Shown here: one piece after another, positions 1-64,000 of the stretch | Numbering within the stretch: position 1 is the stretch's first letter | Layout of the letters: the number at the start of each line of letters is the position of its first letter | Source of the DNA: a virus | Taxonomy: Duplodnaviria > Caudoviricetes | IMG/VR virus record: IMGVR_UViG_3300026549_000050 | Location: 51,302 to 115,301 of that record | Length of the DNA stretch: 64,000 nucleotides | Strand: one strand, 5' to 3' | Made by a program: the position numbers and the translations under genes | The notes under the pieces: generated by a model | Told to the model about the DNA's origin: nothing | The model's input: the letters and a program-made list of their open reading frames with translations, nothing else | Databases searched by the model: none

Positions 1-22
1 TGGAACGGATTTTCAAACTCGT

Positions 23-682
23 ATGCAAAATCAAAGAGAAGAAAATTTCCGGCGCCAGATGTTAAAATCAGTTTATTATGTTCGCTTTGAATATGATGGG
101 GAAAAACGTGAGGGAGAGTTAACCCCAATGCGCCAGAATGAAACAAAAACTATGCAATATCTATTAACAGATGTGCATTTAGATATTCCGCACGGTACTA
201 TATTATTTATACCAGATAAAGATATGGAGCCGCGCCCTTGGCTTGTTTATTACTTAGAAAGTATGAAAGCAAGTGGTTATAATCGTTATATTATGTTAAA
301 GATGACGCATGAACTTACTTGGAAAGACAGAGAAGATAATATACAAACTTCTTGGGCATATTTTTATGGACAAGAAGATAATATGTTAAAGGATGAATTA
401 AAATCGCGCAGTAGAAGTAGAGTTCTTTATACAGAGAATTTAAAATTAAGTTTCTTTATTTTACCAACTAATGTAAACTTAAGAAAAGATGATTATATGG
501 AAGTTGCAGTAGATGGTTTGACAGAGGCTTATGTAGTTACTGGTTATGATATTCATTCTAATCCTGGTGTTGAATTTGTTTCTGTCGATCCGCAATATAT
601 TAGAGATTTAACTCCACCGCCAGAACAGCAACCGGGTGATGACCCAGATGATTTCTTTTGGATTAATAAGGGGGTGGAATAA
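23..682 (+). CDS. Putative head-closure/neck protein
   Basis: 219-aa ORF upstream of tail genes; call rests on position only, and the true start may lie before the window. Confidence 0.4.
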   Translation: MQNQREENFRRQMLKSVYYVRFEYDGEKREGELTPMRQNETKTMQYLLTDVHLDIPHGTILFIPDKDMEPRPWLVYYLESMKASGYNRYIMLKMTHELTWKDREDNIQTSWAYFYGQEDNMLKDELKSRSRSRVLYTENLKLSFFILPTNVNLRKDDYMEVAVDGLTEAYVVTGYDIHSNPGVEFVSVDPQYIRDLTPPPEQQPGDDPDDFFWINKGVE

Positions 683-1176
683 TGACAAAAGTAAGGGATT
701 GTAGTGATATTGGTGTTAATGCACAATATATTATAAAACGACTTTTAGCAAATCAGAATTTGTTAAAATTACTTTATTATACTGATAAAGACCCACTTAA
801 TCATCCAGATTTGACTCAAGAACAAATACAAAAAGAAGTTTTTGAAAAATTAATTAAAATGGTGCCACGTGTTGGCCCTAAAGAGACAGCAAACTCATTA
901 GTTGTACTTAGAATCGCGCGCGGGCGTGGTTTAGCGCAAAATAATGAGTTTAAAAATGTTTCTATTAGTTTAGAAGTATTTGTTCCTATGACTCAATGGA
1001 TTATTAAGGATACTAATTTAAGACCTTTTGCTATCATGGGAGAAATTCAAAAATCTTTAAATGGAAAAAAGATTGATGGTTTGGGCAAAATGACTGGTGG
1101 AGATTTTGATTTAAACTTTTTAACTGAAGAAATTTCCGCTTATGAGCAAACCTTTATTTTAACTTCGTATGATTGA
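682..1176 (+). CDS. Putative tail completion/terminator protein
   Basis: 164 aa, translationally coupled (TAATG), positioned before tail tube genes. Confidence 0.45.
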   Translation: MTKVRDCSDIGVNAQYIIKRLLANQNLLKLLYYTDKDPLNHPDLTQEQIQKEVFEKLIKMVPRVGPKETANSLVVLRIARGRGLAQNNEFKNVSISLEVFVPMTQWIIKDTNLRPFAIMGEIQKSLNGKKIDGLGKMTGGDFDLNFLTEEISAYEQTFILTSYD

Positions 1177-1903
1177 TGATAGGGTTTTTCTTGGATTTCC
1201 GCTAGAGTTTAAAGATATATGTAAGGTATATCCCCCTACTGTAAATGATGTAAGTGGGAATAATCATTTTTATATATATCAATCGCTTTTCACTATGACA
1301 CAAGAAGAATTGGAAGATGCGTATTTAAAAGATGAAGTTTCTTACGTACCAACTCCATTTGAATATTTATTAATAAATTATCATCAAGATGAAGAAGTTA
1401 GAAGTTATATTTTAGAAGGCTTTCAAAAATTTCTTCGTGAACCAGTAACAATTGAACCTGAGATTAATATGATATTAATTGGTGTTGATGAAGAGCATTT
1501 GGATATAGAAAAAGATTTGGATAATCCAAGACTAATTACAGCAGAAAATTATTTTGAATTTCAAAATCTAATTCGGGCGGTTATGGGTGAAAGGCCAGTA
1601 GAGCCACCCGACCCCGACGAAGACCCGCGCATAAAACGCATCAAAGCAAAAGGACGTTATAGGGATAAATTAAAAGCAAAAAGACAACAAGGACCAAAAT
1701 TTGGAACTTTACTTGCTGCAATTTGCTGTATGGGAATAGGATTAACTCCACTTAATATTGGAGAGATGAGCTATGCCTGTGTTCAGTGGTTAATTGCTAT
1801 GGAACAACAACGTGAGTCTTATGATGTTGATATCCGTGCTTTACTTGCGGGCGCAGACAGTAAAAAAGTTAAACCAAAATATTGGATTAAAAATATAAGT
1901 TAA
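1169..1903 (+). CDS. Phage tail-module protein (possible tail assembly chaperone)
   Basis: 244 aa, overlaps previous gene, located in the tail operon. Confidence 0.4.
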   Translation: MIDDRVFLGFPLEFKDICKVYPPTVNDVSGNNHFYIYQSLFTMTQEELEDAYLKDEVSYVPTPFEYLLINYHQDEEVRSYILEGFQKFLREPVTIEPEINMILIGVDEEHLDIEKDLDNPRLITAENYFEFQNLIRAVMGERPVEPPDPDEDPRIKRIKAKGRYRDKLKAKRQQGPKFGTLLAAICCMGIGLTPLNIGEMSYACVQWLIAMEQQRESYDVDIRALLAGADSKKVKPKYWIKNIS

Positions 1904-1933
1904 ATTTTTAAAAAAATTAGGAGGCTATTTAAT

Positions 1934-2833
1934 ATGGCAAGTATTCTTGATAAATATGGTATTAAAGAAGTTGCTGACGTAGTGTTCTATGAGTTAGACT
2001 CAAAGGGCGCACCTTCTGCTCCAGTACTTTATCTCGACACTCTTAAGGTTTCTACAATCGAGCAGAGTGCTGAGGTAGTTGATGCTACTGGTGGTAAAGG
2101 TAACGTTAAATTGATTTCTTGGGATACAAACAAGGAAGTTACAGCTACATTCGAAGATGCTCTGTTCAGCGTTAAGTCTCTCGCTATCATGTTTGGTGGA
2201 GAGGTTACAGACAATGCAGGCAATCAAGAAGTTCTTAAGACTGTTCCTTATAAGAGTGTAACAGCTGGAACCGGTGAATTTACTGTTGTAGTAAATGGTA
2301 CTGAGCTTCATATTGCTGATAATAAGGCTACTTATTTCAAGTATGTTGATGATAAGGTAGTTCCTCAAGAGGCTGCTGACCAAGATACAGAGTTTGTTAC
2401 ATTTGACATTCTCGATGCTACTACAAGCGCAGGTGGAAAGGCTATGGCTAATGGTCTTGAGATTAGAATCGACGCTTCGAAGTTCGGTGGAACTTATTAT
2501 ATTACTGGCGATACATATGCTAGAAATTATCAGTCTGGTAAGGACGAGTTCCTTCAGTTCATTATTCCTAAGGGCAAGGTTAGCTCCGAGGACCTCAGCT
2601 TAACAATGGAGGCCGATGGTGACCCAGCTACATTCACAATGAACGTAAATGTATTAAAGGCTGCTGATGGTTCAATGTTTAAGCTTGTTAAGTACACTCT
2701 CGCTGGTGGAGATACTAGTGATAAGAATAAGGGTGTTGCATCTGTTCTGAAGAACTATGATGATGAAGGCGTTGAAAATGCTGGATATGAAAGCGATGCT
2801 TATCCTGTAAGCGGAAGTCTTCCAACAGTATAA
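1934..2833 (+). CDS. Major tail tube protein
   Basis: Strong RBS (AGGAGG), high-expression codon usage, ATGGKGNVKLISWD and MEADGDPATF motifs typical of large siphovirus tail tubes, followed by a terminator. Confidence 0.7.
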   Translation: MASILDKYGIKEVADVVFYELDSKGAPSAPVLYLDTLKVSTIEQSAEVVDATGGKGNVKLISWDTNKEVTATFEDALFSVKSLAIMFGGEVTDNAGNQEVLKTVPYKSVTAGTGEFTVVVNGTELHIADNKATYFKYVDDKVVPQEAADQDTEFVTFDILDATTSAGGKAMANGLEIRIDASKFGGTYYITGDTYARNYQSGKDEFLQFIIPKGKVSSEDLSLTMEADGDPATFTMNVNVLKAADGSMFKLVKYTLAGGDTSDKNKGVASVLKNYDDEGVENAGYESDAYPVSGSLPTV

Positions 2834-2853
2834 TTAATACGATGATTAATTGG

Positions 2854-2881
2854 TGGGAAGGTGGAAACACCTTCCCATTTT
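2854..2881 (+). terminator. Intrinsic terminator after tail tube gene
   Basis: TGGGAAGGTG-GAAA-CACCTTCCCA followed by TTTT. Confidence 0.8.
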
Positions 2882-2942
2882 ACTTAGAAGTTATACGCAC
2901 TCGGCGGCCGGCCGTATTTGTGTGTGAAACGGAGATATATGT

Positions 2943-3743
2943 ATGGATAACGAATTTGGTATGCAAGAACTGTACTTCGTGCAGTTAAAATCCACTTATC
3001 CTATAGAGGTAAAAGGAAAAGAAATTGCGACTGGAGAAGTGGTCGCAGCATTTGATAAAATTCAAATTGCTAACTTTCAAGAAATACATAAAGAGATTGC
3101 CGCACAAGGCGGTTATCAAAATAGAAAGTTAATAATTTGGAATAGGACTGAGGGCGTAAATTTAGTTTTTACACAGGGTATCTTTTCTAAAACGCAATTG
3201 GCGCTTATGAATAATACTCGATTAGTAAATATTGGTGAAAGTCAAATTATAAGAATAGCAGAAAGAGAAGAACTTGAAACCAATAGTGAAGGGATAATTA
3301 CACTAACCCACGCACCTATAGATTCGTGGATTTTTGTTTATAATAAAGAAACTGGTGAGAAACTGACGAACCTTCGTATGGTAGGAGAAAAAGAAATTCA
3401 AACCCCTCTGGTCTATAAAGAAGTCATTGTTGATTATGAATATGGATATGATAATGGCGTAGATGTGAGTATTGTGGGTGAAGAAATTTTTGATGGATTT
3501 CTTACACTGGAAGGTAGGTCAAGAATTAAAGATGACGTGACTGGAGAAACTCATACGGCTATTATACGTATTCCTAAATTAAAAATTACGTCAGATTTTA
3601 ATCTCACTTTAGGAACAAACGCGCAGCCAGTGGTTGGAAAGTTTAGAGGAACTGCGATGCCGATAGGGCCCGCGCGTGATACGAAAGCCTTAGAGATATA
3701 TTTTTTGGAAGATGATATAGATAAGGATTCCGAATGGCGTTAA
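2943..3743 (+). CDS. Second, divergent tail-tube paralog (minor tail protein)
   Basis: Aligns by eye with 1934..2833 at both ends (FGMQE/YGIKE; AQGGYQNRKLIIWN/ATGGKGNVKLISWD; IRIPKLKITS/FIIPKGKVSS). Confidence 0.6.
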   Translation: MDNEFGMQELYFVQLKSTYPIEVKGKEIATGEVVAAFDKIQIANFQEIHKEIAAQGGYQNRKLIIWNRTEGVNLVFTQGIFSKTQLALMNNTRLVNIGESQIIRIAEREELETNSEGIITLTHAPIDSWIFVYNKETGEKLTNLRMVGEKEIQTPLVYKEVIVDYEYGYDNGVDVSIVGEEIFDGFLTLEGRSRIKDDVTGETHTAIIRIPKLKITSDFNLTLGTNAQPVVGKFRGTAMPIGPARDTKALEIYFLEDDIDKDSEWR

Positions 3744-3768
3744 TTTTTAATTAACGTCATTTTTATTT
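3733..3768 (+). terminator. Terminator/attenuator-like hairpin before the tape measure gene
   Basis: ATGGCGTTAATT...AATTAACGTCAT stem followed by TTTTATTT. Confidence 0.5.
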
Positions 3769-3781
3769 GGAGGAGAAGATA

Positions 3782-6700
3782 ATGGCAGAAACTGTTGATA
3801 TTCTATTACGAGCGCGAATGGAAGCCAACGAAGTTACGTCTAGTATTGGCCAAATTCAAAAGTCATTACAAAGCTTAACTTTACCTAAAGGACTTTCCAA
3901 TGATTTAGAAAAAGAATTTAGTAAAATAGGTCCATTATTAAAAGATTATCAAAAGCAATTAAACAAGGGGTTTTCTAATAAAAAAGACCTCCAAACTTTT
4001 AGTGCCTTAAAAGAGCAAATTGGAGATACTTTAGGAACTATAAAAACACTTGTTAATCAAGCCAATTCGCAACAAATTAGATTAAAAGTAGATACACAGG
4101 CTATCGACCAGTTACAAAATAAAATTGTTTCTAAAACCGAAGCTTTACAAAAAGCATTAAGTCAAGTATTTACTAAATCTGTTAATGCGGATAATATAGC
4201 TACTCAGTTTGATAAAGTATTACAATCTACTTCTAGGTCTACCTCAGTTAAAGGAATGATTGGTAATGCTGGTAAATTATTTAATGCTCAAGAATATGCA
4301 GCATATAATGCAGAATTAGATAAAATTAAAAATAAGATTTTAAGTCTAAGTACAAGCAAAGTTAATTTTGCTAAATCATTAGGTGTTAAAGACGCTGAAA
4401 AAGATATTGCTGCAGTTGAGGCAAAAATTACTTCTTTTTTCAATAAATTAAAGGTTAATGAAGGTAAAGTTCAATCTATCGAATTACTTAAAAAAGAACT
4501 GCGTGAAATGGGTGTTGAACTTGAACAATTAGATATATCTTCTAAACTAAAAGGTGCTGAAGAAGTTAATAGTTTACATGCCGGATTACAACAGATAGAG
4601 CAAGATTTTCATAATACTGGCAACGCGGCGAATGATGCTGCTTCTGGTATTCTTTCTATGAAAGATCAGGTGGGCCAGTTAAGACAATCGACTCAATATT
4701 TCTTTAGTTTAAGAAATATGATAAATCTCTTTAAGAGAGGAATAGATGATGCGGTTAAGTCGGTTAAAGAATTAGATGCCGCCATGACGGAAACCGCAGT
4801 AGTTACCACCAATACTGTTGGTGATATGTGGAATATGCTTCCAGAATATACCAAAAATGCTAATGCATTGGGAGCAACTGTTTTAGATATGTATAAGGCA
4901 ACAACTTTATACTATCAACAGGGTTTAAATGCAGAGCAGTCCATGTCAATTGCTGCTGAAACCATGAAGATGGCTAGAATTGGTGGATTAGAGGCTGCCG
5001 ATGCTACCGATAAGATGACTGCTGCACTTCGTGGATTTAATATGGAAATTAATGAGTTGTCGGCACAACGCATTAATGACGTATATTCTAATTTAGCTGC
5101 TAAAACCGCATCTAATACTGAAGAATTAGGTAGTGCTATGCAACGTACCGCCTCTATTGCTCATTCCGCAGGCATGAGTTTTGAAGGTACGGCGGCATTT
5201 CTAGCACAGGCAATAGAAACTACCAGAGAACCAGCCGAAAACTTGGGTACGGCGATGAAAACAATTGTTGCCCGTTTCCAAGAATTAAAAGAAAATCCAT
5301 TAGAAATTGTTGAAGTAGATGGAGAGGAAGTTAGTTATAATAAAGTAGATACTGCATTACAATCTATTGGAGTTTCTTTAAAGGATGCTAATGGTCAGTT
5401 TAGAAATTTAGACAAAGTATTTTTAGAAATAGCCCAAAGATGGGATAGTTTAACACAAACTCAACAGCGTTATATAGCCACAACCGCGGCGGGTTCTCGT
5501 CAACAATCACGTTTTATCGCGATGATGAGTAACTATGAACGTACTATGCAGTTGATGAGCTATGCCAATGATAGCGCTGGAGCTTCTAATGAACAGTTTA
5601 ATAAAACTATGGATTCATTAGAGGCTAAATTAAATAAATTACACAATGCTTGGCAAGCCTTTATGATGGGTATTGCAAATAATACTTTTGTTAAAGGCGC
5701 GGTTGATGGTTTAACTTTTGTTATAAGTCAAACAAATACATTAATTAATACTTTAAGTGGTGGTCGTGGTGTAATAAAATCTTTTCTTTCTTTATTTACT
5801 GCCTTTACCGCTTTAAAAGGATTAGGTCGCTTCGCTAATGCTGCCATTGGTGGTTTGGGCGGTATGCTTGATCCACAATCTAGTTTTAAACAAGGGTTTT
5901 TTGGTGGCGGTATTATTGGCAATAAAGCTAATGCTAATGCGACTCAAGCAAGAATGATTTCTGACCCTATTGTTAATGCTATCAATAGATTATATCAGGC
6001 TCAAACAGGAAAGACGGTTACTAAAGATAGTCAAACTAGCGCCAAAGCAGATTATAAAGCTTTTACAGAAGCTAATACTGGTTTACGAGGAACAATTAAT
6101 CAGTTAAAACCTGGAGAACAATTTTCTATTGGCGAAGCCTATAGTAAGATTGATAAATTAGATACTCGTCAACAAAAAGCTGTATTACAACAATTGCCTG
6201 GGCTTACACTAAGTTTACAGAAAAATGGTATTAAATTTAATACAAAAGATATAAGCAGAAGTTCACAAGAACTTTTAAAAGTCTTTAATAAAGAAATAAA
6301 TGATGGTCTTAAAAATGGTAATATAGATTCTCAAACAGCATTAAAAATGTTTGGCTCTCCTCAAGAATTTGCTAAAGCCATGTCAGCCAGAGGAGATGAT
6401 TATGCTAGAGCCGCACAAGAAGTTCTTGGAAATAGTTTCGATAGGTCTACCTATAGAGAAGATTTAGCTAACAAATTATTACAAGTTGAAAAATTTAAAA
6501 ATATGGATAAGGATAGTTTTAATAACTATCTAGACAAGGCTGTAGCAAAAAGAAATGAGAGAGATCAACAGGAATTTGCAGGATTCGCTACAAGTCAAAT
6601 AAGCAATGGTGCAAAATTAGCAAATAATATTGCTTCAGTTGGACAGGCCGCTACAATGGCGGGCCAAGGTGTAGCCCAGCTTGGTATGCAATTATCCAAT

Positions 6701-9700
6701 GCTGGATTTAAAACTGCGGGCGCAGCAGTTACCGACTTAGGATATAAAATTTCTTCTTTAGGTATGATTGCCTCAAGTGTAGGTTCAGTTTTTGGTAAGA
6801 TTTTTGCCAATGATGGTCCTATGGCATTAATTAATGCTCATCCAGTTATGGCAATGGTTACTGCAATTGCCGCGATTGCTGGTACTGTGGCATTTATTAA
6901 TAAACAAATAAAAGAAAATGCAAAAAATTCTGCCCAAGAAATTCAACAAGCTTATAGTGAGAGTGTTAAAGAAGCTTCTGATAAAATAGATTCACTTAAA
7001 GCTAATGTAAGCACTTTTAAACAACTATCTAAAGGCGTAGATAAGTACGGACATAATCTTAGTTTAACTGAAGAAGAATATGACCAATTCTTATCTACTT
7101 CTAAGGCTTTGGCAGAAACTTCTCCAAGTTTAATTAAAGGCTATGATGCTCAAGGAAGAGCAATTATAGCAACTGGAGATGCGGTTGACCAATTAATTAA
7201 AAAGCAAGAGGACTTACGTAATACAGCTAGAGATAATTATATTACCGGCGAAGCCTTTAGTACAAATATAGCTGGTATTCGTGCGGGAGAAAATTATGAA
7301 TCTATAGTTAGTTCCGAGTCTTATATAGACGAATATGGAACTACACAGTTTAAGCAAGTTTTCATGGGAAAACAAATTGCTACTTTTAATAAAGCTGTTA
7401 AAAAAATAGATAATAAAAAATTAAAAAATCTCAACGCAGAAATTACTAAATTAACAGGCCATGAAATTGATTTGGCCAATATAAATGACCAAAGTGTTAA
7501 AGTTATTGCCAGCCGATATCAAGACATTAATCGCTTAGTAGAAGAAAACTCTCAAAAATTAGATGATAAAACTCGCGAAGGATTACAAAAAGCTTTCTCC
7601 GGCATAGGAGAAGATTATAATTCTTTCTTATCAGATTTACAACCATTAACTGAACAACTTGGTTTATTTTTAGATTCTAAGGGATTGAGTGTTTTAGGAT
7701 TAGGCATTAGTGAAGAATTTGTTGCTGGTTTTAATAAGGGATTAGAAGATTTAGCCTTAACTTCAGTAACTGAAAACTGGGGAGGCAGTCGACTCCAGCG
7801 CGAGGCCGAAAATTATGCTAAAGGATTTAGAAATTTAACAAAAGAGGGCAGTGCTTATTCTAGAACTTTAGAGCAAATTGATAGAATACAGCAAGATTAT
7901 CTTAAAAATGCTGGTGAAACCGGAGCAATTGAAGATTATAATAAAAATATTCAAGAACAAATAAATCATTTAAATTCTTTAGCTAATCAATATGATGGCA
8001 CAAGCGCGGCTGGTACAGCTTTCGCCGAGATGTGTCGTAGCGCCGCAGCTGATGCGCAGATGTTCACAGAGTACGGCGTTGCTTTGTTGGGTGAGGGTTT
8101 AAATACTCTTGCTTCAGAATTTTCTCAGGCTCGTGAAGCCCAAAAACGTTTTGAAGAAGCCACTGCGGGCGGAGATTACTATACTGCCGCGGAAGGATAC
8201 AAGTCCATTATGGACACCGTAATGAACGAAAAGAATGATGCAGGGCAGGGATCTCTTACGGCTTGGCGCGGCGCAACGGAATTATTAGGAGCTTCTGTAG
8301 TTGATAATGCAAAAAGTTGGGATGAAGTAGCAAGTAAAATACAAAAAATCGCTCCTATGTTTGAGGATGGAGCCGAAGGAGTATTAGCCTTTAATGATTT
8401 CTTAGTTGAAGCTTGGCACAATGCCGGTGGGGCCTCTGGAGAACTTGCAAAACTTGGCTCAGTTATTGATGGTGAATTTCATTTTGATTTTGATACACAA
8501 AATGAAAGTTTAGAAAAGTTTGCAAAACTATTAGGCATATCTGAAGGAGCTCTCGCGGCATTAATAGATAAGAGTAGACAATGGGTACCTTGGGATATAA
8601 GTGACCCAGATATGATTATGTCTGCTCTACGTAATAGTGAAACGACTATTCAAGGAAGTAATGGTACATTATATACTGCTGAATCAGCCTTCCGTGACGA
8701 GGCTTATCGTAATGAAATTGTTGGTGATAATTATAAGGAAACTCGAAAAACGGTAGAGGATCGAGGGGTTAAACTTTTAACTGTTGATGAATTAACTGCC
8801 AAAAGTCAAAGTGGAATTGTTGCTAATGATATTTTAAAAGATTTAAATATTAGCAGTCAACAACAAAACAATACATTAGACAATGCTGTAAGAGTATTTT
8901 CTGGATTAGGATTTGGATTAGAAGATATAACCACGGTTTTAACTAAACAAGGTATGTCTTTACAAGAGGGTCCAGTTACGGCAGAGCAAATAGCCGAGGT
9001 TTATGACCAGCAAGCTTTTGCAGCAGAAAATCCAACTGTTGCTGGAATCGCTAGTGATACTGGAATAATTGCCAGCAATACATCCGCTTTATTAACCTCT
9101 ATGGGTATTTTAGATAAAAATACAAAAGAAAAGGTTGATGAAGTTACTAGTGATAAATATGTTGATAATGCCTTTTTAGACTATAAACGCGAAAGAAAGG
9201 GCGCAACCAATCAAGCAGAACGTGAGCAAGCTCTTAATAATGTTCAAGCTAAAATTGATAAGTATGATAGCGACATTGAGCGTTTAAAACAGGGGCAATC
9301 AACCCACAAGGAAGATACTGCAACCTGGAAAGAGTATCAAGAAACCATTGATAAATTAGAAAAAGCTAGAAATAATTTATCTGGTATGGTGGAAAAAGAT
9401 CAACAATTATTAATTGATACCGCTGAACAAGCTCAAACAATTATTCAAGACATTGGTATTTCTAATGAAAATACGGATTTTCTCAATGCAAATGCATTAG
9501 ATGTCTCTAATGCTCTTAATAACACTGATATTAATGCAGGAATTGCATCTTTGGCAGCCCTTAGACAAGAAGGTAGTCTAACTAAAGATACAATGTTTGC
9601 TTTGGCTAGTGAATTTCAGAAAATACATAATACAGATTTATCACAATTAACTTATGGAGAACTTGCTAATCTCTATACTCAACTTGGTTTAGGTAAAGAA

Positions 9701-12700
9701 CAATGTACGGAACTTTACGCATCTTTGAATGGTTTATCAGAAGATGAGATTGAAATATTAATAAATCCTGAGGTTGAGGGTAAGGAGAAAGTTGATCAAT
9801 TCTTAGATGAATTAGCAAAAACTCCAAAACAAAAAGAAATTTTCATAGAAGCCGCCGCAAAAATCGCGGGTGGAAATGCTGCCAGTGCTAAAGATACTAT
9901 AATGCAGCAATTAGGCTTTTCTTCTGAACAAGCAGAAATAATTACTCAAAAAATTGAAGTAGCTCTTGAAACAGAAAGTCTTGATACTGCAAGCGTAATT
10001 GACGCAGTAGATAGCATACCTTCATATAAAGGAATAAATGTCAATGCTAATATTGCAAATGCAATGAGCGGAATTGATCAAACTAAGGGCAATATTAGTT
10101 CCATACCAGATGAGCATGGTACTAATATTACGGCAGATAACTCTGATTTAAATAGTAAATCTGCCCAAGCCACCAGTAACATTAATAGTATTCCAGATAG
10201 TCATGGTACTAATATTACTGCTACAGATAGTGCTACTTCAGTAATAAGTAGAGTTAGAACTGCTTTATCAAGAATACCTAGTGTTGTTAGATCTATTATT
10301 AAGGTCGATAAAGAGGCCGCGAGGGGTTTAAATTATTCAATTCCTGCTCATCAAACGCCTAGTTTTGGTTCGGCCGCGAATGGATTTAATACTACAGGTT
10401 CTTCCAAACGTTCAATGACTGCTTTGGTAGGCGAAGAAGGATTTGAAATCGCATATATACCATCTCAAGCGCGTTCAATGATATTGGGTGCAAATGGACC
10501 AGAAATTACTTCTTTCCCAAGTGATACAGTTATTTATCCACATAAGCAGTCTTTAGATATTATTAGACGTGGAAAGCAAAAAAATAGTTTTGATTCATTT
10601 GCACAAGGTAGAAGCGGTGGTTTAAGATCATCAGTCATTAAATATGTTGAATCAAACAATGCACGTAAGTCGGGTGGTAGTAGTAGCAATAACAAAAGTA
10701 ATAATAAATCCAATGCAGGTAATAAAGCCGCGAAAGCAGTTGAAGATACTGCAAAACGTATCGGTGGTGTATCTGTATGGTGGGAAAATATTGCTCGTAA
10801 AACTGAGGCAACTCAACGTAAAGCAGATAATAACCAGAAAAACTTTGATAAATATATCAAAGATATGCGTGCCACTCTTAAAAAGACCGGTACTGTTGGT
10901 CAAGGTGATGCTTATATATCAAATTTAAAGAACGTTATTTCTTTGAATCAACAACAGGTTAAAAAAGCAACACAACAATTATTAACTCTTGACATAGGAA
11001 CCGATGCATATAGAAAAGCTAAAAATGCCGAAGAAAGAGCCAAAGCTAATGAAAGAGCTTTTAATGGAGCTACTCCTGGAGTAGCACAGGTATCTTATTC
11101 TACTGGTTCTGGTGACAACAAAAAAACCGTTGATGAATTAGTTAATCTAGCTCCTTTTATAAAGAAAGATAAAACCGGCGCTTATGTTGTAGATCAGGGC
11201 GTACTTAATAGCGTTAAAAACCAAGAAAGACGTAAAGGTATCGCTGATGCTGCAAATAAAGAAGTTAATGATTTAACTAACAAAAGAAATAAAGCCGAAG
11301 ATGAGATAAAAAAAGCTCAAGAAGCTTTGGAAAAGATGGGCGAAGAATTATATAATACATTCTTTGCTTGGGAAACTGAATTAACAAAAATTTGGAATAT
11401 TACTCAAAAAATAGAAAGAGCAGAAGAAAAATTATCTCGTCAAAAAGCTTATAGCGAATTATTGACTGCGCAATTAAATTCTGGACTGCAAAAAGCCACA
11501 AAAGAATTTAACAAAAAGAGTGTGGCCGCATTTAAAACTGAAATAAAGCAAGAAACGAAAATATTGCGCTCTAGAGTCAATTCAATTTCAGTTTTACGCG
11601 ATAATGTAACAAAAGCTTTAAGTACTGCGGATGAAAAAGCTACTTTAAAATCAATTAAAGCTAAGCTGGCGAGTGATAAAAAATATGATGCTGCTAGGGC
11701 AAACCTGCAGAAAAAAGCAGAAGCCAAAACTAAGGCTCGGAATAGAGTTAAAAAAGCTAAGGCAGGGGTTTCTTCAGCTCAAGCGCAATTAAAGGCCGCG
11801 AAAAAAACTGGTAATGCAAAACAAATAGCCGCAGCGCAAACAAAGCTTAATAATGCAAATAGGGAATTAGCTAATGCCAATAAAGCATTAACTAATGCTA
11901 CTAAAGCTTATAATACAGCTAGCAAAAGTTTATCACAATATAAAAACTTAAATGCAACTGAAAAATTAGGTTATGAGACTTATGCAAAAAAACTGCAAGA
12001 GGATATAGATATTCAAAATGCAGCGAGCAAGTATTTAACTGCGACAAGGCTCGCAGATGGCACAGTTGATTTTAATTTTAACAGTAGTAGATTTGAACAA
12101 GATAAATTAGCTGGTAACATAAGCGCAGATAAGGCTAAAAAAATTGAAGAATATGTTGAGAAAGTTCAAAAGGCAGTTGAAGAATTAAATACTACTTATA
12201 AGGAAATAACTGATGTTTTAACAGATATGCATGATAGGTTGGCTGATTTAAAAGATCAATGGGCCAACTACGCAAGAGATTTATGGGAATATGTCGAAGA
12301 AAAGAAAAAAGATGATGTAGAAAACTTAAAAAAGCTTAGTTCTTCAATTAGCAATGCTTTAAAGAAGTTATTAGATGAAGTAAAACGTAAACTTGATGAG
12401 CGTAGACGCGTAGAAGATAATGCAAAAACTGAGTCCGATATCTCTAGAAAACAGCAGCGTTTAGCTATGTTACGTGCTGATACTTCTGGCGGAAACCTTG
12501 TAGAGATTGCTCAATTAGAACAAGAATTAGCCACAGCACAACAAAATTATCAGCGTTCTTTAGAAGATCAGCTATTAGATAAATTACAACAACAAGCAGA
12601 TCTTGCAGCTCAGCAACGTGAAAGACTTATTGAACTAAGTGAGGCTCAACTTGAAGCAACTAACAATGCTGCCTTGGTTGATATGTGGATGGCTAATCCA

Positions 12701-14233
12701 GAAGCATATAAATCAGAAATTCTTAAAGCATATCGCGCTAATAACAAATACGATATAAGTCCACAAGCTATTAAAGATTCAATAAATAGAGATTTTGAAA
12801 CTTTTTGGAATGGTTTAACTACAAATCAGCAAGAACAAAAGTTACTTACCAATGAAATCACTGGTATAAAAGATATAGTTAATAAAATTGAAAAAGAATT
12901 AGCTAATTCAAGTGTTTCTCTTTCCAGTGCCAAATCTAGTGGTTATTCTGCAAAAGGGGCAAAAAATCTATTTGGTGCCTCTCTGAGTGATTTACGTACA
13001 ATAGGTAAGTATACCGCCGCTGATTTCTTAAAATCAAATTACAAGGCAAAAGACCTTAAAGCGGCTGGTTTTAGTGCGTCGGAAGCAATAAAAGCTGGTG
13101 TTAGTTTAAAAGATTTAAAATCAGCTGGTTATACTGCTGCTAATTTAAAACAAGCCGGCGTAAAAATTGAAAATGCTAAAAAAGCTGGTTATACAAATGC
13201 TGAGTTAGCACAAGGATATGGCGCCACCGCGGCAATGATCAATTTAAATATGTCTGGTAAGGCAGTACAAAATGCTACTGGCGCCAGTGCAGCATCGTTA
13301 CAAAAAATTGTTAATAAAAGCGCTACTGACAAAGCTGTACAAACAGATATGTCTGGTGTTACAGCCAAAATGGATACAAATGGTAAGACTGCTGGAGGTT
13401 CTATTACTGGTACCATTGGTACTACTGGTAAACAGATTGCTGCCAATCGTGGGTCTACACTTTATGTACAAGGCTGGGATACCAAAACTGGTAAGGCAAA
13501 TGGTAAACAAGCGGTTTATACAATCGACAAGTTAACAGCCGCGCTAATTAAAAGTCATCCACAAGAGGCTAAACAAGCGTTAATTTATGCTATTCAAAAT
13601 CAAGCTTGGGGCTCTAAAATTAATAAGAATTTTAAAGGATTAGTCTCTGCCGCGAAAATTGGTGGCAATTCTTATAAATTAGCTAGTAAAGGTCATGCTT
13701 GGTATGCTAGTGTTGGTTCAGATGGTGTTATTTATCAAAATCATAATAGTGGTGTAGTTACTTGGAATCCGGCAACTGGAAAAACAAGTACAATTAAATA
13801 TGATAAAGCAAAATTTTTAGCAAAAGCCAAGAAAAATGATACAGTTAGTAGGGAATATGCACAAGTATTAATTGATAAAAAAGCTTATACTAAAACTCAA
13901 TTACAAAAAGCAGGAGTTAAAAAGTTTGCATCGGGCGGATTGGCAGACTTTACTGGTCCGGCCTGGCTTGATGGTACTAATTCCAAACCAGAACTTGTTT
14001 TAAATGCTCAGGATACTAAAAACTTCTTAGCCCTAAAGGATGTTTTAAGTAGAGCAGTTAAATCTACAAATGATATTTCTAACGGATATGGTAACGCTGT
14101 ATATGAAATTAATATAAATGTCGACCATATTAATAATGATTATGATGTAGATCGCATTGCCGAAAGAGTTAAACGAAATATTGTTAAAGATTCTAATTAT
14201 AGAAATATTACACAAGTAAGAAAATTCCGCTAA
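3782..14233 (+). CDS. Tail tape measure protein (~3480 aa)
   Basis: TP901-type TMP core (ELDAAMTETAVV...AGSRQQSRFIAMM), long helical/coiled-coil body, C-terminal FASGG...AWLDGT.SKPELVL motif; ATG 3782 follows a GGAGGAG RBS (ORF track starts at TTG 3767). Confidence 0.9.
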   Translation: MAETVDILLRARMEANEVTSSIGQIQKSLQSLTLPKGLSNDLEKEFSKIGPLLKDYQKQLNKGFSNKKDLQTFSALKEQIGDTLGTIKTLVNQANSQQIRLKVDTQAIDQLQNKIVSKTEALQKALSQVFTKSVNADNIATQFDKVLQSTSRSTSVKGMIGNAGKLFNAQEYAAYNAELDKIKNKILSLSTSKVNFAKSLGVKDAEKDIAAVEAKITSFFNKLKVNEGKVQSIELLKKELREMGVELEQLDISSKLKGAEEVNSLHAGLQQIEQDFHNTGNAANDAASGILSMKDQVGQLRQSTQYFFSLRNMINLFKRGIDDAVKSVKELDAAMTETAVVTTNTVGDMWNMLPEYTKNANALGATVLDMYKATTLYYQQGLNAEQSMSIAAETMKMARIGGLEAADATDKMTAALRGFNMEINELSAQRINDVYSNLAAKTASNTEELGSAMQRTASIAHSAGMSFEGTAAFLAQAIETTREPAENLGTAMKTIVARFQELKENPLEIVEVDGEEVSYNKVDTALQSIGVSLKDANGQFRNLDKVFLEIAQRWDSLTQTQQRYIATTAAGSRQQSRFIAMMSNYERTMQLMSYANDSAGASNEQFNKTMDSLEAKLNKLHNAWQAFMMGIANNTFVKGAVDGLTFVISQTNTLINTLSGGRGVIKSFLSLFTAFTALKGLGRFANAAIGGLGGMLDPQSSFKQGFFGGGIIGNKANANATQARMISDPIVNAINRLYQAQTGKTVTKDSQTSAKADYKAFTEANTGLRGTINQLKPGEQFSIGEAYSKIDKLDTRQQKAVLQQLPGLTLSLQKNGIKFNTKDISRSSQELLKVFNKEINDGLKNGNIDSQTALKMFGSPQEFAKAMSARGDDYARAAQEVLGNSFDRSTYREDLANKLLQVEKFKNMDKDSFNNYLDKAVAKRNERDQQEFAGFATSQISNGAKLANNIASVGQAATMAGQGVAQLGMQLSNAGFKTAGAAVTDLGYKISSLGMIASSVGSVFGKIFANDGPMALINAHPVMAMVTAIAAIAGTVAFINKQIKENAKNSAQEIQQAYSESVKEASDKIDSLKANVSTFKQLSKGVDKYGHNLSLTEEEYDQFLSTSKALAETSPSLIKGYDAQGRAIIATGDAVDQLIKKQEDLRNTARDNYITGEAFSTNIAGIRAGENYESIVSSESYIDEYGTTQFKQVFMGKQIATFNKAVKKIDNKKLKNLNAEITKLTGHEIDLANINDQSVKVIASRYQDINRLVEENSQKLDDKTREGLQKAFSGIGEDYNSFLSDLQPLTEQLGLFLDSKGLSVLGLGISEEFVAGFNKGLEDLALTSVTENWGGSRLQREAENYAKGFRNLTKEGSAYSRTLEQIDRIQQDYLKNAGETGAIEDYNKNIQEQINHLNSLANQYDGTSAAGTAFAEMCRSAAADAQMFTEYGVALLGEGLNTLASEFSQAREAQKRFEEATAGGDYYTAAEGYKSIMDTVMNEKNDAGQGSLTAWRGATELLGASVVDNAKSWDEVASKIQKIAPMFEDGAEGVLAFNDFLVEAWHNAGGASGELAKLGSVIDGEFHFDFDTQNESLEKFAKLLGISEGALAALIDKSRQWVPWDISDPDMIMSALRNSETTIQGSNGTLYTAESAFRDEAYRNEIVGDNYKETRKTVEDRGVKLLTVDELTAKSQSGIVANDILKDLNISSQQQNNTLDNAVRVFSGLGFGLEDITTVLTKQGMSLQEGPVTAEQIAEVYDQQAFAAENPTVAGIASDTGIIASNTSALLTSMGILDKNTKEKVDEVTSDKYVDNAFLDYKRERKGATNQAEREQALNNVQAKIDKYDSDIERLKQGQSTHKEDTATWKEYQETIDKLEKARNNLSGMVEKDQQLLIDTAEQAQTIIQDIGISNENTDFLNANALDVSNALNNTDINAGIASLAALRQEGSLTKDTMFALASEFQKIHNTDLSQLTYGELANLYTQLGLGKEQCTELYASLNGLSEDEIEILINPEVEGKEKVDQFLDELAKTPKQKEIFIEAAAKIAGGNAASAKDTIMQQLGFSSEQAEIITQKIEVALETESLDTASVIDAVDSIPSYKGINVNANIANAMSGIDQTKGNISSIPDEHGTNITADNSDLNSKSAQATSNINSIPDSHGTNITATDSATSVISRVRTALSRIPSVVRSIIKVDKEAARGLNYSIPAHQTPSFGSAANGFNTTGSSKRSMTALVGEEGFEIAYIPSQARSMILGANGPEITSFPSDTVIYPHKQSLDIIRRGKQKNSFDSFAQGRSGGLRSSVIKYVESNNARKSGGSSSNNKSNNKSNAGNKAAKAVEDTAKRIGGVSVWWENIARKTEATQRKADNNQKNFDKYIKDMRATLKKTGTVGQGDAYISNLKNVISLNQQQVKKATQQLLTLDIGTDAYRKAKNAEERAKANERAFNGATPGVAQVSYSTGSGDNKKTVDELVNLAPFIKKDKTGAYVVDQGVLNSVKNQERRKGIADAANKEVNDLTNKRNKAEDEIKKAQEALEKMGEELYNTFFAWETELTKIWNITQKIERAEEKLSRQKAYSELLTAQLNSGLQKATKEFNKKSVAAFKTEIKQETKILRSRVNSISVLRDNVTKALSTADEKATLKSIKAKLASDKKYDAARANLQKKAEAKTKARNRVKKAKAGVSSAQAQLKAAKKTGNAKQIAAAQTKLNNANRELANANKALTNATKAYNTASKSLSQYKNLNATEKLGYETYAKKLQEDIDIQNAASKYLTATRLADGTVDFNFNSSRFEQDKLAGNISADKAKKIEEYVEKVQKAVEELNTTYKEITDVLTDMHDRLADLKDQWANYARDLWEYVEEKKKDDVENLKKLSSSISNALKKLLDEVKRKLDERRRVEDNAKTESDISRKQQRLAMLRADTSGGNLVEIAQLEQELATAQQNYQRSLEDQLLDKLQQQADLAAQQRERLIELSEAQLEATNNAALVDMWMANPEAYKSEILKAYRANNKYDISPQAIKDSINRDFETFWNGLTTNQQEQKLLTNEITGIKDIVNKIEKELANSSVSLSSAKSSGYSAKGAKNLFGASLSDLRTIGKYTAADFLKSNYKAKDLKAAGFSASEAIKAGVSLKDLKSAGYTAANLKQAGVKIENAKKAGYTNAELAQGYGATAAMINLNMSGKAVQNATGASAASLQKIVNKSATDKAVQTDMSGVTAKMDTNGKTAGGSITGTIGTTGKQIAANRGSTLYVQGWDTKTGKANGKQAVYTIDKLTAALIKSHPQEAKQALIYAIQNQAWGSKINKNFKGLVSAAKIGGNSYKLASKGHAWYASVGSDGVIYQNHNSGVVTWNPATGKTSTIKYDKAKFLAKAKKNDTVSREYAQVLIDKKAYTKTQLQKAGVKKFASGGLADFTGPAWLDGTNSKPELVLNAQDTKNFLALKDVLSRAVKSTNDISNGYGNAVYEININVDHINNDYDVDRIAERVKRNIVKDSNYRNITQVRKFR

Positions 14234-14234
14234 A

Positions 14235-14260
14235 AAAAGAGGGGTATATACCCCTCTTTT
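14235..14260. terminator. Bidirectional terminator between convergent TMP and replication block
   Basis: AAAAGAGGGG-TATATA-CCCCTCTTTT. Confidence 0.85.
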
Positions 14261-14272
14261 AATTTGTTTTAA

Positions 14273-14656
14273 TTATTCCATAAAAGGCATCAATGCTTCC
14301 AGTTCTTCCGAAGTACATTCTACATTGTCGCCCAAATCTTCAAGACATAAATTAAAATTATCAATTTCAACTTCTAAGTTTTGTAAATCTTCTAAAGCTT
14401 GATTACACTCATCTATTTTGTCGTCTATTATCATAATTTGTGAACCGTCTTCTGAAAAAACAAATTCTCCGTTTGCATCTTTTTTTGCGTATATATCTAT
14501 AATTTCTTGAAATTTCTCACTATAAAATTCAGTTTCTTTTTCGATGGCTTTTTTAATTTTATTAATTTTATAAGCTCCCTTTAGTGGCAGATTTACTCCA
14601 GCAAAAAAATTGCTATTGTTTCTAAAGCTTATTAATTGTTCCATTTTTACTTTCAT
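14273..14656 (-). CDS. Conserved phage hypothetical protein (DUF1617-like)
   Basis: 127 aa, LPLKGAYKINKIKKAIEKE...YAKKDANGE pattern. Confidence 0.45.
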   Translation of the reverse strand: MKVKMEQLISFRNNSNFFAGVNLPLKGAYKINKIKKAIEKETEFYSEKFQEIIDIYAKKDANGEFVFSEDGSQIMIIDDKIDECNQALEDLQNLEVEIDNFNLCLEDLGDNVECTSEELEALMPFME

Positions 14657-14662
14657 TTTAGT

Positions 14663-15418
14663 TTATTCCTCCCAGTTGAATGTTTCAACTTTCTTCTTAT
14701 AATTATCACTTACATATTTACCAATACCAATCGCATCGGCTACATCGTCAGATACTGTAATATCAAACCATTCTTTTACTTTCATTTGCATTGACCGTTT
14801 ACGGTCCGCGCGGGTACGCCCTTTTACTTGACAATGACTACGCCATGTGGCGGGTGGTACGATTTTATAATCAACTTCTGCCATATAACATTCTGCCATT
14901 AAGATGCCTTGTAATCGCGCAAGAGTTTGATATGTAGTAACTCCGATTGTTTTGTTGTTAAATTGTTGAAGTTGTATTCCCTCAATTCCAATTATATCTG
15001 GGTCCCATTTAAAAATTAATTGATATAACCAATTTTTAATTTCTATATCTCGTGCTATTTCGTCTTCGGCGGCCGCCTCAAACGTACCGGCATAGATAAG
15101 TTCCTTACCATCAAATATAGAATATCCTGTTACGTGGGTGGCTTGGTCTAAACCAATTGACCGCTGTATAAGTTTATTTTTGGGAATTATTTTTTCTTCA
15201 AAATTATTATATTGATTTTGTTTACATACTGGACACTCCCATTTATCTCTAACTTTCTTATAAGGAAGATAAACTCTATGTCCTTCATTACATTCAAAAA
15301 TTAAATCTGTGTCTAAATTTTTATATTCTTCTGAAATTAAACTCCAACTATGCTCTATCGCCGCCTTTCTTATATCATCAATTTTTATTTTAGCCAATTC
15401 CTGTACTTCCGAAGCCAC
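14663..15418 (-). CDS. RuvC-like Holliday junction resolvase with N-terminal Zn-ribbon
   Basis: IGLDQAT, IGIEG and DDVADAIGIG acidic catalytic motifs; N-terminal CNEGH...CPVC. Confidence 0.75.
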   Translation of the reverse strand: MASEVQELAKIKIDDIRKAAIEHSWSLISEEYKNLDTDLIFECNEGHRVYLPYKKVRDKWECPVCKQNQYNNFEEKIIPKNKLIQRSIGLDQATHVTGYSIFDGKELIYAGTFEAAAEDEIARDIEIKNWLYQLIFKWDPDIIGIEGIQLQQFNNKTIGVTTYQTLARLQGILMAECYMAEVDYKIVPPATWRSHCQVKGRTRADRKRSMQMKVKEWFDITVSDDVADAIGIGKYVSDNYKKKVETFNWEE

Positions 15419-16382
15419 CGCCGCGGTCTTCGCCGATTTCTCCTACAGATTCCACTTGTAAAAAGTTTGCTTGTGGAACTTGAACTAATCTCATTTGAGC
15501 GAAACGGTCACCTTTAGAGATTGTATAAGAACTTCCATGAAGTATTGATTTAATATGAATTTCTCCATTATCGTCAAAATCATATTCTATATCTTTAAAT
15601 GGCGGCTCGATGTTTTCTATGATAACACCAATTTCATCGCGATATCCTGCGTCAATAAGTCCTGGCGTATTAGCAATTCGAAGTTTTGTTTTTACTGATT
15701 GTCCAGAGCGTGGTTGGATAAGTATGGCATATCCTTCTGGTATTGCCATTTTAATTCCTGTTCCTACAATTTTAGTTTCACCTGGGTTAATTGTAATTTC
15801 TTCTTTTGCATATATATCTAATCCTGCATCGGTTTTATGTGCATATGCGGGTAGTTTAACCTCTTCTTCAAGTTCACAAGGTATTTGAATAACTTGCGAA
15901 CCACCAAGAATTTGGTGTACCTTATTATTTACCAATGTATAAATTTCTTTAAGAAAATCTTTTTTTGGGTTACTTAAAAAGTCAATTTTATCAATAGCTT
16001 CTATAGCTGTGCTAAAGTCTGAATCTAAAGACTCTTGATTGTAGTTTTGCCCTATTACTAAAGCACGTAGTTCAACGGCCGCCTCTGGTTCATTTAAAGT
16101 TTCTGCAAAAATCCCAAGAAATTGATCTTTAAGTAGGTTGAAATTATCATCTTCAAGAGCTAGTAAAGACTCAAACATTTCTAGACCACCGAGTAGGTCG
16201 ATTGCATCTTTATTATCTTCATAGAATTGTTGTAATTCTTCTTCGTTAATTTCTACTTCTTCATTGTCCGTCGTTGGCGCGCCGTCAAGATTTTTTATGA
16301 TAAATATATCATTTGTGGTTGTAAAAATATTACCCTCTAATTCTTCTTTAGATTTAAGCTCTACTATATTCTCATTATTCAT
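15390..16382 (-). CDS. dut: Trimeric dUTPase with long acidic N-terminal extension
   Basis: All five motifs: AGLD, RSG, GLIDAGYRDEI, RFAQ, RGGGFGSTG. Confidence 0.9.
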   Translation of the reverse strand: MNNENIVELKSKEELEGNIFTTTNDIFIIKNLDGAPTTDNEEVEINEEELQQFYEDNKDAIDLLGGLEMFESLLALEDDNFNLLKDQFLGIFAETLNEPEAAVELRALVIGQNYNQESLDSDFSTAIEAIDKIDFLSNPKKDFLKEIYTLVNNKVHQILGGSQVIQIPCELEEEVKLPAYAHKTDAGLDIYAKEEITINPGETKIVGTGIKMAIPEGYAILIQPRSGQSVKTKLRIANTPGLIDAGYRDEIGVIIENIEPPFKDIEYDFDDNGEIHIKSILHGSSYTISKGDRFAQMRLVQVPQANFLQVESVGEIGEDRGGGFGSTGIG

Positions 16383-17308
16383 AAATTATAACTCCCCGAA
16401 GAAATTCGATTTATAAAAATTATAATTTCTTCTATTATATTACTATTTTTATTTAAAACCAAAAGTGGAATATTATGTTTAAAACAATATTGTAGTTTCA
16501 TATCATCGTGCTGTTGTTGTCTTTTTAAATAATCATCGCCACCCCAGTATTCTATTGACTGGTAGTGTTGTTGACCTTGATATTCTATTAATCCAAGAAG
16601 TTGATTACTCTTATTTAAAATGGCAAAATCAAAGCGTAGTTTTTTATCTTTATCACTTTTTAAATCTTCAAAAGTGTATTGACGTTTAAAATTGATATTA
16701 TAATCTTTTAAAAAACGCGCTATTGTTTCTTCTTGCCAGGATAATAAACAACCACAAGATTTGGTATTGCCGCTACGTAGTCTTATACCTTCCACATCTA
16801 TTTCATTTCCACATCGACATTGGCAGTGCCAGATAGCTTTTGGACTTTTTTCCACTAAAGATAAAACAGTTAAGAAGCCATAGGTGTTTCCTGTTTCATC
16901 TTTAAATTGTTTATTGCTTCGAGTTTCCCGTGCATAGCATCCACAAGATAAAACCTTCCCACTCCGTAAATCGGTACCATAGACTTCGGTTTGATTTCCG
17001 CAATCGCATTGACAGAGCCATTTTGCTTTTCCATTAGTGGTATTATTAACGCGTTTAATAACTAATAATTTACCATATCTATTGCCGGTTTCATCTTTAA
17101 ATACCCCACTGCGCTGATGTCGCAGCGCGCAAGAGAGGCCGCAAGAAGTAATTTTTCCTTTGCGCAAATCACTTCCTCTAACAATCTTTGTATTTCCGCA
17201 ATCACATTGGCATAACCAAGCGGTTCTTCCGTTTTTATCTTTGGTTAGTTCTTTGACAGTTAAAAAACCATATTTATTTCCACTTTCATCAATTAATTTT
17301 TGTCCCAT
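16379..17308 (-). CDS. Free-standing homing-endonuclease-like protein (three Cys-rich repeats plus Vsr/DUF559-like nuclease)
   Basis: Three GxLxV...W.CQC.CGN...LRSG...SCG repeats; C-terminal RFDF...LIEYQGQQH. Confidence 0.7.
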   Translation of the reverse strand: MGQKLIDESGNKYGFLTVKELTKDKNGRTAWLCQCDCGNTKIVRGSDLRKGKITSCGLSCALRHQRSGVFKDETGNRYGKLLVIKRVNNTTNGKAKWLCQCDCGNQTEVYGTDLRSGKVLSCGCYARETRSNKQFKDETGNTYGFLTVLSLVEKSPKAIWHCQCRCGNEIDVEGIRLRSGNTKSCGCLLSWQEETIARFLKDYNINFKRQYTFEDLKSDKDKKLRFDFAILNKSNQLLGLIEYQGQQHYQSIEYWGGDDYLKRQQQHDDMKLQYCFKHNIPLLVLNKNSNIIEEIIIFINRISSGSYNL

Positions 17309-17314
17309 TATATT

Positions 17315-17527
17315 CTACTCCCAAAAAGTTGAAATCTCCTTTACAACTTTAAGTAGAAAACCGCTATCAATAACTTCACCTTTTTGCTTCTTTTCTTTAA
17401 GAGCATAACCACTTGCCTTTAAAATATAACCATTTTCTTTAGCATCTTGACGAAAATGTTCCATTACTTCTCTTGCTTCGTCTTCAGTTTCTACTCTATA
17501 TTCTTCTGTTCTTTTAATTAATCTCAT
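17315..17527 (-). CDS. Hypothetical protein
   Basis: 70 aa, AGGAG RBS, downstream of a sigmaA promoter. Confidence 0.65.
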   Translation of the reverse strand: MRLIKRTEEYRVETEDEAREVMEHFRQDAKENGYILKASGYALKEKKQKGEVIDSGFLLKVVKEISTFWE

Positions 17528-17583
17528 TGTATTCTCCTGTTGTTAAATTAACACATTATAAACTTTTCCTTATTTCTACTTAT

Positions 17584-17612
17584 ATTATACCAAAAAAAAT
17601 TTTTTTTGTCAA
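17584..17612 (-). promoter_or_regulatory. sigmaA-type promoter
   Basis: TTGACA-17-TATAAT on the minus strand, with TG extension. Confidence 0.8.
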
Positions 17613-17616
17613 AATT

Positions 17617-17642
17617 TAAGGCCAGCGTTTAAGCTGACCTTA
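17617..17642 (-). terminator. Hairpin terminator after nrd operon
   Basis: TAAGGCCAGC-GTTTAA-GCTGACCTTA inverted repeat. Confidence 0.5.
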
Positions 17643-17646
17643 ATGT

Positions 17647-17889
17647 TTATTCGTTTTCAGCGGCCCACCGTCTACCATCGCCATAGCCTGCGACGTAACC
17701 AGCAGTATGCTGTTGTGCTAAGGCTTTCTTTATGTTTTCTAAAGCCTGCGGGAAACAGCTACCAACCAAAAATTCAAAGGAGATTTCTTCGAGATTATCT
17801 CGTTCTATTATATTTATAATTTTATCAAATTTTTCTCTACTTACTACAATTTTATCAGTTATTTCTGTACTCATTCTATTATCTCCCAT
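17647..17889 (-). CDS. Hypothetical protein
   Basis: ~75-80 aa, coupled to nrdG. Confidence 0.55.
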   Translation of the reverse strand: MGDNRMSTEITDKIVVSREKFDKIINIIERDNLEEISFEFLVGSCFPQALENIKKALAQQHTAGYVAGYGDGRRWAAENE

Positions 17890-18371
17890 TTTCCATTATT
17901 GTTTTTCCAAATGTGTTGATTAGTACTACCGCGTAAGCGTAAGTCTAAGTTTTTTAGTTTCTCGATAAAAGGACCTTCGATTAATATATCAGTATCAGAT
18001 AATATCTTTTTTAATATATCTGATTGATTATACATTAAATCTTCATAGGTGTAACCTGTCCACAAAGTTATTTCAATATGTGGATAGGCATGACGTACCG
18101 CGTTAATAACTTCCGCAGTCATTTCTAAATTTTGTTCTGCCAACGGCTCGCCGCCAAGTACAGAGAAATTACGGCATATATCATTAGCAGAAATTAATTT
18201 AATAATTTCCCATTTTACTTCTGAGGTATATTTTATTCCTTCATCAAAATCCCAAGTTTCTTCGTTGAAACAACCGGGACATCGGTGGGGACATCCTTGT
18301 ACCCAAAAAGATACGCAAACGCCCCTACCATTAACTACATCATTTGGAATTATTGTATTATATCTGCTCAT
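17871..18371 (-). CDS. nrdG: Anaerobic ribonucleotide reductase activase
   Basis: Radical SAM GCPHRCPGCFN, GGEP, RGSTNQ; adjacent to nrdD. Confidence 0.92.
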   Translation of the reverse strand: MSRYNTIIPNDVVNGRGVCVSFWVQGCPHRCPGCFNEETWDFDEGIKYTSEVKWEIIKLISANDICRNFSVLGGEPLAEQNLEMTAEVINAVRHAYPHIEITLWTGYTYEDLMYNQSDILKKILSDTDILIEGPFIEKLKNLDLRLRGSTNQHIWKNNNGKWEIIE

Positions 18372-20545
18372 AATTTTTTACTGTGTTTAAATCTATCCTC
18401 TACTTCTGCTATTTTACCGGGGTTAAAAGCAGTAGTATAATTGCCCGTCAGATAGCCTGTTACCCTACGCAATCTTTGAACATCGGTACAACCACATTCA
18501 GGACACTCGTTTCCAATTTCACCAGTCCAACCACAATTTAAACAAGTGTCGCTTGGAACATTAATTGCAAAATATGGAATGTCTTTGTTCATAGCATAGT
18601 TTACAATTTGTTCGAGTGCTTCTAGATTTTTTAAAACAGCTCCTTCTAATTCAACATAAGTGATACAACCCGCACTAGAATAACCAGTTAACTGACTTTC
18701 GATATCTATTTTATCGAAAGGAGAAATCTCTTTCCATACTGGCACGTGCATTGAGTTGGTAAAATAATCTTTATCGCTAACTTTTGGAATTTCCCCAAAT
18801 TCTTTTTTAAATTTGTTCATAGCAGTATAGCACAGATTTTCTGCTGGCGTATAGTATACTCCAAAGTTTAATTGATACTCTTGTTTAAACTCGGCACATC
18901 TGTCTTTGAATAATTGTTCTATACGTTTTGCAAGTTCCATACCTTTTTCTTCGGTGTGGTCACAATCAATAAGAATTTGAAGAGCTTCTGCAAGTCCTAA
19001 TTGACCTATTACTATTGTTCCATGCTTAAGAGCAGAGCGGATACCTTCTTCTGGTACATAACCAACCATTGTATTATTTTCGTACATAAACTTAGCCGCG
19101 TCTGCACTTTGGGAACATATATATTCAAATCTTTCCAATAACATATCTTTTGCTTCGTGAATTTTCTCATCGAGTAAATACATGAAGTCTTCTACATTAC
19201 CGGCCTCCATAGCGAGAGTTGGTAGGATTATTGTTACAGGACATATGTTACCGCGACCATCTTTAAGCTGACCGAAACCATTTATATCATAGCCATTCGC
19301 AGTTCTGCATCCCATTGTTGAGAAATAAGTGCGAGGGTCATTTACATCATAGCCTGCATTACCAGACCAATCTACATTAGCGTAGTTTGGATATAAACGT
19401 TTTGCTGTTGATTCGAGCGCGAGTTTATATAAGTCATAGTTTGGAGTGCCAGGCTTATCGTTTACACCTTTCCAATATTGGAAAATTCCACAAGGGAAAA
19501 TTGGAGTTTTATGTAAGTGACCTACACCTTTTATTGAACCCTCAAGCAGTGCTTTTATTACCATACGCCCCTCTGGGAGAGTACAAGTTCCATAGTTGAT
19601 TGAAGTAAATGGAAGTTGATTTCCAGAGCGAGATTGGAGAGTGTTTAAGTTATGATACATTCCTTCAACCGCTTGACGTGTTTCTTTTTCAGTCATATCC
19701 ATAGCATATTGATATGCTTTTTCATAAGATTTATATTTTTCATTATCAATTGACATTTCATTGGAGAATAAATCTGGTGAATAAATTTTATCATCCACAT
19801 ATTTTAATCCATCCATAAAATGTTTATAGAAAGATTTACGCACATATGGAACCATCGTCCAGTCTAAATGCGTAGCACTAACTCCACCAAACTGTTGCAG
19901 TGATTGAAGCTGAAACAAAACTGCTACAAGCTGAAAAGCAGTATTAATTGAATTGGCTGGTCTTACATCCGTTTGACGAGTATTAAAACCATTAGCTAAT
20001 AAATCATCAAAAGGTACTGATAAACAGTTGTGCATACCAAGAATATAACTATCAAGGTCATGAATATAAATTTCATTATTTAAATGATTGTTACGAGCCA
20101 TTTCAGATACTAAATTATCTAACGCATACTGTTTAAAGATAACTGAATCTGCCTCACCCCTGCGGCCGCCGAATGAGTATTCATCGACGTTTGCGTTCTG
20201 ATTTTTAACATCACTTGCGGCGAGTTTAATGGCTACCTTATCCATCATCGCACTATTCCAATTACGGATGCGCGCTCTTTCTTCACGATAGGTAATATAT
20301 TTGCGAGCAACGTCTTTACGCTTAGTAGACATAAGACCGCGCTCTACCATATCTTGTACTTCTTCAACAGTTAAAATTTTATTTCGACTTTCTTTTTCGA
20401 TAAATTCTGCGATTTTGTTTGCTTTTTCAATTGCATATGGGGTAACTTCTCCATCTGCGTCTTTAAAAGCACTTGTAATAGCATCAACAATTTTGTTTTT
20501 GTTAAATTGAACTAATCTACCATCTCTTTTTTTAATATATTGCAT
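18368..20545 (-). CDS. nrdD: Anaerobic (class III) ribonucleoside-triphosphate reductase
   Basis: N-terminal ATP-cone (IKKRDGR), HIHDLD-like YIHDLD, MGCRT, TPAENLC, C-terminal Zn site and RRVTGYL glycyl-radical motif. Confidence 0.95.
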   Translation of the reverse strand: MQYIKKRDGRLVQFNKNKIVDAITSAFKDADGEVTPYAIEKANKIAEFIEKESRNKILTVEEVQDMVERGLMSTKRKDVARKYITYREERARIRNWNSAMMDKVAIKLAASDVKNQNANVDEYSFGGRRGEADSVIFKQYALDNLVSEMARNNHLNNEIYIHDLDSYILGMHNCLSVPFDDLLANGFNTRQTDVRPANSINTAFQLVAVLFQLQSLQQFGGVSATHLDWTMVPYVRKSFYKHFMDGLKYVDDKIYSPDLFSNEMSIDNEKYKSYEKAYQYAMDMTEKETRQAVEGMYHNLNTLQSRSGNQLPFTSINYGTCTLPEGRMVIKALLEGSIKGVGHLHKTPIFPCGIFQYWKGVNDKPGTPNYDLYKLALESTAKRLYPNYANVDWSGNAGYDVNDPRTYFSTMGCRTANGYDINGFGQLKDGRGNICPVTIILPTLAMEAGNVEDFMYLLDEKIHEAKDMLLERFEYICSQSADAAKFMYENNTMVGYVPEEGIRSALKHGTIVIGQLGLAEALQILIDCDHTEEKGMELAKRIEQLFKDRCAEFKQEYQLNFGVYYTPAENLCYTAMNKFKKEFGEIPKVSDKDYFTNSMHVPVWKEISPFDKIDIESQLTGYSSAGCITYVELEGAVLKNLEALEQIVNYAMNKDIPYFAINVPSDTCLNCGWTGEIGNECPECGCTDVQRLRRVTGYLTGNYTTAFNPGKIAEVEDRFKHSKKL

Positions 20546-20573
20546 ATTTATGCCTCCTAATTATTTAAATAGT

Positions 20574-20768
20574 TTAAGGATTCATAGATTTTCCACAGTA
20601 AATGCAAATTCCATCTCTATATTCGTGAGAACAGATTGACCTTAAGTATTCATTATCTTCCATTAGTTGTAGAACTTCAGGCTGAAGAACAAATACAGAA
20701 GGGTCAAGCAAAGCTTCAATTTGTTTATTATTGAAGTTAATTTTGTCTTTAATTGCTTCTCCTGTCAT
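20574..20768 (-). CDS. Small Zn-ribbon protein
   Basis: 64 aa, CSH...CIYCG. Confidence 0.55.
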   Translation of the reverse strand: MTGEAIKDKINFNNKQIEALLDPSVFVLQPEVLQLMEDNEYLRSICSHEYRDGICIYCGKSMNP

Positions 20769-21880
20769 TATTTTACCTCCTCTCCACGATATTCGTAGAA
20801 ATCTTTAAATAGTTCATAGTTATTTTCTCTTACAAATTGAAATACATTACGTGCTAACTCAACGGGAATAACAGGGGGCTTTATATCATATTGTTTAGTT
20901 GAAGCCCTTACATAACTGTATAAAGTTTCGTATGGTGCAACACGTGAAAAATAACTACGTCCGTGTCTGGATTCTGAAATCATATGGTCATCATAGGTTT
21001 TAATCAAATCCATCACTGCTTTCCAACTATTATCTGTGAAAATACTATTATCATATATAAGTGGAAAAACTAGCCTTTGAGTACGTAAGTTTATTATATT
21101 TCGATAAACACGACGGATATTGTAATCTATTGGATAAGCATCTTGTAATGTTTCTGTTATATCAATAGATATTTGTCTACAAGCCTTTGATTCTTTAAGA
21201 ACTTCAGTTAATTCCAACGCGGTTTCATGTGAAATTAAATCGTTATAATGTAATGAGTAATATGTTCCCATTGGATTAATTTTTAGCCATTTGATTAATG
21301 TTTCTGGTTCATATATTTGTGCTGGAAACTTCATTCCCAGTCTACGCCCTGGTTTCCGATGTATTAATTGTAATATGTCGGGAATTATGTCTATGCAACC
21401 GTCGATGGCGGCCGGGTCATAGTCATGTAGTATAAGACCAAAACAATCTGTATCTTTTCGCAATTGTTTTTCCCAATCTTTCCACACCGTCGCGCCATCT
21501 AAGGACAATCGTATATGTTCTGCTCTACGCATTGTGTTAATAGCTGGTTTATAGTAAGCTGCAAATTGTTTAGGAATTGCTTTACTATATAAAGATATAT
21601 CTGGTCGCATTATTTCAATCTCGTATGGCATAGGTTTATATACATCACCGTTAAAGGCTTTGCCACCATATTCTATGTTGTATAAATTAAGCGGATAAGA
21701 TTGATTAGCGTAAAAGTCTTGACGTACTATAAAGTGATTATATTTATTTGGAGAAAAGTCGAGTGATAACCCGACTATTTCTCGTTTTCTTTTATAATAG
21801 GCTGATAGTTTCATGAGGTCGAGATTATAAAATGGAATTGGATAGAATTGCAAATCCGCATCGTATAGTCCATAACTCAT
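20768..21880 (-). CDS. Hypothetical protein resembling a degenerate phage radical-SAM-like protein
   Basis: N-terminal GLYDAD...NLDLMKLSAYYK and GG...MPYEIEIMRPDISLY resemble phage radical SAM proteins; no CxxxCxxC. Confidence 0.45.
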   Translation of the reverse strand: MSYGLYDADLQFYPIPFYNLDLMKLSAYYKRKREIVGLSLDFSPNKYNHFIVRQDFYANQSYPLNLYNIEYGGKAFNGDVYKPMPYEIEIMRPDISLYSKAIPKQFAAYYKPAINTMRRAEHIRLSLDGATVWKDWEKQLRKDTDCFGLILHDYDPAAIDGCIDIIPDILQLIHRKPGRRLGMKFPAQIYEPETLIKWLKINPMGTYYSLHYNDLISHETALELTEVLKESKACRQISIDITETLQDAYPIDYNIRRVYRNIINLRTQRLVFPLIYDNSIFTDNSWKAVMDLIKTYDDHMISESRHGRSYFSRVAPYETLYSYVRASTKQYDIKPPVIPVELARNVFQFVRENNYELFKDFYEYRGEEVK

Positions 21881-24800
21881 ACTTGTGTCCTCTCTATTTG
21901 AGTTTGAATATATCCTTTATCATCTATTGAAGTTATTAACTCTACCAAATGATGAGGAGTGTTTTTGTACTTCTTTGCAATATAATCACTATCTCGTCTA
22001 ATTCCGGTTACAATAATTTTATTACCTCGCGAAAGCCAAGATTTTTCAATTACCTTCTTTGTTCCGTCTGGTCTTTTTTCAGATACTTGTCTATCATAAT
22101 GAGTGAACGCATCACCAAATATTTTTACGGTAACTACGCTATCATTAGTTAATAAAGTTACAGTTTTCTTATTTTTATCTTTATCTAATACTGTACCAGC
22201 TATTCTACTAATTTTAAACAAAGGAATCTTTTGTCCCGTTTCTTTTGATTTAAACTCATAGTTAACGACTGGATCTTCCGGTAGTTCACTAAATTTAACC
22301 AAACCATATAAACCATTTTTTAGGTCGGTTAGTTCATGTTCGTGGATATAACAAGATATTGCATCCATTTCCCATTTACTAACAGTTCCTAAACAATATT
22401 TGTCCCATAAGTCTTGTCTTAGTCTATTATTAATGGCATTTAATAATTCTTCATTGTTTTTTTGAATGAATGGACGTATAATATCCATATGCTTTTTATA
22501 TATTTTATCCCATTCAGTCTGCTTAATTAAATAAAACAATCCATCTGTACTATCAGTTGATGGAATCAATAAATCCATATCAAAATGTTGACTATAGAAA
22601 TTTAATGCTATATCATCTAAACCGTAGTATACTTCTTTTTTAAACTTCTTTACATATTTGTTGAAGTTATAAACCTTGCATTGTAGTTCATATTCTTCTG
22701 GGATAAGATTAAAATCTATTAACATCTTCATGTTTTGAAGTGTTACTCTTTTCTTTTTGTCTGCAATTAAGTCAATATAAGTATTCATCGCATCTATGCG
22801 GTCGCCGCTGTATAGACCGTCAAAAGCGCCCGCCTTAATCAAATTAATCATTTGAGGCTTATTAATTTTTACCTTGTTAATAAAATCTTCAATTGAACTA
22901 TAAGGTCTATTGTCTATAATTTGACGCACTATTTCATCACCGACTTTAGTGATACCACTTAATCCGTATATAATTCTATTTCTATCTACGTCTGGCGCGA
23001 ATGTATATTTAGATTTATTAATATCGGTTGCAACAATTGATACACCTTCGTGTTTCATTTTACCTATGGCTATTGCTATTTTTCCATAATTTTTCTTAGA
23101 TACCTTCTTCCGTGTCGTGGCGGTAGACTCATCAGAATCGGTTTCTTCATCGTCATTATCGTCTTCAAAAACTCCCATTGATACATCATCAAAGGTTTCC
23201 CAATCAAAGTCTCCACTTGTTTCTTCGTCATTTGTGTCATCTCTTTCATTTCCTCCACTATCTGAGATTAAACAAGCGCAATCCCACAAAATCGTTGGAT
23301 AACGATAAGCAAGATTTAATTCTTGTAATCCAATTAGTGAATAAGCAAGCGTGTGAGATAAGTTAAATCCATAGCCTTTACTCATGGCAATTAATACGTT
23401 CCACACATAAGTACAAAGTTGCTTATTTAAACCCTTCTCTTTTATTACTTCAAAATACTCTTCGGTTAACTTCTCATATTCTGCTGGATTCTTTTTAGCA
23501 ATTGACTTTCTTAATTTATCCGCCCAAGTCAAATCAAAACCGCCAAGTTCTGGCAACTGTACTAATTGCATAAATTGTTCTTGAGCTATACATAAGCCAT
23601 AAGATACATCAAGAACTGGTTCTAATATATCTTTTGCCTCTTTATTTAATCCATATTTTTTTAATTCATAGTCCCAATCAGATGGGTGAGCCTTAAAACG
23701 CGCCAGTTTATTAACTGGCATTTCTCCTCCTTTTTCTGTTGCCATTAGACGAATTGCTGAGTTAAGAATCGCCAAGTCGTCTACTGATGTTGGTTTCATC
23801 GCGGCTATACCACTAATGCCAGATTGTTTTTCCATCTGGAATAAGCTCATTACCTTATGTTCCCAACACATCTGCCACATTTCTGGAGCTTCACGCTCAA
23901 GATTATAAATACCAATAATTTTTTCGTATGTTTCTTTTAATGTTGGTTCTGCCACTTCATAACCATATTCACATATGAGGTCAATACAATTATGAATTTT
24001 ATCTAAAGCCTCAACAGAGAGGATATCATATTTGATAAGTCCCGTATCTTCTGCGTCATGGAGGTCGAATTGAGTTATGATTTCACCTTTAGGTGCGCGC
24101 ATAAGCGCGGTTGATTCTGTGAATGGCTCATCGACAAAGATAACTCCACCCGCATGAATACCACAACCATTTATAAGTCCCTCAATTCCTTGAGCTACCC
24201 TCCATACTTCTGGATAGTTCTCTTCCATTTCTGTGCGGAACTGATAAGATGGCGCCATGTCATTATCGGGGTCACCATAGAATGTTTGCTTTAAACTTCT
24301 TTGTTGTCCTCTGTCTGCTTGAACGAATGAAGATAAGTAAGCAGATATGTCACTGTCAATTCCTAAGCCACGACAAGCCGTCTGGATTGCAGAACGAGCC
24401 TTTTCTGTCTTTAAAGTTAATACGTTAGCTACCCTATCTTCTCCATATATTTGACGAAAACTTTTTAATACGTCTGCGCGCCGGCCGCCCTCGATGTCTA
24501 TATCTACGTCAAGAACCGACACGCGCTCTGGGTTGAGAAATCTCCAACGTTTTGTTTGACTCTTTTCTCGAAGTGGGTTTATTTGAGTTATACCCAAAAG
24601 ATATAATAAGATAAATCCTACTCCAGAACCACGGCCGCATCCAACGAGAGTTCCTGCATCCCAACAGGCATCAATTATGTTTTGAAGATTTAAGAAGTAT
24701 GCACTCCATCTACTTCCGTTTACTTCAGAGGATATCCAAGTATCTTCAAGACACGCATTTATTTCATCATATGTAGCTTCATTCTGAAGAGTTTCATCAC

Positions 24801-25875
24801 TTTCAATTTTATTTATTATTGTATCAGCCAACCTTCTATCTTCCTCATATTTTGAGTCAAGAAAAGTTTGCAAATAAGGAATAAAAGATATATAATGTTC
24901 TTTAATCCAATTATTAGTTGTTATTTCTTTCCAATTTAATCTTGGAATCTTTAGTGGCTTTATTAATGAATAATCTTCGCACTTGTTTCTAATTTCTTCA
25001 ATTGTTTGATAGGCTTTCTGTATAATTTCTTCGCCTAGTGACTCTTCCATATAGTGATAAATCTCTTCATCGCTCATCAGATAAGTTGTTGCATAAAAAT
25101 CATCAACCTCTCTGTCTCCCTGTTGTGAGTTAAGAAAAGCCTTATGAATTGGTCTATCTTCTTTTTTCAAATAATGGGCATCATTTGTTATAATATATTT
25201 TACACCCATTTCATTTCCTAATTCTACTAATTTCTGATTAACATATATCTGGTCTTTATTAAACGATGGCTGCATTTCAAAATAAAAATCTTCTTTTCCA
25301 AATATATTTTGCATTTGTATAACCCATCGTTTAATTAAATCCATCGAAGGCGCACCTTCATCGCGATTACGAAGGAGTTGCGTTGGCAAACAACCACCAA
25401 GACAGGCCGTACTTCCAATAACGTGACCTGGGTTTGCTCCTATAATATCAATTAAGTCTTGATAATATGTTGGAACTCTACGCATACGGCGCGCAGTATA
25501 ACTACGCATCCAGGCGCGAGTTGATATTTCACGGATTTGTTTGTGGCCTTCTAAATCTTTTGCCAATAAAATGAAATGGAAATACCTATCCATTTCTTTT
25601 TTGAAGTTATTTCCATTTAATCCATTTCTAACCAAATAAATCTCATTTCCTCTAATGAGCTTAAAATTTGGATTTTTCTCTTTTATTTTATTATAATATT
25701 TTTCTGCACGAATAGAGCTTGCAATAGTATCATGCTCAGTAATCGCTACTCCACTATGACCCAGCTCAATTGCATAATCTATTAAACTTTCAACAGTGTT
25801 TATGCTATCGCGCAAACGAAAGTTAGAGAAGTCAGTATGGTTATGCAGTGACATAGGATAACTTAGTTTATTCAT
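21877..25875 (-). CDS. dnaE: DNA polymerase III alpha subunit (DnaE-type, family C)
   Basis: PHP domain (SLHNHTDFS, TEH, TNDAHY), GRGSG, DVDID, HAGG, GYGFNLSH, C-terminal OB fold. Confidence 0.95.
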   Translation of the reverse strand: MNKLSYPMSLHNHTDFSNFRLRDSINTVESLIDYAIELGHSGVAITEHDTIASSIRAEKYYNKIKEKNPNFKLIRGNEIYLVRNGLNGNNFKKEMDRYFHFILLAKDLEGHKQIREISTRAWMRSYTARRMRRVPTYYQDLIDIIGANPGHVIGSTACLGGCLPTQLLRNRDEGAPSMDLIKRWVIQMQNIFGKEDFYFEMQPSFNKDQIYVNQKLVELGNEMGVKYIITNDAHYLKKEDRPIHKAFLNSQQGDREVDDFYATTYLMSDEEIYHYMEESLGEEIIQKAYQTIEEIRNKCEDYSLIKPLKIPRLNWKEITTNNWIKEHYISFIPYLQTFLDSKYEEDRRLADTIINKIESDETLQNEATYDEINACLEDTWISSEVNGSRWSAYFLNLQNIIDACWDAGTLVGCGRGSGVGFILLYLLGITQINPLREKSQTKRWRFLNPERVSVLDVDIDIEGGRRADVLKSFRQIYGEDRVANVLTLKTEKARSAIQTACRGLGIDSDISAYLSSFVQADRGQQRSLKQTFYGDPDNDMAPSYQFRTEMEENYPEVWRVAQGIEGLINGCGIHAGGVIFVDEPFTESTALMRAPKGEIITQFDLHDAEDTGLIKYDILSVEALDKIHNCIDLICEYGYEVAEPTLKETYEKIIGIYNLEREAPEMWQMCWEHKVMSLFQMEKQSGISGIAAMKPTSVDDLAILNSAIRLMATEKGGEMPVNKLARFKAHPSDWDYELKKYGLNKEAKDILEPVLDVSYGLCIAQEQFMQLVQLPELGGFDLTWADKLRKSIAKKNPAEYEKLTEEYFEVIKEKGLNKQLCTYVWNVLIAMSKGYGFNLSHTLAYSLIGLQELNLAYRYPTILWDCACLISDSGGNERDDTNDEETSGDFDWETFDDVSMGVFEDDNDDEETDSDESTATTRKKVSKKNYGKIAIAIGKMKHEGVSIVATDINKSKYTFAPDVDRNRIIYGLSGITKVGDEIVRQIIDNRPYSSIEDFINKVKINKPQMINLIKAGAFDGLYSGDRIDAMNTYIDLIADKKKRVTLQNMKMLIDFNLIPEEYELQCKVYNFNKYVKKFKKEVYYGLDDIALNFYSQHFDMDLLIPSTDSTDGLFYLIKQTEWDKIYKKHMDIIRPFIQKNNEELLNAINNRLRQDLWDKYCLGTVSKWEMDAISCYIHEHELTDLKNGLYGLVKFSELPEDPVVNYEFKSKETGQKIPLFKISRIAGTVLDKDKNKKTVTLLTNDSVVTVKIFGDAFTHYDRQVSEKRPDGTKKVIEKSWLSRGNKIIVTGIRRDSDYIAKKYKNTPHHLVELITSIDDKGYIQTQIERTQV

Positions 25876-25910
25876 TCACGTTACTCCTTTATTTTATTCT
25901 TTATATTATA

Positions 25911-25939
25911 ATTATATCAAATTTTTACTATTTTGTCAA
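25911..25939 (-). promoter_or_regulatory. sigmaA-type promoter for dnaE
   Basis: TTGACA-17-TATAAT with TGA extended -10. Confidence 0.8.
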
Positions 25940-26157
25940 ATTGGTTTTGGCTCAAATTTATTATTACATAAAGTATTAATTTCATCGTCTTCTTCACACC
26001 AATCATTTGCATAAGGACAGTCCCACAGGGGTTGCCACTCATCGTTTTCAGAAAGTTTTATTATCTCATCAAGTGTATAGCCTTTACCAATATAAGGTTT
26101 TATATTTATTTCTTTTAGCTGGGTAGGTTGAAAATTTTTACAATCTTTACAAGTCAT
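25936..26157 (-). CDS. Small Cys-rich hypothetical protein
   Basis: MTCKDCKNF start just after the recJ stop (ORF track extends to 26235). Confidence 0.5.
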   Translation of the reverse strand: MTCKDCKNFQPTQLKEINIKPYIGKGYTLDEIIKLSENDEWQPLWDCPYANDWCEEDDEINTLCNNKFEPKPI

Positions 26158-26158
26158 A

Positions 26159-27913
26159 TTAAAACCCCAATGTATTGTCTTCAATTTGATAGTTAGATAT
26201 GAAGATTTGGCTGGTATAATTACCCATCCACTCATTTAAATTTGCTCTACCAACTACCTCCAATTTTACCTCGTTAAATTTATCAAGTTCAGCAATCATA
26301 TCTTTTGCATGGAATTTCATATAAGCAATTCCGAATTTTTCTATTTTAATTGTGTCTTGATTTTTACCCATAATTCTAATATCATTTTTAGTTATATTAA
26401 TATCTTTTATGTGAATTAAAGGCTCTGGATTACCCTGTCCCCAAAGATTTTCGTGTAAAGCGATATTCATAATTAAATCTTCAAGGTCTGTATCCGCTGC
26501 GATGCGTTCAAAGTTTACTTCATATGAGGACTCACCAAAATCTACATCAGCTAGTTCCTTATTGGCATATTCGTGAAAAGCTCCTAAGTTTTTATCATAT
26601 ATGCCAATTCCACAAGCATTATCGTGTCCTGCGGTAAAGGTAAAGAAACCACTCTTATCCATAAAGTCTTTAAAAGAAGTAAGTTCAGATTCGTTAAGTC
26701 CACGACTTGAGCCTTTAATTTCTCCCTCATCGTTTAGTCTGGCTACAATAGTTGGTTTTTGATATTTTGCCGCGAGCTTCATAGCACAAAGTCCATTGAG
26801 TTCAGGTGGGAAATCCTCATCATCAAGTCTGACAAATAAAATTTTATTTTCAAGCAAATTATATTTATGTATCTTAATTTCTAATGTTTCAACCGCTTTA
26901 TCAAGTATTCTATTTTGCTTAGCTCTTGCGTTGGTACACTCTCGCGCAGACTCGATAGCAAGTTCCTCCATAGTTCCTTTAGCACCACGCTTGTTGCTCG
27001 GTACCATTTTGTGTCCATCTATAAAAGCTTCAAAACATCTGTATTTTTCGTCTTCGGCGCCGGCGCGAATCATAGCATTAATGAGCGGAGTTATATAGAA
27101 AGCTACTGTTATTGGAGTAACCTTGTCACCCATTGAAAACGATTGTTTTTCGCATAGGGCTTTGAAGAAATAGTTATTTATATTTTTAAAACCAGTGTGA
27201 ACGATATACCGATTTTCAAGAGAAAGCATAGACATCATATCACTAACTATACCAAGTGCCGCGAGGTCGATATATTCATTTGCATAGTCTGTGCCATAGA
27301 AGTTATCCATATATCTACAGAACTGCCAAGTAACTCCTGCACCACAAAGGTCTTTATTTTTATATTCTGGAGAAAGTTGGTTATTAATGATTACTGCGTG
27401 GTCTGAGAACTTGGTATCAGGTTCGACAATATGATGGTCTAAAATTAGACATTTTACGCCGTCAGCGCCCAAGCGTTCGATATATTCATAATCATTACTT
27501 CCGGCATCGGGGATTACGACATATTTGATATTGTGTCCTTTATCAATTAAGGCATATATCTTTTCAATTGTATCTGACAAACCATGACCTTTTCCATCGT
27601 GTAGAATATAATCAAATTGTACTTTACTATTTTGTTTACGCATATACTGTACGAAAATAGATGCAGAAGTGAAACCGTCTACGTCACTGTCTGCTATTAC
27701 AACTATATAGTCATTTTCAGTTAATAGAACTACCATTTCATCAAACATTTGTGCGCCTTTTTCAATATGGTCTAAAAGTTTTGGATTTTGTAAGGCACTA
27801 TCGTCTGGTACGTTAAGGAAATAGTTTAGTTCATCTTGGGTAAGTCCACGCTCCATTAAAAGTTCGTTTGTATAGTTTTCTCTTATATCTTTATTCACTA
27901 ATTTGGTCTTCAT
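26159..27913 (-). CDS. recJ: RecJ-like ssDNA exonuclease (DHH family)
   Basis: DSDVDG, ILDHH, DLAALGIVSDMM, GSSRG, AGHDNACG motifs. Confidence 0.9.
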   Translation of the reverse strand: MKTKLVNKDIRENYTNELLMERGLTQDELNYFLNVPDDSALQNPKLLDHIEKGAQMFDEMVVLLTENDYIVVIADSDVDGFTSASIFVQYMRKQNSKVQFDYILHDGKGHGLSDTIEKIYALIDKGHNIKYVVIPDAGSNDYEYIERLGADGVKCLILDHHIVEPDTKFSDHAVIINNQLSPEYKNKDLCGAGVTWQFCRYMDNFYGTDYANEYIDLAALGIVSDMMSMLSLENRYIVHTGFKNINNYFFKALCEKQSFSMGDKVTPITVAFYITPLINAMIRAGAEDEKYRCFEAFIDGHKMVPSNKRGAKGTMEELAIESARECTNARAKQNRILDKAVETLEIKIHKYNLLENKILFVRLDDEDFPPELNGLCAMKLAAKYQKPTIVARLNDEGEIKGSSRGLNESELTSFKDFMDKSGFFTFTAGHDNACGIGIYDKNLGAFHEYANKELADVDFGESSYEVNFERIAADTDLEDLIMNIALHENLWGQGNPEPLIHIKDINITKNDIRIMGKNQDTIKIEKFGIAYMKFHAKDMIAELDKFNEVKLEVVGRANLNEWMGNYTSQIFISNYQIEDNTLGF

Positions 27914-28073
27914 TAATTTTCTCCTTTATTTTAATTAAAGTATCTAATATATCATAAATTGAACGCGCCATCATATAGATAAATCTATCTTGCCAAATAT
28001 CGCATCTTTCTGCAGTGCGTTCAAGTATTTCTTCCATATATTCTTTGTCTTCTAATAATCTTTCTCTAGTCAT
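27891..28073 (-). CDS. Hypothetical protein
   Basis: 60 aa, coupled between primase and recJ. Confidence 0.5.
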   Translation of the reverse strand: MTRERLLEDKEYMEEILERTAERCDIWQDRFIYMMARSIYDILDTLIKIKEKINEDQISE

Positions 28074-29120
28074 CTATCTTATTTTTACCCTCCTATTATA
28101 GAGTTTCCAAAAGACATCTGGACCCTTATCGGTAGGGCTGTCTTTTAACTCTAATAAATCTTCTCTATCGTATATAAATGAGAAATCAGCATAGGTTGAA
28201 TACTTTTTTCCCATTTGATATAGCTTGTTAAAATAATCTTCTTTACCAGGCTCTTCCTCTTTATCAAAGCAAATTACGATCTCTCGCGGATGCGCTGTTT
28301 GCATTAGAAGTTTCAAAGCGTGTTTGTTGAACTGGCTTCCGCATACTGCGGCAGAGCAGTTTGCGAAATCCCAGCCTTCCATTTGAAGCACAGACTTCTC
28401 TGCTTCGACCAAAAAACAAACACCCGTTCGTTTAATGTTTTCTTTAGTCCAATTTAGACCATATAGATTTAATGAAAGCGGATGGCTATACCATTTACCT
28501 TCAATTTGTACTGGAAGATATTTTCCTACGTTTTCAACCTCCCATTCGTTGAGGGCGCGCCCTCGAATACCAACAAGTTCTCCATCTGGATTATAGTGAG
28601 GTATTATGATTTTGTTTTGCGGTGGCGAATAGCGTATGTTAAATTTATCCATAGTCTTTTTTGTAATACCGTCGTTTAACCATTCTTTAGGATAGAACTT
28701 AGTAAAACATTCTATTAGTCCGTTTGGATATGTTGGTAATTTTACACGCTCGGGCGCCCTATACATATCACGTACACGTTGATACTTATTCGGCGCGAAG
28801 CCTTCGTTTGGTTTAAAGTTACTACAGTCAAGAATGACTTTATATATATCTTGATACCAGTCATAGTCAATATTCCGGTTGGTGTAATAGGTCTTGAGAA
28901 AGGTAAAGATATTCATCACGCCTTCCTCTGTATAGCACATAAACATATGACTATTGAAATAATAATATAGTTTTAAGCTTCCACCTTCTTCATTATGGCA
29001 TATGGTATTTGTAATAAAATATCCTGGTTTTTCAATTACTTCTTCTGCACCAAGCGCATATAATAATTCTTTTATTTTTTCAGGTTGTAATTCTTCAATA
29101 ATAGTTTTATAATCAATCAA
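28074..29120 (-). CDS. DNA primase (DnaG-like)
   Basis: Zn-binding CH...C region, IIIPH...GIRGR, TOPRIM LVEAEKS and CFD. Confidence 0.8.
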   Translation of the reverse strand: MIDYKTIIEELQPEKIKELLYALGAEEVIEKPGYFITNTICHNEEGGSLKLYYYFNSHMFMCYTEEGVMNIFTFLKTYYTNRNIDYDWYQDIYKVILDCSNFKPNEGFAPNKYQRVRDMYRAPERVKLPTYPNGLIECFTKFYPKEWLNDGITKKTMDKFNIRYSPPQNKIIIPHYNPDGELVGIRGRALNEWEVENVGKYLPVQIEGKWYSHPLSLNLYGLNWTKENIKRTGVCFLVEAEKSVLQMEGWDFANCSAAVCGSQFNKHALKLLMQTAHPREIVICFDKEEEPGKEDYFNKLYQMGKKYSTYADFSFIYDREDLLELKDSPTDKGPDVFWKLYNRRVKIR

Positions 29121-30687
29121 CTATTTCACCATTATTTAACCTTTCTATAATTACTTTTAGATGTTCATCTTCATGCTCATCCCAACTTTTAATTTTATAT
29201 TCGTCTCGTTCATTAAAACCTTCAATCGGGTCCATTCGAGAATCTGTTATGAATAAATCTCTCTTTTTAAGTGTGCCTAAATTCATATCAGACCAAATAC
29301 GAACTTGCGTCCATTCGCCACTTCTGACTTTAAATATATCAGTTACTAAATTAGGTTTATTCTCTGGTTTATTCTCGTAAAGTGGCTCTAATATCTCTAA
29401 TTCTTCTTTTGTTGGTCGCGCCATTATCGCACCATTATCTGCTTTATTAATTGTACTACGACCTCCCGCCAAAGCTCCTTCATTTCGTATGTCTTTGTTT
29501 TCATCACCTTTTGCATTTAACTGTGTTGATGTAAACATTGCTACATCTAATTCAACAGCTAAGTCTTTTAATGCAGTTGCAAACATTAATAATACTTCAT
29601 CATTTCTTAAAGCAAAACCTCTAAACTCATTTAACAATGACGGACCGATGAATACATAGTCATAAAATACATAACCTATATCGTGTATAATACAATTCTC
29701 TCTTACAATTGTTTTAACCGATTCAATTGTTGGGTTCGGCATTTTAACTAAAATTAAGTTTTCAGAAAACTTTTCCATCAAATGAATAGCTTGAGTTATT
29801 ACTGCTCTTTCTCTATCGGAGAAATCTGCATATTTAAATCTACTTCTATTTATATCAGTTAAATAAGCCAATATCATTAGTCTAACTTCTTTAAATCTTT
29901 GCTCTGTTACGATGAATAAAACTTTTTCGCTATTTCCCTCTTGTTCCCACTCACAAGTTGTAGAGTTATATCTAAAAGGATAAGCCAAATAACAAGCATC
30001 AGCTATTGCGTTAGAAGTTTTACCTACACCACTCGCGGCGGAACGTATAGTTAAAGTTCCTTTTTTAGCACCATCAATAACCTGGTTAAAAATAGAACCT
30101 TGTATTGATACTCCTATTTCGTAGGCGGCGCCGAGTTGACCAATCAACTCTTCCATTTTCTCTGCGGCGGATTCAACTTCTATTTCATCTGTAGTTTGAT
30201 ACTTGGCTTCAACGCCTAAAAGTTTCTTTCTAACCGTATCAGTTATTTGTTTCGGACTTAAGAAGTTAAAGTTTTCATTTATTTCTTGAGCCTTTGGATT
30301 AGTTAAATCTTCACAATAAAACTCGCCTATATCAAAACCTTGATGTTGAAGGTCTTTTAATAGGTTAAACATTTTAAATCTATTATAATAGAAGTCAAAG
30401 TTATCAACTTCTGATAATTCAATTATATCTTGTAAGTATTCAATACCATTTTTATCTTTAAAGACTTTCGCAGAAACTTGGTCTGCCTCTAAAAAGTTCT
30501 CTATATCTATAGGTTGTATCTTGGTTGCGCCGTTGCGATACAAACCATTAATCGCCATATATATAGAACGTTCAAATCTTGTTGGAAAGTCAGTTAAAAT
30601 AAAAGAATACTTATCAATTTCACTTAATATCTGCGGTCGTTTCATTAGACAACCGAGTATTTGTTGAGTATCTCTTTTATCAATCAT
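29113..30687 (-). CDS. Replicative DnaB-like helicase
   Basis: Walker A AASGVGKT, VFYDY Walker B, TSTQLN, KVRSG. Confidence 0.85.
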   Translation of the reverse strand: MIDKRDTQQILGCLMKRPQILSEIDKYSFILTDFPTRFERSIYMAINGLYRNGATKIQPIDIENFLEADQVSAKVFKDKNGIEYLQDIIELSEVDNFDFYYNRFKMFNLLKDLQHQGFDIGEFYCEDLTNPKAQEINENFNFLSPKQITDTVRKKLLGVEAKYQTTDEIEVESAAEKMEELIGQLGAAYEIGVSIQGSIFNQVIDGAKKGTLTIRSAASGVGKTSNAIADACYLAYPFRYNSTTCEWEQEGNSEKVLFIVTEQRFKEVRLMILAYLTDINRSRFKYADFSDRERAVITQAIHLMEKFSENLILVKMPNPTIESVKTIVRENCIIHDIGYVFYDYVFIGPSLLNEFRGFALRNDEVLLMFATALKDLAVELDVAMFTSTQLNAKGDENKDIRNEGALAGGRSTINKADNGAIMARPTKEELEILEPLYENKPENKPNLVTDIFKVRSGEWTQVRIWSDMNLGTLKKRDLFITDSRMDPIEGFNERDEYKIKSWDEHEDEHLKVIIERLNNGEIVD

Positions 30688-31208
30688 TCATCGTCCTCTA
30701 AATCATCTAATGCACTAAAATCCACTTCAAACTTACGAGGTTTAATATCTTCTTTTTTAACTATTTGTTGTTTTCTCTCTGCGGCGGCGCGCATCTGATA
30801 TTCAATCTCGTTAACAACACCTTTGCTTTCTTTTTCTCTTAAAGCCCAATAAGTACAGGACTCATTATATATATAAGGGATAATTCCAAAACCGCCATGT
30901 CCCTTATCCCAATCTCCATGCTTAATTTCATAAAAATATTTTAACGCAAAAAAGATGCCTTTATTCGTCATTTTGTGTTCTTTCACAAATTTCTCCCTCT
31001 GTGCTTCACACATATGGTAGTTGTATGAAACTTTGAGGTCGCGCGAGATAAAGTCATATATATATGCTTTATATTCGTTATCAGTAGCCGGAGTTGCCTT
31101 TTTCCAGTCTTGATAACATTTTCTGTGATAATACCAGTTTGTTACTGGCTTCACCCAATCATCGTGTTTTTTATCAATTTCTATATCGCAAATTCTACAC
31201 TTCGCCAT
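30684..31208 (-). CDS. Zn-finger replication-associated protein (possible helicase loader/inhibitor)
   Basis: CRIC...HRKC, GIIPYIY; lies between AAA ATPase and helicase. Confidence 0.5.
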   Translation of the reverse strand: MAKCRICDIEIDKKHDDWVKPVTNWYYHRKCYQDWKKATPATDNEYKAYIYDFISRDLKVSYNYHMCEAQREKFVKEHKMTNKGIFFALKYFYEIKHGDWDKGHGGFGIIPYIYNESCTYWALREKESKGVVNEIEYQMRAAAERKQQIVKKEDIKPRKFEVDFSALDDLEDDE

Positions 31209-31236
31209 TTAAAACTCCTTTCTATTCCTTTCTTAT

Positions 31237-31265
31237 ATTATAACAGAATTTGTAGAATTTGTCAA
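31237..31265 (-). promoter_or_regulatory. sigmaA-type promoter for the helicase/primase operon
   Basis: TTGACA-17-TATAAT with TG extension. Confidence 0.8.
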
Positions 31266-31269
31266 ATTT

Positions 31270-31296
31270 AAAAGAGTAGGCTTAACCTACTCTTTT
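31270..31296 (-). terminator. Intrinsic terminator
   Basis: AAAAGAGTAGG-CTTAA-CCTACTCTTTT. Confidence 0.75.
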
Positions 31297-31300
31297 ACAT

Positions 31301-32275
31301 TTATTTAACCATATCTCTCATATCTAATACAACTAATTGCATTAAATCAACTTGGTCTTCTGTTATTTCGCTAAGCTTTATTTTTCTACCAAAAATCATT
31401 TCAACTTTCTTGAGAATCTTATCTGCATTAGTGGCATCATCGTTTACTAATTTTGCCCACAGTTTAGATGCTTCATCTCTTACTGTTTCAAAATCTAACT
31501 GTTCTTCAATAGATTGTTCCTCTTTTTCTACAACAGTTGCTCCATCAAGTTTCTCGCTTTGTTCAATTGCCGCGACAATTGCATCAACCAGTTCTTGATA
31601 GCCAAATTTAATTTTTGGTGCGAGATATTTAAAACGACTTCCCGCCATTACGGTAGGAGTTTTACGAGTATAAAGCCAGCGTTCTGCATTACCTTCTTCA
31701 TCCCAAGTTATATCTATATATCCAATAATATCTACCAATTGGTTAACTATATCATAAGCTCTTTTTGGGATAGCAGGTCCTAGTATTTCTACTTCCGAAT
31801 CATCGGCTCTTTTTTCTACTCTTTTCTCAACGTGAGCAATTATAACAAGTCCATATCCTAATTGAGTAATTCTTCTTAAGCAAGATTCAAACTCTCTCTT
31901 GGTAGCTGCATAACCACCACCCCAAGGGATATCACCGACACTCTGTACGCCATTTTGCGCGCAGATATATTGCTCACATAAGTCCCAAGCAATACCTACT
32001 GTATCAATTGTAATTGTATTATATTTTTCTTGAGCTTCAGGTTTCTCAAGCTGACGTAATATCAATTTTAAATCAGTCCATTTCTTTATGTCAACAGCCA
32101 TCGCTCCAGAAATAGCGTTCCATCCGTGCTCAAATCCAAGCAATAGATTTTTCGGAAACTGACAAGCAAGGGAAGTCTTGCCTACTTTCGGTAATGAATA
32201 TAGACATACAAACTTCCCTCGTAAGTCTCTGGAAATTACAGATGGCTCTAAGTTTAGAATATCAATTCCTGCCAT
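31301..32275 (-). CDS. AAA_24/Sak4-like ATPase (ssDNA-annealing recombinase family)
   Basis: SLPKVGKTS P-loop, TITIDT, IIAH, AGSR. Confidence 0.75.
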   Translation of the reverse strand: MAGIDILNLEPSVISRDLRGKFVCLYSLPKVGKTSLACQFPKNLLLGFEHGWNAISGAMAVDIKKWTDLKLILRQLEKPEAQEKYNTITIDTVGIAWDLCEQYICAQNGVQSVGDIPWGGGYAATKREFESCLRRITQLGYGLVIIAHVEKRVEKRADDSEVEILGPAIPKRAYDIVNQLVDIIGYIDITWDEEGNAERWLYTRKTPTVMAGSRFKYLAPKIKFGYQELVDAIVAAIEQSEKLDGATVVEKEEQSIEEQLDFETVRDEASKLWAKLVNDDATNADKILKKVEMIFGRKIKLSEITEDQVDLMQLVVLDMRDMVK

Positions 32276-32290
32276 AGAGCCTACCTCCTA

Positions 32291-33205
32291 TTAAAATCCG
32301 AGGTCTGCAAAACCGTTCTTTGTATCTGCAGAAGGTGCTGCCTTTGTTGCAGCGCGAGACATATCTCTATCCTTTTGCTTTTCAAGAGTTTCCTTTCTTG
32401 CGGCGAGTGCGGTCTGAATCTCTGCATTATCATAAGCAAAGTCGCCGTCAAGAGGCTCTTGCGAACCTCCAGTTATGATGAGGTCGCTTCTATTGATAGT
32501 TCTTGTCTTTTCGATTGGCTCACCGAAGTCAACTTCCTCGATAATTGTCTCAGTTGTAGCTGAGAAGTCAAGTCTACCATTAGCCTTTACTGTATCACCA
32601 ACTTCCCAATATGTAGATACTGCGCTGATAACACTCTCACTCTGTGCATAGAATGGAACTACATCAACTCTGCCACCGTACTGTGGAATGACGGCGTCAA
32701 TTCTATATCTACCAGTTGGCTCACCATCTCTATTAAGCTCTTCATTCTTTGCAGCAACTACCATCTCAGTTGTGAAAGTAGCCTCTGGCTTGCACTCTGT
32801 CGCACCAATTTTTGTAACGAATGAAGCATTAATTCTTGGGAAAGAAACGAGTCTTCCGTCTGCGCTATAATACTCGTTCATGCGGATGTTTCCGCTTGTA
32901 ATTCTAACTCTATCTGCACCAGCCTCTCCACCAGCGGCCGCGATTGATACATAATCATCAGCTACTTTCTTGATGGACTCGTAAGCTGGGTTAGGTGTTC
33001 CTTTGTTTGTCAGCTTTGAAGCAAACATATGAACTGGAATTGACAGTTCCTTTTCTTCTCCGCTAATTTTCTGAGTAACCTTAACGATAATAGAACCTCC
33101 AATGGACTCTACCTCCTTACCGTCTTTCATAAAAGAACCTGGCTTAAGGTCGATTTCTGCAAGGATACCTTCAATCTTTACTTTGTTTTCTGCTTGTCTT
33201 AACAT
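32291..33205 (-). CDS. Putative single-stranded DNA-binding protein (tandem OB folds)
   Basis: NKVKIEGIL start, beta-rich body, C-terminal FADLGF tail, high-expression codons, next to Sak4-like gene. Confidence 0.6.
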   Translation of the reverse strand: MLRQAENKVKIEGILAEIDLKPGSFMKDGKEVESIGGSIIVKVTQKISGEEKELSIPVHMFASKLTNKGTPNPAYESIKKVADDYVSIAAAGGEAGADRVRITSGNIRMNEYYSADGRLVSFPRINASFVTKIGATECKPEATFTTEMVVAAKNEELNRDGEPTGRYRIDAVIPQYGGRVDVVPFYAQSESVISAVSTYWEVGDTVKANGRLDFSATTETIIEEVDFGEPIEKTRTINRSDLIITGGSQEPLDGDFAYDNAEIQTALAARKETLEKQKDRDMSRAATKAAPSADTKNGFADLGF

Positions 33206-33263
33206 ATAATTTTCTCCTGTTTGTTAGTTCTGTTTAATTAGTTTTGTTTAAAGAATAATAAGT

Positions 33264-33285
33264 GGAGGGTTAAAATTAACCCTCC
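33264..33285 (-). terminator. Hairpin terminator
   Basis: GGAGGGTTAA-AA-TTAACCCTCC. Confidence 0.6.
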
Positions 33286-33292
33286 TTATTAA

Positions 33293-33544
33293 TTACTCCT
33301 CGTCCTCGCTTGGAACAAATGTCATACCCTCGTCAGTAAGAGCTACATAAGTTACAGGCTTGTCAGCGCCTTCAACCTCTACCTTCTCTCTGATAGCGAG
33401 ACCCTTCTTTGTGAGGTCAGTTACGTTAGCACCAACGCTTCTCTCACTTCTGTCAAGTGCCTGTGCAAGCTCAGGAATGGAAACCTTTCCACCGTTACCC
33501 TTTACATACTCAAATACTTCGTTTGATTTCTCTGTAAGCTTCAT
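33293..33544 (-). CDS. Winged helix-turn-helix DNA-binding protein
   Basis: SIPELAQALDRSERSVGANVTDLTKKGL...YVALTDEG. Confidence 0.75.
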   Translation of the reverse strand: MKLTEKSNEVFEYVKGNGGKVSIPELAQALDRSERSVGANVTDLTKKGLAIREKVEVEGADKPVTYVALTDEGMTFVPSEDEE

Positions 33545-33624
33545 AATTCTTTTTTCTCCTTGTAATTAATTAAAATGTTTGTTATGAGTTGGAAAGTTTT
33601 ATTTCTTCAAAACTTTCTATATAT

Positions 33625-33653
33625 ATTATATCAAATTTTGAGAGTAAACTCAA
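33625..33653 (-). promoter_or_regulatory. sigmaA-type promoter
   Basis: TTGAGT-17-TATAAT with TGA extension. Confidence 0.65.
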
Positions 33654-33673
33654 ATTTTCACATCTAAATTTTC

Positions 33674-36025
33674 TTAAAAAATTAACAGTCCGACCACCTT
33701 AGAATTTGAAAGTTTAATTGACTTTGTACCTTGCGCCCCTTTGGATAGTAGATTTACTTCGTTTAAGTTGATTTTTATCTGCGCATTGGAAGCAACTACG
33801 ATAACTTCCTGTTCGTTAAGTAGTGGATTGAAGGAAATTAATCTGTCGTCGGTATCTTTAAGAGCGTGGATTTTACTTCCTTTAGTTCCACGTCCTGTGA
33901 CGGTAAACTCTTTCGCAGCAGTTCGTTTTATATATCCCTTTTCGCTTATGCTTAGAAATTCTTTAGTATCTTTTGGTATAGCCCGTGCTTCAACTAAAGA
34001 GTCTCCATCATTAAGGGTTATTCCCTTAACTCCCCTTGCTACTCGTCCAATCGGACGAATATCCTTTGTTTCACAAATTACGAACTGGCCGCGCGCCGTC
34101 AACATACCAACTCGCTCTTCATCTACAAAAAGAATTGACACAATTTCATCGTCGTTATCAAGATTTAGAGCCTTAACACCACCTTTGCGTTTGGTGTTAT
34201 ACTCTGAAAGTCTACTCTTTTTTAAAATACCTTTTTTCGTGAAAAAGATTATGTGTTCTTTTTGGTTCTTTTTGTTTAAGAAAACGAGTTCTTCAATTTT
34301 TTCGTCTGAGCTGGTTTCGGCTATACTTTCGATTGGGATTACCTCTTCAAAAGGAAGGTCGGATGCGGTGATACTGAAACAATTGCCTTTATTTGAAAAC
34401 AACAGAACTGTATCGAGATTAGTTCCCGATGCAGTAGCAATTACATATTCACCTTTGCTCATTTTGAATTTGTTTCCTACCCCACCGCGTCTTTGAGTAT
34501 AAAGAGTTGATGTGGTGGTAACGTATAGGTTATTTTGGTTTGACAGATTAATTAAAAGTTCCTGCTTTTCAGTAGGTTCTTCTTCATCTGTTGCGATGTT
34601 GAGAATTTGAGTTCTACGTGCGTCGCCAAATTTGTTAGCCACTTCACGCCAACCGTTGATTAGCTCTTGGTTGAATAACTCTTCATTTCTAATTATATTA
34701 TAGATAAAATCTCTTTCTTTTTCAAGTTTTGATTTTTCAGATTTTAACTTTTCTACTTCAAGGTGTGCCAAACGCGATAGCTTCATATCGAGAATGGCTT
34801 TAGTTTGTACGTCAGTAAGTTTGTACTCGGCGGCCAGTCGCTCGCGCGCCTTCAACGGAGACTCCGAAGATTTGATTATACGGACTACTTCGTCGATATT
34901 TGCGAGACAGATTAGAAGTCCTTCAAGAATATGGAGGCGGTCTTCGATTTTTTTAATGTCAAATTCGAAGCCACGCATATATACTTCTTTTTCGTGGTCG
35001 ATGTGCGCTTGGAGCATTTCTTTCCAAGTGAAGACTTTTGGAAAGCGACCTTTATCTAACATTGTAAAGTTAATTCCGTAGTGAGACTCAAGTGAAGTAT
35101 TTTGGTAGAGATACTTGAGGACTTTGTTTGGATTAGCTTTTTTAGTTAGGTAGATTTTAATTAGTGGAGTTTTTCCAGTGAGGTCGTTAAAACGGTCTAC
35201 GCCTGGATTTTCTTCACTATTTATTATATCTTCTAATTGACCGCAGATTGTATTGGTGTAAACTGAGTATGGTATTTCAGTTACTACAAAACAATTGTCT
35301 TTTTTATCGTATTCGACTACGCTTCTTAATTTACAAGCAAAACCAGTACCGTGTTTCATAGCATCTTTAACGGTATTTTCGTTTAATAATACTGCACCTG
35401 TAGCAAAATCTGGGGCGATGTAGATGTCTTCGAAATCACAGTCTGGATGGAGAAGAAGATATTCTAACTTCTCATTCATTTCTTTTAAATTATACTGTGG
35501 TATGGAGCAAGCCATACCGATGCCAATTCCTGTACTACCGTTACAAATGTTGTAATAACCTTTTGTTGGTAGAACCGCTGGGTATTGTTTTGTATTGTCA
35601 TAACTATCGCGCCATTCTTCTATTGTGTCTTTATTTATATCTGTAAAAAGAATGTTTGATAATTTAGAAAGTCTACTTTCTGTATAACGCATCGCGGCCC
35701 AGTTGCCAGATTCGATGAGTGAACCAGCATTACCTTTTACGTCAATTAGTGGATAACGCATAGCAAATGGCTGTCCCGCACGCATTATAACACCTTCACA
35801 CGAGCTGTCTCCGTGAATGTAGAAGTCTGCCATAGCCATACCAACGGCGTTGGCGGTTTTCTTATATGGCTTATCGCTTGTTAGTTTATTTAAAAGCATT
35901 GAATAGAATATTTGACGTGCGGAGGGTTTTAAACCATCGCGCACATCAACGAGGGCGCGGTTTTGAAGAACTGCACCAGCGTATTGTACGAAACTATCTT
36001 CTATAATTGGTTTTAATTTACTCAT
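33674..36025 (-). CDS. gyrA: Type IIA topoisomerase subunit A (gyrase-like)
   Basis: DGLKP, HGDSS, AAMRYTE catalytic Tyr, QRRGGVG GyrA-box, beta-pinwheel repeats (GRVARGVKGI, GRGTKG). Confidence 0.9.
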   Translation of the reverse strand: MSKLKPIIEDSFVQYAGAVLQNRALVDVRDGLKPSARQIFYSMLLNKLTSDKPYKKTANAVGMAMADFYIHGDSSCEGVIMRAGQPFAMRYPLIDVKGNAGSLIESGNWAAMRYTESRLSKLSNILFTDINKDTIEEWRDSYDNTKQYPAVLPTKGYYNICNGSTGIGIGMACSIPQYNLKEMNEKLEYLLLHPDCDFEDIYIAPDFATGAVLLNENTVKDAMKHGTGFACKLRSVVEYDKKDNCFVVTEIPYSVYTNTICGQLEDIINSEENPGVDRFNDLTGKTPLIKIYLTKKANPNKVLKYLYQNTSLESHYGINFTMLDKGRFPKVFTWKEMLQAHIDHEKEVYMRGFEFDIKKIEDRLHILEGLLICLANIDEVVRIIKSSESPLKARERLAAEYKLTDVQTKAILDMKLSRLAHLEVEKLKSEKSKLEKERDFIYNIIRNEELFNQELINGWREVANKFGDARRTQILNIATDEEEPTEKQELLINLSNQNNLYVTTTSTLYTQRRGGVGNKFKMSKGEYVIATASGTNLDTVLLFSNKGNCFSITASDLPFEEVIPIESIAETSSDEKIEELVFLNKKNQKEHIIFFTKKGILKKSRLSEYNTKRKGGVKALNLDNDDEIVSILFVDEERVGMLTARGQFVICETKDIRPIGRVARGVKGITLNDGDSLVEARAIPKDTKEFLSISEKGYIKRTAAKEFTVTGRGTKGSKIHALKDTDDRLISFNPLLNEQEVIVVASNAQIKINLNEVNLLSKGAQGTKSIKLSNSKVVGLLIF

Positions 36026-36227
36026 ATAATTGATTTCCCTCGCTATTAAAATATCCTATAATTTTCTCTGGTTTTTCATGAGTACGTTTATGTAAGGCTT
36101 TTTTAATACCCCAATAAGTGAAGGCTATATCTTTAAGCCACCATTCATTCCATCTTTCATCATACTCACGCAGTTCATACATCCCATTTTTTTTAGCGAT
36201 TTTATAAGTTGCTGGTTGATATCCCAT
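36018..36227 (-). CDS. Hypothetical protein between gyrB and gyrA
   Basis: 69 aa, coupled to both neighbours. Confidence 0.55.
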   Translation of the reverse strand: MGYQPATYKIAKKNGMYELREYDERWNEWWLKDIAFTYWGIKKALHKRTHEKPEKIIGYFNSEGNQLYE

Positions 36228-36228
36228 A

Positions 36229-38088
36229 TTACTCCCTCACTTTCGAAAAATCTACCTTTTCCATTATAAATTCTTTTCGTGGTTCTACCGCTTCACCCAT
36301 TAAATCATAAAGCAAATTAACCGCAGTATTATTCCACTCCAGCACATCTAATCTCTGATGTTCTGGACTAAACATCGACGCTTGCGCTGTCTCTGCCGGA
36401 AGTTCACCAAGACCTTTCGCTCTCGTAACTTCTCCCTTTACTTTACTTCTAACCCTATTAAACTCATCATCAGTAAAGTAATATTCTTCTTTTCCTTTAT
36501 TATTTACTATATATAATGGTGACCGCAACCAACACAGTCTACCTTCTTTTATAAACTCTGGCGCGAGATATTGTAGTGCTGCCATTATTAATAACGCTAT
36601 GTGCGCGCCATCACTATCAGCATCGACACAAATACCAATGCGACCGTAACGCAATTTTGAAGCATTGTATTTACCTGGAACTATATTCATCGCACTTAGT
36701 AATAACTTAATTTCTTCATTATTAAATATCTTTTCTTCTGGATTGGAAAGACAATTAATAATTTTACCTCTGATTGCAAGCAGACCATATTTTGTGTAGT
36801 CGCGCGCTTGTGCCATACCACCCATAGCGGAGTTTCCTTCTACGATTAGAAGCGTTGCGTTCTGTCCGAGGAACTCTGCGTCTTTGAGTTTATCAGAGGC
36901 GAAAACTTTTTTCTTTTGATTTTTTTCAATTTCTTTTGAGGCTTCAAGGACTTGTTTGCGCGCCCGCTCTGCGGCACGCTCGGCTTTCAACTCTTTAGTT
37001 AGAAGTTCTACTATTTGATTAAATTCACTTGGATATCTACGTGAAAAATCATCAAGCATTTGAGTAGTACATCTTTGCGCGAGCCCTCGTAATTCTGGAT
37101 TTGTAATTTTTGATTTGGTCTGTCCGTCATAAATTGGGTTTTTTAAATTAACAGAACAAATATAAACTAAGCCTGCGCGCACTACATCGCCAGAACCTAA
37201 ATCTTTAACTTTCTTTTTAAAGAAATTAGTTAACGCTGTTTTGATTCCGGTAATTGGCGTACCACCGTTTTCATTTTCTCCACCATTAGAAAAAAGATAA
37301 AATTTCTCTCTACCTGTTGTCCAGTTAAGAATAATCTCAATATCAATATCGTCTTCTGTGGTTTTAAGATGAATTGGGTTTTTATGTATGCGCTTTTGAA
37401 CTTTTGTATCCGCAAAATCCATTAATCCGTTTTTACTTAAATATTTCTGTTTCTTTTTAGTTTTTGCGTCAGTGACGATAAATTCAACACCTTTGTTAAA
37501 ATAAGAATATTCCTCTATAATATTGCATATTTCTTCAAAATTAAAATTAACGGGTTCTGCGTTAAAAACTTCCTGACTTGGTTTATATTCAATATATGTT
37601 CCTTGTTTTTGATTATTAAGTGGTTTCTTTTGACATTTATCCCATTTAGGAATACCTTTATCAAACTCCATGTACCATTCCGCGCCATCTCGATAGCTTG
37701 AAATCTTAAACCAATCAGAAGAACAACAAGTTGCTGCGCTGCCTGTCCCATTGAGTCCTCGTGACTTGCCGCCGTATGCATTGTCGTCGAATTTCGCGCC
37801 CGAGTGGTTTTCTGTCAAAAGGTTTATCATCACTTCTTCAGAAAAATCATTTGGGCCATGTGGCATACCACGCCCATAGTCTCGACAGCTTGCCCAGTCA
37901 GGACCAATGGTTATTTCAATTTTATTTGCGGTAGGGCAAACTAAAGCTTCATCAGTTGCATTATTTACTAACTCTAAAAGCCCCGCAATTACTCCTGTGT
38001 GGTCTGCGGAGCCGAGATAAATACCGATACGTTTTTGAACTCCCTCTCTAAATGTTAATTGCTCTACAGATTGAGCATTATACTCCAT
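36229..38088 (-). CDS. gyrB: Type IIA topoisomerase subunit B
   Basis: GHKL ELVNNATDE, DYGRGMP, HSGAKF, GLNGTG; TOPRIM EGNSA, RGKIIN, DADSDG; KGLGE. Confidence 0.92.
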   Translation of the reverse strand: MEYNAQSVEQLTFREGVQKRIGIYLGSADHTGVIAGLLELVNNATDEALVCPTANKIEITIGPDWASCRDYGRGMPHGPNDFSEEVMINLLTENHSGAKFDDNAYGGKSRGLNGTGSAATCCSSDWFKISSYRDGAEWYMEFDKGIPKWDKCQKKPLNNQKQGTYIEYKPSQEVFNAEPVNFNFEEICNIIEEYSYFNKGVEFIVTDAKTKKKQKYLSKNGLMDFADTKVQKRIHKNPIHLKTTEDDIDIEIILNWTTGREKFYLFSNGGENENGGTPITGIKTALTNFFKKKVKDLGSGDVVRAGLVYICSVNLKNPIYDGQTKSKITNPELRGLAQRCTTQMLDDFSRRYPSEFNQIVELLTKELKAERAAERARKQVLEASKEIEKNQKKKVFASDKLKDAEFLGQNATLLIVEGNSAMGGMAQARDYTKYGLLAIRGKIINCLSNPEEKIFNNEEIKLLLSAMNIVPGKYNASKLRYGRIGICVDADSDGAHIALLIMAALQYLAPEFIKEGRLCWLRSPLYIVNNKGKEEYYFTDDEFNRVRSKVKGEVTRAKGLGELPAETAQASMFSPEHQRLDVLEWNNTAVNLLYDLMGEAVEPRKEFIMEKVDFSKVRE

Positions 38089-38108
38089 ATAATTTCTCCT
38101 CCGGTGAA

Positions 38109-38345
38109 TTAAAATCCAAACTCCCCATTTGCTTTGAAAGGTTCTATTATCTCCTCTTCTTCTACTTCAATTCCTTCAGAACAAACAAGTTCCAAATTAA
38201 CCACTGTCAATTTATCAACTTCTTCATTTACGATATTGTGACTTCTTGTTATTTTTACAATACCACTCGAAGGCAGTTTATAAGCGATGTTTTTTCCATT
38301 ATAATTTTCTATTTTAATTGTAATATAATCTTTATCCATTGTCAA
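38109..38345 (-). CDS. Hypothetical protein
   Basis: 78 aa with AAGGAG RBS. Confidence 0.55.
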   Translation of the reverse strand: MTMDKDYITIKIENYNGKNIAYKLPSSGIVKITRSHNIVNEEVDKLTVVNLELVCSEGIEVEEEEIIEPFKANGEFGF

Positions 38346-38357
38346 ATTCTCCTTTTT

Positions 38358-38591
38358 TTAAAATGGCGGGTCCTCATCAATTAAGTCGCCCGCTATTGCA
38401 GTTCTTACATTAATTGGCGCTATATCTCTTGGATTAATACTTGGCGGCACATATTTGTGCGCCGGCCTCCATCTCCACGCGTTATTGGACCAGACTAAGA
38501 AATAGGTCTGATGCATTACATCGTGATAGTCAACCGCAAGGACTGTTTCGATTTCTCCTGTATCAATTCTTTTTGCTTTAAACATTTTCAA
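38358..38591 (-). CDS. Hypothetical protein
   Basis: 77 aa, in operon. Confidence 0.55.
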   Translation of the reverse strand: MKMFKAKRIDTGEIETVLAVDYHDVMHQTYFLVWSNNAWRWRPAHKYVPPSINPRDIAPINVRTAIAGDLIDEDPPF

Positions 38592-39093
38592 TACCTTCCA
38601 TATCTGTAAACTCCCAAGGATAATCGCCTTTGCTTAGTCTTTCCGCACATTTGTCACAGAATGGACTTATCCAACCAACAGACAATTTTGTTGCTGGGCG
38701 GCCGCACTCGATACAAGTTTTATGGGATAGTTTTTCATATTTGCTGATTATTTCGTATCCTTTTTCTGTGTTACCGTTGTCATACCAACGTAGACTACCA
38801 TATTTTTCTTTTATTTGCATTATCCTATATCCATCAAGATAATTTGTTTTGATAAGTTCTTCTCTCAGTTCCTCACATAGTTGTTCTCCGAACTTGGCGC
38901 GCCAGCCATTAGGCATTGCATCGAGTTCAGTATAAGAATATGGAGCGGTATACCACCACCCTATATGTTTATTTTTTCGTTTGTTCCAAACAACTTTACC
39001 AGTCCAACGATTACGCGGAATAAGAAATGGATACTGCTTACAAAGTTTCTTGTTTTTCATTTTAATTTGTTTCTTTTTAATTCGTTTATTCAT
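38578..39093 (-). CDS. Conserved phage hypothetical protein (QxKEKxGxLRxY family) with Zn-ribbon
   Basis: QIKEKYGSLRWY, CIECG...CDKC. Confidence 0.65.
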   Translation of the reverse strand: MNKRIKKKQIKMKNKKLCKQYPFLIPRNRWTGKVVWNKRKNKHIGWWYTAPYSYTELDAMPNGWRAKFGEQLCEELREELIKTNYLDGYRIMQIKEKYGSLRWYDNGNTEKGYEIISKYEKLSHKTCIECGRPATKLSVGWISPFCDKCAERLSKGDYPWEFTDMEGIENV

Positions 39094-39125
39094 ATAAAAT
39101 TCTCCTTTCTATATTTCCTATTTTT

Positions 39126-39154
39126 AGTATATCAAATTTTTTTAAAAATTGCAA
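39126..39154 (-). promoter_or_regulatory. sigmaA-type promoter for the gyrase operon
   Basis: TTGCAA-17-TATACT with TGA extension. Confidence 0.6.
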
Positions 39155-39215
39155 ATTTGAAGTTTTGAGTAATTTTATGGTCGGCCGCGAAAGTACGTAG
39201 GAAGTATTTGGTTTT

Positions 39216-39222
39216 TCTACTT
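39216..39222 (+). promoter_or_regulatory. TCTACTT motif (candidate phage-specific/late promoter)
   Basis: Same motif upstream of genes at 40622(-), 43223(-), 43246(+), 58501(+), 61664(+). Confidence 0.5.
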
Positions 39223-39262
39223 TTATTAAGAGATATATTATTGTTAATAAGGAGAGAAACAA

Positions 39263-40264
39263 ATGGATAAACAGAAAATTATAGATTATATCTTAGAAAC
39301 GCCTGAGAATAATAACCCAGCGGTTCTGAGTACGTTACTTGACGAATATGGAGGAGGTGGCGGAAGTGGACAAGAGAAAGAATTGGTTGAAGGGACTATT
39401 ACGTCGTATTCCAATAGTGAGGTAACTAAGGTTAGAGATTATGGTTTTTATGGTTGTACTAAACTTGACTCGATAAATTTACCAAATGTAAGTTATATAG
39501 GAAATAGTGCTTTTAATGGCTGTAGTTCTCTTACTTCACTTACTTCAATAAATTTACCAAATATAAGTTATATAGGGCTCGGTGCTTTTTCAACTTGTAG
39601 ACTACTTAGTTTAGTGAATTTACCAAACGCAAATCACATAGGAGAGTATGCTTTTTATGCTTGCTATTCACTTACTTCGATAGATTTACCAAACGCAAAT
39701 CAAATAAGTGGTTATGCTTTTTGTTATTGTACTCAATTAATTTCAGTTAATCTATCTAATGCAAACTATATAGGACAAGGAGCCTTTGCATCTTGTTCCG
39801 CACTCACTTCGATAGATTTGCCTAATGTAAGCTATATAGGAAGTTATGCTTTTAGAGATTGTTATTCACTTGCTTCGGTAAATTTGCCTAATGCAAATTA
39901 TATAGGAAGTAGTGCTTTTCATCAGTGTAATTCACTTGTTTCAGCGAATTTATCTAATGTAAGTTATATAGGAGGTTATGCTCTAGCGTTTTGTAAGTTG
40001 CTTTCTTCAATAGAATTACCAAACGTAAGTTATATAGGAGATAATGCTTTTAGGGGAGACTATAAATTACTTAGTTTATATCTTGGCAGCACATCTATTG
40101 TTTCACTTCCGTATTCTAACACATTTAGTTTCACTCCAATTGCAGGAAGCACTACATCTACAAGTGGTCAATATGGTTCAATCTACGTACCAGCATCACT
40201 CTATTCTGACTACCTTACCGCCCCAAACTGGTCCTACTTCTCCGAACGTTTCGTCTCAATGTAA
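39263..40264 (+). CDS. BspA-type (LRR_5) leucine-rich repeat protein with N-terminal module and Gly linker
   Basis: ~10 repeats of 22 aa LxSIxLPNxxYIGxxAFxxC; C-terminal cap GSIYVPASLY..Y..A.NWSYF. Confidence 0.88.
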   Translation: MDKQKIIDYILETPENNNPAVLSTLLDEYGGGGGSGQEKELVEGTITSYSNSEVTKVRDYGFYGCTKLDSINLPNVSYIGNSAFNGCSSLTSLTSINLPNISYIGLGAFSTCRLLSLVNLPNANHIGEYAFYACYSLTSIDLPNANQISGYAFCYCTQLISVNLSNANYIGQGAFASCSALTSIDLPNVSYIGSYAFRDCYSLASVNLPNANYIGSSAFHQCNSLVSANLSNVSYIGGYALAFCKLLSSIELPNVSYIGDNAFRGDYKLLSLYLGSTSIVSLPYSNTFSFTPIAGSTTSTSGQYGSIYVPASLYSDYLTAPNWSYFSERFVSM

Positions 40265-40275
40265 ACCAAATAAAA

Positions 40276-40306
40276 AACGGGTTCATACGAACCCGTTATT
40301 TTTTTA
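40276..40306. terminator. Bidirectional terminator
   Basis: AACGGGTTC-ATAC-GAACCCGTT flanked by A and T tracts between convergent genes. Confidence 0.8.
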
Positions 40307-40307
40307 C

Positions 40308-40607
40308 CTATTCTCCTGCTGGTGTATCTGGATTAACCGGCTCTTCTGTCTGGTCATCGGCGCCCTGGTCATCCTGTCCACTCTCATTCACATTCTCTTT
40401 AATCCACTTTACATCATCTTCACTAAGCAATCCCGCAGCAACCGCATAGTCCCAATTCAACTCTTCCTCTGCAATAAACTGCTTATAAATAGCTGGGTTT
40501 TCAATTCCAATAGCCATTTTAGTTTTAACTGCGTCTTCGCTCATAGCAAGTAAAGTAGCAATTCTTGTGTTTTCTTTTGTTTTATCCATAACATTCCTCC
40601 TATTCAC
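40308..40607 (-). CDS. Hypothetical protein with acidic tail
   Basis: ~93-99 aa; GGAGG RBS favours the MDKTKE start. Confidence 0.55.
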   Translation of the reverse strand: MNRRNVMDKTKENTRIATLLAMSEDAVKTKMAIGIENPAIYKQFIAEEELNWDYAVAAGLLSEDDVKWIKENVNESGQDDQGADDQTEEPVNPDTPAGE

Positions 40608-40634
40608 ATTAGCCTATATATAAGTAGAATTTAC

Positions 40635-41708
40635 TTACTCCCAATTTACCGTTTTGCTTTTCTTTTTCTTTTTCGGTGGCATTTTCGCCCAGATAAGAAA
40701 GTCTTTCGCACGGGTGGCGGCAACGTAGCACAGGCGCGCTTCATCGTCGTTATATGCGCGGATATTATAAACCAATACATATGGTGATTCTAACCCTTTC
40801 GCCGAATGAGCTGTTAATACCTTTACTGTATTTTCTTTCAATCGTTCTTCAATTTGAGAACTTGTTAATTCTGCTTGTCTGAATGTATCTGTTGGAATAT
40901 CTTGTTCTTGAAGTAAATGGATAAATAAATCTATATCTGCGTTGGTTCTACATAAAACAAACCAATCTTTCCATTCGGTATTCAATCTTTCCTTATTCAT
41001 TAAAAGTGATTGTACGGCTTCGCTTGGTGTATAATTTCCTTCTAACACGTGCGGCCGCCCATCAGTTTGTCTCATGGCGATAGATTCGTCTTCGTAGTCA
41101 GGACCAAGTCTGTATAAAAACTTTTTTGCAAAACGTAATATATCTGGTAGATTTCTCCAGTTCTGTCTCATTTCATAGACCGTTACATCATTTTGATAGT
41201 ATAGGTCAATTAAGTATTGTGGATATGACCCATTGAATGAAAAAATCGTTTGTTTGATGTCGCCGACATACATATAGTTATCTGGATTGATAAGTTCAAA
41301 AAATTGAAATTGTTGTTTTGTTGAATCCTGTGCTTCGTCAAGTAAAAGAAATTCAATAGGCTTAATACAACTTGGATTTTTTTGAATTTCTTCAAATAAG
41401 TCATCAAATCGTTCTTGTTGTATTATATCGCTTGTGTCTATGGCGCCGCCGCGGAGTAAGTAATTCGCATACGAATGTACCGTGCCAATGAAAAGTCCAT
41501 TTGGATTTCCTAATCTTTCATACATAACCGACGCTGCATTGTTGGTAAAAGTAATCGCCACAATCTTCGAAGGGTCTACACCTTGTTCGAGTAAATAACG
41601 AATACGCTCTACTATTACCGCAGATTTACCACTGGCCGCGCTACTAAGTACAAGCACCTTCGGTTTTTCTGTTTCAATAATTTGTTTTTGCACTTGTGTT
41701 AATTCCAT
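40635..41708 (-). CDS. Compact UvrD/Rep-like SF1 helicase
   Basis: AASGKS, ITFTN, DEAQD, GDIKQTIF, TAHSAKGLE, YVAATRA. Confidence 0.85.
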   Translation of the reverse strand: MELTQVQKQIIETEKPKVLVLSSAASGKSAVIVERIRYLLEQGVDPSKIVAITFTNNAASVMYERLGNPNGLFIGTVHSYANYLLRGGAIDTSDIIQQERFDDLFEEIQKNPSCIKPIEFLLLDEAQDSTKQQFQFFELINPDNYMYVGDIKQTIFSFNGSYPQYLIDLYYQNDVTVYEMRQNWRNLPDILRFAKKFLYRLGPDYEDESIAMRQTDGRPHVLEGNYTPSEAVQSLLMNKERLNTEWKDWFVLCRTNADIDLFIHLLQEQDIPTDTFRQAELTSSQIEERLKENTVKVLTAHSAKGLESPYVLVYNIRAYNDDEARLCYVAATRAKDFLIWAKMPPKKKKKSKTVNWE

Positions 41709-41751
41709 TTTTCCTCCTTGCCCTGTCGGGCCTCGCTGTCGCGAGAATTAT

Positions 41752-42732
41752 TTATTTTTTATCGCCAGATATGCTATTTAGACCATAGTTCTTACTATCA
41801 TAGAAATCTATATAGTACGATTCTCTTTCTCTTAGTTTATCTTTAGGTACTTCCTCTAAAACCTCGAAATAGAAGTTTTCACATCCGTCTTGCGCCATAA
41901 CTCTATGAAGTTGACTTGAAGCTAAAGTCCCAACGCCTAATGCTGACTTAACGTGGTCGCTGAATCTTGAGCTCGTGTTAACAGCCTGTCCTATATATAC
42001 CTCACCCGTCTTTATTCTTGTAATCTTATATACGCCTGGACCTTCTACTGCAACTCTTTTTCTAAGTTCTGCAAGCGGTTTCTGATAATAACCCGTCCAA
42101 ATAACTTTATTGACTGCTTCCGGATGTCTAAGCCTCGGCGCGACACTTCGTAAAATCTCAACGTCATCCTTATCGTTTGGGTCTAGCTGTATCCGATAAA
42201 AGTCTTGCTGTTCTTCGAGGGCGCGCTGGCGTAAAATCTCTTCATTAACCGCGGCGCGCTTTCTACGTTCTTCTTCTAATTCTTCTCGTATTTTAGTAAG
42301 CTCTTCATTTGTTTGACCAATTGCTATAATTTTTGAATTTATATCTTTGTTAGCTCGTCCGATTAAAATTGTTCGATAGTTGTCTACTGCATTATCTACA
42401 ATCAAACGTTTACGCTCTTCGTATTCGGCGCCCGCGCTATCAATTTCTTTAAGTCTACCCTTTCGATATACTTCTAAATCTTGATTGATTTCTTCATAGC
42501 GACTTTCTTTCTCTGCCAGAACACATTGTAATTTGCTAAGTTCTCCTTTTAACTCTGCGCGCCTTACCTCAAATTTGTTTGTTTCTTCCTTGAAGTATTC
42601 TTTTAATTCTTCTTGTTCTAAATTTTCTAACTTCTCTATTTGTTTTGTTAAAGATTTAATATTTCGTATTGCTAATATAATAATACTAATACAACAAAGA
42701 AAAATAATACAAAAAATTAAATAATAATTCAT
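41752..42732 (-). CDS. Membrane-anchored coiled-coil protein with C-terminal GIY-YIG nuclease domain
   Basis: Hydrophobic N-terminus, long coiled coil, GVYKIT...VYIGQA...R...E motif. Confidence 0.7.
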   Translation of the reverse strand: MNYYLIFCIIFLCCISIIILAIRNIKSLTKQIEKLENLEQEELKEYFKEETNKFEVRRAELKGELSKLQCVLAEKESRYEEINQDLEVYRKGRLKEIDSAGAEYEERKRLIVDNAVDNYRTILIGRANKDINSKIIAIGQTNEELTKIREELEEERRKRAAVNEEILRQRALEEQQDFYRIQLDPNDKDDVEILRSVAPRLRHPEAVNKVIWTGYYQKPLAELRKRVAVEGPGVYKITRIKTGEVYIGQAVNTSSRFSDHVKSALGVGTLASSQLHRVMAQDGCENFYFEVLEEVPKDKLRERESYYIDFYDSKNYGLNSISGDKK

Positions 42733-42787
42733 ATTAAATCCTCTTATATATATTTTTTATTTTTTAGTTTTTCTCTCTCTCTATTAT

Positions 42788-42817
42788 ATTCTATCAATTT
42801 TATTGGCTTTTTGTCAA
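42788..42817 (-). promoter_or_regulatory. sigmaA-type promoter
   Basis: TTGACA-18-TAGAAT with TGA extension. Confidence 0.6.
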
Positions 42818-43204
42818 ATTTTGAAAGCGTTGCCAATCCATGTCATTCTTCCACCTGTTTCTGGCACGAAACTTTTCTTGAAAAATGTCAGAAGCAGAGC
42901 GCAAATTATCAATCTCCCAGTAGGGTATTATGTAAAGTGGTATTCCGCGTGAGAGACAATAACTAATTTTACACCTGTCTCTCTCTTGTGCTGTTTTGAA
43001 CTCGGCGCGCGTGCCATAAAATTTGCGATTAGACACATAGTGCTGCGCCCCGTTCACTTCTACGATGGCTCGGCCGCCCTCGACGGCAACGTAGAAGTCA
43101 AACCTATACTTTCCTTTTTTAAGGTCAGTAAATCTTTTTTCACGCTCAAATTTAATTTTATCTTTCTGTAAAAGACTTATAATTTTCTCTTCATAACTAC
43201 TCAT
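42800..43204 (-). CDS. Vsr/DUF559-like PD-(D/E)xK endonuclease
   Basis: YRFDFYV...IVEVNGAQHY...ERDRCKISYC...IPYW. Confidence 0.7.
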   Translation of the reverse strand: MSSYEEKIISLLQKDKIKFEREKRFTDLKKGKYRFDFYVAVEGGRAIVEVNGAQHYVSNRKFYGTRAEFKTAQERDRCKISYCLSRGIPLYIIPYWEIDNLRSASDIFQEKFRARNRWKNDMDWQRFQNLTKSQ

Positions 43205-43285
43205 AATTTATCCTCCTTAAAGAAGTAGAGTCTCAATGGTCAAACTCTACTTACCTCTGAAGAGAATGTTCCTAAGCGGAATTAA

Positions 43286-43753
43286 ATGGAGGAAAAGTCA
43301 ATGACAGTTGAACAATTAAACCTATTAGCTGAAACAGGAGCTATTGGTTTTATTATAATTTTACTTGGAATGATTAAAATTCCCAAATTAGAATTAAATA
43401 TATGGTCGTGGATTGGTCGAGGTTTTGGTAGAGCAATAAACGGAGAAATAATTGAAGAAGTTAGAAAAATTGATATGAAGCTTGATAATCATATCAAATA
43501 CGAAGAAGTGGAACATATTAGAAACGTGCGTCAACGCATTCTTCGTTTTAGTGATGAAATTTTAATGGGTAAAAAACATTCTAAGGAACATTTTGATGAA
43601 ATTTTATCAGATATTGATGTTTATGAAAGATACTGCGATGAGCATACCGATTATATAAATAATAAAGCAGTTTTATCAATAGAAACGATAAAAGATGTAT
43701 ATAATGATTGTTTAGTTAGTCATGGTTTTGTTACTTATAACAAAAAGAATTAG
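43286..43753 (+). CDS. Membrane-anchored phage protein (holin-associated family)
   Basis: N-terminal TM, RILRFSDE...HSKEHFDEIL motif; probable start at 43301. Confidence 0.55.
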   Translation: MEEKSMTVEQLNLLAETGAIGFIIILLGMIKIPKLELNIWSWIGRGFGRAINGEIIEEVRKIDMKLDNHIKYEEVEHIRNVRQRILRFSDEILMGKKHSKEHFDEILSDIDVYERYCDEHTDYINNKAVLSIETIKDVYNDCLVSHGFVTYNKKN

Positions 43754-43779
43754 ACAAATTTAAAAGGAGTTAAAAGGAT

Positions 43780-44835
43780 ATGGGAGACTTTACTGGTTTC
43801 TGGTTTAATGGAGTACACAGCTCTGAGTTAGGGATTACAAGAGTTAGTGGAGGAGACAGATATAAAGAAGAGTTGTCTCCAGAAATTAATGATATAAGTG
43901 TAGAAATACCTGGAATGGATGGTGAGTATTATTTTGGTAGTCAATTTGGTACTCGCCAGTTTTCTATTGAAATTGCTTATGATTCTATGACAGAAAAGCA
44001 ATTTAGAAAAATAAGTCGAATTTTTCATCAAAAAACAATTGGTGAATTAATTTTTGATGAAAGACCCTATAAAAAATATTTAGTAAAAATTGAAAGCCCA
44101 ATTGAGTTATCTTATGTGTGCTTTGATGAGCCAAAAAAAGTTGAGGTTAATTTTAACGGTATCTATGGCCCCACAACAGTATGGGAGGAAACCGATGGAA
44201 CAGAACGTATTTATAAAGGAGAAGGCAGTATTGAATTTGTAGCTTATTATCCTTTTGCGAAATCAACTAAAAAGGCTTTAGATAGTGCAGACATGAGTAG
44301 TGATTGGGCTATTTCTAGTGGAATTTTATCCACAAATGAAAAAAATAAATTTTATATAGATACAATTATCACTGAACGCACCGAGATTGAAGATACTGAA
44401 TTAGTATATGAGGTTCCAGATGGCGCCTCTTGTATTATACCTCTATATAATCCAGGTGATTTTCAGACCGGTTTTGTTTTGTATGTACCTTATGCTGACG
44501 GTGTAAATACTTACCAAGTGGAATTAACTCTGTCAGATGGTTTGGGTAGCTTATCTACCTCAGAATTTACAATAAATACAGAAGATACGTCAAATGAGAT
44601 AGGTTTTATTGTTAATTCTGGTAATGGTTTGATAGAGGGAGTTAATTCCTTTAATGAAGGAGAGTGGACTACTTCGGGAAAAATTTATAATAAATATATA
44701 AACAATGGAACTTTTTTTAAAATTCCTATGACAGAAGAAATTTCAGATACGGAATTACCTTTAACTCTTATTATTAAAATTGTTGGTCAGGCGCCAAGTG
44801 AGTTAGAAATAGCATATTATTATTTATACTTATAG
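43780..44835 (+). CDS. Distal tail protein (Dit-like)
   Basis: FTGFWFNGVHSSELGI, IPGMDGEYYFGS, ELIFDERPYKKY, FVAYYPFA motifs. Confidence 0.75.
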   Translation: MGDFTGFWFNGVHSSELGITRVSGGDRYKEELSPEINDISVEIPGMDGEYYFGSQFGTRQFSIEIAYDSMTEKQFRKISRIFHQKTIGELIFDERPYKKYLVKIESPIELSYVCFDEPKKVEVNFNGIYGPTTVWEETDGTERIYKGEGSIEFVAYYPFAKSTKKALDSADMSSDWAISSGILSTNEKNKFYIDTIITERTEIEDTELVYEVPDGASCIIPLYNPGDFQTGFVLYVPYADGVNTYQVELTLSDGLGSLSTSEFTINTEDTSNEIGFIVNSGNGLIEGVNSFNEGEWTTSGKIYNKYINNGTFFKIPMTEEISDTELPLTLIIKIVGQAPSELEIAYYYLYL

Positions 44836-44844
44836 GAGAAAATT

Positions 44845-47800
44845 ATGGGTGATATTTTAAGGAAACCCTACGAGATTTCCGTTTGGGAAGACGTATTAGT
44901 AACTGAAAATGATGTTACTTATTATAAAGAAAATAAAATAGCGGTAATTGGTTCAGATACTATGGATTCTCCTAATCGAGTATATGATCCGGTGTTGCAA
45001 AAAAGCATAAATGGAGAGGTCACTTTGACCTTTTCTTTAAAGTACAAATATTATGATCCTCAAACAGAACAAATGGTACACAATCCATTTGAGTCTTATT
45101 TAATAAACGAAAGAAAAGTAAAGCTTTTTTATGATGACGAATGGTATGATTTTATTATTCGCAATCATGAAGAAACAGATGGTGAATATGAGTGGTCTTA
45201 TACGTTACAAGATGCTTTTATATTAGAATTATCTAAAAATGGTTATAATATAGAGTTAGCTCAAGAACTTGGTAATAATCAGGGTACAGCAACGCAATTA
45301 GCCAAGACAGCTTTAAAAGATACAGATTGGATAGTTGATGAAGAGCATAGCTCAATTTTAAAACAATTATTAGATGAACCTATTTATCATGCTGTTTTGG
45401 GCGCGGACCTTGAAGGAATTGAAATTATTAATGTTAGTGGAGATGGTAGTCCAATACCAGAGGCCGGTTCAGAGGTTTATGTTTTTTATAGCTATGTCGC
45501 TGGAAAAAATGGAGATTTCGTTCAAATTATTCAACCCTCTGAAGAAGAACTTAATCGCCCCAATACTAATGGATTAACTGGTATTGATGATAGGGGTAAT
45601 ATATTAACAGCTAATTTTAGAATTAATACTCCTTTAATTTTTGATGATACTGATGGGCAAGCAAAATTTAAAGCCATGGTTAATGAACAAGAAAAAATTG
45701 TTTTAACTATTGGAGTAATAGAAACTCAATATCATGCTTATCGTTTAGTTTATAATCAGTTAACAACATATGATAATGTTATGAAAAGAACTGTGGAACT
45801 ATTAAATGTAGAGCCTAATGATATTGCATACAGATATAAAGATTATACTTATTCTACTTCTGATGTAGTTGTCCCTTATGTAACCAATGGAGATAATTTT
45901 GAATTATATTCTGATGGAAGGTTACAGGGTTGGTCAGAGTTTACTGATTGTACCGGAGACTTAAACCAATTAAATGTAATTGTTTTTCCACAAATTGAAA
46001 GTGGTATTAGATTAGTAGATTTAACTCAATATGCTCAAAATGAAGCATATTTGAAAATTAAATTTAAAGGAATTAATTCTGGTAATTATAAGAATACAAT
46101 ATTCAATAGTGGTATTGAAGATAACGCTTCATTAATTGGCTCTATCGCGCGTGGGCAGAAGTTTTTATTCAGATGGCGCGCGGGGATGACAAGCACTGAA
46201 GATAAAAATATAGGTCCTTTAGGTAGTAATCAGTTTGGTGCAATAGTAGCAAAATATAAAACTAAGTTAAGCGCAAATCAAGAATATTATATTTCTGTAA
46301 TTGACCCAGACGGTATTATTTTACACTTCAACGGAGAAGAACAAGTTTTAAATAATTACATTAAGACTGGTAACTTTGACCAAGAAGGTCAATATATAGT
46401 TGATAACGTAGTTCAAACTCCTTCAACGAAGTATATTTATATAGATAAAGATGATACAACCGAACCTAAACGAGAATATATTTGGAATAGAGAAACTCAA
46501 GCTTATGAGCTTAAAAACAATAAGTTTTTAGATTATCGCTATTTAACTGCAGAAGCTTTACAGTCTGTTTCTAATGCTGAATTAATTGACCCAACTACAC
46601 AAATTGGTATTTTTATTTACTTACGTGGAAACGCAAATATTAATAGGTGGTATTATGTGCAAGACGTACAATTAACTAAATATTTTGAAGATGCGCAGCA
46701 CATACCGGTGACTGTTGGAAATATTCCTACCGCCACCTCAACAGAAACAACTTATTATTATTTAAAACCAAAAGAGGGCCAAACTGAAACAGATGTGGAG
46801 TTATATACTTCACTTGAAGCATTCGCGCGCTCATTAGGCGTTTCTACGGATAAAATTACTTTAGCTTATAATGAAAATTCTGAAAAGATGTTAACAATTA
46901 GTGAATCTCATTCTAATTGTTTTAATATTTTACAATCAATCGCAGAAACATTTGAGGCTTGGTTAAAGATTCAAGTTGAACATGAAAACGATGGGTCTAT
47001 TAAACTAGATGAAAATAAAAAACCAATTAAGAAGATTTTATTTAAAGATTTTGCCGGCAGTGAAAATTATGCTGGTTTTAAATATGGAACTAACTTAAAA
47101 TCTATTACTCGCACGATTGATAGCGATGAAATTATTACCAAATTAATAGTCGATCAGGCGCAATCTGATTATGTAGACAAAGGTATAGTTTCTATTCAAG
47201 ATGCAAAAAGTAATGCTAGTGGTGAATCTTATATATTTAATTTTGATTATTTCTATAACAATGGTTTAATGGATATAGAGTTATCCAGACCAAAAGTTGA
47301 GCAATTTAATTTATCTATGAGATTATTAAATAATCAATTGAATGAATTAAATAAAACAAAAGCAGATTTAGAAATGTCTTTAATCAAAATTAATAGCACG
47401 CGAACAGATATTACTACACTTATTGAAACTGCGAAACAAAATATTAATATAGGTAGAACTGATTTCAAAAAAACAACTGGTCAAGATTATGACGAATATC
47501 AAAAATTAAACATTACAGAAGATACTTATGTACTTACTACCGATGAAACTGTAGACCCGTATAAAACTTATTATGTTAAAAATGGGACAAAATATCAACC
47601 CGTATCTAAACCGGCACCGACTGATAATCCTAAGACAAAGGGTTGGTATATAAAGGTACTAGATTTATTAGCTGATGATAAAATTGTAGAATTAATTGGT
47701 GAAATTTATGTTAATTCTACAATGATTAATAACTATAGCGGTTTATTGACCAATATAGAGAAAGAATATAATGACTTAAATCTTCAGCTACATGGTACTC

Positions 47801-50781
47801 CAGAATATAGTTTTACCGTTTCGTTGGTAGATAATTATGTGCGTTTATATTTAAGTGATTATGTTATACCTTTTAAATTTACCTATAATGGAATTGAATA
47901 TTATACTGATGTAAATAGAAAAGCTTTTGATGATTTATATTATATAGCAGGTCAAGAAATTAATATAACAGAATTTTTACCTGGATATAAAATTTATACA
48001 TCAGACGGTTCAGAATTGGTTGGCGGTATTGCAATTGACCCCGATAGAGTACAAAAATTTAAACTAAAAGCCATAAATGAAGTTCAAGGTTACGACCAAG
48101 AAATTCAAAAATGTTTAGATAGAAAAAATGAATTAGCTAAAGATTTTTATAAGCGTTTTAGCCGTTTTGTTCAAGAGGGAACTTGGAGTTCTACTAACTA
48201 TACTAATTCCGACTTATATTACTTAGATGCGATGCAAGTAAGTAATGTATCTTCCAAACCAAAAATTAGCTATTCTATTGATGTAGTTGAAATTAGCGCA
48301 TTAGAAGGATTTGAAAATTATAATTTTGATGTTGGAGACAGAACTTGGATTGAAGATGAAGAGTTTTTTGGTTGGAATCCATTACTACAAGCTCCAATTA
48401 AAGAAGAAGTAATTGTGTCTGAGGTCGAGTGGCACTTAGATGAACCACAAGACAATACTGTTACAATTCAAAACTATAAAACTCAATTTGAAGATTTATT
48501 TCAGCGAATTAATGCTACAGTTCAAATGGCGCAATATAATGAAGTTTCTTTTGCTAAGACAAGTTCTATTGTTAATATTGATGGAGCCTTAAGGCAAGAA
48601 ATATTAATTAATGCTTTGAATGATGTAGCAGGTCAAAAATATAATTTAGCAAGTGATGGTTCGATATATGTTGAAGGAGACAATATATATGTTCAAAATT
48701 TGCTTAATCCTCGTAATCGTGTTATAATTAATAGTGAAGGAATCCGCGTCTCTGACGATGGCGGTGTAACTTGGACCACCGCAGTGAGCGGCCGCGGTGT
48801 AAACGCAGGAACAATTTATACTGGTTCAATTAACACTGATGAAGTTGTAATTGGTGGAGCTAGTAATCCAGCATTTCGTTGGGATAAATATGGTTTAAGT
48901 GCGTATAGAAGCGACAAAGAAGGCGTATATGATTTAAAATCATATGTACGTTTTGACGAGTACGGTTTATACGGTATAAAAGATGGTGCTGATTTTAGAG
49001 CTGTAGACTTAGCAGATATAGAAAGAAAAGCACATTTTGGTCTTACTTGGAATGGTTTTTTCATTAAAAACTCTTACACAGATGGTAGGGTTGAAATTAC
49101 TTCTGATAACGATTTTAGAGTTATACAGACAGTTGACGAAGAAGAACATGAGCGTATCAAAATAGGTGCTTTAGATTTTGACGAGGATGGAAATCCTATA
49201 AGATATGGAATTAATATTAATCGTACCGTTTGGAATGAAGAATTACAAAAATTTGAAGATAAGCCTGCTTTTACTACTGGAAACGATGGTAATATTACAA
49301 TTACTGGTACTATCAATGCATTAGGCGGTAATTTTTCCGAATTAGTAACTGTTGGTAAGCAAGACGGTGATAATCCGCCACCTTGGATTAATATTGATGG
49401 TGCTAATGCTGTAATAGGTAGCTCAAATTATGGCGCAACTACAGGCTGGTCTATTGAGGCAGACGGTTCTGCTACTTTTAATAACGTTTCAGTACGTGGA
49501 GCAATTAAAACTGCCACTTTTGAATATGCTGAGATTCAAGCTGTGGGTGGAGCATTTTTATTCCGTCCTAGCAGTGCTATTACTGCGGCTGAAGTTGTCG
49601 AAGTTGAAGAGACCGGCGCGCCTACGAGATATGACTTAATAGTAAGTGTAGAAAAGATTAGACTATTTAATGTAAATGACTGGTGTAAAATTAGTAATTA
49701 TTCAGATAATCCAGCCACAATAGAAGAATTAACTAGCTTAGGTTTAAAACATATTTATCCAATTACCAGAATTGAAAATGAGCAAATTATTTTTGAAAAT
49801 GTAGATAGCTCACTCTATGACAATCAACATTTGTTAGTGGGTGGCTGCCTAATTTCAATGGGTCATTATGAAAATGGAATAACTACACAAAACTATGGAA
49901 TTGGAATTAATAGTTCTGATAATTATGTGAATTTACCAAGAAGAGCTATTAGTTTATTTGAAACTGAAGTACGGCCAACAGATGAAGCTAAAGTTAGTTA
50001 TCAAATGCGAGGTATTTTAGGAACTTTACCTCAGGCTGAAACTTTAAACTTTACCGCTGGTTCGCTTTACGAGCAACATATGGAGAATACCCAAGGTATA
50101 TATACAGACAATATGTACATTGGTAATGAAGACCAGTATATTACTTTTTATACAGACCAAAATGATAATAAAAAACATTTAAAGATTAGTGCTAGAGATA
50201 TAGTTTATGAAGTAAAAGATGGTCAAGAAATTAGTTGGAATGAGCATATTGAAAATATTGCTGATGAAGAGGTAGGTAAAGAGTTTGATAATAGATTAAA
50301 ATATTTCTGGCAAAACTTAGAGGGTACTCCAACATATCCTGCCGGTACTTATATGGCGGGCGGTCTTGAAAAAGAAGAGCCACCAGTTATTTTCGATAAA
50401 ACAAAAGTAGAGACTTATGGTTATAATACTTTTATGGATAATACTTCTTTAAACTTTAGATATAATGATGAAGTATTAACAAAAATTGGTAAAGATGGTA
50501 TTATATTAGGCGATCAAGCTGCTTTACATTTACAAATTACATCTGATAAAATTGCCTTTTTAAATGGGCAAGACACAGAGCCAGTAAGTTATATTGAGAG
50601 TAATAAATTATACATACCATACTCAGTTGTGCTTAATGAAATGCAAATGGGTGAAGAAATAGTTGAAGACCCTGTTACCGGCGAGGACATAAAAACTCCT
50701 TTATGGGCTTGGAAAACAATGCCAGATAGACACTTAAGATTAGTATGGTTAGGTAAAGAAACGGAGGAAAACAATGACTAA
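44845..50781 (+). CDS. Large baseplate hub/tail-associated protein (Tal-like, 1978 aa)
   Basis: Follows Dit; NGEVTLTFSL, GTNLKSITRTIDS, FVQEGTW, NYKTQFEDLFQRI; beta-rich C-terminus. Confidence 0.7.
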   Translation: MGDILRKPYEISVWEDVLVTENDVTYYKENKIAVIGSDTMDSPNRVYDPVLQKSINGEVTLTFSLKYKYYDPQTEQMVHNPFESYLINERKVKLFYDDEWYDFIIRNHEETDGEYEWSYTLQDAFILELSKNGYNIELAQELGNNQGTATQLAKTALKDTDWIVDEEHSSILKQLLDEPIYHAVLGADLEGIEIINVSGDGSPIPEAGSEVYVFYSYVAGKNGDFVQIIQPSEEELNRPNTNGLTGIDDRGNILTANFRINTPLIFDDTDGQAKFKAMVNEQEKIVLTIGVIETQYHAYRLVYNQLTTYDNVMKRTVELLNVEPNDIAYRYKDYTYSTSDVVVPYVTNGDNFELYSDGRLQGWSEFTDCTGDLNQLNVIVFPQIESGIRLVDLTQYAQNEAYLKIKFKGINSGNYKNTIFNSGIEDNASLIGSIARGQKFLFRWRAGMTSTEDKNIGPLGSNQFGAIVAKYKTKLSANQEYYISVIDPDGIILHFNGEEQVLNNYIKTGNFDQEGQYIVDNVVQTPSTKYIYIDKDDTTEPKREYIWNRETQAYELKNNKFLDYRYLTAEALQSVSNAELIDPTTQIGIFIYLRGNANINRWYYVQDVQLTKYFEDAQHIPVTVGNIPTATSTETTYYYLKPKEGQTETDVELYTSLEAFARSLGVSTDKITLAYNENSEKMLTISESHSNCFNILQSIAETFEAWLKIQVEHENDGSIKLDENKKPIKKILFKDFAGSENYAGFKYGTNLKSITRTIDSDEIITKLIVDQAQSDYVDKGIVSIQDAKSNASGESYIFNFDYFYNNGLMDIELSRPKVEQFNLSMRLLNNQLNELNKTKADLEMSLIKINSTRTDITTLIETAKQNINIGRTDFKKTTGQDYDEYQKLNITEDTYVLTTDETVDPYKTYYVKNGTKYQPVSKPAPTDNPKTKGWYIKVLDLLADDKIVELIGEIYVNSTMINNYSGLLTNIEKEYNDLNLQLHGTPEYSFTVSLVDNYVRLYLSDYVIPFKFTYNGIEYYTDVNRKAFDDLYYIAGQEINITEFLPGYKIYTSDGSELVGGIAIDPDRVQKFKLKAINEVQGYDQEIQKCLDRKNELAKDFYKRFSRFVQEGTWSSTNYTNSDLYYLDAMQVSNVSSKPKISYSIDVVEISALEGFENYNFDVGDRTWIEDEEFFGWNPLLQAPIKEEVIVSEVEWHLDEPQDNTVTIQNYKTQFEDLFQRINATVQMAQYNEVSFAKTSSIVNIDGALRQEILINALNDVAGQKYNLASDGSIYVEGDNIYVQNLLNPRNRVIINSEGIRVSDDGGVTWTTAVSGRGVNAGTIYTGSINTDEVVIGGASNPAFRWDKYGLSAYRSDKEGVYDLKSYVRFDEYGLYGIKDGADFRAVDLADIERKAHFGLTWNGFFIKNSYTDGRVEITSDNDFRVIQTVDEEEHERIKIGALDFDEDGNPIRYGININRTVWNEELQKFEDKPAFTTGNDGNITITGTINALGGNFSELVTVGKQDGDNPPPWINIDGANAVIGSSNYGATTGWSIEADGSATFNNVSVRGAIKTATFEYAEIQAVGGAFLFRPSSAITAAEVVEVEETGAPTRYDLIVSVEKIRLFNVNDWCKISNYSDNPATIEELTSLGLKHIYPITRIENEQIIFENVDSSLYDNQHLLVGGCLISMGHYENGITTQNYGIGINSSDNYVNLPRRAISLFETEVRPTDEAKVSYQMRGILGTLPQAETLNFTAGSLYEQHMENTQGIYTDNMYIGNEDQYITFYTDQNDNKKHLKISARDIVYEVKDGQEISWNEHIENIADEEVGKEFDNRLKYFWQNLEGTPTYPAGTYMAGGLEKEEPPVIFDKTKVETYGYNTFMDNTSLNFRYNDEVLTKIGKDGIILGDQAALHLQITSDKIAFLNGQDTEPVSYIESNKLYIPYSVVLNEMQMGEEIVEDPVTGEDIKTPLWAWKTMPDRHLRLVWLGKETEENND

Positions 50782-53700
50782 TTACATAAGTGGAGATTAT
50801 AGATATAAATATGAGCCTGGCAGTGGAGTCGCCGCGATAGAGGCTATAGATAAGACTAAAACCTCTTATGGAACTATTCAAAGCCCTATCAGTATTGAAG
50901 GACAATCATATGTTGTTACTGATATGTCATATTGTTTTGAGGGATGCGCAAAAATGACCGCGTGTCCCTCAATACCAGATACAGTTACAAATTTAGCACA
51001 TTGTTTTAATGGATGTCTAAATTTAGCGCGTATTACGGCTCTACCAACTGGAGTTACTAATATGATTTCTTGCTTTGAAAGTTGCTCAAGTTTGGTAAAG
51101 GTGCCAGAATTACCTCAAACCGTTACTGAAGTACACGATTGTTTTTGGGGATGTACGTCGTTAGTAGAAGCACCAAATGTCGCGGCAATTGCTGCGACAG
51201 ACGTAAGTTATCTGTTTTGTAACTGTACGAGTTTAAAATCAGGACCGGATTCTTTTCCAATAGAATTGCCGCCGAATGGTACTAACATGGAGGCTTGTTT
51301 CTTTGGGTGTGAATCTTTGGTTAAAGCTCCAGTTATTTTTGACCAGTATGATAATATAATGTATGGTTTTTACGGATGTACTTCGTTGAAAGGTGGATTA
51401 TATGTAGCCAGCAATCCTACTTATTATACGAATATATTTGGAGAAACTGTTGAAGATATATGTATTATTGATTGGTCTGCAGAAGATGATTCTATTTGGC
51501 CGGATTTAGTTGGTGGAAATATTTTTTACGAAAAAGATGTCGCGGGCAACCTTACGGTATATAGTGATTATATATATAACAGTGCAGATAATTCAATTTA
51601 TGTATATAATAAAAATAAAACAGTTTATGATTCGTTTGATGTGGTTGAACGAACTTTTACAAGTTTAGAAAACTGTTTTAAAGATTGCATTAATCTACAA
51701 TCTGTAATAAATATACCAGATGGAATTACCAACTTAAAAAATTGTTTTTCAGGCTGTACGTCAGTGGGTGGTACAATGCAAGTACCCAATAATATAACGG
51801 CTGCAAATGTTAGTGGTATATTTGATGATACGGTAGAAGATATATATCTATGGTATTATGGTGATTCAACAGTATGGCATACGGTTGCAGATTTATATTC
51901 TAATGTTCATATTGAATTGCCAAGCGATGGTTTCGATGAAGGAGATTATCATTATACGTTTGAGGATAATTATACCCTTTCATGCTATGCGATAGATAAA
52001 ACAAAAACAACATATGGTGCATTTACTATTACTTTTGCAATTAATGGATATACTTATACAACAACTGATTTATCAAATTGTTTTGATAATTGTAAAAGTA
52101 TGATTTCTTCTCCAGTGATTCCATCTACAATTACCAACATAGATGAATGTTATAAAAACTGTGAATCGTTAGCAGGTAATATCACAGTTTCAACTTATTC
52201 TTTAAATAGTGCAGATAATGTATTTGTCGGTACTGCAAGACCTATATTTATAATACGTAGTGACTCAAGTGGTAGTCCTACTTCCTGGCGCGCGGTTGCA
52301 AGTCAGTTCTCAAATGTACATTTTGAAACTGACGATGTGGGTTCTCCCAAAGTTGAAGCTATTACTTTGCAAATTGGTGTTGGTACTGGAGATACCTGGT
52401 ATTATGATTCTGAAGGACACAGCTTACAAGTTAAGGTTAGTATTACCGTAGATACAAATAATTTGCCGGTTGGCTATACGAATGGTTTAGAAAATAACGC
52501 ACCGGTTATAAAAATTGAAGATGTAGTTTATGCTTCTACAGATTGGTCTAAGATTAATAATATATATACTGGCTATGTAGCTATAACAGATTCAATAAAA
52601 GAAAAAACTAGAACTGTCACAGTTGAAGCTACTGATTTATATGGTAATTCACACTCAAATACTGCACAGTTAGAAAGTATTTTCGTAATGCTGGATTTTA
52701 AAGATGGTGGTAAGGGTATGGCTATTGGCCGTGTAGCAATAAGAAATGGCTTAACCATACAAATTCCTACTGCTATTGGTAATGGATTAAAACCGCCTAC
52801 AACCGCGAGCGGAGATGTAGATTTAAATAATTTCCAGTTAGTTATTGGTAATTATAATGAAGAGATTGCAGATGCAGACTTTGTCGTAGGTAGTGGTACT
52901 GGAAATAATAGTCGTAGAAATTCTTTCGTGGTAAAGGGTGGTGGTATATATTGTTATGATGAGATTAAGACACCAGTAATGGCAATTAATACAGCCAATA
53001 ATTATCCAACTCGCGAGGAGTTTGAAAGAGATGATATAGATGGAAACTACAATACTACAATTACAAATATTACATTACCAACAAGTGGAGAGATACGTTA
53101 TTATTTAACTTATATTAATATTGGTCATTATGTATTAACCGAAGATACAGAGGCAATTGAGGGGAAAACATATTATTCTAAATCTGAAAACGTATATACG
53201 CCAGTTACAGATTTGGAACCAACAGATAATCCTCAAGAATTAGGTCTATATGAATTAATGGTTATACCTAATACAACTAATGATATTACACACTCTTATT
53301 CTACCTTTAATACGCCAACATATTTTGATTTAACCGCGGGAACATCAGCTGTTTCCATAGGCACACTTACTGTAACTCCTAATTTAAATTCTATTAATTT
53401 AACGATAAGTTTTGATACTTCATATGTGATATTTTATAACTTAAATGTGAATTATCCAGTAATAAATGAAAATTATGTATCATATGCTTTTGGTAAATAT
53501 TTAAATGTTAATCAAGAATTACAATTTGTAACTGGAATTTATAATAAAAACAATGCATTAAATGTATTAGAAATTGGTAACGGAACCTCTGACAGTGCTC
53601 GCTCCAACGCTCTAACAGTAGATTGGTCTGGCAACACAGACATAGCAGGTAAACTTCGCCCTATGGGCAATACACAACGAACAGGCGTAAGTTATATTGC

Positions 53701-54457
53701 AGGAGCTAGGGGCGACGCAGCTCTTATATATCAACCTCACACCACAAGTAATAGATGGACGCCTGTATTAGTTCAGCAGACAAAAGGTGGCGGCTCTTGG
53801 CAAATTGGAAACTATGATACTGAAAGTTTAGTTTTTCTGTATTGCACAAAGGCTAATATTGACTCGCAGACCAATACGGTAACAAAGTCCATAGTCTTCG
53901 CCACTGATGGAATTAGTGCCGATAGTATCGCCAATCTTCCTGCAAGTAAGATAACAAGCGGTACATTTAGTGCAGACAGAATACCAAGTCTCAATGCAAG
54001 TAAGATAAACGCTGGAACATTTGATGCTGCAAGAATACCAAGTCTCAACGCAAGTAAGATAAACGCTGGAACATTTGATGCTGCAAGAATACCAAGTCTT
54101 GACGCAGGGAAGATAGGTTCTGGAACACTCGCAGACGCTAGAATACCAGCTGGCATATTGAGGAAAACTGAGCTGGTGGCGACAGAACACTCTCTAAAAA
54201 CAGATGTTAATGTTACTGCAAATTCGTACGTTTCGTTCACCGCAAAAGTGTCAAAGAGTGGGTATTATCCTCTGGGCGTTGTCGGATGGCGATGTGCTAA
54301 CGGTAATGGTAGCGGAAGCTCATACGCTTTGCCATTCATCTTGAGGATATATAGTGCTAGTAGTGGAAGCGCAACTGTCTCAGTTAGTTTAAGAGCTCCA
54401 GGCGGAGCTGTAAACAATTGTACATTCTACGCAACTATATTATGGCGTAAGGAATAA
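50774..54457 (+). CDS. Tail fibre/receptor-binding protein with BspA-like LRR blocks
   Basis: CFxGCxSL LRR repeats in three blocks, MLDFKDGGKGMAIG fibre motif, IGNGTSDSARSNA motif, 18-aa repeats near the C-terminus. Confidence 0.7.
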   Translation: MTNYISGDYRYKYEPGSGVAAIEAIDKTKTSYGTIQSPISIEGQSYVVTDMSYCFEGCAKMTACPSIPDTVTNLAHCFNGCLNLARITALPTGVTNMISCFESCSSLVKVPELPQTVTEVHDCFWGCTSLVEAPNVAAIAATDVSYLFCNCTSLKSGPDSFPIELPPNGTNMEACFFGCESLVKAPVIFDQYDNIMYGFYGCTSLKGGLYVASNPTYYTNIFGETVEDICIIDWSAEDDSIWPDLVGGNIFYEKDVAGNLTVYSDYIYNSADNSIYVYNKNKTVYDSFDVVERTFTSLENCFKDCINLQSVINIPDGITNLKNCFSGCTSVGGTMQVPNNITAANVSGIFDDTVEDIYLWYYGDSTVWHTVADLYSNVHIELPSDGFDEGDYHYTFEDNYTLSCYAIDKTKTTYGAFTITFAINGYTYTTTDLSNCFDNCKSMISSPVIPSTITNIDECYKNCESLAGNITVSTYSLNSADNVFVGTARPIFIIRSDSSGSPTSWRAVASQFSNVHFETDDVGSPKVEAITLQIGVGTGDTWYYDSEGHSLQVKVSITVDTNNLPVGYTNGLENNAPVIKIEDVVYASTDWSKINNIYTGYVAITDSIKEKTRTVTVEATDLYGNSHSNTAQLESIFVMLDFKDGGKGMAIGRVAIRNGLTIQIPTAIGNGLKPPTTASGDVDLNNFQLVIGNYNEEIADADFVVGSGTGNNSRRNSFVVKGGGIYCYDEIKTPVMAINTANNYPTREEFERDDIDGNYNTTITNITLPTSGEIRYYLTYINIGHYVLTEDTEAIEGKTYYSKSENVYTPVTDLEPTDNPQELGLYELMVIPNTTNDITHSYSTFNTPTYFDLTAGTSAVSIGTLTVTPNLNSINLTISFDTSYVIFYNLNVNYPVINENYVSYAFGKYLNVNQELQFVTGIYNKNNALNVLEIGNGTSDSARSNALTVDWSGNTDIAGKLRPMGNTQRTGVSYIAGARGDAALIYQPHTTSNRWTPVLVQQTKGGGSWQIGNYDTESLVFLYCTKANIDSQTNTVTKSIVFATDGISADSIANLPASKITSGTFSADRIPSLNASKINAGTFDAARIPSLNASKINAGTFDAARIPSLDAGKIGSGTLADARIPAGILRKTELVATEHSLKTDVNVTANSYVSFTAKVSKSGYYPLGVVGWRCANGNGSGSSYALPFILRIYSASSGSATVSVSLRAPGGAVNNCTFYATILWRKE
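53941..54150 (+). repeat. 54-bp tandem repeat (SLNASKINAGTFDAARIP)
   Basis: AGAATACCAAGTCT recurs at 53978, 54032 and 54086; two nearly identical units plus degenerate flanks. Confidence 0.9.
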
Positions 54458-54469
54458 TAAGGAGGGCTT

Positions 54470-54628
54470 ATGAATAACGAATTAAAAACAATACATGATT
54501 ATTTAATGCGAATAGAAGTAAAAGGCGATAGTGCTATATATTTAGCTGAAACTCTGGTCAGAATAAGACGTGTTATTCAAGAATTTGAAACTTCTACGGA
54601 CGAACCACAGACTACTGAGTTATCATGA
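54470..54628 (+). CDS. Small hypothetical protein (52 aa, not in ORF track)
   Basis: AAGGAGG RBS; MNNELKTIHDYLMRIEVKGDSAIYLAETLVRIRRVIQEFETSTDEPQTTELS. Confidence 0.6.
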   Translation: MNNELKTIHDYLMRIEVKGDSAIYLAETLVRIRRVIQEFETSTDEPQTTELS

Positions 54629-54689
54629 TTTACTTAGCACTAGCATACATAGTTGTATTTGGCGCACTTTTATTATCAAACTAACCTTA

Positions 54690-54716
54690 AAAAGACCACA
54701 CAATTGTGGTCTTTTT
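54690..54716 (+). terminator. Intrinsic terminator ending the tail operon
   Basis: AAAAGACCACA-CAAT-TGTGGTCTTTTT. Confidence 0.8.
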
Positions 54717-54894
54717 AAATTTCCAAAAAAATTCAACTTTTTGACTCAAAAAAGTTTAACCTATTCTTCCAAAACCCACTTCTAAGTGTAGACAAGAGTT
54801 CTACAATACAAACGGCTTGGCTCACAACATATACACATACCCTGAGCCAAGCCTCCCTTCCTTAATTTTTGTCTCAAAAAAGGAGACCTAATCA

Positions 54895-55278
54895 ATGTCT
54901 TATATCCCATACAACCCGAATCCCAAAAAACTCTCAGTTGGCGATTGCACAATCCGCGCTATTTCTTGTGCGCTAAATTATTCTTGGAAAAAAACTTATT
55001 TGTCTCTTGTCATCCAAGGCTTCCTTATGTATGATATGCCTTCAGCCAACAGAGTTTGGGGAGAATTTTTAAAATCAAAAGGTTTTAAAAAATTTCAAAT
55101 ACCAGATACGTGTCCAGATTGTTATACAATTAGAGATTTTTGTTATGAAAATCCAGTTGGTACGTTTATTCTCGGCACAGGAGAACACGTAGTTTGCGTC
55201 ATAGATGGAGACTACTACGACTCCTGGGATTCGGGGTATGAGATACCTATCTACTATTTTACAAGGAGATATATATAA
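54895..55278 (+). CDS. Putative papain/C39-like peptidase (cluster gene 1)
   Basis: GDCTIRAIS...GEHVVCVIDG.YYDSWDS: candidate Cys-His-Asp triad. Confidence 0.55.
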   Translation: MSYIPYNPNPKKLSVGDCTIRAISCALNYSWKKTYLSLVIQGFLMYDMPSANRVWGEFLKSKGFKKFQIPDTCPDCYTIRDFCYENPVGTFILGTGEHVVCVIDGDYYDSWDSGYEIPIYYFTRRYI

Positions 55279-55692
55279 ATGGCTACGAATTACAATTCTT
55301 ATTTTCCGCAGACGTATACGCAGATGCCATACGTTTACGGCGGCGGTGCGGTCGCACCCTCGACGTCAACTGCGCCAGTTTCAAATCAAGGTTCTACAAG
55401 CTTTATAAATTGGGTACAAGGTGAGGCGGGCGCCAAATCAATCAATGTACCGGCGGGCCAGACAGTTTTATTAATGGATTCAGAAACAAATGTATTCTAT
55501 GTAAAATCATCTGATGTGTCTGGTTTTCCACTTCCTATACGTACATTCAAATACGAAGAGATATCCCAGGACGCGACCGAGGACGGCCCGCCGCCCTCAA
55601 CGTATGTCACAAAGGAAGAACTCGACGAACGCCTTACTGAACTCACATCTAAAATAAAGGAGGGTAAATCAAATGGGAAATTCGATATATAA
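55279..55692 (+). CDS. Conserved hypothetical protein (cluster gene 2)
   Basis: WVQGEAGAKS...LMDSETNVFYVKSSD, YVTKEEL. Confidence 0.7.
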   Translation: MATNYNSYFPQTYTQMPYVYGGGAVAPSTSTAPVSNQGSTSFINWVQGEAGAKSINVPAGQTVLLMDSETNVFYVKSSDVSGFPLPIRTFKYEEISQDATEDGPPPSTYVTKEELDERLTELTSKIKEGKSNGKFDI

Positions 55693-55870
55693 TGATTTTA
55701 ACCCTTCTAATTTTTCTAATTTCTTAAATCAATTCAATCAATTCCGTTCTACTTTTTCTGGTAACCCCAAGCAACAAGTACAACAGCTAATACAAAGTGG
55801 GCGTATGAGCCAACAACAATTCAATCAACTTTCACAACAAGCGACTCAACTACGTCAACTTTTTAAATAG
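55673..55870 (+). CDS. Gln/Asn-rich small protein (cluster gene 3)
   Basis: NPKQQVQQLIQSGRMSQQQFNQL; AAGGAGG RBS. Confidence 0.7.
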   Translation: MGNSIYNDFNPSNFSNFLNQFNQFRSTFSGNPKQQVQQLIQSGRMSQQQFNQLSQQATQLRQLFK

Positions 55871-55932
55871 GGCTGTATTGTAAATCTTGTCTACCATTAA
55901 TTATTTCAATCTAATAAAAGGAGGTAGACAAT

Positions 55933-56023
55933 ATGTCTTTAACAGAAGGAATGAGTGCTGCTGATATCGCTGCAGTAACTCGAAATGATGGATTCGGCGG
56001 ATTCGGCGGAGATGGAGCCTGGT
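55933..56023 (+). CDS. Exon 1 of intron-split membrane/coiled-coil protein (cluster gene 4)
   Basis: AAGGAGG RBS, MSLTEGMSAADIAAVTRNDGFGGFGGDGAW plus a T that joins exon 2 in frame. Confidence 0.85.
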
Positions 56024-56201
56024 AGATAACTGCCACTTTATGGGGTGACTCATATTGAAAAATCGCGGAATTAAGCGGGAAGGCTGAGATGCTAATCCGA
56101 ACCGAAGGCTATAGGTAAAATTATAGTCAGGGGCAACGCATAGGTTCTGAAACTCAATAGAGAATATAATGAACCCACGAGGCCGCGATAACTTTTAGAA
56201 A

Positions 56202-56230
56202 TTGACATTTTAATTAAATTATGATATAAT
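56202..56230 (+). promoter_or_regulatory. sigmaA promoter inside intron driving the HNH gene
   Basis: TTGACA-17-TATAAT with TGA extension. Confidence 0.8.
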
Positions 56231-56258
56231 ATAATTGGAGATAAATTAAGATGTTAAT

Positions 56259-56747
56259 ATGGAGTATTTTATGCAAAAAGGAAAATTTTATACGGTTGAT
56301 GATTACGACATTACTTATAATGGAGAAATAATCAATAAGCATAACGGACACGTTTTAAAAGGACAACCTAATTCAAAAGGATATTTAAGAGTTACCATTG
56401 GTAAAAAAATGATGTTTATTCATCGCTTAGTCGCTGAAAAGTGGGTGCCTAATCCAGAACATAAAGAACAGGTGAACCACAAAGATGGTAATAAATTAAA
56501 CAATTGTGCTGACAATCTTGAATGGGTTAATAATCAAGAGAATCGTAATCATGCTGTTGAAGAATTTTTACATCTTCAAGGCGAGGATTGTTCTTATTCT
56601 AAATTAGACTGGAATAAGGTAGAATATATTAGAAGTAATCCAGATAATCTTTTGCATAGAGAACTCGCTGAAATGTTTGGAGTGGCAAGAACCACTATAG
56701 GTGATGTTGTTAATTATCGCACCTGGAAAAAGAAACCTAAAAGTTAA
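56259..56747 (+). CDS. Intron-encoded HNH homing endonuclease (I-HmuI-like) with C-terminal HTH
   Basis: GYLRV...IHRLVA...VNHKDGNKLNN.ADNLEW...EN; lies in the P8 loop. Confidence 0.9.
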   Translation: MEYFMQKGKFYTVDDYDITYNGEIINKHNGHVLKGQPNSKGYLRVTIGKKMMFIHRLVAEKWVPNPEHKEQVNHKDGNKLNNCADNLEWVNNQENRNHAVEEFLHLQGEDCSYSKLDWNKVEYIRSNPDNLLHRELAEMFGVARTTIGDVVNYRTWKKKPKS

Positions 56748-56820
56748 AAAGGTATGCTGAACTATTACGAATATGAAGTAATAGAAGTAAAAGATAAAAA
56801 ACTTTTACGATAACAATTTG

Positions 56821-57503
56821 GGTTAATCGTTCTTTTCTTATTCATGTTCAATGGATGGGGCGGATACGGCTACGGTGGCGGAATGAATGGCGGAGTTGGT
56901 TCCGAAGTACAACGTGGTTTTGACCAGAGCGCAATCATGGGCGGATTAAGTGGCATCCAAGCAGGACTTACTAATGGTTTTGTAGATACTGCGGCCGCAC
57001 TCTGCAACGGTTTTGCGGGCGTTAATGCCGGAATCGCAAATGGTTTTGCACAGGCTGAAATTGCAAACAACGCAAGACAAATCGCTGATATGCAGACTAA
57101 CTTCGGACTTCAATCTCAACTGGCTCAGTGCTGCTGCGAGAACAGATTAGCAAGTGCTGATTTAAAGTATACTATCGCAACAGAAAACTGTGCTGATAGA
57201 ACTGCTTTATCGGATGCACTGAGAGATGTTCTTGAATCTCAAAACGCAGGAGTACAGAGAATACTCGACACAATGTGCCAGGATAAGATTGATGCGAAGA
57301 ATGAAAAAATCGCAGACCTTGAGCGTCAGCTTACAATGGCTAGTATCGCTGCTTCACAAGGCGCGCAGACTGCTGCTATTATCGCTAACAACGAGGCTCA
57401 AACAACTGCTCTGGAACAATATCTCGCACCAGTACCACGTCCAGCTTATATCGTAGACAATCCTAATGGTTGCAACTGCAATACTTGTGGCTGTGCATTT
57501 TAG
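56821..57503 (+). CDS. Exon 2 of intron-split protein (spliced product 257 aa: TM, Gly-rich, coiled coil, CCC, Cys-rich tail)
   Basis: GG TTA ATC GTT CTT TTC TTA TTC ATG gives ...GAW-W-LIVLFLFMFNGWGG; in frame with ORF 56844..57503. Confidence 0.85.
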
Positions 57504-57514
57504 GAGGTAGTTTT

Positions 57515-57964
57515 ATGGCAGAATATTTAGCTAATGCAGTACAAACGGTTGAACTTAATCAGCCTATTGTTTTTACGGCTTCTATTCCTTGTGTTCGTGG
57601 AAATGTAGTCCACGAAGACGAGACAGGAATTTTTATTCTCAGAGGTAATTCTACAAATTGTTTTGCAAGATACCAAGTTACTTTTAACGGAAATATCGCA
57701 CTTCCTACTGGCGGTACAGTCGGGCCAATTGCAGTTGCTATTGCGACCAACGGAGAGGCTAGACCTACTTCCCGCGCGATTGTGACCCCGGCCGCGGTAG
57801 AAGAATATAACAACGTTACAAGCACAGCGATTATAACTGTGCCAAGAGGTTGTTGTTATAGCTTAAGCGTTAGGGCGGTTAGTGGTGTGACTGAAGATGG
57901 TGATACACCAGCGCCTGCGATTGACGTTATAAATTCTAATTTGGTAATTACAAGAATTGCATAG
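57515..57964 (+). CDS. Beta-sandwich protein, BclA-C/C1q-like (cluster gene 5)
   Basis: AGGAGG RBS; QTVELNQPIVF...GIFILRG...YQVTFNGNI...NSNLVITRIA. Confidence 0.55.
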   Translation: MAEYLANAVQTVELNQPIVFTASIPCVRGNVVHEDETGIFILRGNSTNCFARYQVTFNGNIALPTGGTVGPIAVAIATNGEARPTSRAIVTPAAVEEYNNVTSTAIITVPRGCCYSLSVRAVSGVTEDGDTPAPAIDVINSNLVITRIA

Positions 57965-57974
57965 GAGGTGTGTA

Positions 57975-58433
57975 ATGGAAAAGAAAACTATGGATACTCT
58001 CCGTGCGATGATTTGTGGAGAGTTGGAAGATATTGCAAAGAAAGGTGTTTTATCGCATGAAGCTTTGGATATTACGAAAGACTTACTTGATGCTTATAAG
58101 AATATTGAGAAGATTGAGAAATATATCAAAGAGAAGGAAAGCGAATGGGATATGGGATATAGTCAGAGGAAGTATTATATAGATGCTGATTATAATCCTT
58201 ATGGACAGAACTCATATCGTGGACCAATGAATTATGATATGTCTTACGCACGTGGCGGCCAGTCGTATCCAAGCGGAAACTCATATATGTATCCTATGTA
58301 TATGAATCAGGGATATGCGCGCACTGGCTCTCCTCATGAAATGGTTGAGGAGCTAAGGGGTATGATGCATGAGACTACAGACCCAACGGTTAAATCTGCT
58401 ATTTCGGAAGCCATTAAGAAGGTGGAGAAGTAG
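57975..58433 (+). CDS. Helical, Tyr/Met/Gly-rich low-complexity protein (cluster gene 6)
   Basis: AGGAGG RBS; helical ends with a central SY/GY/YAR-rich region. Confidence 0.65.
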   Translation: MEKKTMDTLRAMICGELEDIAKKGVLSHEALDITKDLLDAYKNIEKIEKYIKEKESEWDMGYSQRKYYIDADYNPYGQNSYRGPMNYDMSYARGGQSYPSGNSYMYPMYMNQGYARTGSPHEMVEELRGMMHETTDPTVKSAISEAIKKVEK

Positions 58434-58440
58434 GGTAAGA

Positions 58441-58464
58441 AAGGCGGAGAAATCCGTCTTTTTT
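58441..58464 (+). terminator. Intrinsic terminator closing the six-gene cluster
   Basis: AAGGCGGA-GAAA-TCCGTCTT-TTTT. Confidence 0.8.
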
Positions 58465-58566
58465 ATTGGAAGGAGAAGAGTGGAGTGAGAGGTTGAATTT
58501 TCTACTTTTATTATGGAGATTATATAAAAATTTTGGGCTGTATTGGAAATATGGCAGAGGTGATAT

Positions 58567-59349
58567 ATGGGAGAAATTTTAAGAAAAGACCAGACAATTG
58601 AGAAAATGATTGTGGAAAGGACGATTAGTTATTATGAGAATGATAGGTTGAAGTATTTGAGAGGTGGAGCTTTTTGTGGTTGTACTTCACTTTCTTTGAT
58701 AAATCTACCCAATGTAAGTTATATAGGAGGTAGTGCTTTTGACGGATGCTATGCACTTGTTTCAGTAAATATACCAAATGCAGAATATATAGGTGAAGAA
58801 ACTTTTAGATCTTGTGGTTTACTTACTTCAATAGATTTACCTAACGCAAGTTATATAGGAAATAATGCTTTTTATTATTGTAGTTCACTTACTTCAATAG
58901 ATTTACCTAACGCAAGTTATATAGGAAATAATGCTTTTTATTATTGTAGTTCACTTACTTCGATGGATTTACCAAATGCAAGTTATATAGGAAGTAGTGC
59001 TTTTCAATATTGTTATTCACTTGCTTCAATAGATTTGTCAAATGCAAATTATATAGGAAGCTATGCTTTTTACTGGTGTTCTTCACTTACTTCAATAGAT
59101 TTACCTAATGTAAGTTATATCGAAAATTATACTTTTAGATATTGTGATAAATTAATTAGTCTATATCTTGGTAGTATATCAGTCGTTTCACTCACACATT
59201 CAAATGCATTTACTTCAACTCCAATTGCAGGATATACATCTTATACAAGTGGAATATATGGAAGTATTTACGTACCAGCATCATTATATAACGATTACCT
59301 AATTGCACGAAACTGGTCTTATTTTTCATCTCGTTTTATAAGTATTTAA
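58567..59349 (+). CDS. BspA-type LRR protein (paralog 2)
   Basis: 22-aa repeats and the same C-terminal cap as 39263. Confidence 0.88.
   Translation: MGEILRKDQTIEKMIVERTISYYENDRLKYLRGGAFCGCTSLSLINLPNVSYIGGSAFDGCYALVSVNIPNAEYIGEETFRSCGLLTSIDLPNASYIGNNAFYYCSSLTSIDLPNASYIGNNAFYYCSSLTSMDLPNASYIGSSAFQYCYSLASIDLSNANYIGSYAFYWCSSLTSIDLPNVSYIENYTFRYCDKLISLYLGSISVVSLTHSNAFTSTPIAGYTSYTSGIYGSIYVPASLYNDYLIARNWSYFSSRFISI
58821..58961 (+). repeat. Exact 66-bp tandem duplication within LRR gene
   Basis: Unit starts at 58821, 58887 and 58953 (LTSIDLPNASYIGNNAFYYCSS twice). Confidence 0.9.
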
Positions 59350-59364
59350 AAAGGAGAAAACACT

Positions 59365-60081
59365 ATGAGTCAAATAAATAGAAAACGAGGATATAAAGAA
59401 GAAGAAATATTAAACGGCGCATTAGTATTTTATAAAAATATACAAATAACAAAAGTAGGAAGTAATGCTTTTAAATATTGTTCTTCACTTACTTCAATAG
59501 ATTTGCCTAATGTAAATTATGTGGGAAGTAGCGCTTTTGCAAATTGTTATTCACTTACCTCAATAAATTTACCAAAAGCAAGTCATATAGGAAATAATGC
59601 TTTTTATTATTGTCAGTCACTTACTTCAATAAATTTACCTAATGTAAGTTATATAGGAAATAATGCTTTTTGTTATTGTTTGTCACTTACTTCAATAAAT
59701 TTACCAAAAGCAAGTCATATAGGAAGTTATGCTTTTTATTATTGTGAGTCACTTACTTCGATGAATTTACCAAATGTAAATTATATAGAAAGTAGTGCTT
59801 TTCATCGTTGTAATTCACTTACTTCAATAAATTTACCAAAAGCAAGTTATATAGGAAGTTACGCTTTTAATTATTGCTATAGATTACTCAGTCTATATCT
59901 TGGTAGTATATCAATTGTTTCACTTCCATATTCTAACACATTTAGCTTCACTCCAATTGCGGATTATACTACTTTTACAAGTGGAATATATGGAAGTATC
60001 TACGTACCAGCATCACTATACAGCGATTACCTAATCGCAGAAAACTGGTCATACTATTCATCTCGTTTTGTATCAATCTAA
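59365..60081 (+). CDS. BspA-type LRR protein (paralog 3)
   Basis: 22-aa repeats, same C-terminal cap. Confidence 0.88.
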   Translation: MSQINRKRGYKEEEILNGALVFYKNIQITKVGSNAFKYCSSLTSIDLPNVNYVGSSAFANCYSLTSINLPKASHIGNNAFYYCQSLTSINLPNVSYIGNNAFCYCLSLTSINLPKASHIGSYAFYYCESLTSMNLPNVNYIESSAFHRCNSLTSINLPKASYIGSYAFNYCYRLLSLYLGSISIVSLPYSNTFSFTPIADYTTFTSGIYGSIYVPASLYSDYLIAENWSYYSSRFVSI

Positions 60082-60085
60082 AAAT

Positions 60086-60114
60086 TTGACAAAACTTCTA
60101 ACCTATGATATAAT
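60086..60114 (+). promoter_or_regulatory. sigmaA-type promoter for glycosyltransferase
   Basis: TTGACA-17-TATAAT with TGA extension. Confidence 0.8.
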
Positions 60115-60151
60115 TAAATAGTAAAGAGTACACACTCAAAGGAGAAAACAT

Positions 60152-61126
60152 ATGAAACTACAAATCCTAATCCCGCAATATAACGAAACAGATGAAATAG
60201 TAAAACCCCTTCTCGATTCAATCGCACTTCAACAATGCATTGACTTCGACGAAATCGGTGTTATAATCTGTAACGATGGAAGTGATATTCACCTTTCAAA
60301 CGAATTACTCACTTCCTATCCATACAAAATCGAATATCACCTCTGCGAGCACAACGGCGTTTCTGCCACGCGCAATGAATGTCTTGACCGCGCGACCGCT
60401 GAATACGTAATGTTCTGCGATGCAGATGATATGTTTTACAATATGTGCGGTCTCTGGATACTCTTTCGCGAAATGGATATGGGGACTTTCGATAGCCTCA
60501 TATCCGTCTTTGTCGAAGAAACCAAAGATTTCACCACTGGCGCGCACGTCTACATTAATCGCGACATGGACCAAACCTTTGTCCATGGTAAAGTTCACAG
60601 ACTTCAGTACCTACGTAGTAAAAAAATACGTTGGAATCCAGACCTCACAATTCACGAAGATAGTTTTTTCAACATTCAATGCGTAAGTTTATCTCAAAAC
60701 GTAAAATACTGTCAAACACCATTCTATCTTTGGAAATGGCGTGATGATAGCGTATGCAGACATGACCCTAAATATCTTCTACGCACATATCGCAACATGA
60801 TAGACAGCAACGACGCATTAATTCAAGAGTTACGCAAAAAGAAAGCCCAAGATAAAGCTATGTACTATATCATATTTATGATATATGACGCATATTATAC
60901 AATGAATAAACCTGAGTGGATTAACCAAGAAAACCAAGAATACAGACAGTTAACCGAACAAAGATTTAGTGAATACTACAAAAAATACAAAAAAGACTGG
61001 GAAAGTTTTCCATCTGCAGAAAAAACTCAAATATCTCAAGGCATCCGTGGCCGCAGTATAATGGAAGGTATGCAAATGGAAAATATGACCATAAACGAAT
61101 GGCTTGAAGAAGTCGAAAATATGTAA
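60152..61126 (+). CDS. Family 2 glycosyltransferase
   Basis: ILIPQYN, CNDGS, GVSATRN, FCDADD, HED motifs. Confidence 0.85.
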   Translation: MKLQILIPQYNETDEIVKPLLDSIALQQCIDFDEIGVIICNDGSDIHLSNELLTSYPYKIEYHLCEHNGVSATRNECLDRATAEYVMFCDADDMFYNMCGLWILFREMDMGTFDSLISVFVEETKDFTTGAHVYINRDMDQTFVHGKVHRLQYLRSKKIRWNPDLTIHEDSFFNIQCVSLSQNVKYCQTPFYLWKWRDDSVCRHDPKYLLRTYRNMIDSNDALIQELRKKKAQDKAMYYIIFMIYDAYYTMNKPEWINQENQEYRQLTEQRFSEYYKKYKKDWESFPSAEKTQISQGIRGRSIMEGMQMENMTINEWLEEVENM

Positions 61127-61133
61127 ACAAAAT

Positions 61134-61163
61134 TTGACGAATTAAATATCTTTATGATATAAT
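61134..61163 (+). promoter_or_regulatory. sigmaA-type promoter
   Basis: TTGACG-18-TATAAT with TGA extension. Confidence 0.6.
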
Positions 61164-61308
61164 ATATGTAGTAAGATGAAGACTTTCATGTATTATATAG
61201 TCTATTACATTTAAAATTAACTGTTAGTTATTTTCGTGGCAACAAGTTTTCTTGTTTATTAGTAATATTACTATATAAGTTATTTCTTTTTTAAATAGGA
61301 GACAAAAC

Positions 61309-61563
61309 ATGAAAGTTCAAACACTAAACGCTTACTACAACTTATATGAGTTCCATCACTATATTGACAACATCGACGATGATGATTTGGTTAATATAGT
61401 AGAACTCATAATTGAATCCGACGACATGAGTTCTATTGAAACAGACTTTTCAAACACTTTTGCAATTGAAACTACTAACCAGTCTTATATCTTCTCACAT
61501 TATGAAGTGTCAGAATACTATGCAGTCGGAGAAAATTCAATTAAGGTTATTTGTATTAAATAA
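61309..61563 (+). CDS. Acidic hypothetical protein
   Basis: 84 aa, AGGAG RBS, own promoter and terminator. Confidence 0.6.
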   Translation: MKVQTLNAYYNLYEFHHYIDNIDDDDLVNIVELIIESDDMSSIETDFSNTFAIETTNQSYIFSHYEVSEYYAVGENSIKVICIK

Positions 61564-61572
61564 CCATCTGCC

Positions 61573-61603
61573 GAACAGATATGCAAATATCTGTTCTTTT
61601 TTT
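61573..61603 (+). terminator. Intrinsic terminator
   Basis: GAACAGATAT-GCAA-ATATCTGTTC-TTTTTTT. Confidence 0.85.
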
Positions 61604-61700
61604 GGCAAAATTTACGCTCGGCCGCCGAATACAATCAACTTCTTATAATAATTTCTGTAAAAATCTACTTAATTAAGGAGAAGATATATTTTTTATGTAA

Positions 61701-62036
61701 ATGGAGGTACATATGAATAACGGAACAAAAATTAGAACAATACTTGTTATTGCATCCTGTCTCAATACTGCTCTTCTTGCTACAGATGTAGCACAGTTTG
61801 GCAACGAGACAGTTAATCTTATCTATCAAATTCTTTCTGTACTTGCAAACTTTGTAATTGTATTCTGCGCCACATGGTTTAACAATGACTACACAGAAGA
61901 GGCTTGTATTGGTACGGGAGTAACTCGTCAGCTTAAAGCTGAAAGCAAAGACAACTATGTAGGCGATTATTTTTATCAAGACGATGAATATGCAGAGTTT
62001 GATAATGAAAATATGGAGGAAACAATAGATGAATAA
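61701..62036 (+). CDS. Holin (SPP1-like)
   Basis: GTKIRTILVI...two TM helices...WFNND; probable start 61713; precedes endolysin. Confidence 0.75.
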   Translation: MEVHMNNGTKIRTILVIASCLNTALLATDVAQFGNETVNLIYQILSVLANFVIVFCATWFNNDYTEEACIGTGVTRQLKAESKDNYVGDYFYQDDEYAEFDNENMEETIDE

Positions 62037-63564
62037 GGCTTTATATAAACAAGCCGATTCCCGTTGGGGTTCTAAACCTTACCCAACGAAAGCTTCATCT
62101 TTTGCTGGCAACGGGTGCGGCTGCTGTGCTTGTACGCATCTTATTATTGAGCAAGATAAATATAAAAATTATACACCGGAAAATATTCGTCCCTGGATGG
62201 TTAAACAAGGATTTGCCTATGTTAACCAAGGTACAACCTGGAATGGTATTAAGTTAACTCTTGAACATTACGGCTATAAAGTTGTTCATATTGGAATAAA
62301 CGACCCAATGACTAAAGCTTGGACAGAATTAAATAAGGGTAATCGTATGGGAATTATTCTTTTCCTTGGCGGAAAAGGACCAGATGGTACAATTTGGACT
62401 ATGGGTGGTCACTATGTTGCTTTTACAGATTATTATGTAAAAAATGGAAAGCATTATTTCTATACTAAAGATAGTGGCTCACGCAATCGCGATTCTGCAA
62501 AAAATGGTTATTATACTTATGAAGGTTCGATGAAGGGCTTAATTTACCAAATGTGGATTGTAGAAAAGCCAAAAGCTATAGCAACTTCTGCAACAAAAGT
62601 TACAACCAATACTTCTTCTTCTGTGACGGGAGTATTTGATAAGACAAATGTAAAAGCCTTACAAAAACTTTTCGGTACAACTCAAGATGGAATCATTAGT
62701 GGACAATTGGCTTCTTTAAAACAATATCACAAAGGTTTTAAAAATTGTATTAAATATGGAACGGGTGGTTCTGCGCTTGTTAAGGCGATTCAGAAATATT
62801 TAAATATGTCTGGACCAGACGGTTATCTTGGACCAAATACTATAAAAGCAATTCAAAAATTTGTAGGAACTACTGCTGATGGTATTTGGGGAGAATATAC
62901 TTCTAAAGCTGTTCAAAACTGGATTATAAAAAATCCAACCTTACCTCAAAAAAAAACTAACACAACTAAAATAAAAGGTATGGATGTCAGCACTTGGCAA
63001 GGGAATATTAGCAAAGCCAATTTTGAAAAAGCCAAAGCATCTGGTATTGAATTTGTAATTTTAAGAATAGGTTATACTGGAAGTAAAACCAATAAACCTA
63101 CGATAGATGACACTTTTGAAAATAATTATAAAAATGCTATCGCGGCGGGATTACCAGTTGGTATTTATTATTATTCATTAGCAACAACAGAAGCTAAAGC
63201 AAAAGAAGAGGCTAACTTTTGCATCTCTAAATTAAAAGGTAAAAAAATTACTTATCCAGTTTATATCGACGTAGAGGATCCTAGTAAGCAAGCAAAACAG
63301 TCTAAAGCTACTTTGGCGGCGGTGTGCAATGTATTTTGTAATACCATCAAAGCTGCAGGTTATAAGCCAGGTGTTTATGCTAGTTTAAGCTGGTTTAACG
63401 ATAAGATTGGCAATATTACAGCAAATCATTCTAAATGGGTAGCTCAATATAATAAAACTTGTGATTACAAGGGTACATATGACATATGGCAATATAGTTC
63501 TTCTGAGGCTGTTCCAGGCATTGGTAATAAGGTTGATGTAAACTGGTGCTATAAGAAATTTTAA
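62029..63564 (+). CDS. Multidomain endolysin: C39-like peptidase, PG-binding repeats, GH25 muramidase
   Basis: YKQADSRW...GCG...GHYV; DGIISG/DGYLGPNT/DGIWG; GMDVSTWQG, YIDVED, WQYSS, VDVN. Confidence 0.85.
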   Translation: MNKALYKQADSRWGSKPYPTKASSFAGNGCGCCACTHLIIEQDKYKNYTPENIRPWMVKQGFAYVNQGTTWNGIKLTLEHYGYKVVHIGINDPMTKAWTELNKGNRMGIILFLGGKGPDGTIWTMGGHYVAFTDYYVKNGKHYFYTKDSGSRNRDSAKNGYYTYEGSMKGLIYQMWIVEKPKAIATSATKVTTNTSSSVTGVFDKTNVKALQKLFGTTQDGIISGQLASLKQYHKGFKNCIKYGTGGSALVKAIQKYLNMSGPDGYLGPNTIKAIQKFVGTTADGIWGEYTSKAVQNWIIKNPTLPQKKTNTTKIKGMDVSTWQGNISKANFEKAKASGIEFVILRIGYTGSKTNKPTIDDTFENNYKNAIAAGLPVGIYYYSLATTEAKAKEEANFCISKLKGKKITYPVYIDVEDPSKQAKQSKATLAAVCNVFCNTIKAAGYKPGVYASLSWFNDKIGNITANHSKWVAQYNKTCDYKGTYDIWQYSSSEAVPGIGNKVDVNWCYKKF

Positions 63565-63574
63565 GGAGAAACAT

Positions 63575-64000
63575 ATGTTTGAAAAATTAACTAACTTATT
63601 GCGTGGTGTAAATATTACAGGCGCCGCGGCAGCTCCTAAAAAAAGCATTGATGACTTAGCTATTGAAGTAATTAATGGATTGTGGGGAGCTGGAGAGACA
63701 AGAAAAAAAGCTATTACACAGGCTGGGTATAACTATGATACAGTTCAAAATCGTGTTAATGAGCTTGTTAAAACAATGCAAACTAGAGTACAAGCTATGA
63801 AGCCCTGGTTTGATGCTTGTAAAACACAAGAACAATGGTCATATGATGCAAGATATAATTGGGGCAAATGGACACCAAGAAATATTGCCAAAAGTAAAGA
63901 CTATGGCACTTGTATCACTTTCCCTAATGTTATTGCTATGCGCTGTAAATTAATCGCAGAACCCGCTCAACATATTTTAACTTCCTCCGGTTCAGACAAT
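63575..64000 (+). CDS. CW_7 (Cpl-7) cell-wall-binding domain protein, truncated by window end
   Basis: AAGGAG RBS; KSIDDLAIEVINGLWGAGETRKKAITQAGYNYDTVQNRVNEL; not in ORF track because it has no stop in the window. Confidence 0.8.
   Translation, partial: MFEKLTNLLRGVNITGAAAAPKKSIDDLAIEVINGLWGAGETRKKAITQAGYNYDTVQNRVNELVKTMQTRVQAMKPWFDACKTQEQWSYDARYNWGKWTPRNIAKSKDYGTCITFPNVIAMRCKLIAEPAQHILTSSGSDN

Follow-up and report, generated by a model that had tools for sequence, protein, structure and literature searches.

Excess of uninterrupted G/C runs in the DNA of an AT-rich gut phage and its lineage

Uninterrupted runs of G and C are in excess in an AT-rich gut phage and in the whole deep lineage to which it belongs, and across genes and spacers they amount to several-fold to more than ten times what protein coding requires. 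The excess is a property of the DNA itself, independent of reading frame and symmetric between strands, and many of the blocks keep a fixed position. Most plausibly, albeit tentatively, the runs are a phage counterpart of the HIP-like iterated G/C-rich words, selected as dispersed sites on duplex DNA.

Extent of the run excess

The window, that is, the whole 64,000-nt stretch of DNA that was analysed, has a G+C content of 35.0% and contains the following set of runs.

915..63630, no strand: dispersed set of pure-G/C runs, about one per 0.9 kb, with 68 of at least 8 nt and 28 of at least 10 nt

The set extends over spacers and over coding DNA of both gene orientations. An earlier note on this DNA had counted by hand about 40 and more than 20 runs in the two length classes; the excess it described is real, its counts are too low, and all 11 of its example coordinates correspond to uninterrupted G/C runs of the size given. 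For the window, an iid model predicts 9.5 and 1.3 runs, respectively, and a third-order Markov model 38.7 and 8.4. Shuffling of synonymous codons within genes, which preserves protein and codon usage, yields 18.8 ± 3.4 runs of at least 8 nt (z = 14.4) and 4.0 ± 1.5 of at least 10 nt (z = 15.8). The observed counts thus lie far outside the null distribution of the check that had been proposed earlier, which supports the suspicion that amino-acid content is insufficient as an explanation. The G/C wobbles in the runs do oppose the preference of the genome, as had been claimed (GC3 is 0.248, and 0.258 after codon starts of two G/C). The entire 115,301-bp genome contains 127 runs of at least 8 nt, 101 of them in coding DNA, and 48 of at least 10 nt. 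A/T runs show no excess in the same phage, nor do G/C runs in 50-kb stretches of T4 (34% G+C; 2 observed against 2.8 expected) and SPO1 (41% G+C; 5 against 7.6).

GCGC and CGCG are enriched 1.3–2.6-fold in each of the three reading frames, and about equally on the sense and antisense strands. Runs are twice as dense between genes as in coding DNA, show no preference for position within genes, and are spaced in a Poisson-like manner (CV 0.95), without the periodicity for which the earlier note had proposed a check.

Among more than 150 related contigs, with habitat judged by sample series, the trait tracks phage lineage rather than habitat: all gyrase-anchored contigs carry the excess, including those from other sample series, and it is lacking in AT-rich NrdD phages that come from the same sample series. 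The favoured words differ between sub-lineages, from GCGCGC through GCGGCCGC/GCCGCC to GCGC-free variants. Two relatives that ban GCGC (L037 and L075) still have an approximately twofold excess of runs of at least 6 nt, made of GCC/GGC words, and a more distant group uses GCGGCCGC/GCCGCC words with no excess of GCGC.

Favoured words and their retention

The enriched unit is a run of at least about 6–7 nt rich in GC and CG steps; the excess sets in at this length and increases with length, and neither isolated GCGC (59 observed, 56 expected) nor isolated GGCC is enriched. There are two main block types, GCGCGC/GGCGCGCC and (G)CGGCCGC(C). GCGCGC is enriched 5.4-fold, GGCGCGCC 11-fold and CGGCCGCC 13-fold, the last reaching 13–17 times the null on both strands in coding DNA alone, and 8-mers reach 8.6–12.8-fold in 1.06 Mb of pooled coding DNA of the clade. 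Over the 36 G/C hexamers, enrichment rises 2.4-fold per GC step and 1.8-fold per CG step (R2 0.74) and follows nearest-neighbour stacking energy (r = -0.86), with no favour for palindromy per se. The highly enriched CGGCCG and GCGGCC are not strictly alternating. Words made of GG/CC steps are depleted, strongly so in the case of CCCGGG, the core of early-region palindromes (0.05-fold in coding DNA).

Individual runs are listed here without strand.

34087..34098: run GGCCGCGCGCCG in the GyrA-like gene (sense ACG GCG CGC GGC CAG, peptide TARGQ), present in 88% of 34 same-peptide relatives
34843..34850: run CGCGCGCC in the GyrA-like gene (sense AAG GCG CGC GAG, peptide KARE), present in 82% of 17 same-peptide relatives
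36958..36967: 10-nt run in the GyrB-like gene (sense GAG CGG GCG CGC), present in 58% of 19 same-peptide relatives
38696..38705: run GGGCGGCCGC (sense TGC GGC CGC CCA), present in 8 of 8 same-peptide relatives
30781..30792: 12-nt run GCGGCGGCGCGC in the 174-aa zinc-finger gene, present in 67% of 6 same-peptide relatives
27055..27067: 13-nt run, the near-palindrome CGGCGCCGGCGCG, in the RecJ-like gene, present in 63% of 8 same-peptide relatives
28553..28562: run in the primase gene (sense GGG CGC GCC CTC)
24476..24490: the window's longest run, 15 nt, GCGCGCCGGCCGCCC, in the PolC-like DNA polymerase gene
2902..2914: intergenic run CGGCGGCCGGCCG of the CGGCCGCC word family, about 27 nt past a terminator-like hairpin and 29 nt ahead of the next start codon
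39182..39189: run CGGCCGCG of a divergent intergenic spacer, with AAAGTACGTA after it
61619..61627: intergenic run CGGCCGCCG with flanks TTTACGCT...GAATAC, immediately 3' of a terminator-like hairpin and 16 nt 5' of TATAAT

The last three indeed lie between called ORFs, as the earlier note had stated. Arrays of GCCCGGGC-type runs with a spacing of about 1 kb are seen in two related genomes, G006 and G011.

At sites of identical peptide, the probability of a run in a relative is 0.48 if the window has a run and 0.12 if it has none, and this contrast holds in every divergence bin. G/C wobbles in runs are kept at 0.50–0.65, against 0.33–0.38 for the same codon classes outside runs. Conservation in relatives, which the earlier note had proposed to check, is thus found for a subset of run sites, where synonymous G/C is retained in relatives saturated at their other wobble positions; among same-peptide sites, run occupancy ranges from 0% to 88%. 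In the primase run, the rare GGG is kept in 76% and CGC in 81% of aligned relatives, the retention extends down to 50–60% amino-acid identity, and in three relatives (L021, L024 and L030) the run is not lost but displaced by one codon (CGC GGC CG). The value of 0.12 for permissive non-run sites is itself about six times what independent wobbles would give (approximately 0.02, with a baseline G/C3 of about 0.26), so that blocks keep arising anywhere.

Candidate readers and rival explanations

If the runs are selected sites, the blocks would be about 7–15 bp of double-stranded DNA rich in GC and CG steps, which would be accommodated in genes by synonymous choices and by tolerated non-synonymous ones, and placed in spacers as well, and purifying selection would retain them for their role as structural or recognition sites dispersed over the duplex. 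Their reader, or the condition under which the blocks matter, may come from the replication module of the phage itself, three products of which are candidates.

33674..36025, minus strand: GyrA-like subunit, 783 aa, with a DNA_topoisoIV domain, beta-propeller repeats of the GyrA C-terminal type and, at residues 511–517, the GyrA-box-like QRRGGVG
36229..38088, minus strand: GyrB-like subunit, 619 aa, which co-varies with the run excess
30684..31208, minus strand: 174-aa protein that combines a Cys-rich zinc finger at its N terminus with a helical domain weakly resembling the DnaD C-terminal domain; its gene is flanked by those of the DnaB-like helicase and Sak4

Foremost among the candidates is the DNA gyrase that the phage encodes: the runs might be its preferred G-segment sites or, in an AT-rich chromosome under strong negative supercoiling, might act as Z-prone blocks of high stability; the second candidate is the co-varying zinc-finger DnaD-like protein. 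In a sample of 26 NrdD-anchored phage records, all 10 run-rich ones have both gyrase-like subunits and the 174-aa protein, and none of the 16 run-poor ones has any of the three; for the gyrase, the link is based on few independent lineages. Runs of at least 11 nt number 3–18 per whole genome in gyrase-bearing records and are absent from 13 of the 16 gyrase-less ones; long runs number 10 in the record G030, which lacks gyrase. The PolC-like polymerase, RecJ, primase and dUTPase occur in run-poor phages too, and the polymerase is 53% identical to that of the run-free G025. T4 has a type II topoisomerase yet no G/C-run excess. The gyrase suggested in the earlier note as a cause is thus favoured by co-occurrence, but the phased flanks expected of it are absent: around 2006 runs, the amplitude of G+C phased at about 10.5 bp is at most 0.7%.

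Quite possibly, on the other hand, a neutral context-dependent bias of mutation or repair lets blocks accumulate and persist without function. G/C pairs in very stable blocks might be lost more slowly, e.g., by less breathing and less cytosine deamination, perhaps the more so in hyper-negatively supercoiled phage DNA; or host methyltransferase-linked mismatch repair might restore the blocks, as in Elhai's HIP model, in which repair may lead to HIP over-representation as a by-product (Elhai, 2015, PMC4390886). The degenerate words track step content and stacking energy, so that a physical or mutational cause fits as well as a structural function. The Poisson-like spacing, the gain of runs at permissive sites far above the null, and the failure to find a defined motif or reader also speak for such a bias. 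Among variants that differ from a word at one position, transitions do not outnumber transversions (GCGCGT 0.78-fold against GCGCGA 3.1-fold; 0.87 against 1.46 in the GGCGCC family), which matches T:G mismatch repair and is unlike the prediction of simple decay of selected sites. Wobble G/C climbs gradually as more of the neighbouring codons consist of G/C only (0.26, 0.35, 0.45 and 0.60), but it is not elevated (0.28) where exactly two G/C lie on either side. Runs with a single W interruption are not depleted (1.14–1.27-fold in pooled coding DNA of the clade), which argues against a strong conversion process completing near-runs. General chemistry should affect all AT-rich phages, but T4, SPO1 and many AT-rich NrdD phages of this phage's sample series lack the excess, G025 and G021 among them, whose polymerases are close to that of this phage. 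The wide range of occupancy among same-peptide sites, the persistence of the codon-shifted primase run and the varying word preference of sub-lineages are also difficult to reconcile with a bias. The phage encodes neither a C5, N4/N6 or Dam methyltransferase (PF00145, PF01555, PF02086) nor Vsr, and no C5 enzyme was found in 10 related records, which counts against repair linked to methylation and against the modification enzyme that the earlier note had listed. Of that note's interpretation, the insufficiency of amino-acid content stood; its listed causes are at most candidates, mutation bias being a live rival.

It is unlikely that only the intergenic words are functional, as operators or promoter elements of a phage regulator, with the coding copies as spill-over or chance look-alikes of its site. 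The words concerned would be CGGCCGCC with TTACG...TACGTA flanks and GCCCGGGC-type palindromes beside early-region LexA-like boxes. Intergenic copies share extended flanks, 3' of terminator-like hairpins and 5' of genes, and the arrays in G006 and G011 and the doubled density between genes fit this origin. However, most runs are coding, with CGGCCGCC far over the null there on both strands, the GCGCGC-type words that dominate coding runs lack the intergenic flanks, and the depletion of CCCGGG sets the early-region palindromes apart from the coding set. Under selection for duplex sites, intergenic CGGCCGCC copies with conserved flanks may additionally regulate genes.

Low-GC Firmicutes have GC-rich Chi sequences, e.g., AGCGG and GCGCGTG. 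The runs are very unlikely to be such recombination or nuclease-attenuation sites for a host AddAB/RecBCD-type enzyme; they resemble Firmicute Chi sites in being G/C-rich words at about one per kb, and the phage has recombination genes of its own (Sak4, RecJ-like and RuvC-like), but a Chi site is one asymmetric word with a single reading orientation, whereas run enrichment is equal on both strands and distributed over many words, and neither AGCGG (0.81-fold) nor GCGCGTG (1.7-fold, 3 copies) is enriched. Hardly credible is a by-product of protein composition, codon or codon-pair preference or rare-codon pause clusters, or of in-frame G/C-rich triplet repeats or mobile G/C clusters: the runs encode mainly Ala, Gly, Arg and Pro and some are triplet-like, e.g., (GCC)n and (GGC)n, but the shuffle z of 14–16 and the enrichment in every frame, on either strand and in spacers contradict a coding origin, wobble G/C of neighbouring codons is barely correlated across A/T bases (phi 0.019), and run codons do not face gaps in relatives more frequently than the remaining codons (1.2% against 0.8%).

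Comparison with known systems

Yeast mitochondrial GC clusters and Rickettsia palindromic elements are mobile G/C-rich or palindromic inserts of 30–150 bp. They too form sharp G/C-rich islands in an AT-rich genome, genes included, whereas the phage runs are 8–15 bp long and substitute existing codons with no gap in alignments. Negative supercoiling by gyrase would favour the B-to-Z transition, and the phage enrichment, like Z-prone d(GC)n, grows with alternating GC/CG steps, words of GG/CC steps being depleted; however, CGGCCG and GCGGCC break the alternation and the tracts are short. Gyrase sites, such as the Mu strong gyrase site, REP/BIME-2 and genome-wide cleavage sites, are likewise dispersed, dyad-symmetric, degenerate duplex sites recognized partly by DNA shape, with a cleaved core GxxC that GCGC and GGCC satisfy, and the phage encodes a gyrase; but the described G+C pattern phased at about 10.5 bp (PMC6379681, PMC12630141) is undetectable around the runs, and GCGC and GGCC are unenriched when isolated.

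Alternate HIPs include GGCGCC in Calothrix PCC 7103, rCCGGy in Oscillatoria PCC 10802 and GCsGC in a Cyanothece strain printed as both PCC 7822 and PCC 7122 (Elhai, 2015, PMC4390886). These (nearly) G/C-only words swap between lineages as the phage dialects do, although their cognate methyltransferase lies in the same genome (PMC4390886) and the phage encodes none of the three main families and no Vsr. The closest known analogue is HIP1 (GCGATCGC), a highly iterated palindrome found in cyanobacteria (Xu, Lawrence and Durand, 2018, PMC5861425). HIP1 is a single octamer of cellular genomes with a reported periodicity of 10–90 kb, whereas the runs belong to a phage lineage with a genome of 115 kb and Poisson-like local spacing, and form a family of G/C-only words, or any run rich in GC/CG steps, for which palindromy is not needed. 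In both, a short G/C-rich word is hugely over-represented in all coding frames and in spacers, the sites and their codons are better conserved than the same codons elsewhere, and the same debate arises between selection and biased repair.

Extent of the run excess

The window, with a G+C content of 35.0%, comprises bases 51302-115301 of a phage record that is complete at 115,301 bp and has short repeats at its termini. Maximal G/C runs of at least 8 nt number 68 in the window and 127 in the whole genome, and those of at least 10 nt number 28 and 48, respectively. All the example runs in the earlier note, which had counted them by hand, lie exactly where they had been placed. The window counts were compared with three null models, including the shuffle of synonymous codons proposed in that note, which preserves every protein and the codon usage of each gene.

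G/C runs expected in the window (8 nt or more; 10 nt or more)
Independent, identically distributed bases (iid): 9.5; 1.3
Third-order Markov: 38.7; 8.4
Synonymous-codon shuffle within genes: 18.8 ± 3.4; 4.0 ± 1.5

The window counts are far above the codon-shuffled null, with z = 14.4 (8 nt or more) and 15.8 (10 nt or more). A/T runs show no excess, and 50-kb stretches of T4 and SPO1 under identical treatment show no excess of G/C runs. The run excess is confirmed: it is genuine, extends across the lineage and is a property of the DNA itself, and features of this kind are known from cyanobacteria.

The claim that wobble positions inside runs are G/C contrary to the preference of the genome holds. 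GC3 is 0.248 overall and much the same (0.258) for codons starting with two G/C, so that the in-run wobbles oppose the genome habit. Runs were also correctly said to occur between genes (2902, 39182, 61619), where their density is twice that in genes. The intergenic runs at 2902 and 61619 contain exact CGGCCGCC, and that at 39182 is CGGCCGCG. The genome has 23 copies of CGGCCGCC, ~10 of them between called ORFs; several intergenic copies share the extended flanks TTACG..CGGCCGCC..TACGTA, and three directly follow terminator-like hairpins.

Selection for dispersed duplex-DNA sites is tentatively preferred here as what maintains the runs, with a probability approaching an even chance. That a neutral, stability-dependent bias produces them is a serious, if less favoured, possibility.

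Composition and anatomy of the runs

The enriched unit is the long run rather than GCGC. GCGC flanked by A/T is at expectation (59 observed vs 56 expected), by which GCGC itself is ruled out as the unit, and isolated GGCC, a HaeI-type site (WGGCCW), is depleted (18 vs 50, 0.36x), in contrast to its enrichment within longer G/C runs. Maximal runs of 4-5 nt are below the null, and the surplus starts at 6-7 nt and increases with length. The probability of a G/C wobble stays at ~0.27 until the total of flanking G/C reaches at least 5 and then rises to ~0.7; by the number of adjacent G/C-only codons it is 0.35, 0.45 and 0.60. This graded dependence on local G/C context speaks for the neutral bias. 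Sites are over-dispersed toward fully G/C, and the correlation of wobble G/C between adjacent codons (phi) is 0.019 with an intervening A/T pair vs 0.080 when both intervening bases are G/C.

Word enrichment in 1.06 Mb of pooled clade coding DNA relative to the codon-shuffled null
GCGCGC: 5.4x
CGGCCG: 4.5x
GCGGCCGC: 8.6x
GGCGCGCC: 10.9x
CGGCCGCC: 12.8x

In the window, GCGCGC occurs 25 times vs 3.6 expected. Among 36 G/C hexamers, log enrichment fits step content (R2 0.74), a GC step counting x2.4 and a CG step x1.8 relative to GG/CC, and words with GG/CC steps are depleted (CCCGGG 0.05x, GGGCCC 0.18x, CCCCCC 0.28x). Enrichment is spread over many words and scales with their GC/CG steps, and no single palindromic word dominates. 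Palindromy is rejected as the key feature, palindromes of 6 nt or more in runs numbering 85 vs 67-71 expected and palindromic hexamers having a negative residual. Enrichment also tracks nearest-neighbour stacking energy (r = -0.86), as would be expected from a stability-dependent bias, and the relative scarcity of transition-type one-off variants (GCGCGT 0.78x vs GCGCGA 3.1x) points the same way. Against such a bias and for selection, near-runs broken by one W are not depleted (1.14-1.27x).

GCGC and CGCG are enriched in every one of the three frames, and non-palindromic words are equally enriched in sense and antisense (GGCGCG 4.0x and CGCGCC 3.2x; GCGCGCC 8.7x and GGCGCGC 11.7x). None of the non-palindromic words tested has a strand or orientation bias, which contradicts Chi-type sites, i.e., a single asymmetric, oriented word. 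Runs have no preferred position in genes. The earlier note had also proposed a test for periodic spacing, which came out negative: local spacing is irregular and Poisson-like (CV 0.93-0.95), and this again favours the neutral bias. Run flanks are 2- to 4-fold enriched in CpG-containing tetramers, e.g., ACGT, CGTA and TCGA; with runs of at least 5 nt masked, general CpG clustering is gone, the CpG richness being confined to the flanks. Broad G+C-rich patches are likewise rejected, flanks beyond ~6 nt having just ~0.37-0.39 G+C, as are mobile G/C clusters or in-frame palindromic inserts, run codons lying opposite gaps in 1.2% vs 0.8% for other codons.

An early region upstream of the window (genome 30-41 kb) carries a series of intergenic GCGCCCGGGCGC-type G/C palindromes, which have a TTTCGTACAA-like element on one side and LexA-box-like GAAC-N4-GTTC sites on the other; in coding DNA, CCCGGG is otherwise strongly disfavoured. 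Similar arrays with ~1-kb spacing occur in two related phage records, G006 (36-49 kb) and G011 (61-73 kb).

Distribution among relatives and conservation of sites

All of 80 contigs anchored by a GyrA-like gene (50-87% identity) have the trait, with 1148 runs of 8 nt or more vs 156 under iid, and their excess persists against codon shuffles. It is shared by 30 further GyrA-anchored contigs (56-63% identity), many of them from other sample series. AT-rich contigs that share NrdD alone, some of the same sample series, have in many cases zero runs. Because GyrA-anchored contigs are all run-rich and NrdD-only ones often run-free, the trait tracks phage lineage rather than habitat; its limitation to one lineage is a point for selection. 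Word usage differs among relatives. In three contigs (L042, L043, L060) GCGC is at 9-13x expectation, GGCGCG/GCGCGC being the obvious word, and in a distant group (GyrA ~34% identical) runs are in 8-12-fold excess, GCGC is not in excess and the words are GCGGCCGC/GCCGCC. In two others (L037, L075), which presumably avoid an HhaI-type restriction enzyme, GCGC is nearly eliminated (0 and 2 copies vs 12-14 expected), and runs of 6 nt or more are still in 2-fold excess, from GCC/GGC words. Such replacement of words where GCGC is banned argues for selection rather than a neutral bias.

The conservation check proposed in the earlier note bears out that in-run G/C wobbles are retained beyond the same codons outside runs. 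Synonymous sites are near saturation between the window and its relatives. For Ala, Gly, Pro and CGN-Arg codons with the residue conserved, the probability of G/C in the relative given G/C in the window is 0.33-0.38 (baseline 0.21-0.28), and that of in-run wobbles is 0.50-0.65 in each divergence bin. At run-permissive sites with identical peptides, a relative has a run with a probability of 0.48 if the window has one and 0.12 if it does not; occupancy per site in relatives varies from 0% to 100%. Conspicuous sites in the codon alignments are GCG CGC GGY CAG in GyrA and GGG CGC GCN CTC in the primase. The GGG of the latter, just 5% of glycine codons genome-wide, is retained by 76% of relatives, even where amino-acid identity is as low as 50-60%, and in 3 relatives the primase run is displaced by one codon, not lost. 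The retention of particular sites and the persistence of a shifted run favour selection. On the other hand, the run frequency of 0.12 at permissive sites is ~6x that from independent wobbles, so that new runs continue to arise there, as the neutral bias would have it. None of the 40 best-supported variant positions lies inside a run (~0.5 expected).

Other features of these genomes were noted. GATC is ~7-fold depleted in the window/genome (34 observed vs 250 codon-shuffled), and CTAG (0.45x) and CATG (0.59x) are also low; among relatives the GATC depletion ranges from complete to absent, as host restriction pressure would predict. The RecJ-like gene has an in-frame TAG in G006, G011 and G013 and an in-frame TGA in G008, G009 and G015, in matches otherwise full-length, and in-frame TGA is also found in the primase and zinc-finger genes of G015 and the zinc-finger gene of G009, which suggests stop-codon reassignment in these six relatives. 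The window reads cleanly under code 11. A megablast search of GenBank phages with 20 kb of the window gave no match.

Gyrase and other candidate causes

Genes of the window considered here are as follows.

3767-14233, plus strand: ORF of 3488 aa matching tape-measure protein families, by which the tail would be of exceptional length
16379-17308, 41752-42732 and 42800-43204, minus strand: three homing-endonuclease-like genes (two HNH-family, one GIY-YIG), dispersed across the replication module
30684-31208, minus strand: 174-aa protein with an N-terminal Cys-rich zinc finger, adjoining a DnaB-like helicase
33674-36025, minus strand: GyrA-like, putative gyrase subunit
36229-38088, minus strand: GyrB-like, putative gyrase subunit
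62029-63564: endolysin

Co-variation was followed in 26 NrdD-anchored records, of which 14 are 90% complete or more, divided into run-rich and run-poor from locus run counts.

Genes in run-rich and run-poor records
GyrA-like: run-rich 10/10; run-poor 0/16
GyrB-like: run-rich 10/10; run-poor 0/16
174-aa zinc-finger protein: run-rich 10/10; run-poor 0/16
PolC-like polymerase: present in run-rich; also in run-poor (53% identity in run-free G025, 52% in G021)
RecJ-like exonuclease: present in run-rich; also in run-poor
Primase: present in run-rich; also in run-poor
dUTPase: present in run-rich; also in run-poor

Whole genomes have 3-18 runs of 11 nt or more in gyrase-bearing records and none in 13 of the 16 others. 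One 161-kb record without gyrase genes (G030, locus L158) has 10 such runs, none of them within 23 kb around its NrdD gene, and is an exception to the gyrase association.

By its domains, the run-bearing phage encodes a predicted gyrase-type type IIA topoisomerase: the GyrA-like protein has the topoisomerase IV/gyrase A domain PF00521, PF03989 C-terminal beta-propeller repeats and a GyrA-box-like QRRGGVG (residues 511-517), and PF00204, PF01751 and PF00986 are also found. Gut and rumen phages of this deep lineage, which carry a gyrase of their own, might use their G/C-only blocks, which are short, very stable, partly Z-prone and number in the hundreds, as dispersed topological sites. The blocks would be either gyrase entry sites or elements that absorb or limit supercoils, and might give order to a chromosome that is otherwise AT-rich, for its replication and packaging. 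This specific gyrase or topology reading is rather unlikely. The earlier note had named the phage gyrase as a possible reader, and the genes do co-occur with the runs, but the phasing of a gyrase site is missing. Gyrase cleavage maps show GxxC cores with 10-bp phased G+C flanks (PMC6379681, PMC12630141). As possible GxxC cores, GCGC is present in 70 of the 127 runs and GGCC in 52; in isolation, GCGC is not enriched and GGCC is depleted. Around 2006 distinct runs (+/-60 bp) there is no ~10.5-bp G+C phasing, the period-11 amplitude being at most 0.7% G+C, similar to other periods, so that the link remains a correlation, on few independent lineages. That neither motif nor reader has been found is in keeping with the neutral bias.

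The 174-aa protein is confined to gyrase-bearing, run-rich phages among the 26 records, and its homologues carry PF26927. Its structure model (pLDDT 69.6) gave RING/PHD-like zinc-finger matches alone with Foldseek (E ~1), and the best VIA-align matches were DnaD C-terminal domains (Z 5.4-5.8, under the trust level for helical proteins), which the modelled fold weakly resembles.

The polymerase, RecJ, primase and dUTPase are excluded as co-varying genes by their presence in run-poor records, and close PolC-like homologues in run-free phages speak against a polymerase-specific error bias. A modification enzyme, another suggestion of the earlier note, is rejected as a phage-encoded cause: the genome has no C5, N4/N6 or Dam-type methyltransferase (PF00145, PF01555, PF02086) and no Vsr, and 10 related records have no PF00145. 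The endolysin has a sole genome-collection match, 72% identical, on a 27-kb contig (L083, CAMYVW010000006.1) binned in an uncultured 'Tenericutes' MAG. The contig has no run excess and the MAG one CGGCCGCC in ~1 Mb; the contig is probably from a different phage or prophage, and the link is too weak as host evidence.

Relation to the cyanobacterial HIP1

No phage report of such an excess of G/C words was found in the searchable literature, and searches on a phage nick consensus and on phage GCGCGC over-representation gave nothing relevant. Whichever the cause, the runs have a bearing on codon-usage and dN/dS analyses of these phages and on predictions of their hosts. If selection maintains them, they point to an unrecognised DNA-level layer of constraint on phage coding sequences and possibly to the way in which gyrases encoded by phages are targeted; if they arise as a by-product of mutation, they document a context-dependent bias of unusual strength, tied to one replication system.

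The closest known analogue is the highly iterated palindrome (HIP, HIP1) of cyanobacteria. Like HIP, the G/C-rich words of the phage exceed a composition- and codon-aware null about tenfold, occur in all three coding frames and in non-coding DNA, and are conserved beyond the same codons elsewhere (0.50-0.65 vs 0.33-0.38). Unlike HIP, they have no single dominant palindromic word, GCGC-less relatives keeping the excess. HIP is accompanied by a cognate DNA methyltransferase encoded in its own genome (Elhai, 2015; PMC4390886), whereas the phage has none of the three families searched. HIP over-representation has been ascribed to repair (Elhai, 2015), while HIP1 has also been considered to be under selection, with a role in chromosome structure and a distribution periodic over 10-90 kb (Xu et al., 2018; PMC5861425); selection and bias are the same two positions taken here for the phage runs. 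Iterated G/C-rich words of cyanobacteria have been known for decades without agreement on their function, and a comparable case is now present in a small, fast-evolving phage lineage, which offers hundreds of related genomes, lineages that switch dialect, GCGC-banning relatives that keep runs, and just a few genes that co-vary with the trait (those of gyrase A, gyrase B and the DnaD-like zinc-finger protein). If the topological reading were true, HIP1 would have in these runs a viral counterpart amenable to experiment, which could give the long-sought function of the iterated words.

Follow-up and report, generated by a model that had tools for sequence, protein, structure and literature searches.

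An interrupted gene and its exon junction

The window analysed here is the 3′ 64 kb (64,000 nt) of a 115,301-bp IMG/VR virus record with direct terminal repeats. On its forward strand it contains a gene that is split into two exons, and the parts of this gene are as follows.

55920-55924, forward strand: Shine-Dalgarno sequence GGAGG of the split gene, read in the sequence 8 nt before the ATG at 55933
55933-56023, forward strand: exon 1, consisting of 30 codons and the first base (T) of the Trp31 codon; its N-terminus, MSLT...GDGAW, is collinear with intron-less homologues
56821-57503, forward strand: exon 2, consisting of bases 2-3 of the Trp31 codon and then LIVLFLF... to the stop codon; phrog_16490 family, collinear with homologues

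Reading of the sequence showed that exon 1 ends in TGG T and that its frame, if left unspliced, runs into a TAG stop codon starting at 56023, while exon 2 opens with GG TTA ATC at 56821. Excision of positions 56024-56820 would create a Trp codon (T/GG) across the junction and leave exons that total 774 nt, corresponding to an ORF of 257 aa and its stop codon. The ligated junction is thus expected to read ...GCCTGGT/GGTTAATC..., and the protein ...GAW-W-LIVLF.... The first-pass annotation had put the end of exon 1 at 56023 and the intron, ending in G, at 56024-56820, with a product of 257 aa, and all of these assignments check out. It had also remarked that the ORF track misses this gene; indeed, in place of the full gene the ORF list contains only a 30-aa ORF and a 219-aa ORF (56844-57503) that begins at an internal ATG. 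The 219-aa ORF matches phrog_16490 (1.7e-31) over profile positions 44-263 of 286, and because this match begins only at position 44, the N-terminus is missing from exon 2 alone. The sequence at the exon 2 junction contains neither a start codon nor a Shine-Dalgarno sequence, and the first ATG in exon 2, at 56844, lies within a hydrophobic helix and has no Shine-Dalgarno sequence ahead of it.

Uninterrupted versions of the gene were found in related phages. In a human fecal phage contig (L003), the intron-less homologue reads ...GGDGAWWLIVLFLF... without a break and is flanked by the same upstream and downstream neighbour genes, in the same order, as in the window. The same continuous junction motif is present in the homologues of Butyrivibrio virus Ceridwen and Dulem virus 33, and the uninterrupted homologues in many related phage contigs read GDGAWW-LI(V/I)LF. 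At least 593 relatives of the host gene are present in IMG/VR, and the 80 best loci were compared. Over its residues 1-257, the conceptually spliced protein can be aligned with ORFs that are each single and uninterrupted (L008-L015, L026 and others), and its closest relatives among these best 80 loci are 76-88% identical to it. The DNA of the intron-less alleles is likewise continuous over the junction (GCNTGGT/GGYTNAT), and removal of the intron restores a reading frame collinear with that of the uninterrupted homologues, as is the case for group I introns. Intron-less alleles, which the first-pass annotation had suggested looking for, therefore exist and are continuous across the junction, and the homologues examined contain the GAWW-LIVLF sequence in contiguous form, the absence of which it had named as evidence against splicing.

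Splice sites and internal guide

The boundaries of the intervening sequence were examined through the pairing of its 5′ end with the flanking exons.

56024-56820, forward strand: probable group I intron, 797 nt, with its terminal (omega) G at 56820; core homologous to those of AR9 gyrA and other phages
56020-56035, forward strand: P1 hairpin, 56020-25/56030-35, with the 5′ splice site at U56023.G56032; guide fits the ligated junction and covaries with the exons

P1 consists of 6 bp with a U.G wobble at the 5′ splice site, as in group I introns generally. Nine contiguous bases of the ligated junction (UGGU/GGUUA) are complementary to the internal guide (56027-56035), with two G.U pairs among them, and by its pairing with the beginning of exon 2 (56821-25) the guide also forms P10. 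Members of the same intron family occupy exactly the same codon of the host gene in five further contigs (L016, L034, L110, L116 and L145), and in L110, L116 and L145 the host homologues have only 25-37% protein identity. The terminal G, which together with P10 is characteristic of group I introns, is present in all six same-site introns, and five of their guides match their own ligated junctions over 9-14 bp and track the differences between exons. Among the five further contigs, four guides fit their own, differing exons over 10-14 bp, and that of L110 has a one-base mismatch at +1. This covariation of P1 and P10 with the exons provides strong comparative evidence for the exact junction.

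Other types of intervening sequence were also considered. An intein was ruled out by the stop codon just past the junction and by the out-of-frame ORF, and a group II intron does not fit the size and architecture and was rejected.

The ribozyme core and its covariation

The helices of the proposed ribozyme, all on the forward strand, are as follows.

56039-56054: P2, 6 bp, closed by a GUGA (GNRA) tetraloop; a GNRA-capped P2 also occurs, with covariation, in AR9, SscS-F1 and MT835481
56063-56188: 5′ core domain with P3, P4, P5, P6, the 5′ strand of P7, and P7.1; supported by covariation
56063-68/56183-88: P3
56076-79/56096-99: P4
56082-84/56091-93: P5
56102-03/56130-31 and 56107-14/56121-28: P6
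56138-42/56753-57: P7, GCAUA/UAUGC, paired in 8/8 introns
56143-47/56171-75: P7.1, with an inner hairpin at 56153-55/56160-62; both covary
56189-56198: 5′ strand of P8, with its partner at 56737-56746; 10/10 bp, helix kept in relatives
56737-56757: 3′ strand of P8 (56737-46), J8/7 (56747-52) and 3′ strand of P7, UAUGC (56753-57); the block of J8/7 and P7 is conserved
56762-56808: P9 (56762-68/56778-84) and P9.1 (56787-93/56802-08), perfect 7-bp stems

All of the group I hallmarks are present in this arrangement: P1 and its guide, the P3/P7 pseudoknot, P4-P6, P7.1, a P8 helix that encloses an HNH ORF, P9/P9.1 and the terminal G. P3 and P7 interleave along the sequence and so make the pseudoknot that characterises group I introns. 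Both J4/5 and J5/4 consist of A-A loops, and conservation extends to J3/4, J6/7 and J8/7. The P2 of this intron is short, and the same-site relatives L016 and L034 have none. In an alignment of 13 related cores, in which P3, P4, P5, P6, P7.1 and the inner hairpin were scored, 95.7% of the pair cells were paired compared with 35-45% when the partners were slid; compensatory changes on both sides were found in 24 of the 31 pairs, and none of 500 shuffles reached any of the observed pairing measures, which puts the structure well outside what chance would produce. P7 is invariant in all eight ORF-trimmed introns and hence uninformative for covariation. Outside the 5′ core domain, compensatory changes were found in P9/P9.1 in L016 and in both MT835481 introns, and P8 differs in sequence yet holds in L016 (by two compensatory pairs), L034, L005 and L007; that of L034 has a sequence wholly different from the window's and still forms 10 bp. 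The J8/7 and P7 block was conserved across all family members examined.

The pairings listed in the first-pass annotation were largely borne out, in that P1, P3, P7, P8 (10/10 bp) and the P9 hairpins are perfectly complementary, but T56189 had been assigned to both P3 and P8 and cannot serve both. Because the 56062/56189 pair forms in only four of the eight sequences compared, we place P3 at 56063-68/56183-88 and P8 at 56189-98/56737-46. In the established classification, extra helices (P7.1/P7.2 or P7.1a) between P7 and the 3′ strand of P3 mark subgroup IA, and on the position of its P7.1 arm the intron is assigned to this subgroup.

Exon collinearity, covariation and homology to cores from genes whose annotation is a join or a set of pieces agree with one another. 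On this basis, and on that of the nuclease and mobility evidence given below, we conclude, with a probability of about 0.9, that a mobile intron of group IA occupies positions 56024-56820 of the window and interrupts the gene of a 257-aa phage protein. The same three lines of evidence argue for the HNH ORF being carried in the P8 loop of this intron, as had been proposed at first pass.

The HNH endonuclease ORF in the P8 loop

Two further features were found within the loop of P8.

56271-56747, forward strand: HNH homing endonuclease ORF, 158 aa from the ATG at 56271; matches Pfam HNH_3, phrog_59 and I-HmuI
56202-56230, forward strand: predicted sigma-70-type consensus promoter in the P8 loop upstream of the HNH ORF; 12/12 hexamer positions, 17-nt spacer, TG before the -10 (extended -10)

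The longest frame starts at 56259 (162 aa), and a GGAG at 56261-64 precedes the ATG at 56271, which is most likely the start of the ORF. The product matches Pfam HNH_3 (6.9e-9; 35.7 bits against a cut-off of 24.8), phrog_59 (1.6e-42) and I-HmuI (PDB 1U3E; 1.8e-9), and in the last of these the His/Asn motif H..N..N is aligned and the NHKDGNK..NN...NL.WV block is kept. Its match to NUMOD4, an N-terminal DNA-binding module, at 15.9 bits, falls below the 23.4 cut-off. phrog_59 is the commonest family of intron-encoded nucleases in the group I introns of the Bastillevirinae and is also the family found in polymerase introns of related Bacillus phages. No other HNH of the same type was found in the genome. 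The promoter hexamers are identical in L016, and this predicted promoter suggests that the nuclease may be expressed separately from the host gene.

T4-like phages are known to have genes divided by free-standing homing endonuclease genes, and one could imagine from this precedent, together with the predicted promoter that the HNH ORF has of its own, that there is no intron here and that a free-standing HNH gene has been inserted between two pieces that are translated separately and reassemble. This is extremely improbable: at the junction exon 2 is provided with neither a start codon nor a ribosome-binding site, and its first ATG falls inside the hydrophobic helix; the HNH ORF is surrounded by approximately 320 nt of non-coding sequence whose ribozyme fold is conserved and covaries; and ORF-less versions are found at the same site.

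The stop codon of the HNH ORF falls within the 3′ strand of P8, and in L110 the ORF continues through J8/7 and P7. Because of this overlap, translation of the nuclease and folding of the ribozyme should exclude each other on one RNA. This bears on the possibility that the group I intron is genuine but needs a protein helper or in vivo conditions to splice, which would tie expression of the host protein to the state of the infected cell. Competition between translation and folding would fit such a dependence, as would the minimal P2, and in a study of the Bastillevirinae four of the eight introns that spliced reportedly did so only in infected bacteria and not in vitro. On the other hand, all core helices and junctions are intact and conserved, and a 241-nt ORF-less form has been kept at the same site, as would be expected of a self-sufficient ribozyme; we therefore regard dependence on a helper as rather unlikely, though deserving of some weight.

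A phage intron family that escapes the Rfam model

The 5′ core (56062-56193) is 72-78% identical to sequences in approximately 20 GenBank phages. These homologues include the gyrA genes of AR9/PBS1, in which the CDS is annotated as a join of three pieces, of phiR1-37 and of BpSp, and others lie in Staphylococcus phage vB-SscS-F1, between two "major tail protein" pieces that flank an ORF, and just past terL in an Exiguobacterium phage. The first-pass annotation had pointed to the GCAUA of P7 as unusual. The classical P7 consensus is GACUA/UAGUC, and P7 here does depart from it at two base pairs; however, GCAUA is invariant in the 5′ strand of P7 in five compared cores as well as in the eight introns mentioned above, and the core motif containing it occurs in more than 100 IMG/VR contigs, so that the GCAUA/UAUGC pairing is a trait of the family rather than an oddity of the window's copy.

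A search with group I models in Infernal, which had been recommended as a check, was not supportive: Rfam RF00028 scored 11.5 bits on the intron (E = 5.2) against a gathering score of 50, and over the whole genome it gave no match. The same model returned nothing at E ≤ 0.01 on four related loci, among them AR9 gyrA and an ORF-less member, and because it is blind to these loci too, its silence is uninformative on membership. The sub-threshold score is nevertheless what one might expect if the intron had decayed and no longer spliced, leaving the host gene a pseudogene in the window phage. We consider this very unlikely, as the exons are intact and in frame and encode a joined protein that aligns along its full length with its homologues (closest, 76-88% identity), pairing is perfect in all helices, the HNH ORF remains open and keeps its motif intact, and the guide fits the phage's own exon sequence.

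Searches for close copies gave little. A megablast of the region against GenBank phages found no near-identical match, and 10 of the 11 matches to the junction 16-mer in IMG/VR were chance matches without the core. A second copy of the intron was not found in the genome; a candidate at window position 35753 was rejected, as its core-like motif was accompanied by no other intron features and lay antisense to a long ORF.

Distribution and mobility

Among the best 80 of the at least 593 host-gene relatives, the only interrupted loci were L016 and L034. When the host proteins were arranged in a tree, the three alleles with an intron lay scattered, and the nearest neighbours of each are intron-less. 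Comparison of L016, which has the intron, with L015, which lacks it, revealed 50 differences over approximately 3,350 aligned nt, of which 48 lie in the stretch from -153, where the contig ends, to +286 relative to the site, whereas the next ~2,900 nt contain only two. Similarly, L034 (with the intron) and L035 (without) are 97.7% identical over the compared region, and their differences cluster at -14 to +31 and at +184 to +391, with further mosaic patches at greater distance. Such clustering around the site is the pattern predicted by homing with co-conversion of the exons.

The site was found in several states: empty; with an intron carrying an HNH ORF (797, 777, 703 and 756 nt); with an intron carrying a small ORF of 53 aa (389 nt); and with an ORF-less intron (241 nt). 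Homing elements pass through a cycle of invasion, decay and loss, and this range of states would fit such a cycle. The intron shows signs of recent spread among related phages. For the window's own copy, in contrast, there was no sign of recent acquisition, because between the window and L016 the HNH ORF is no better conserved than the exons (79% versus 78% nt identity), and this copy may instead have been inherited vertically.

These observations can be drawn together in a broader proposal, which we put forward tentatively and at somewhat less than even odds: that the intron and its relatives make up a distinct and abundant lineage of phage group I introns, with a GCAUA/UAUGC P7 and a conserved J8/7, that is invisible to Rfam's single model, and that one branch of it has settled long-term in the opening codons of the hydrophobic helix of a non-enzymatic cassette protein, where it cycles between HNH, small-ORF and ORF-less forms and is still homing in natural phage populations. 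In a bolder version, the efficiency of splicing may gate the timing of host protein production.

Proposed mechanism

On the preferred reading of a mobile group I intron, the guide at 56027-56035 in the host transcript would pair with the end of exon 1 to form P1, so that the U56023.G56032 wobble marks the splice site. The attack after U56023 would then come from a free guanosine that occupies the G-C pair of P7, the terminal G56820 would next occupy the same guanosine site while P10 (56821-25) aligns exon 2, and ligation of the exons would yield ...GAW-W-LIVLF.... The I-HmuI-like HNH gene in the P8 loop, with its own promoter and ribosome-binding site, could be expressed independently of the host gene, and transcripts from the P8-loop promoter would lack the 5′ half of the ribozyme. 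The HNH enzyme would nick or cut intron-less alleles near GCNTGGT/GGYTNAT, and recombinational repair would copy the intron together with flanking exon sequence into the cut allele (homing). In this scheme, splicing catalysis and its GTP dependence, the activity and specificity of the endonuclease and the use of the promoter are all predicted from sequence.

Comparison with known introns

The closest known counterparts are the intervening sequences of AR9/PBS1 gyrA (also present in phiR1-37 and vB_BpuM-BpSp), whose cores lie within the 72-78% nucleotide identity noted above and share with the window intron the invariant J6/7-P7 block, the P7.1 arm and the J8/7-P7 block. They differ in that their host is gyrase A rather than a protein without assigned function, and in that AR9 has two tandem, ORF-less copies with a longer P9 region, whereas the window intron is single and carries an HNH ORF. 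The DNA polymerase introns of SPO1 and SP82, which encode I-HmuI and I-HmuII, likewise combine a phage group I intron with a nicking-type HNH homing endonuclease; their host, DNA polymerase, is unlike the window's host gene, and the likeness described here is that of the nuclease. At the protein level, the likeness of the window's HNH to I-HmuI is confined to the N-terminal/HNH part (residues 11-94). Precedents in late or structural genes are provided by the introns of Twort orf142 (tail tube) and of a Streptococcus thermophilus phage lysin gene (table S1, NAR 2025 gkaf121), which lie outside nucleotide metabolism; here too the host proteins differ, and the precedent concerns the type of host gene.

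The host gene had been described at first pass as unusual. A 2025 survey of more than 100 phage group I introns found them mostly in genes for nucleotide metabolism, polymerases and terminases, and its hosts also include lysin, tail tube, capsid, prohead protease, RNA polymerase, gyrase B, psbA, tRNAs and a "virion/hypothetical protein" (NAR 2025 gkaf121). The window's gene is new as a phage intron host, adding a non-enzymatic protein without assigned function to the list, but that list is already broad. The novelty is confined to the host gene: group IA introns that carry an I-HmuI-like HNH gene within a peripheral loop are textbook elements, and our understanding of how group I introns function is unchanged by the finding.

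Its main value lies in correcting an annotation, in documenting an intron family missed by Rfam and in offering an example consistent with co-conversion. At this locus, gene callers break the gene into a stub of 30 aa, an HNH gene and an ORF truncated at its N-terminus, and the real 257-aa product is lost; the same mis-calling is expected in the same-site relatives. Because Rfam is blind to this family, whose core motif is found in more than 100 IMG/VR contigs, many metagenomic phage genes have probably been mis-called likewise. In addition, the presence or absence of the intron is a clean natural polymorphism with differences clustered at the site, consistent with homing and co-conversion.

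The host protein

The 257-aa protein consists of a short N-terminal part, one hydrophobic helix, a Gly-rich linker, a long helical region and a Cys-rich tail. It has no significant match in Pfam, falls among viral hypothetical clusters only in the ESM Atlas, and gave only coiled-coil noise in a profile search of the PDB. An AlphaFold2 model built with 53 homologues was of low confidence (pLDDT 56.8) and contained one short helix over the hydrophobic WWLIVLFLF and two long helices. That the host is a membrane protein, as the first-pass annotation had it, is plausible in view of this one short hydrophobic helix, but the hydrophobic stretch is approximately 15 residues long and lacks flanking basic residues, and the assignment is tentative. 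The gene belongs to a conserved series of small genes that separates the tail genes (Dit and large tail proteins) from the endolysin. By its position the intron points to GDGAWW/LI as the part of the host gene under the strongest constraint, and this may aid study of this gene cassette.

Detection and structure of the intron family

The family of phage group I introns that share a homologous ribozyme core with the window intron is invisible to the Rfam group I model: a search with RF00028 detected no family member at E <= 0.01 in the window and loci L004-L007, even among the compact ORF-less copies. Since the model misses the family, phage group I introns are under-counted by Rfam-based screens, which will give too low a total.

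A P2 hairpin capped by a GNRA loop was found in the window intron (56039-56054) and in distant family members, and it is cleanly absent from the two closest introns at the same site of the host gene (contigs L016 and L034). This absence suggests that P2 is dispensable, or easily lost, in this lineage.

In contig L116, where the same-site intron interrupts a distant homologue of the host gene, the P8 loop contains no HNH gene and instead holds a small ORF with a hydrophobic stretch, which may represent either a degenerate remnant or cargo other than a nuclease:

about 6690-6830 of L116, minus strand, 53-aa ORF in the P8 loop

The family member of Listeria phage LIS04 (L006 1071-2140) seemingly lacks any P8; its 'endonuclease' ORF, instead of sitting inside P8, is located upstream of the core. 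This intron region adjoins a terminase gene, and intein fragments are also annotated there.

Two loci carry paired introns. The gyrA gene of AR9 (L004 1940-2720) contains two near-identical ORF-less family introns spaced only about 450 nt apart, and the fecal phage contig MT835481 (L007 930-3130) has two separated by about 1 kb, of which one carries an ORF in P8 and the other is ORF-less.

Gene neighbourhood of the intron host

The host gene lies in a run of small genes that, by sequence comparison, is conserved; gene order is common to the window and a human fecal phage contig (L003 1061-3122) for four genes.

54895-58433, small-gene run flanked by the tail genes and the endolysin, comprising:
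127-aa gene, phrog_3754
137-aa gene, phrog_21718
65-aa gene, phrog_22984
257-aa gene, split by the intron
149-aa gene, phrog_20016
158-aa ORF

An ORF directly precedes the endolysin gene, the usual position for a holin:

61701-62036, 111-aa ORF
62029-63564, endolysin, 511 aa, phrog_291
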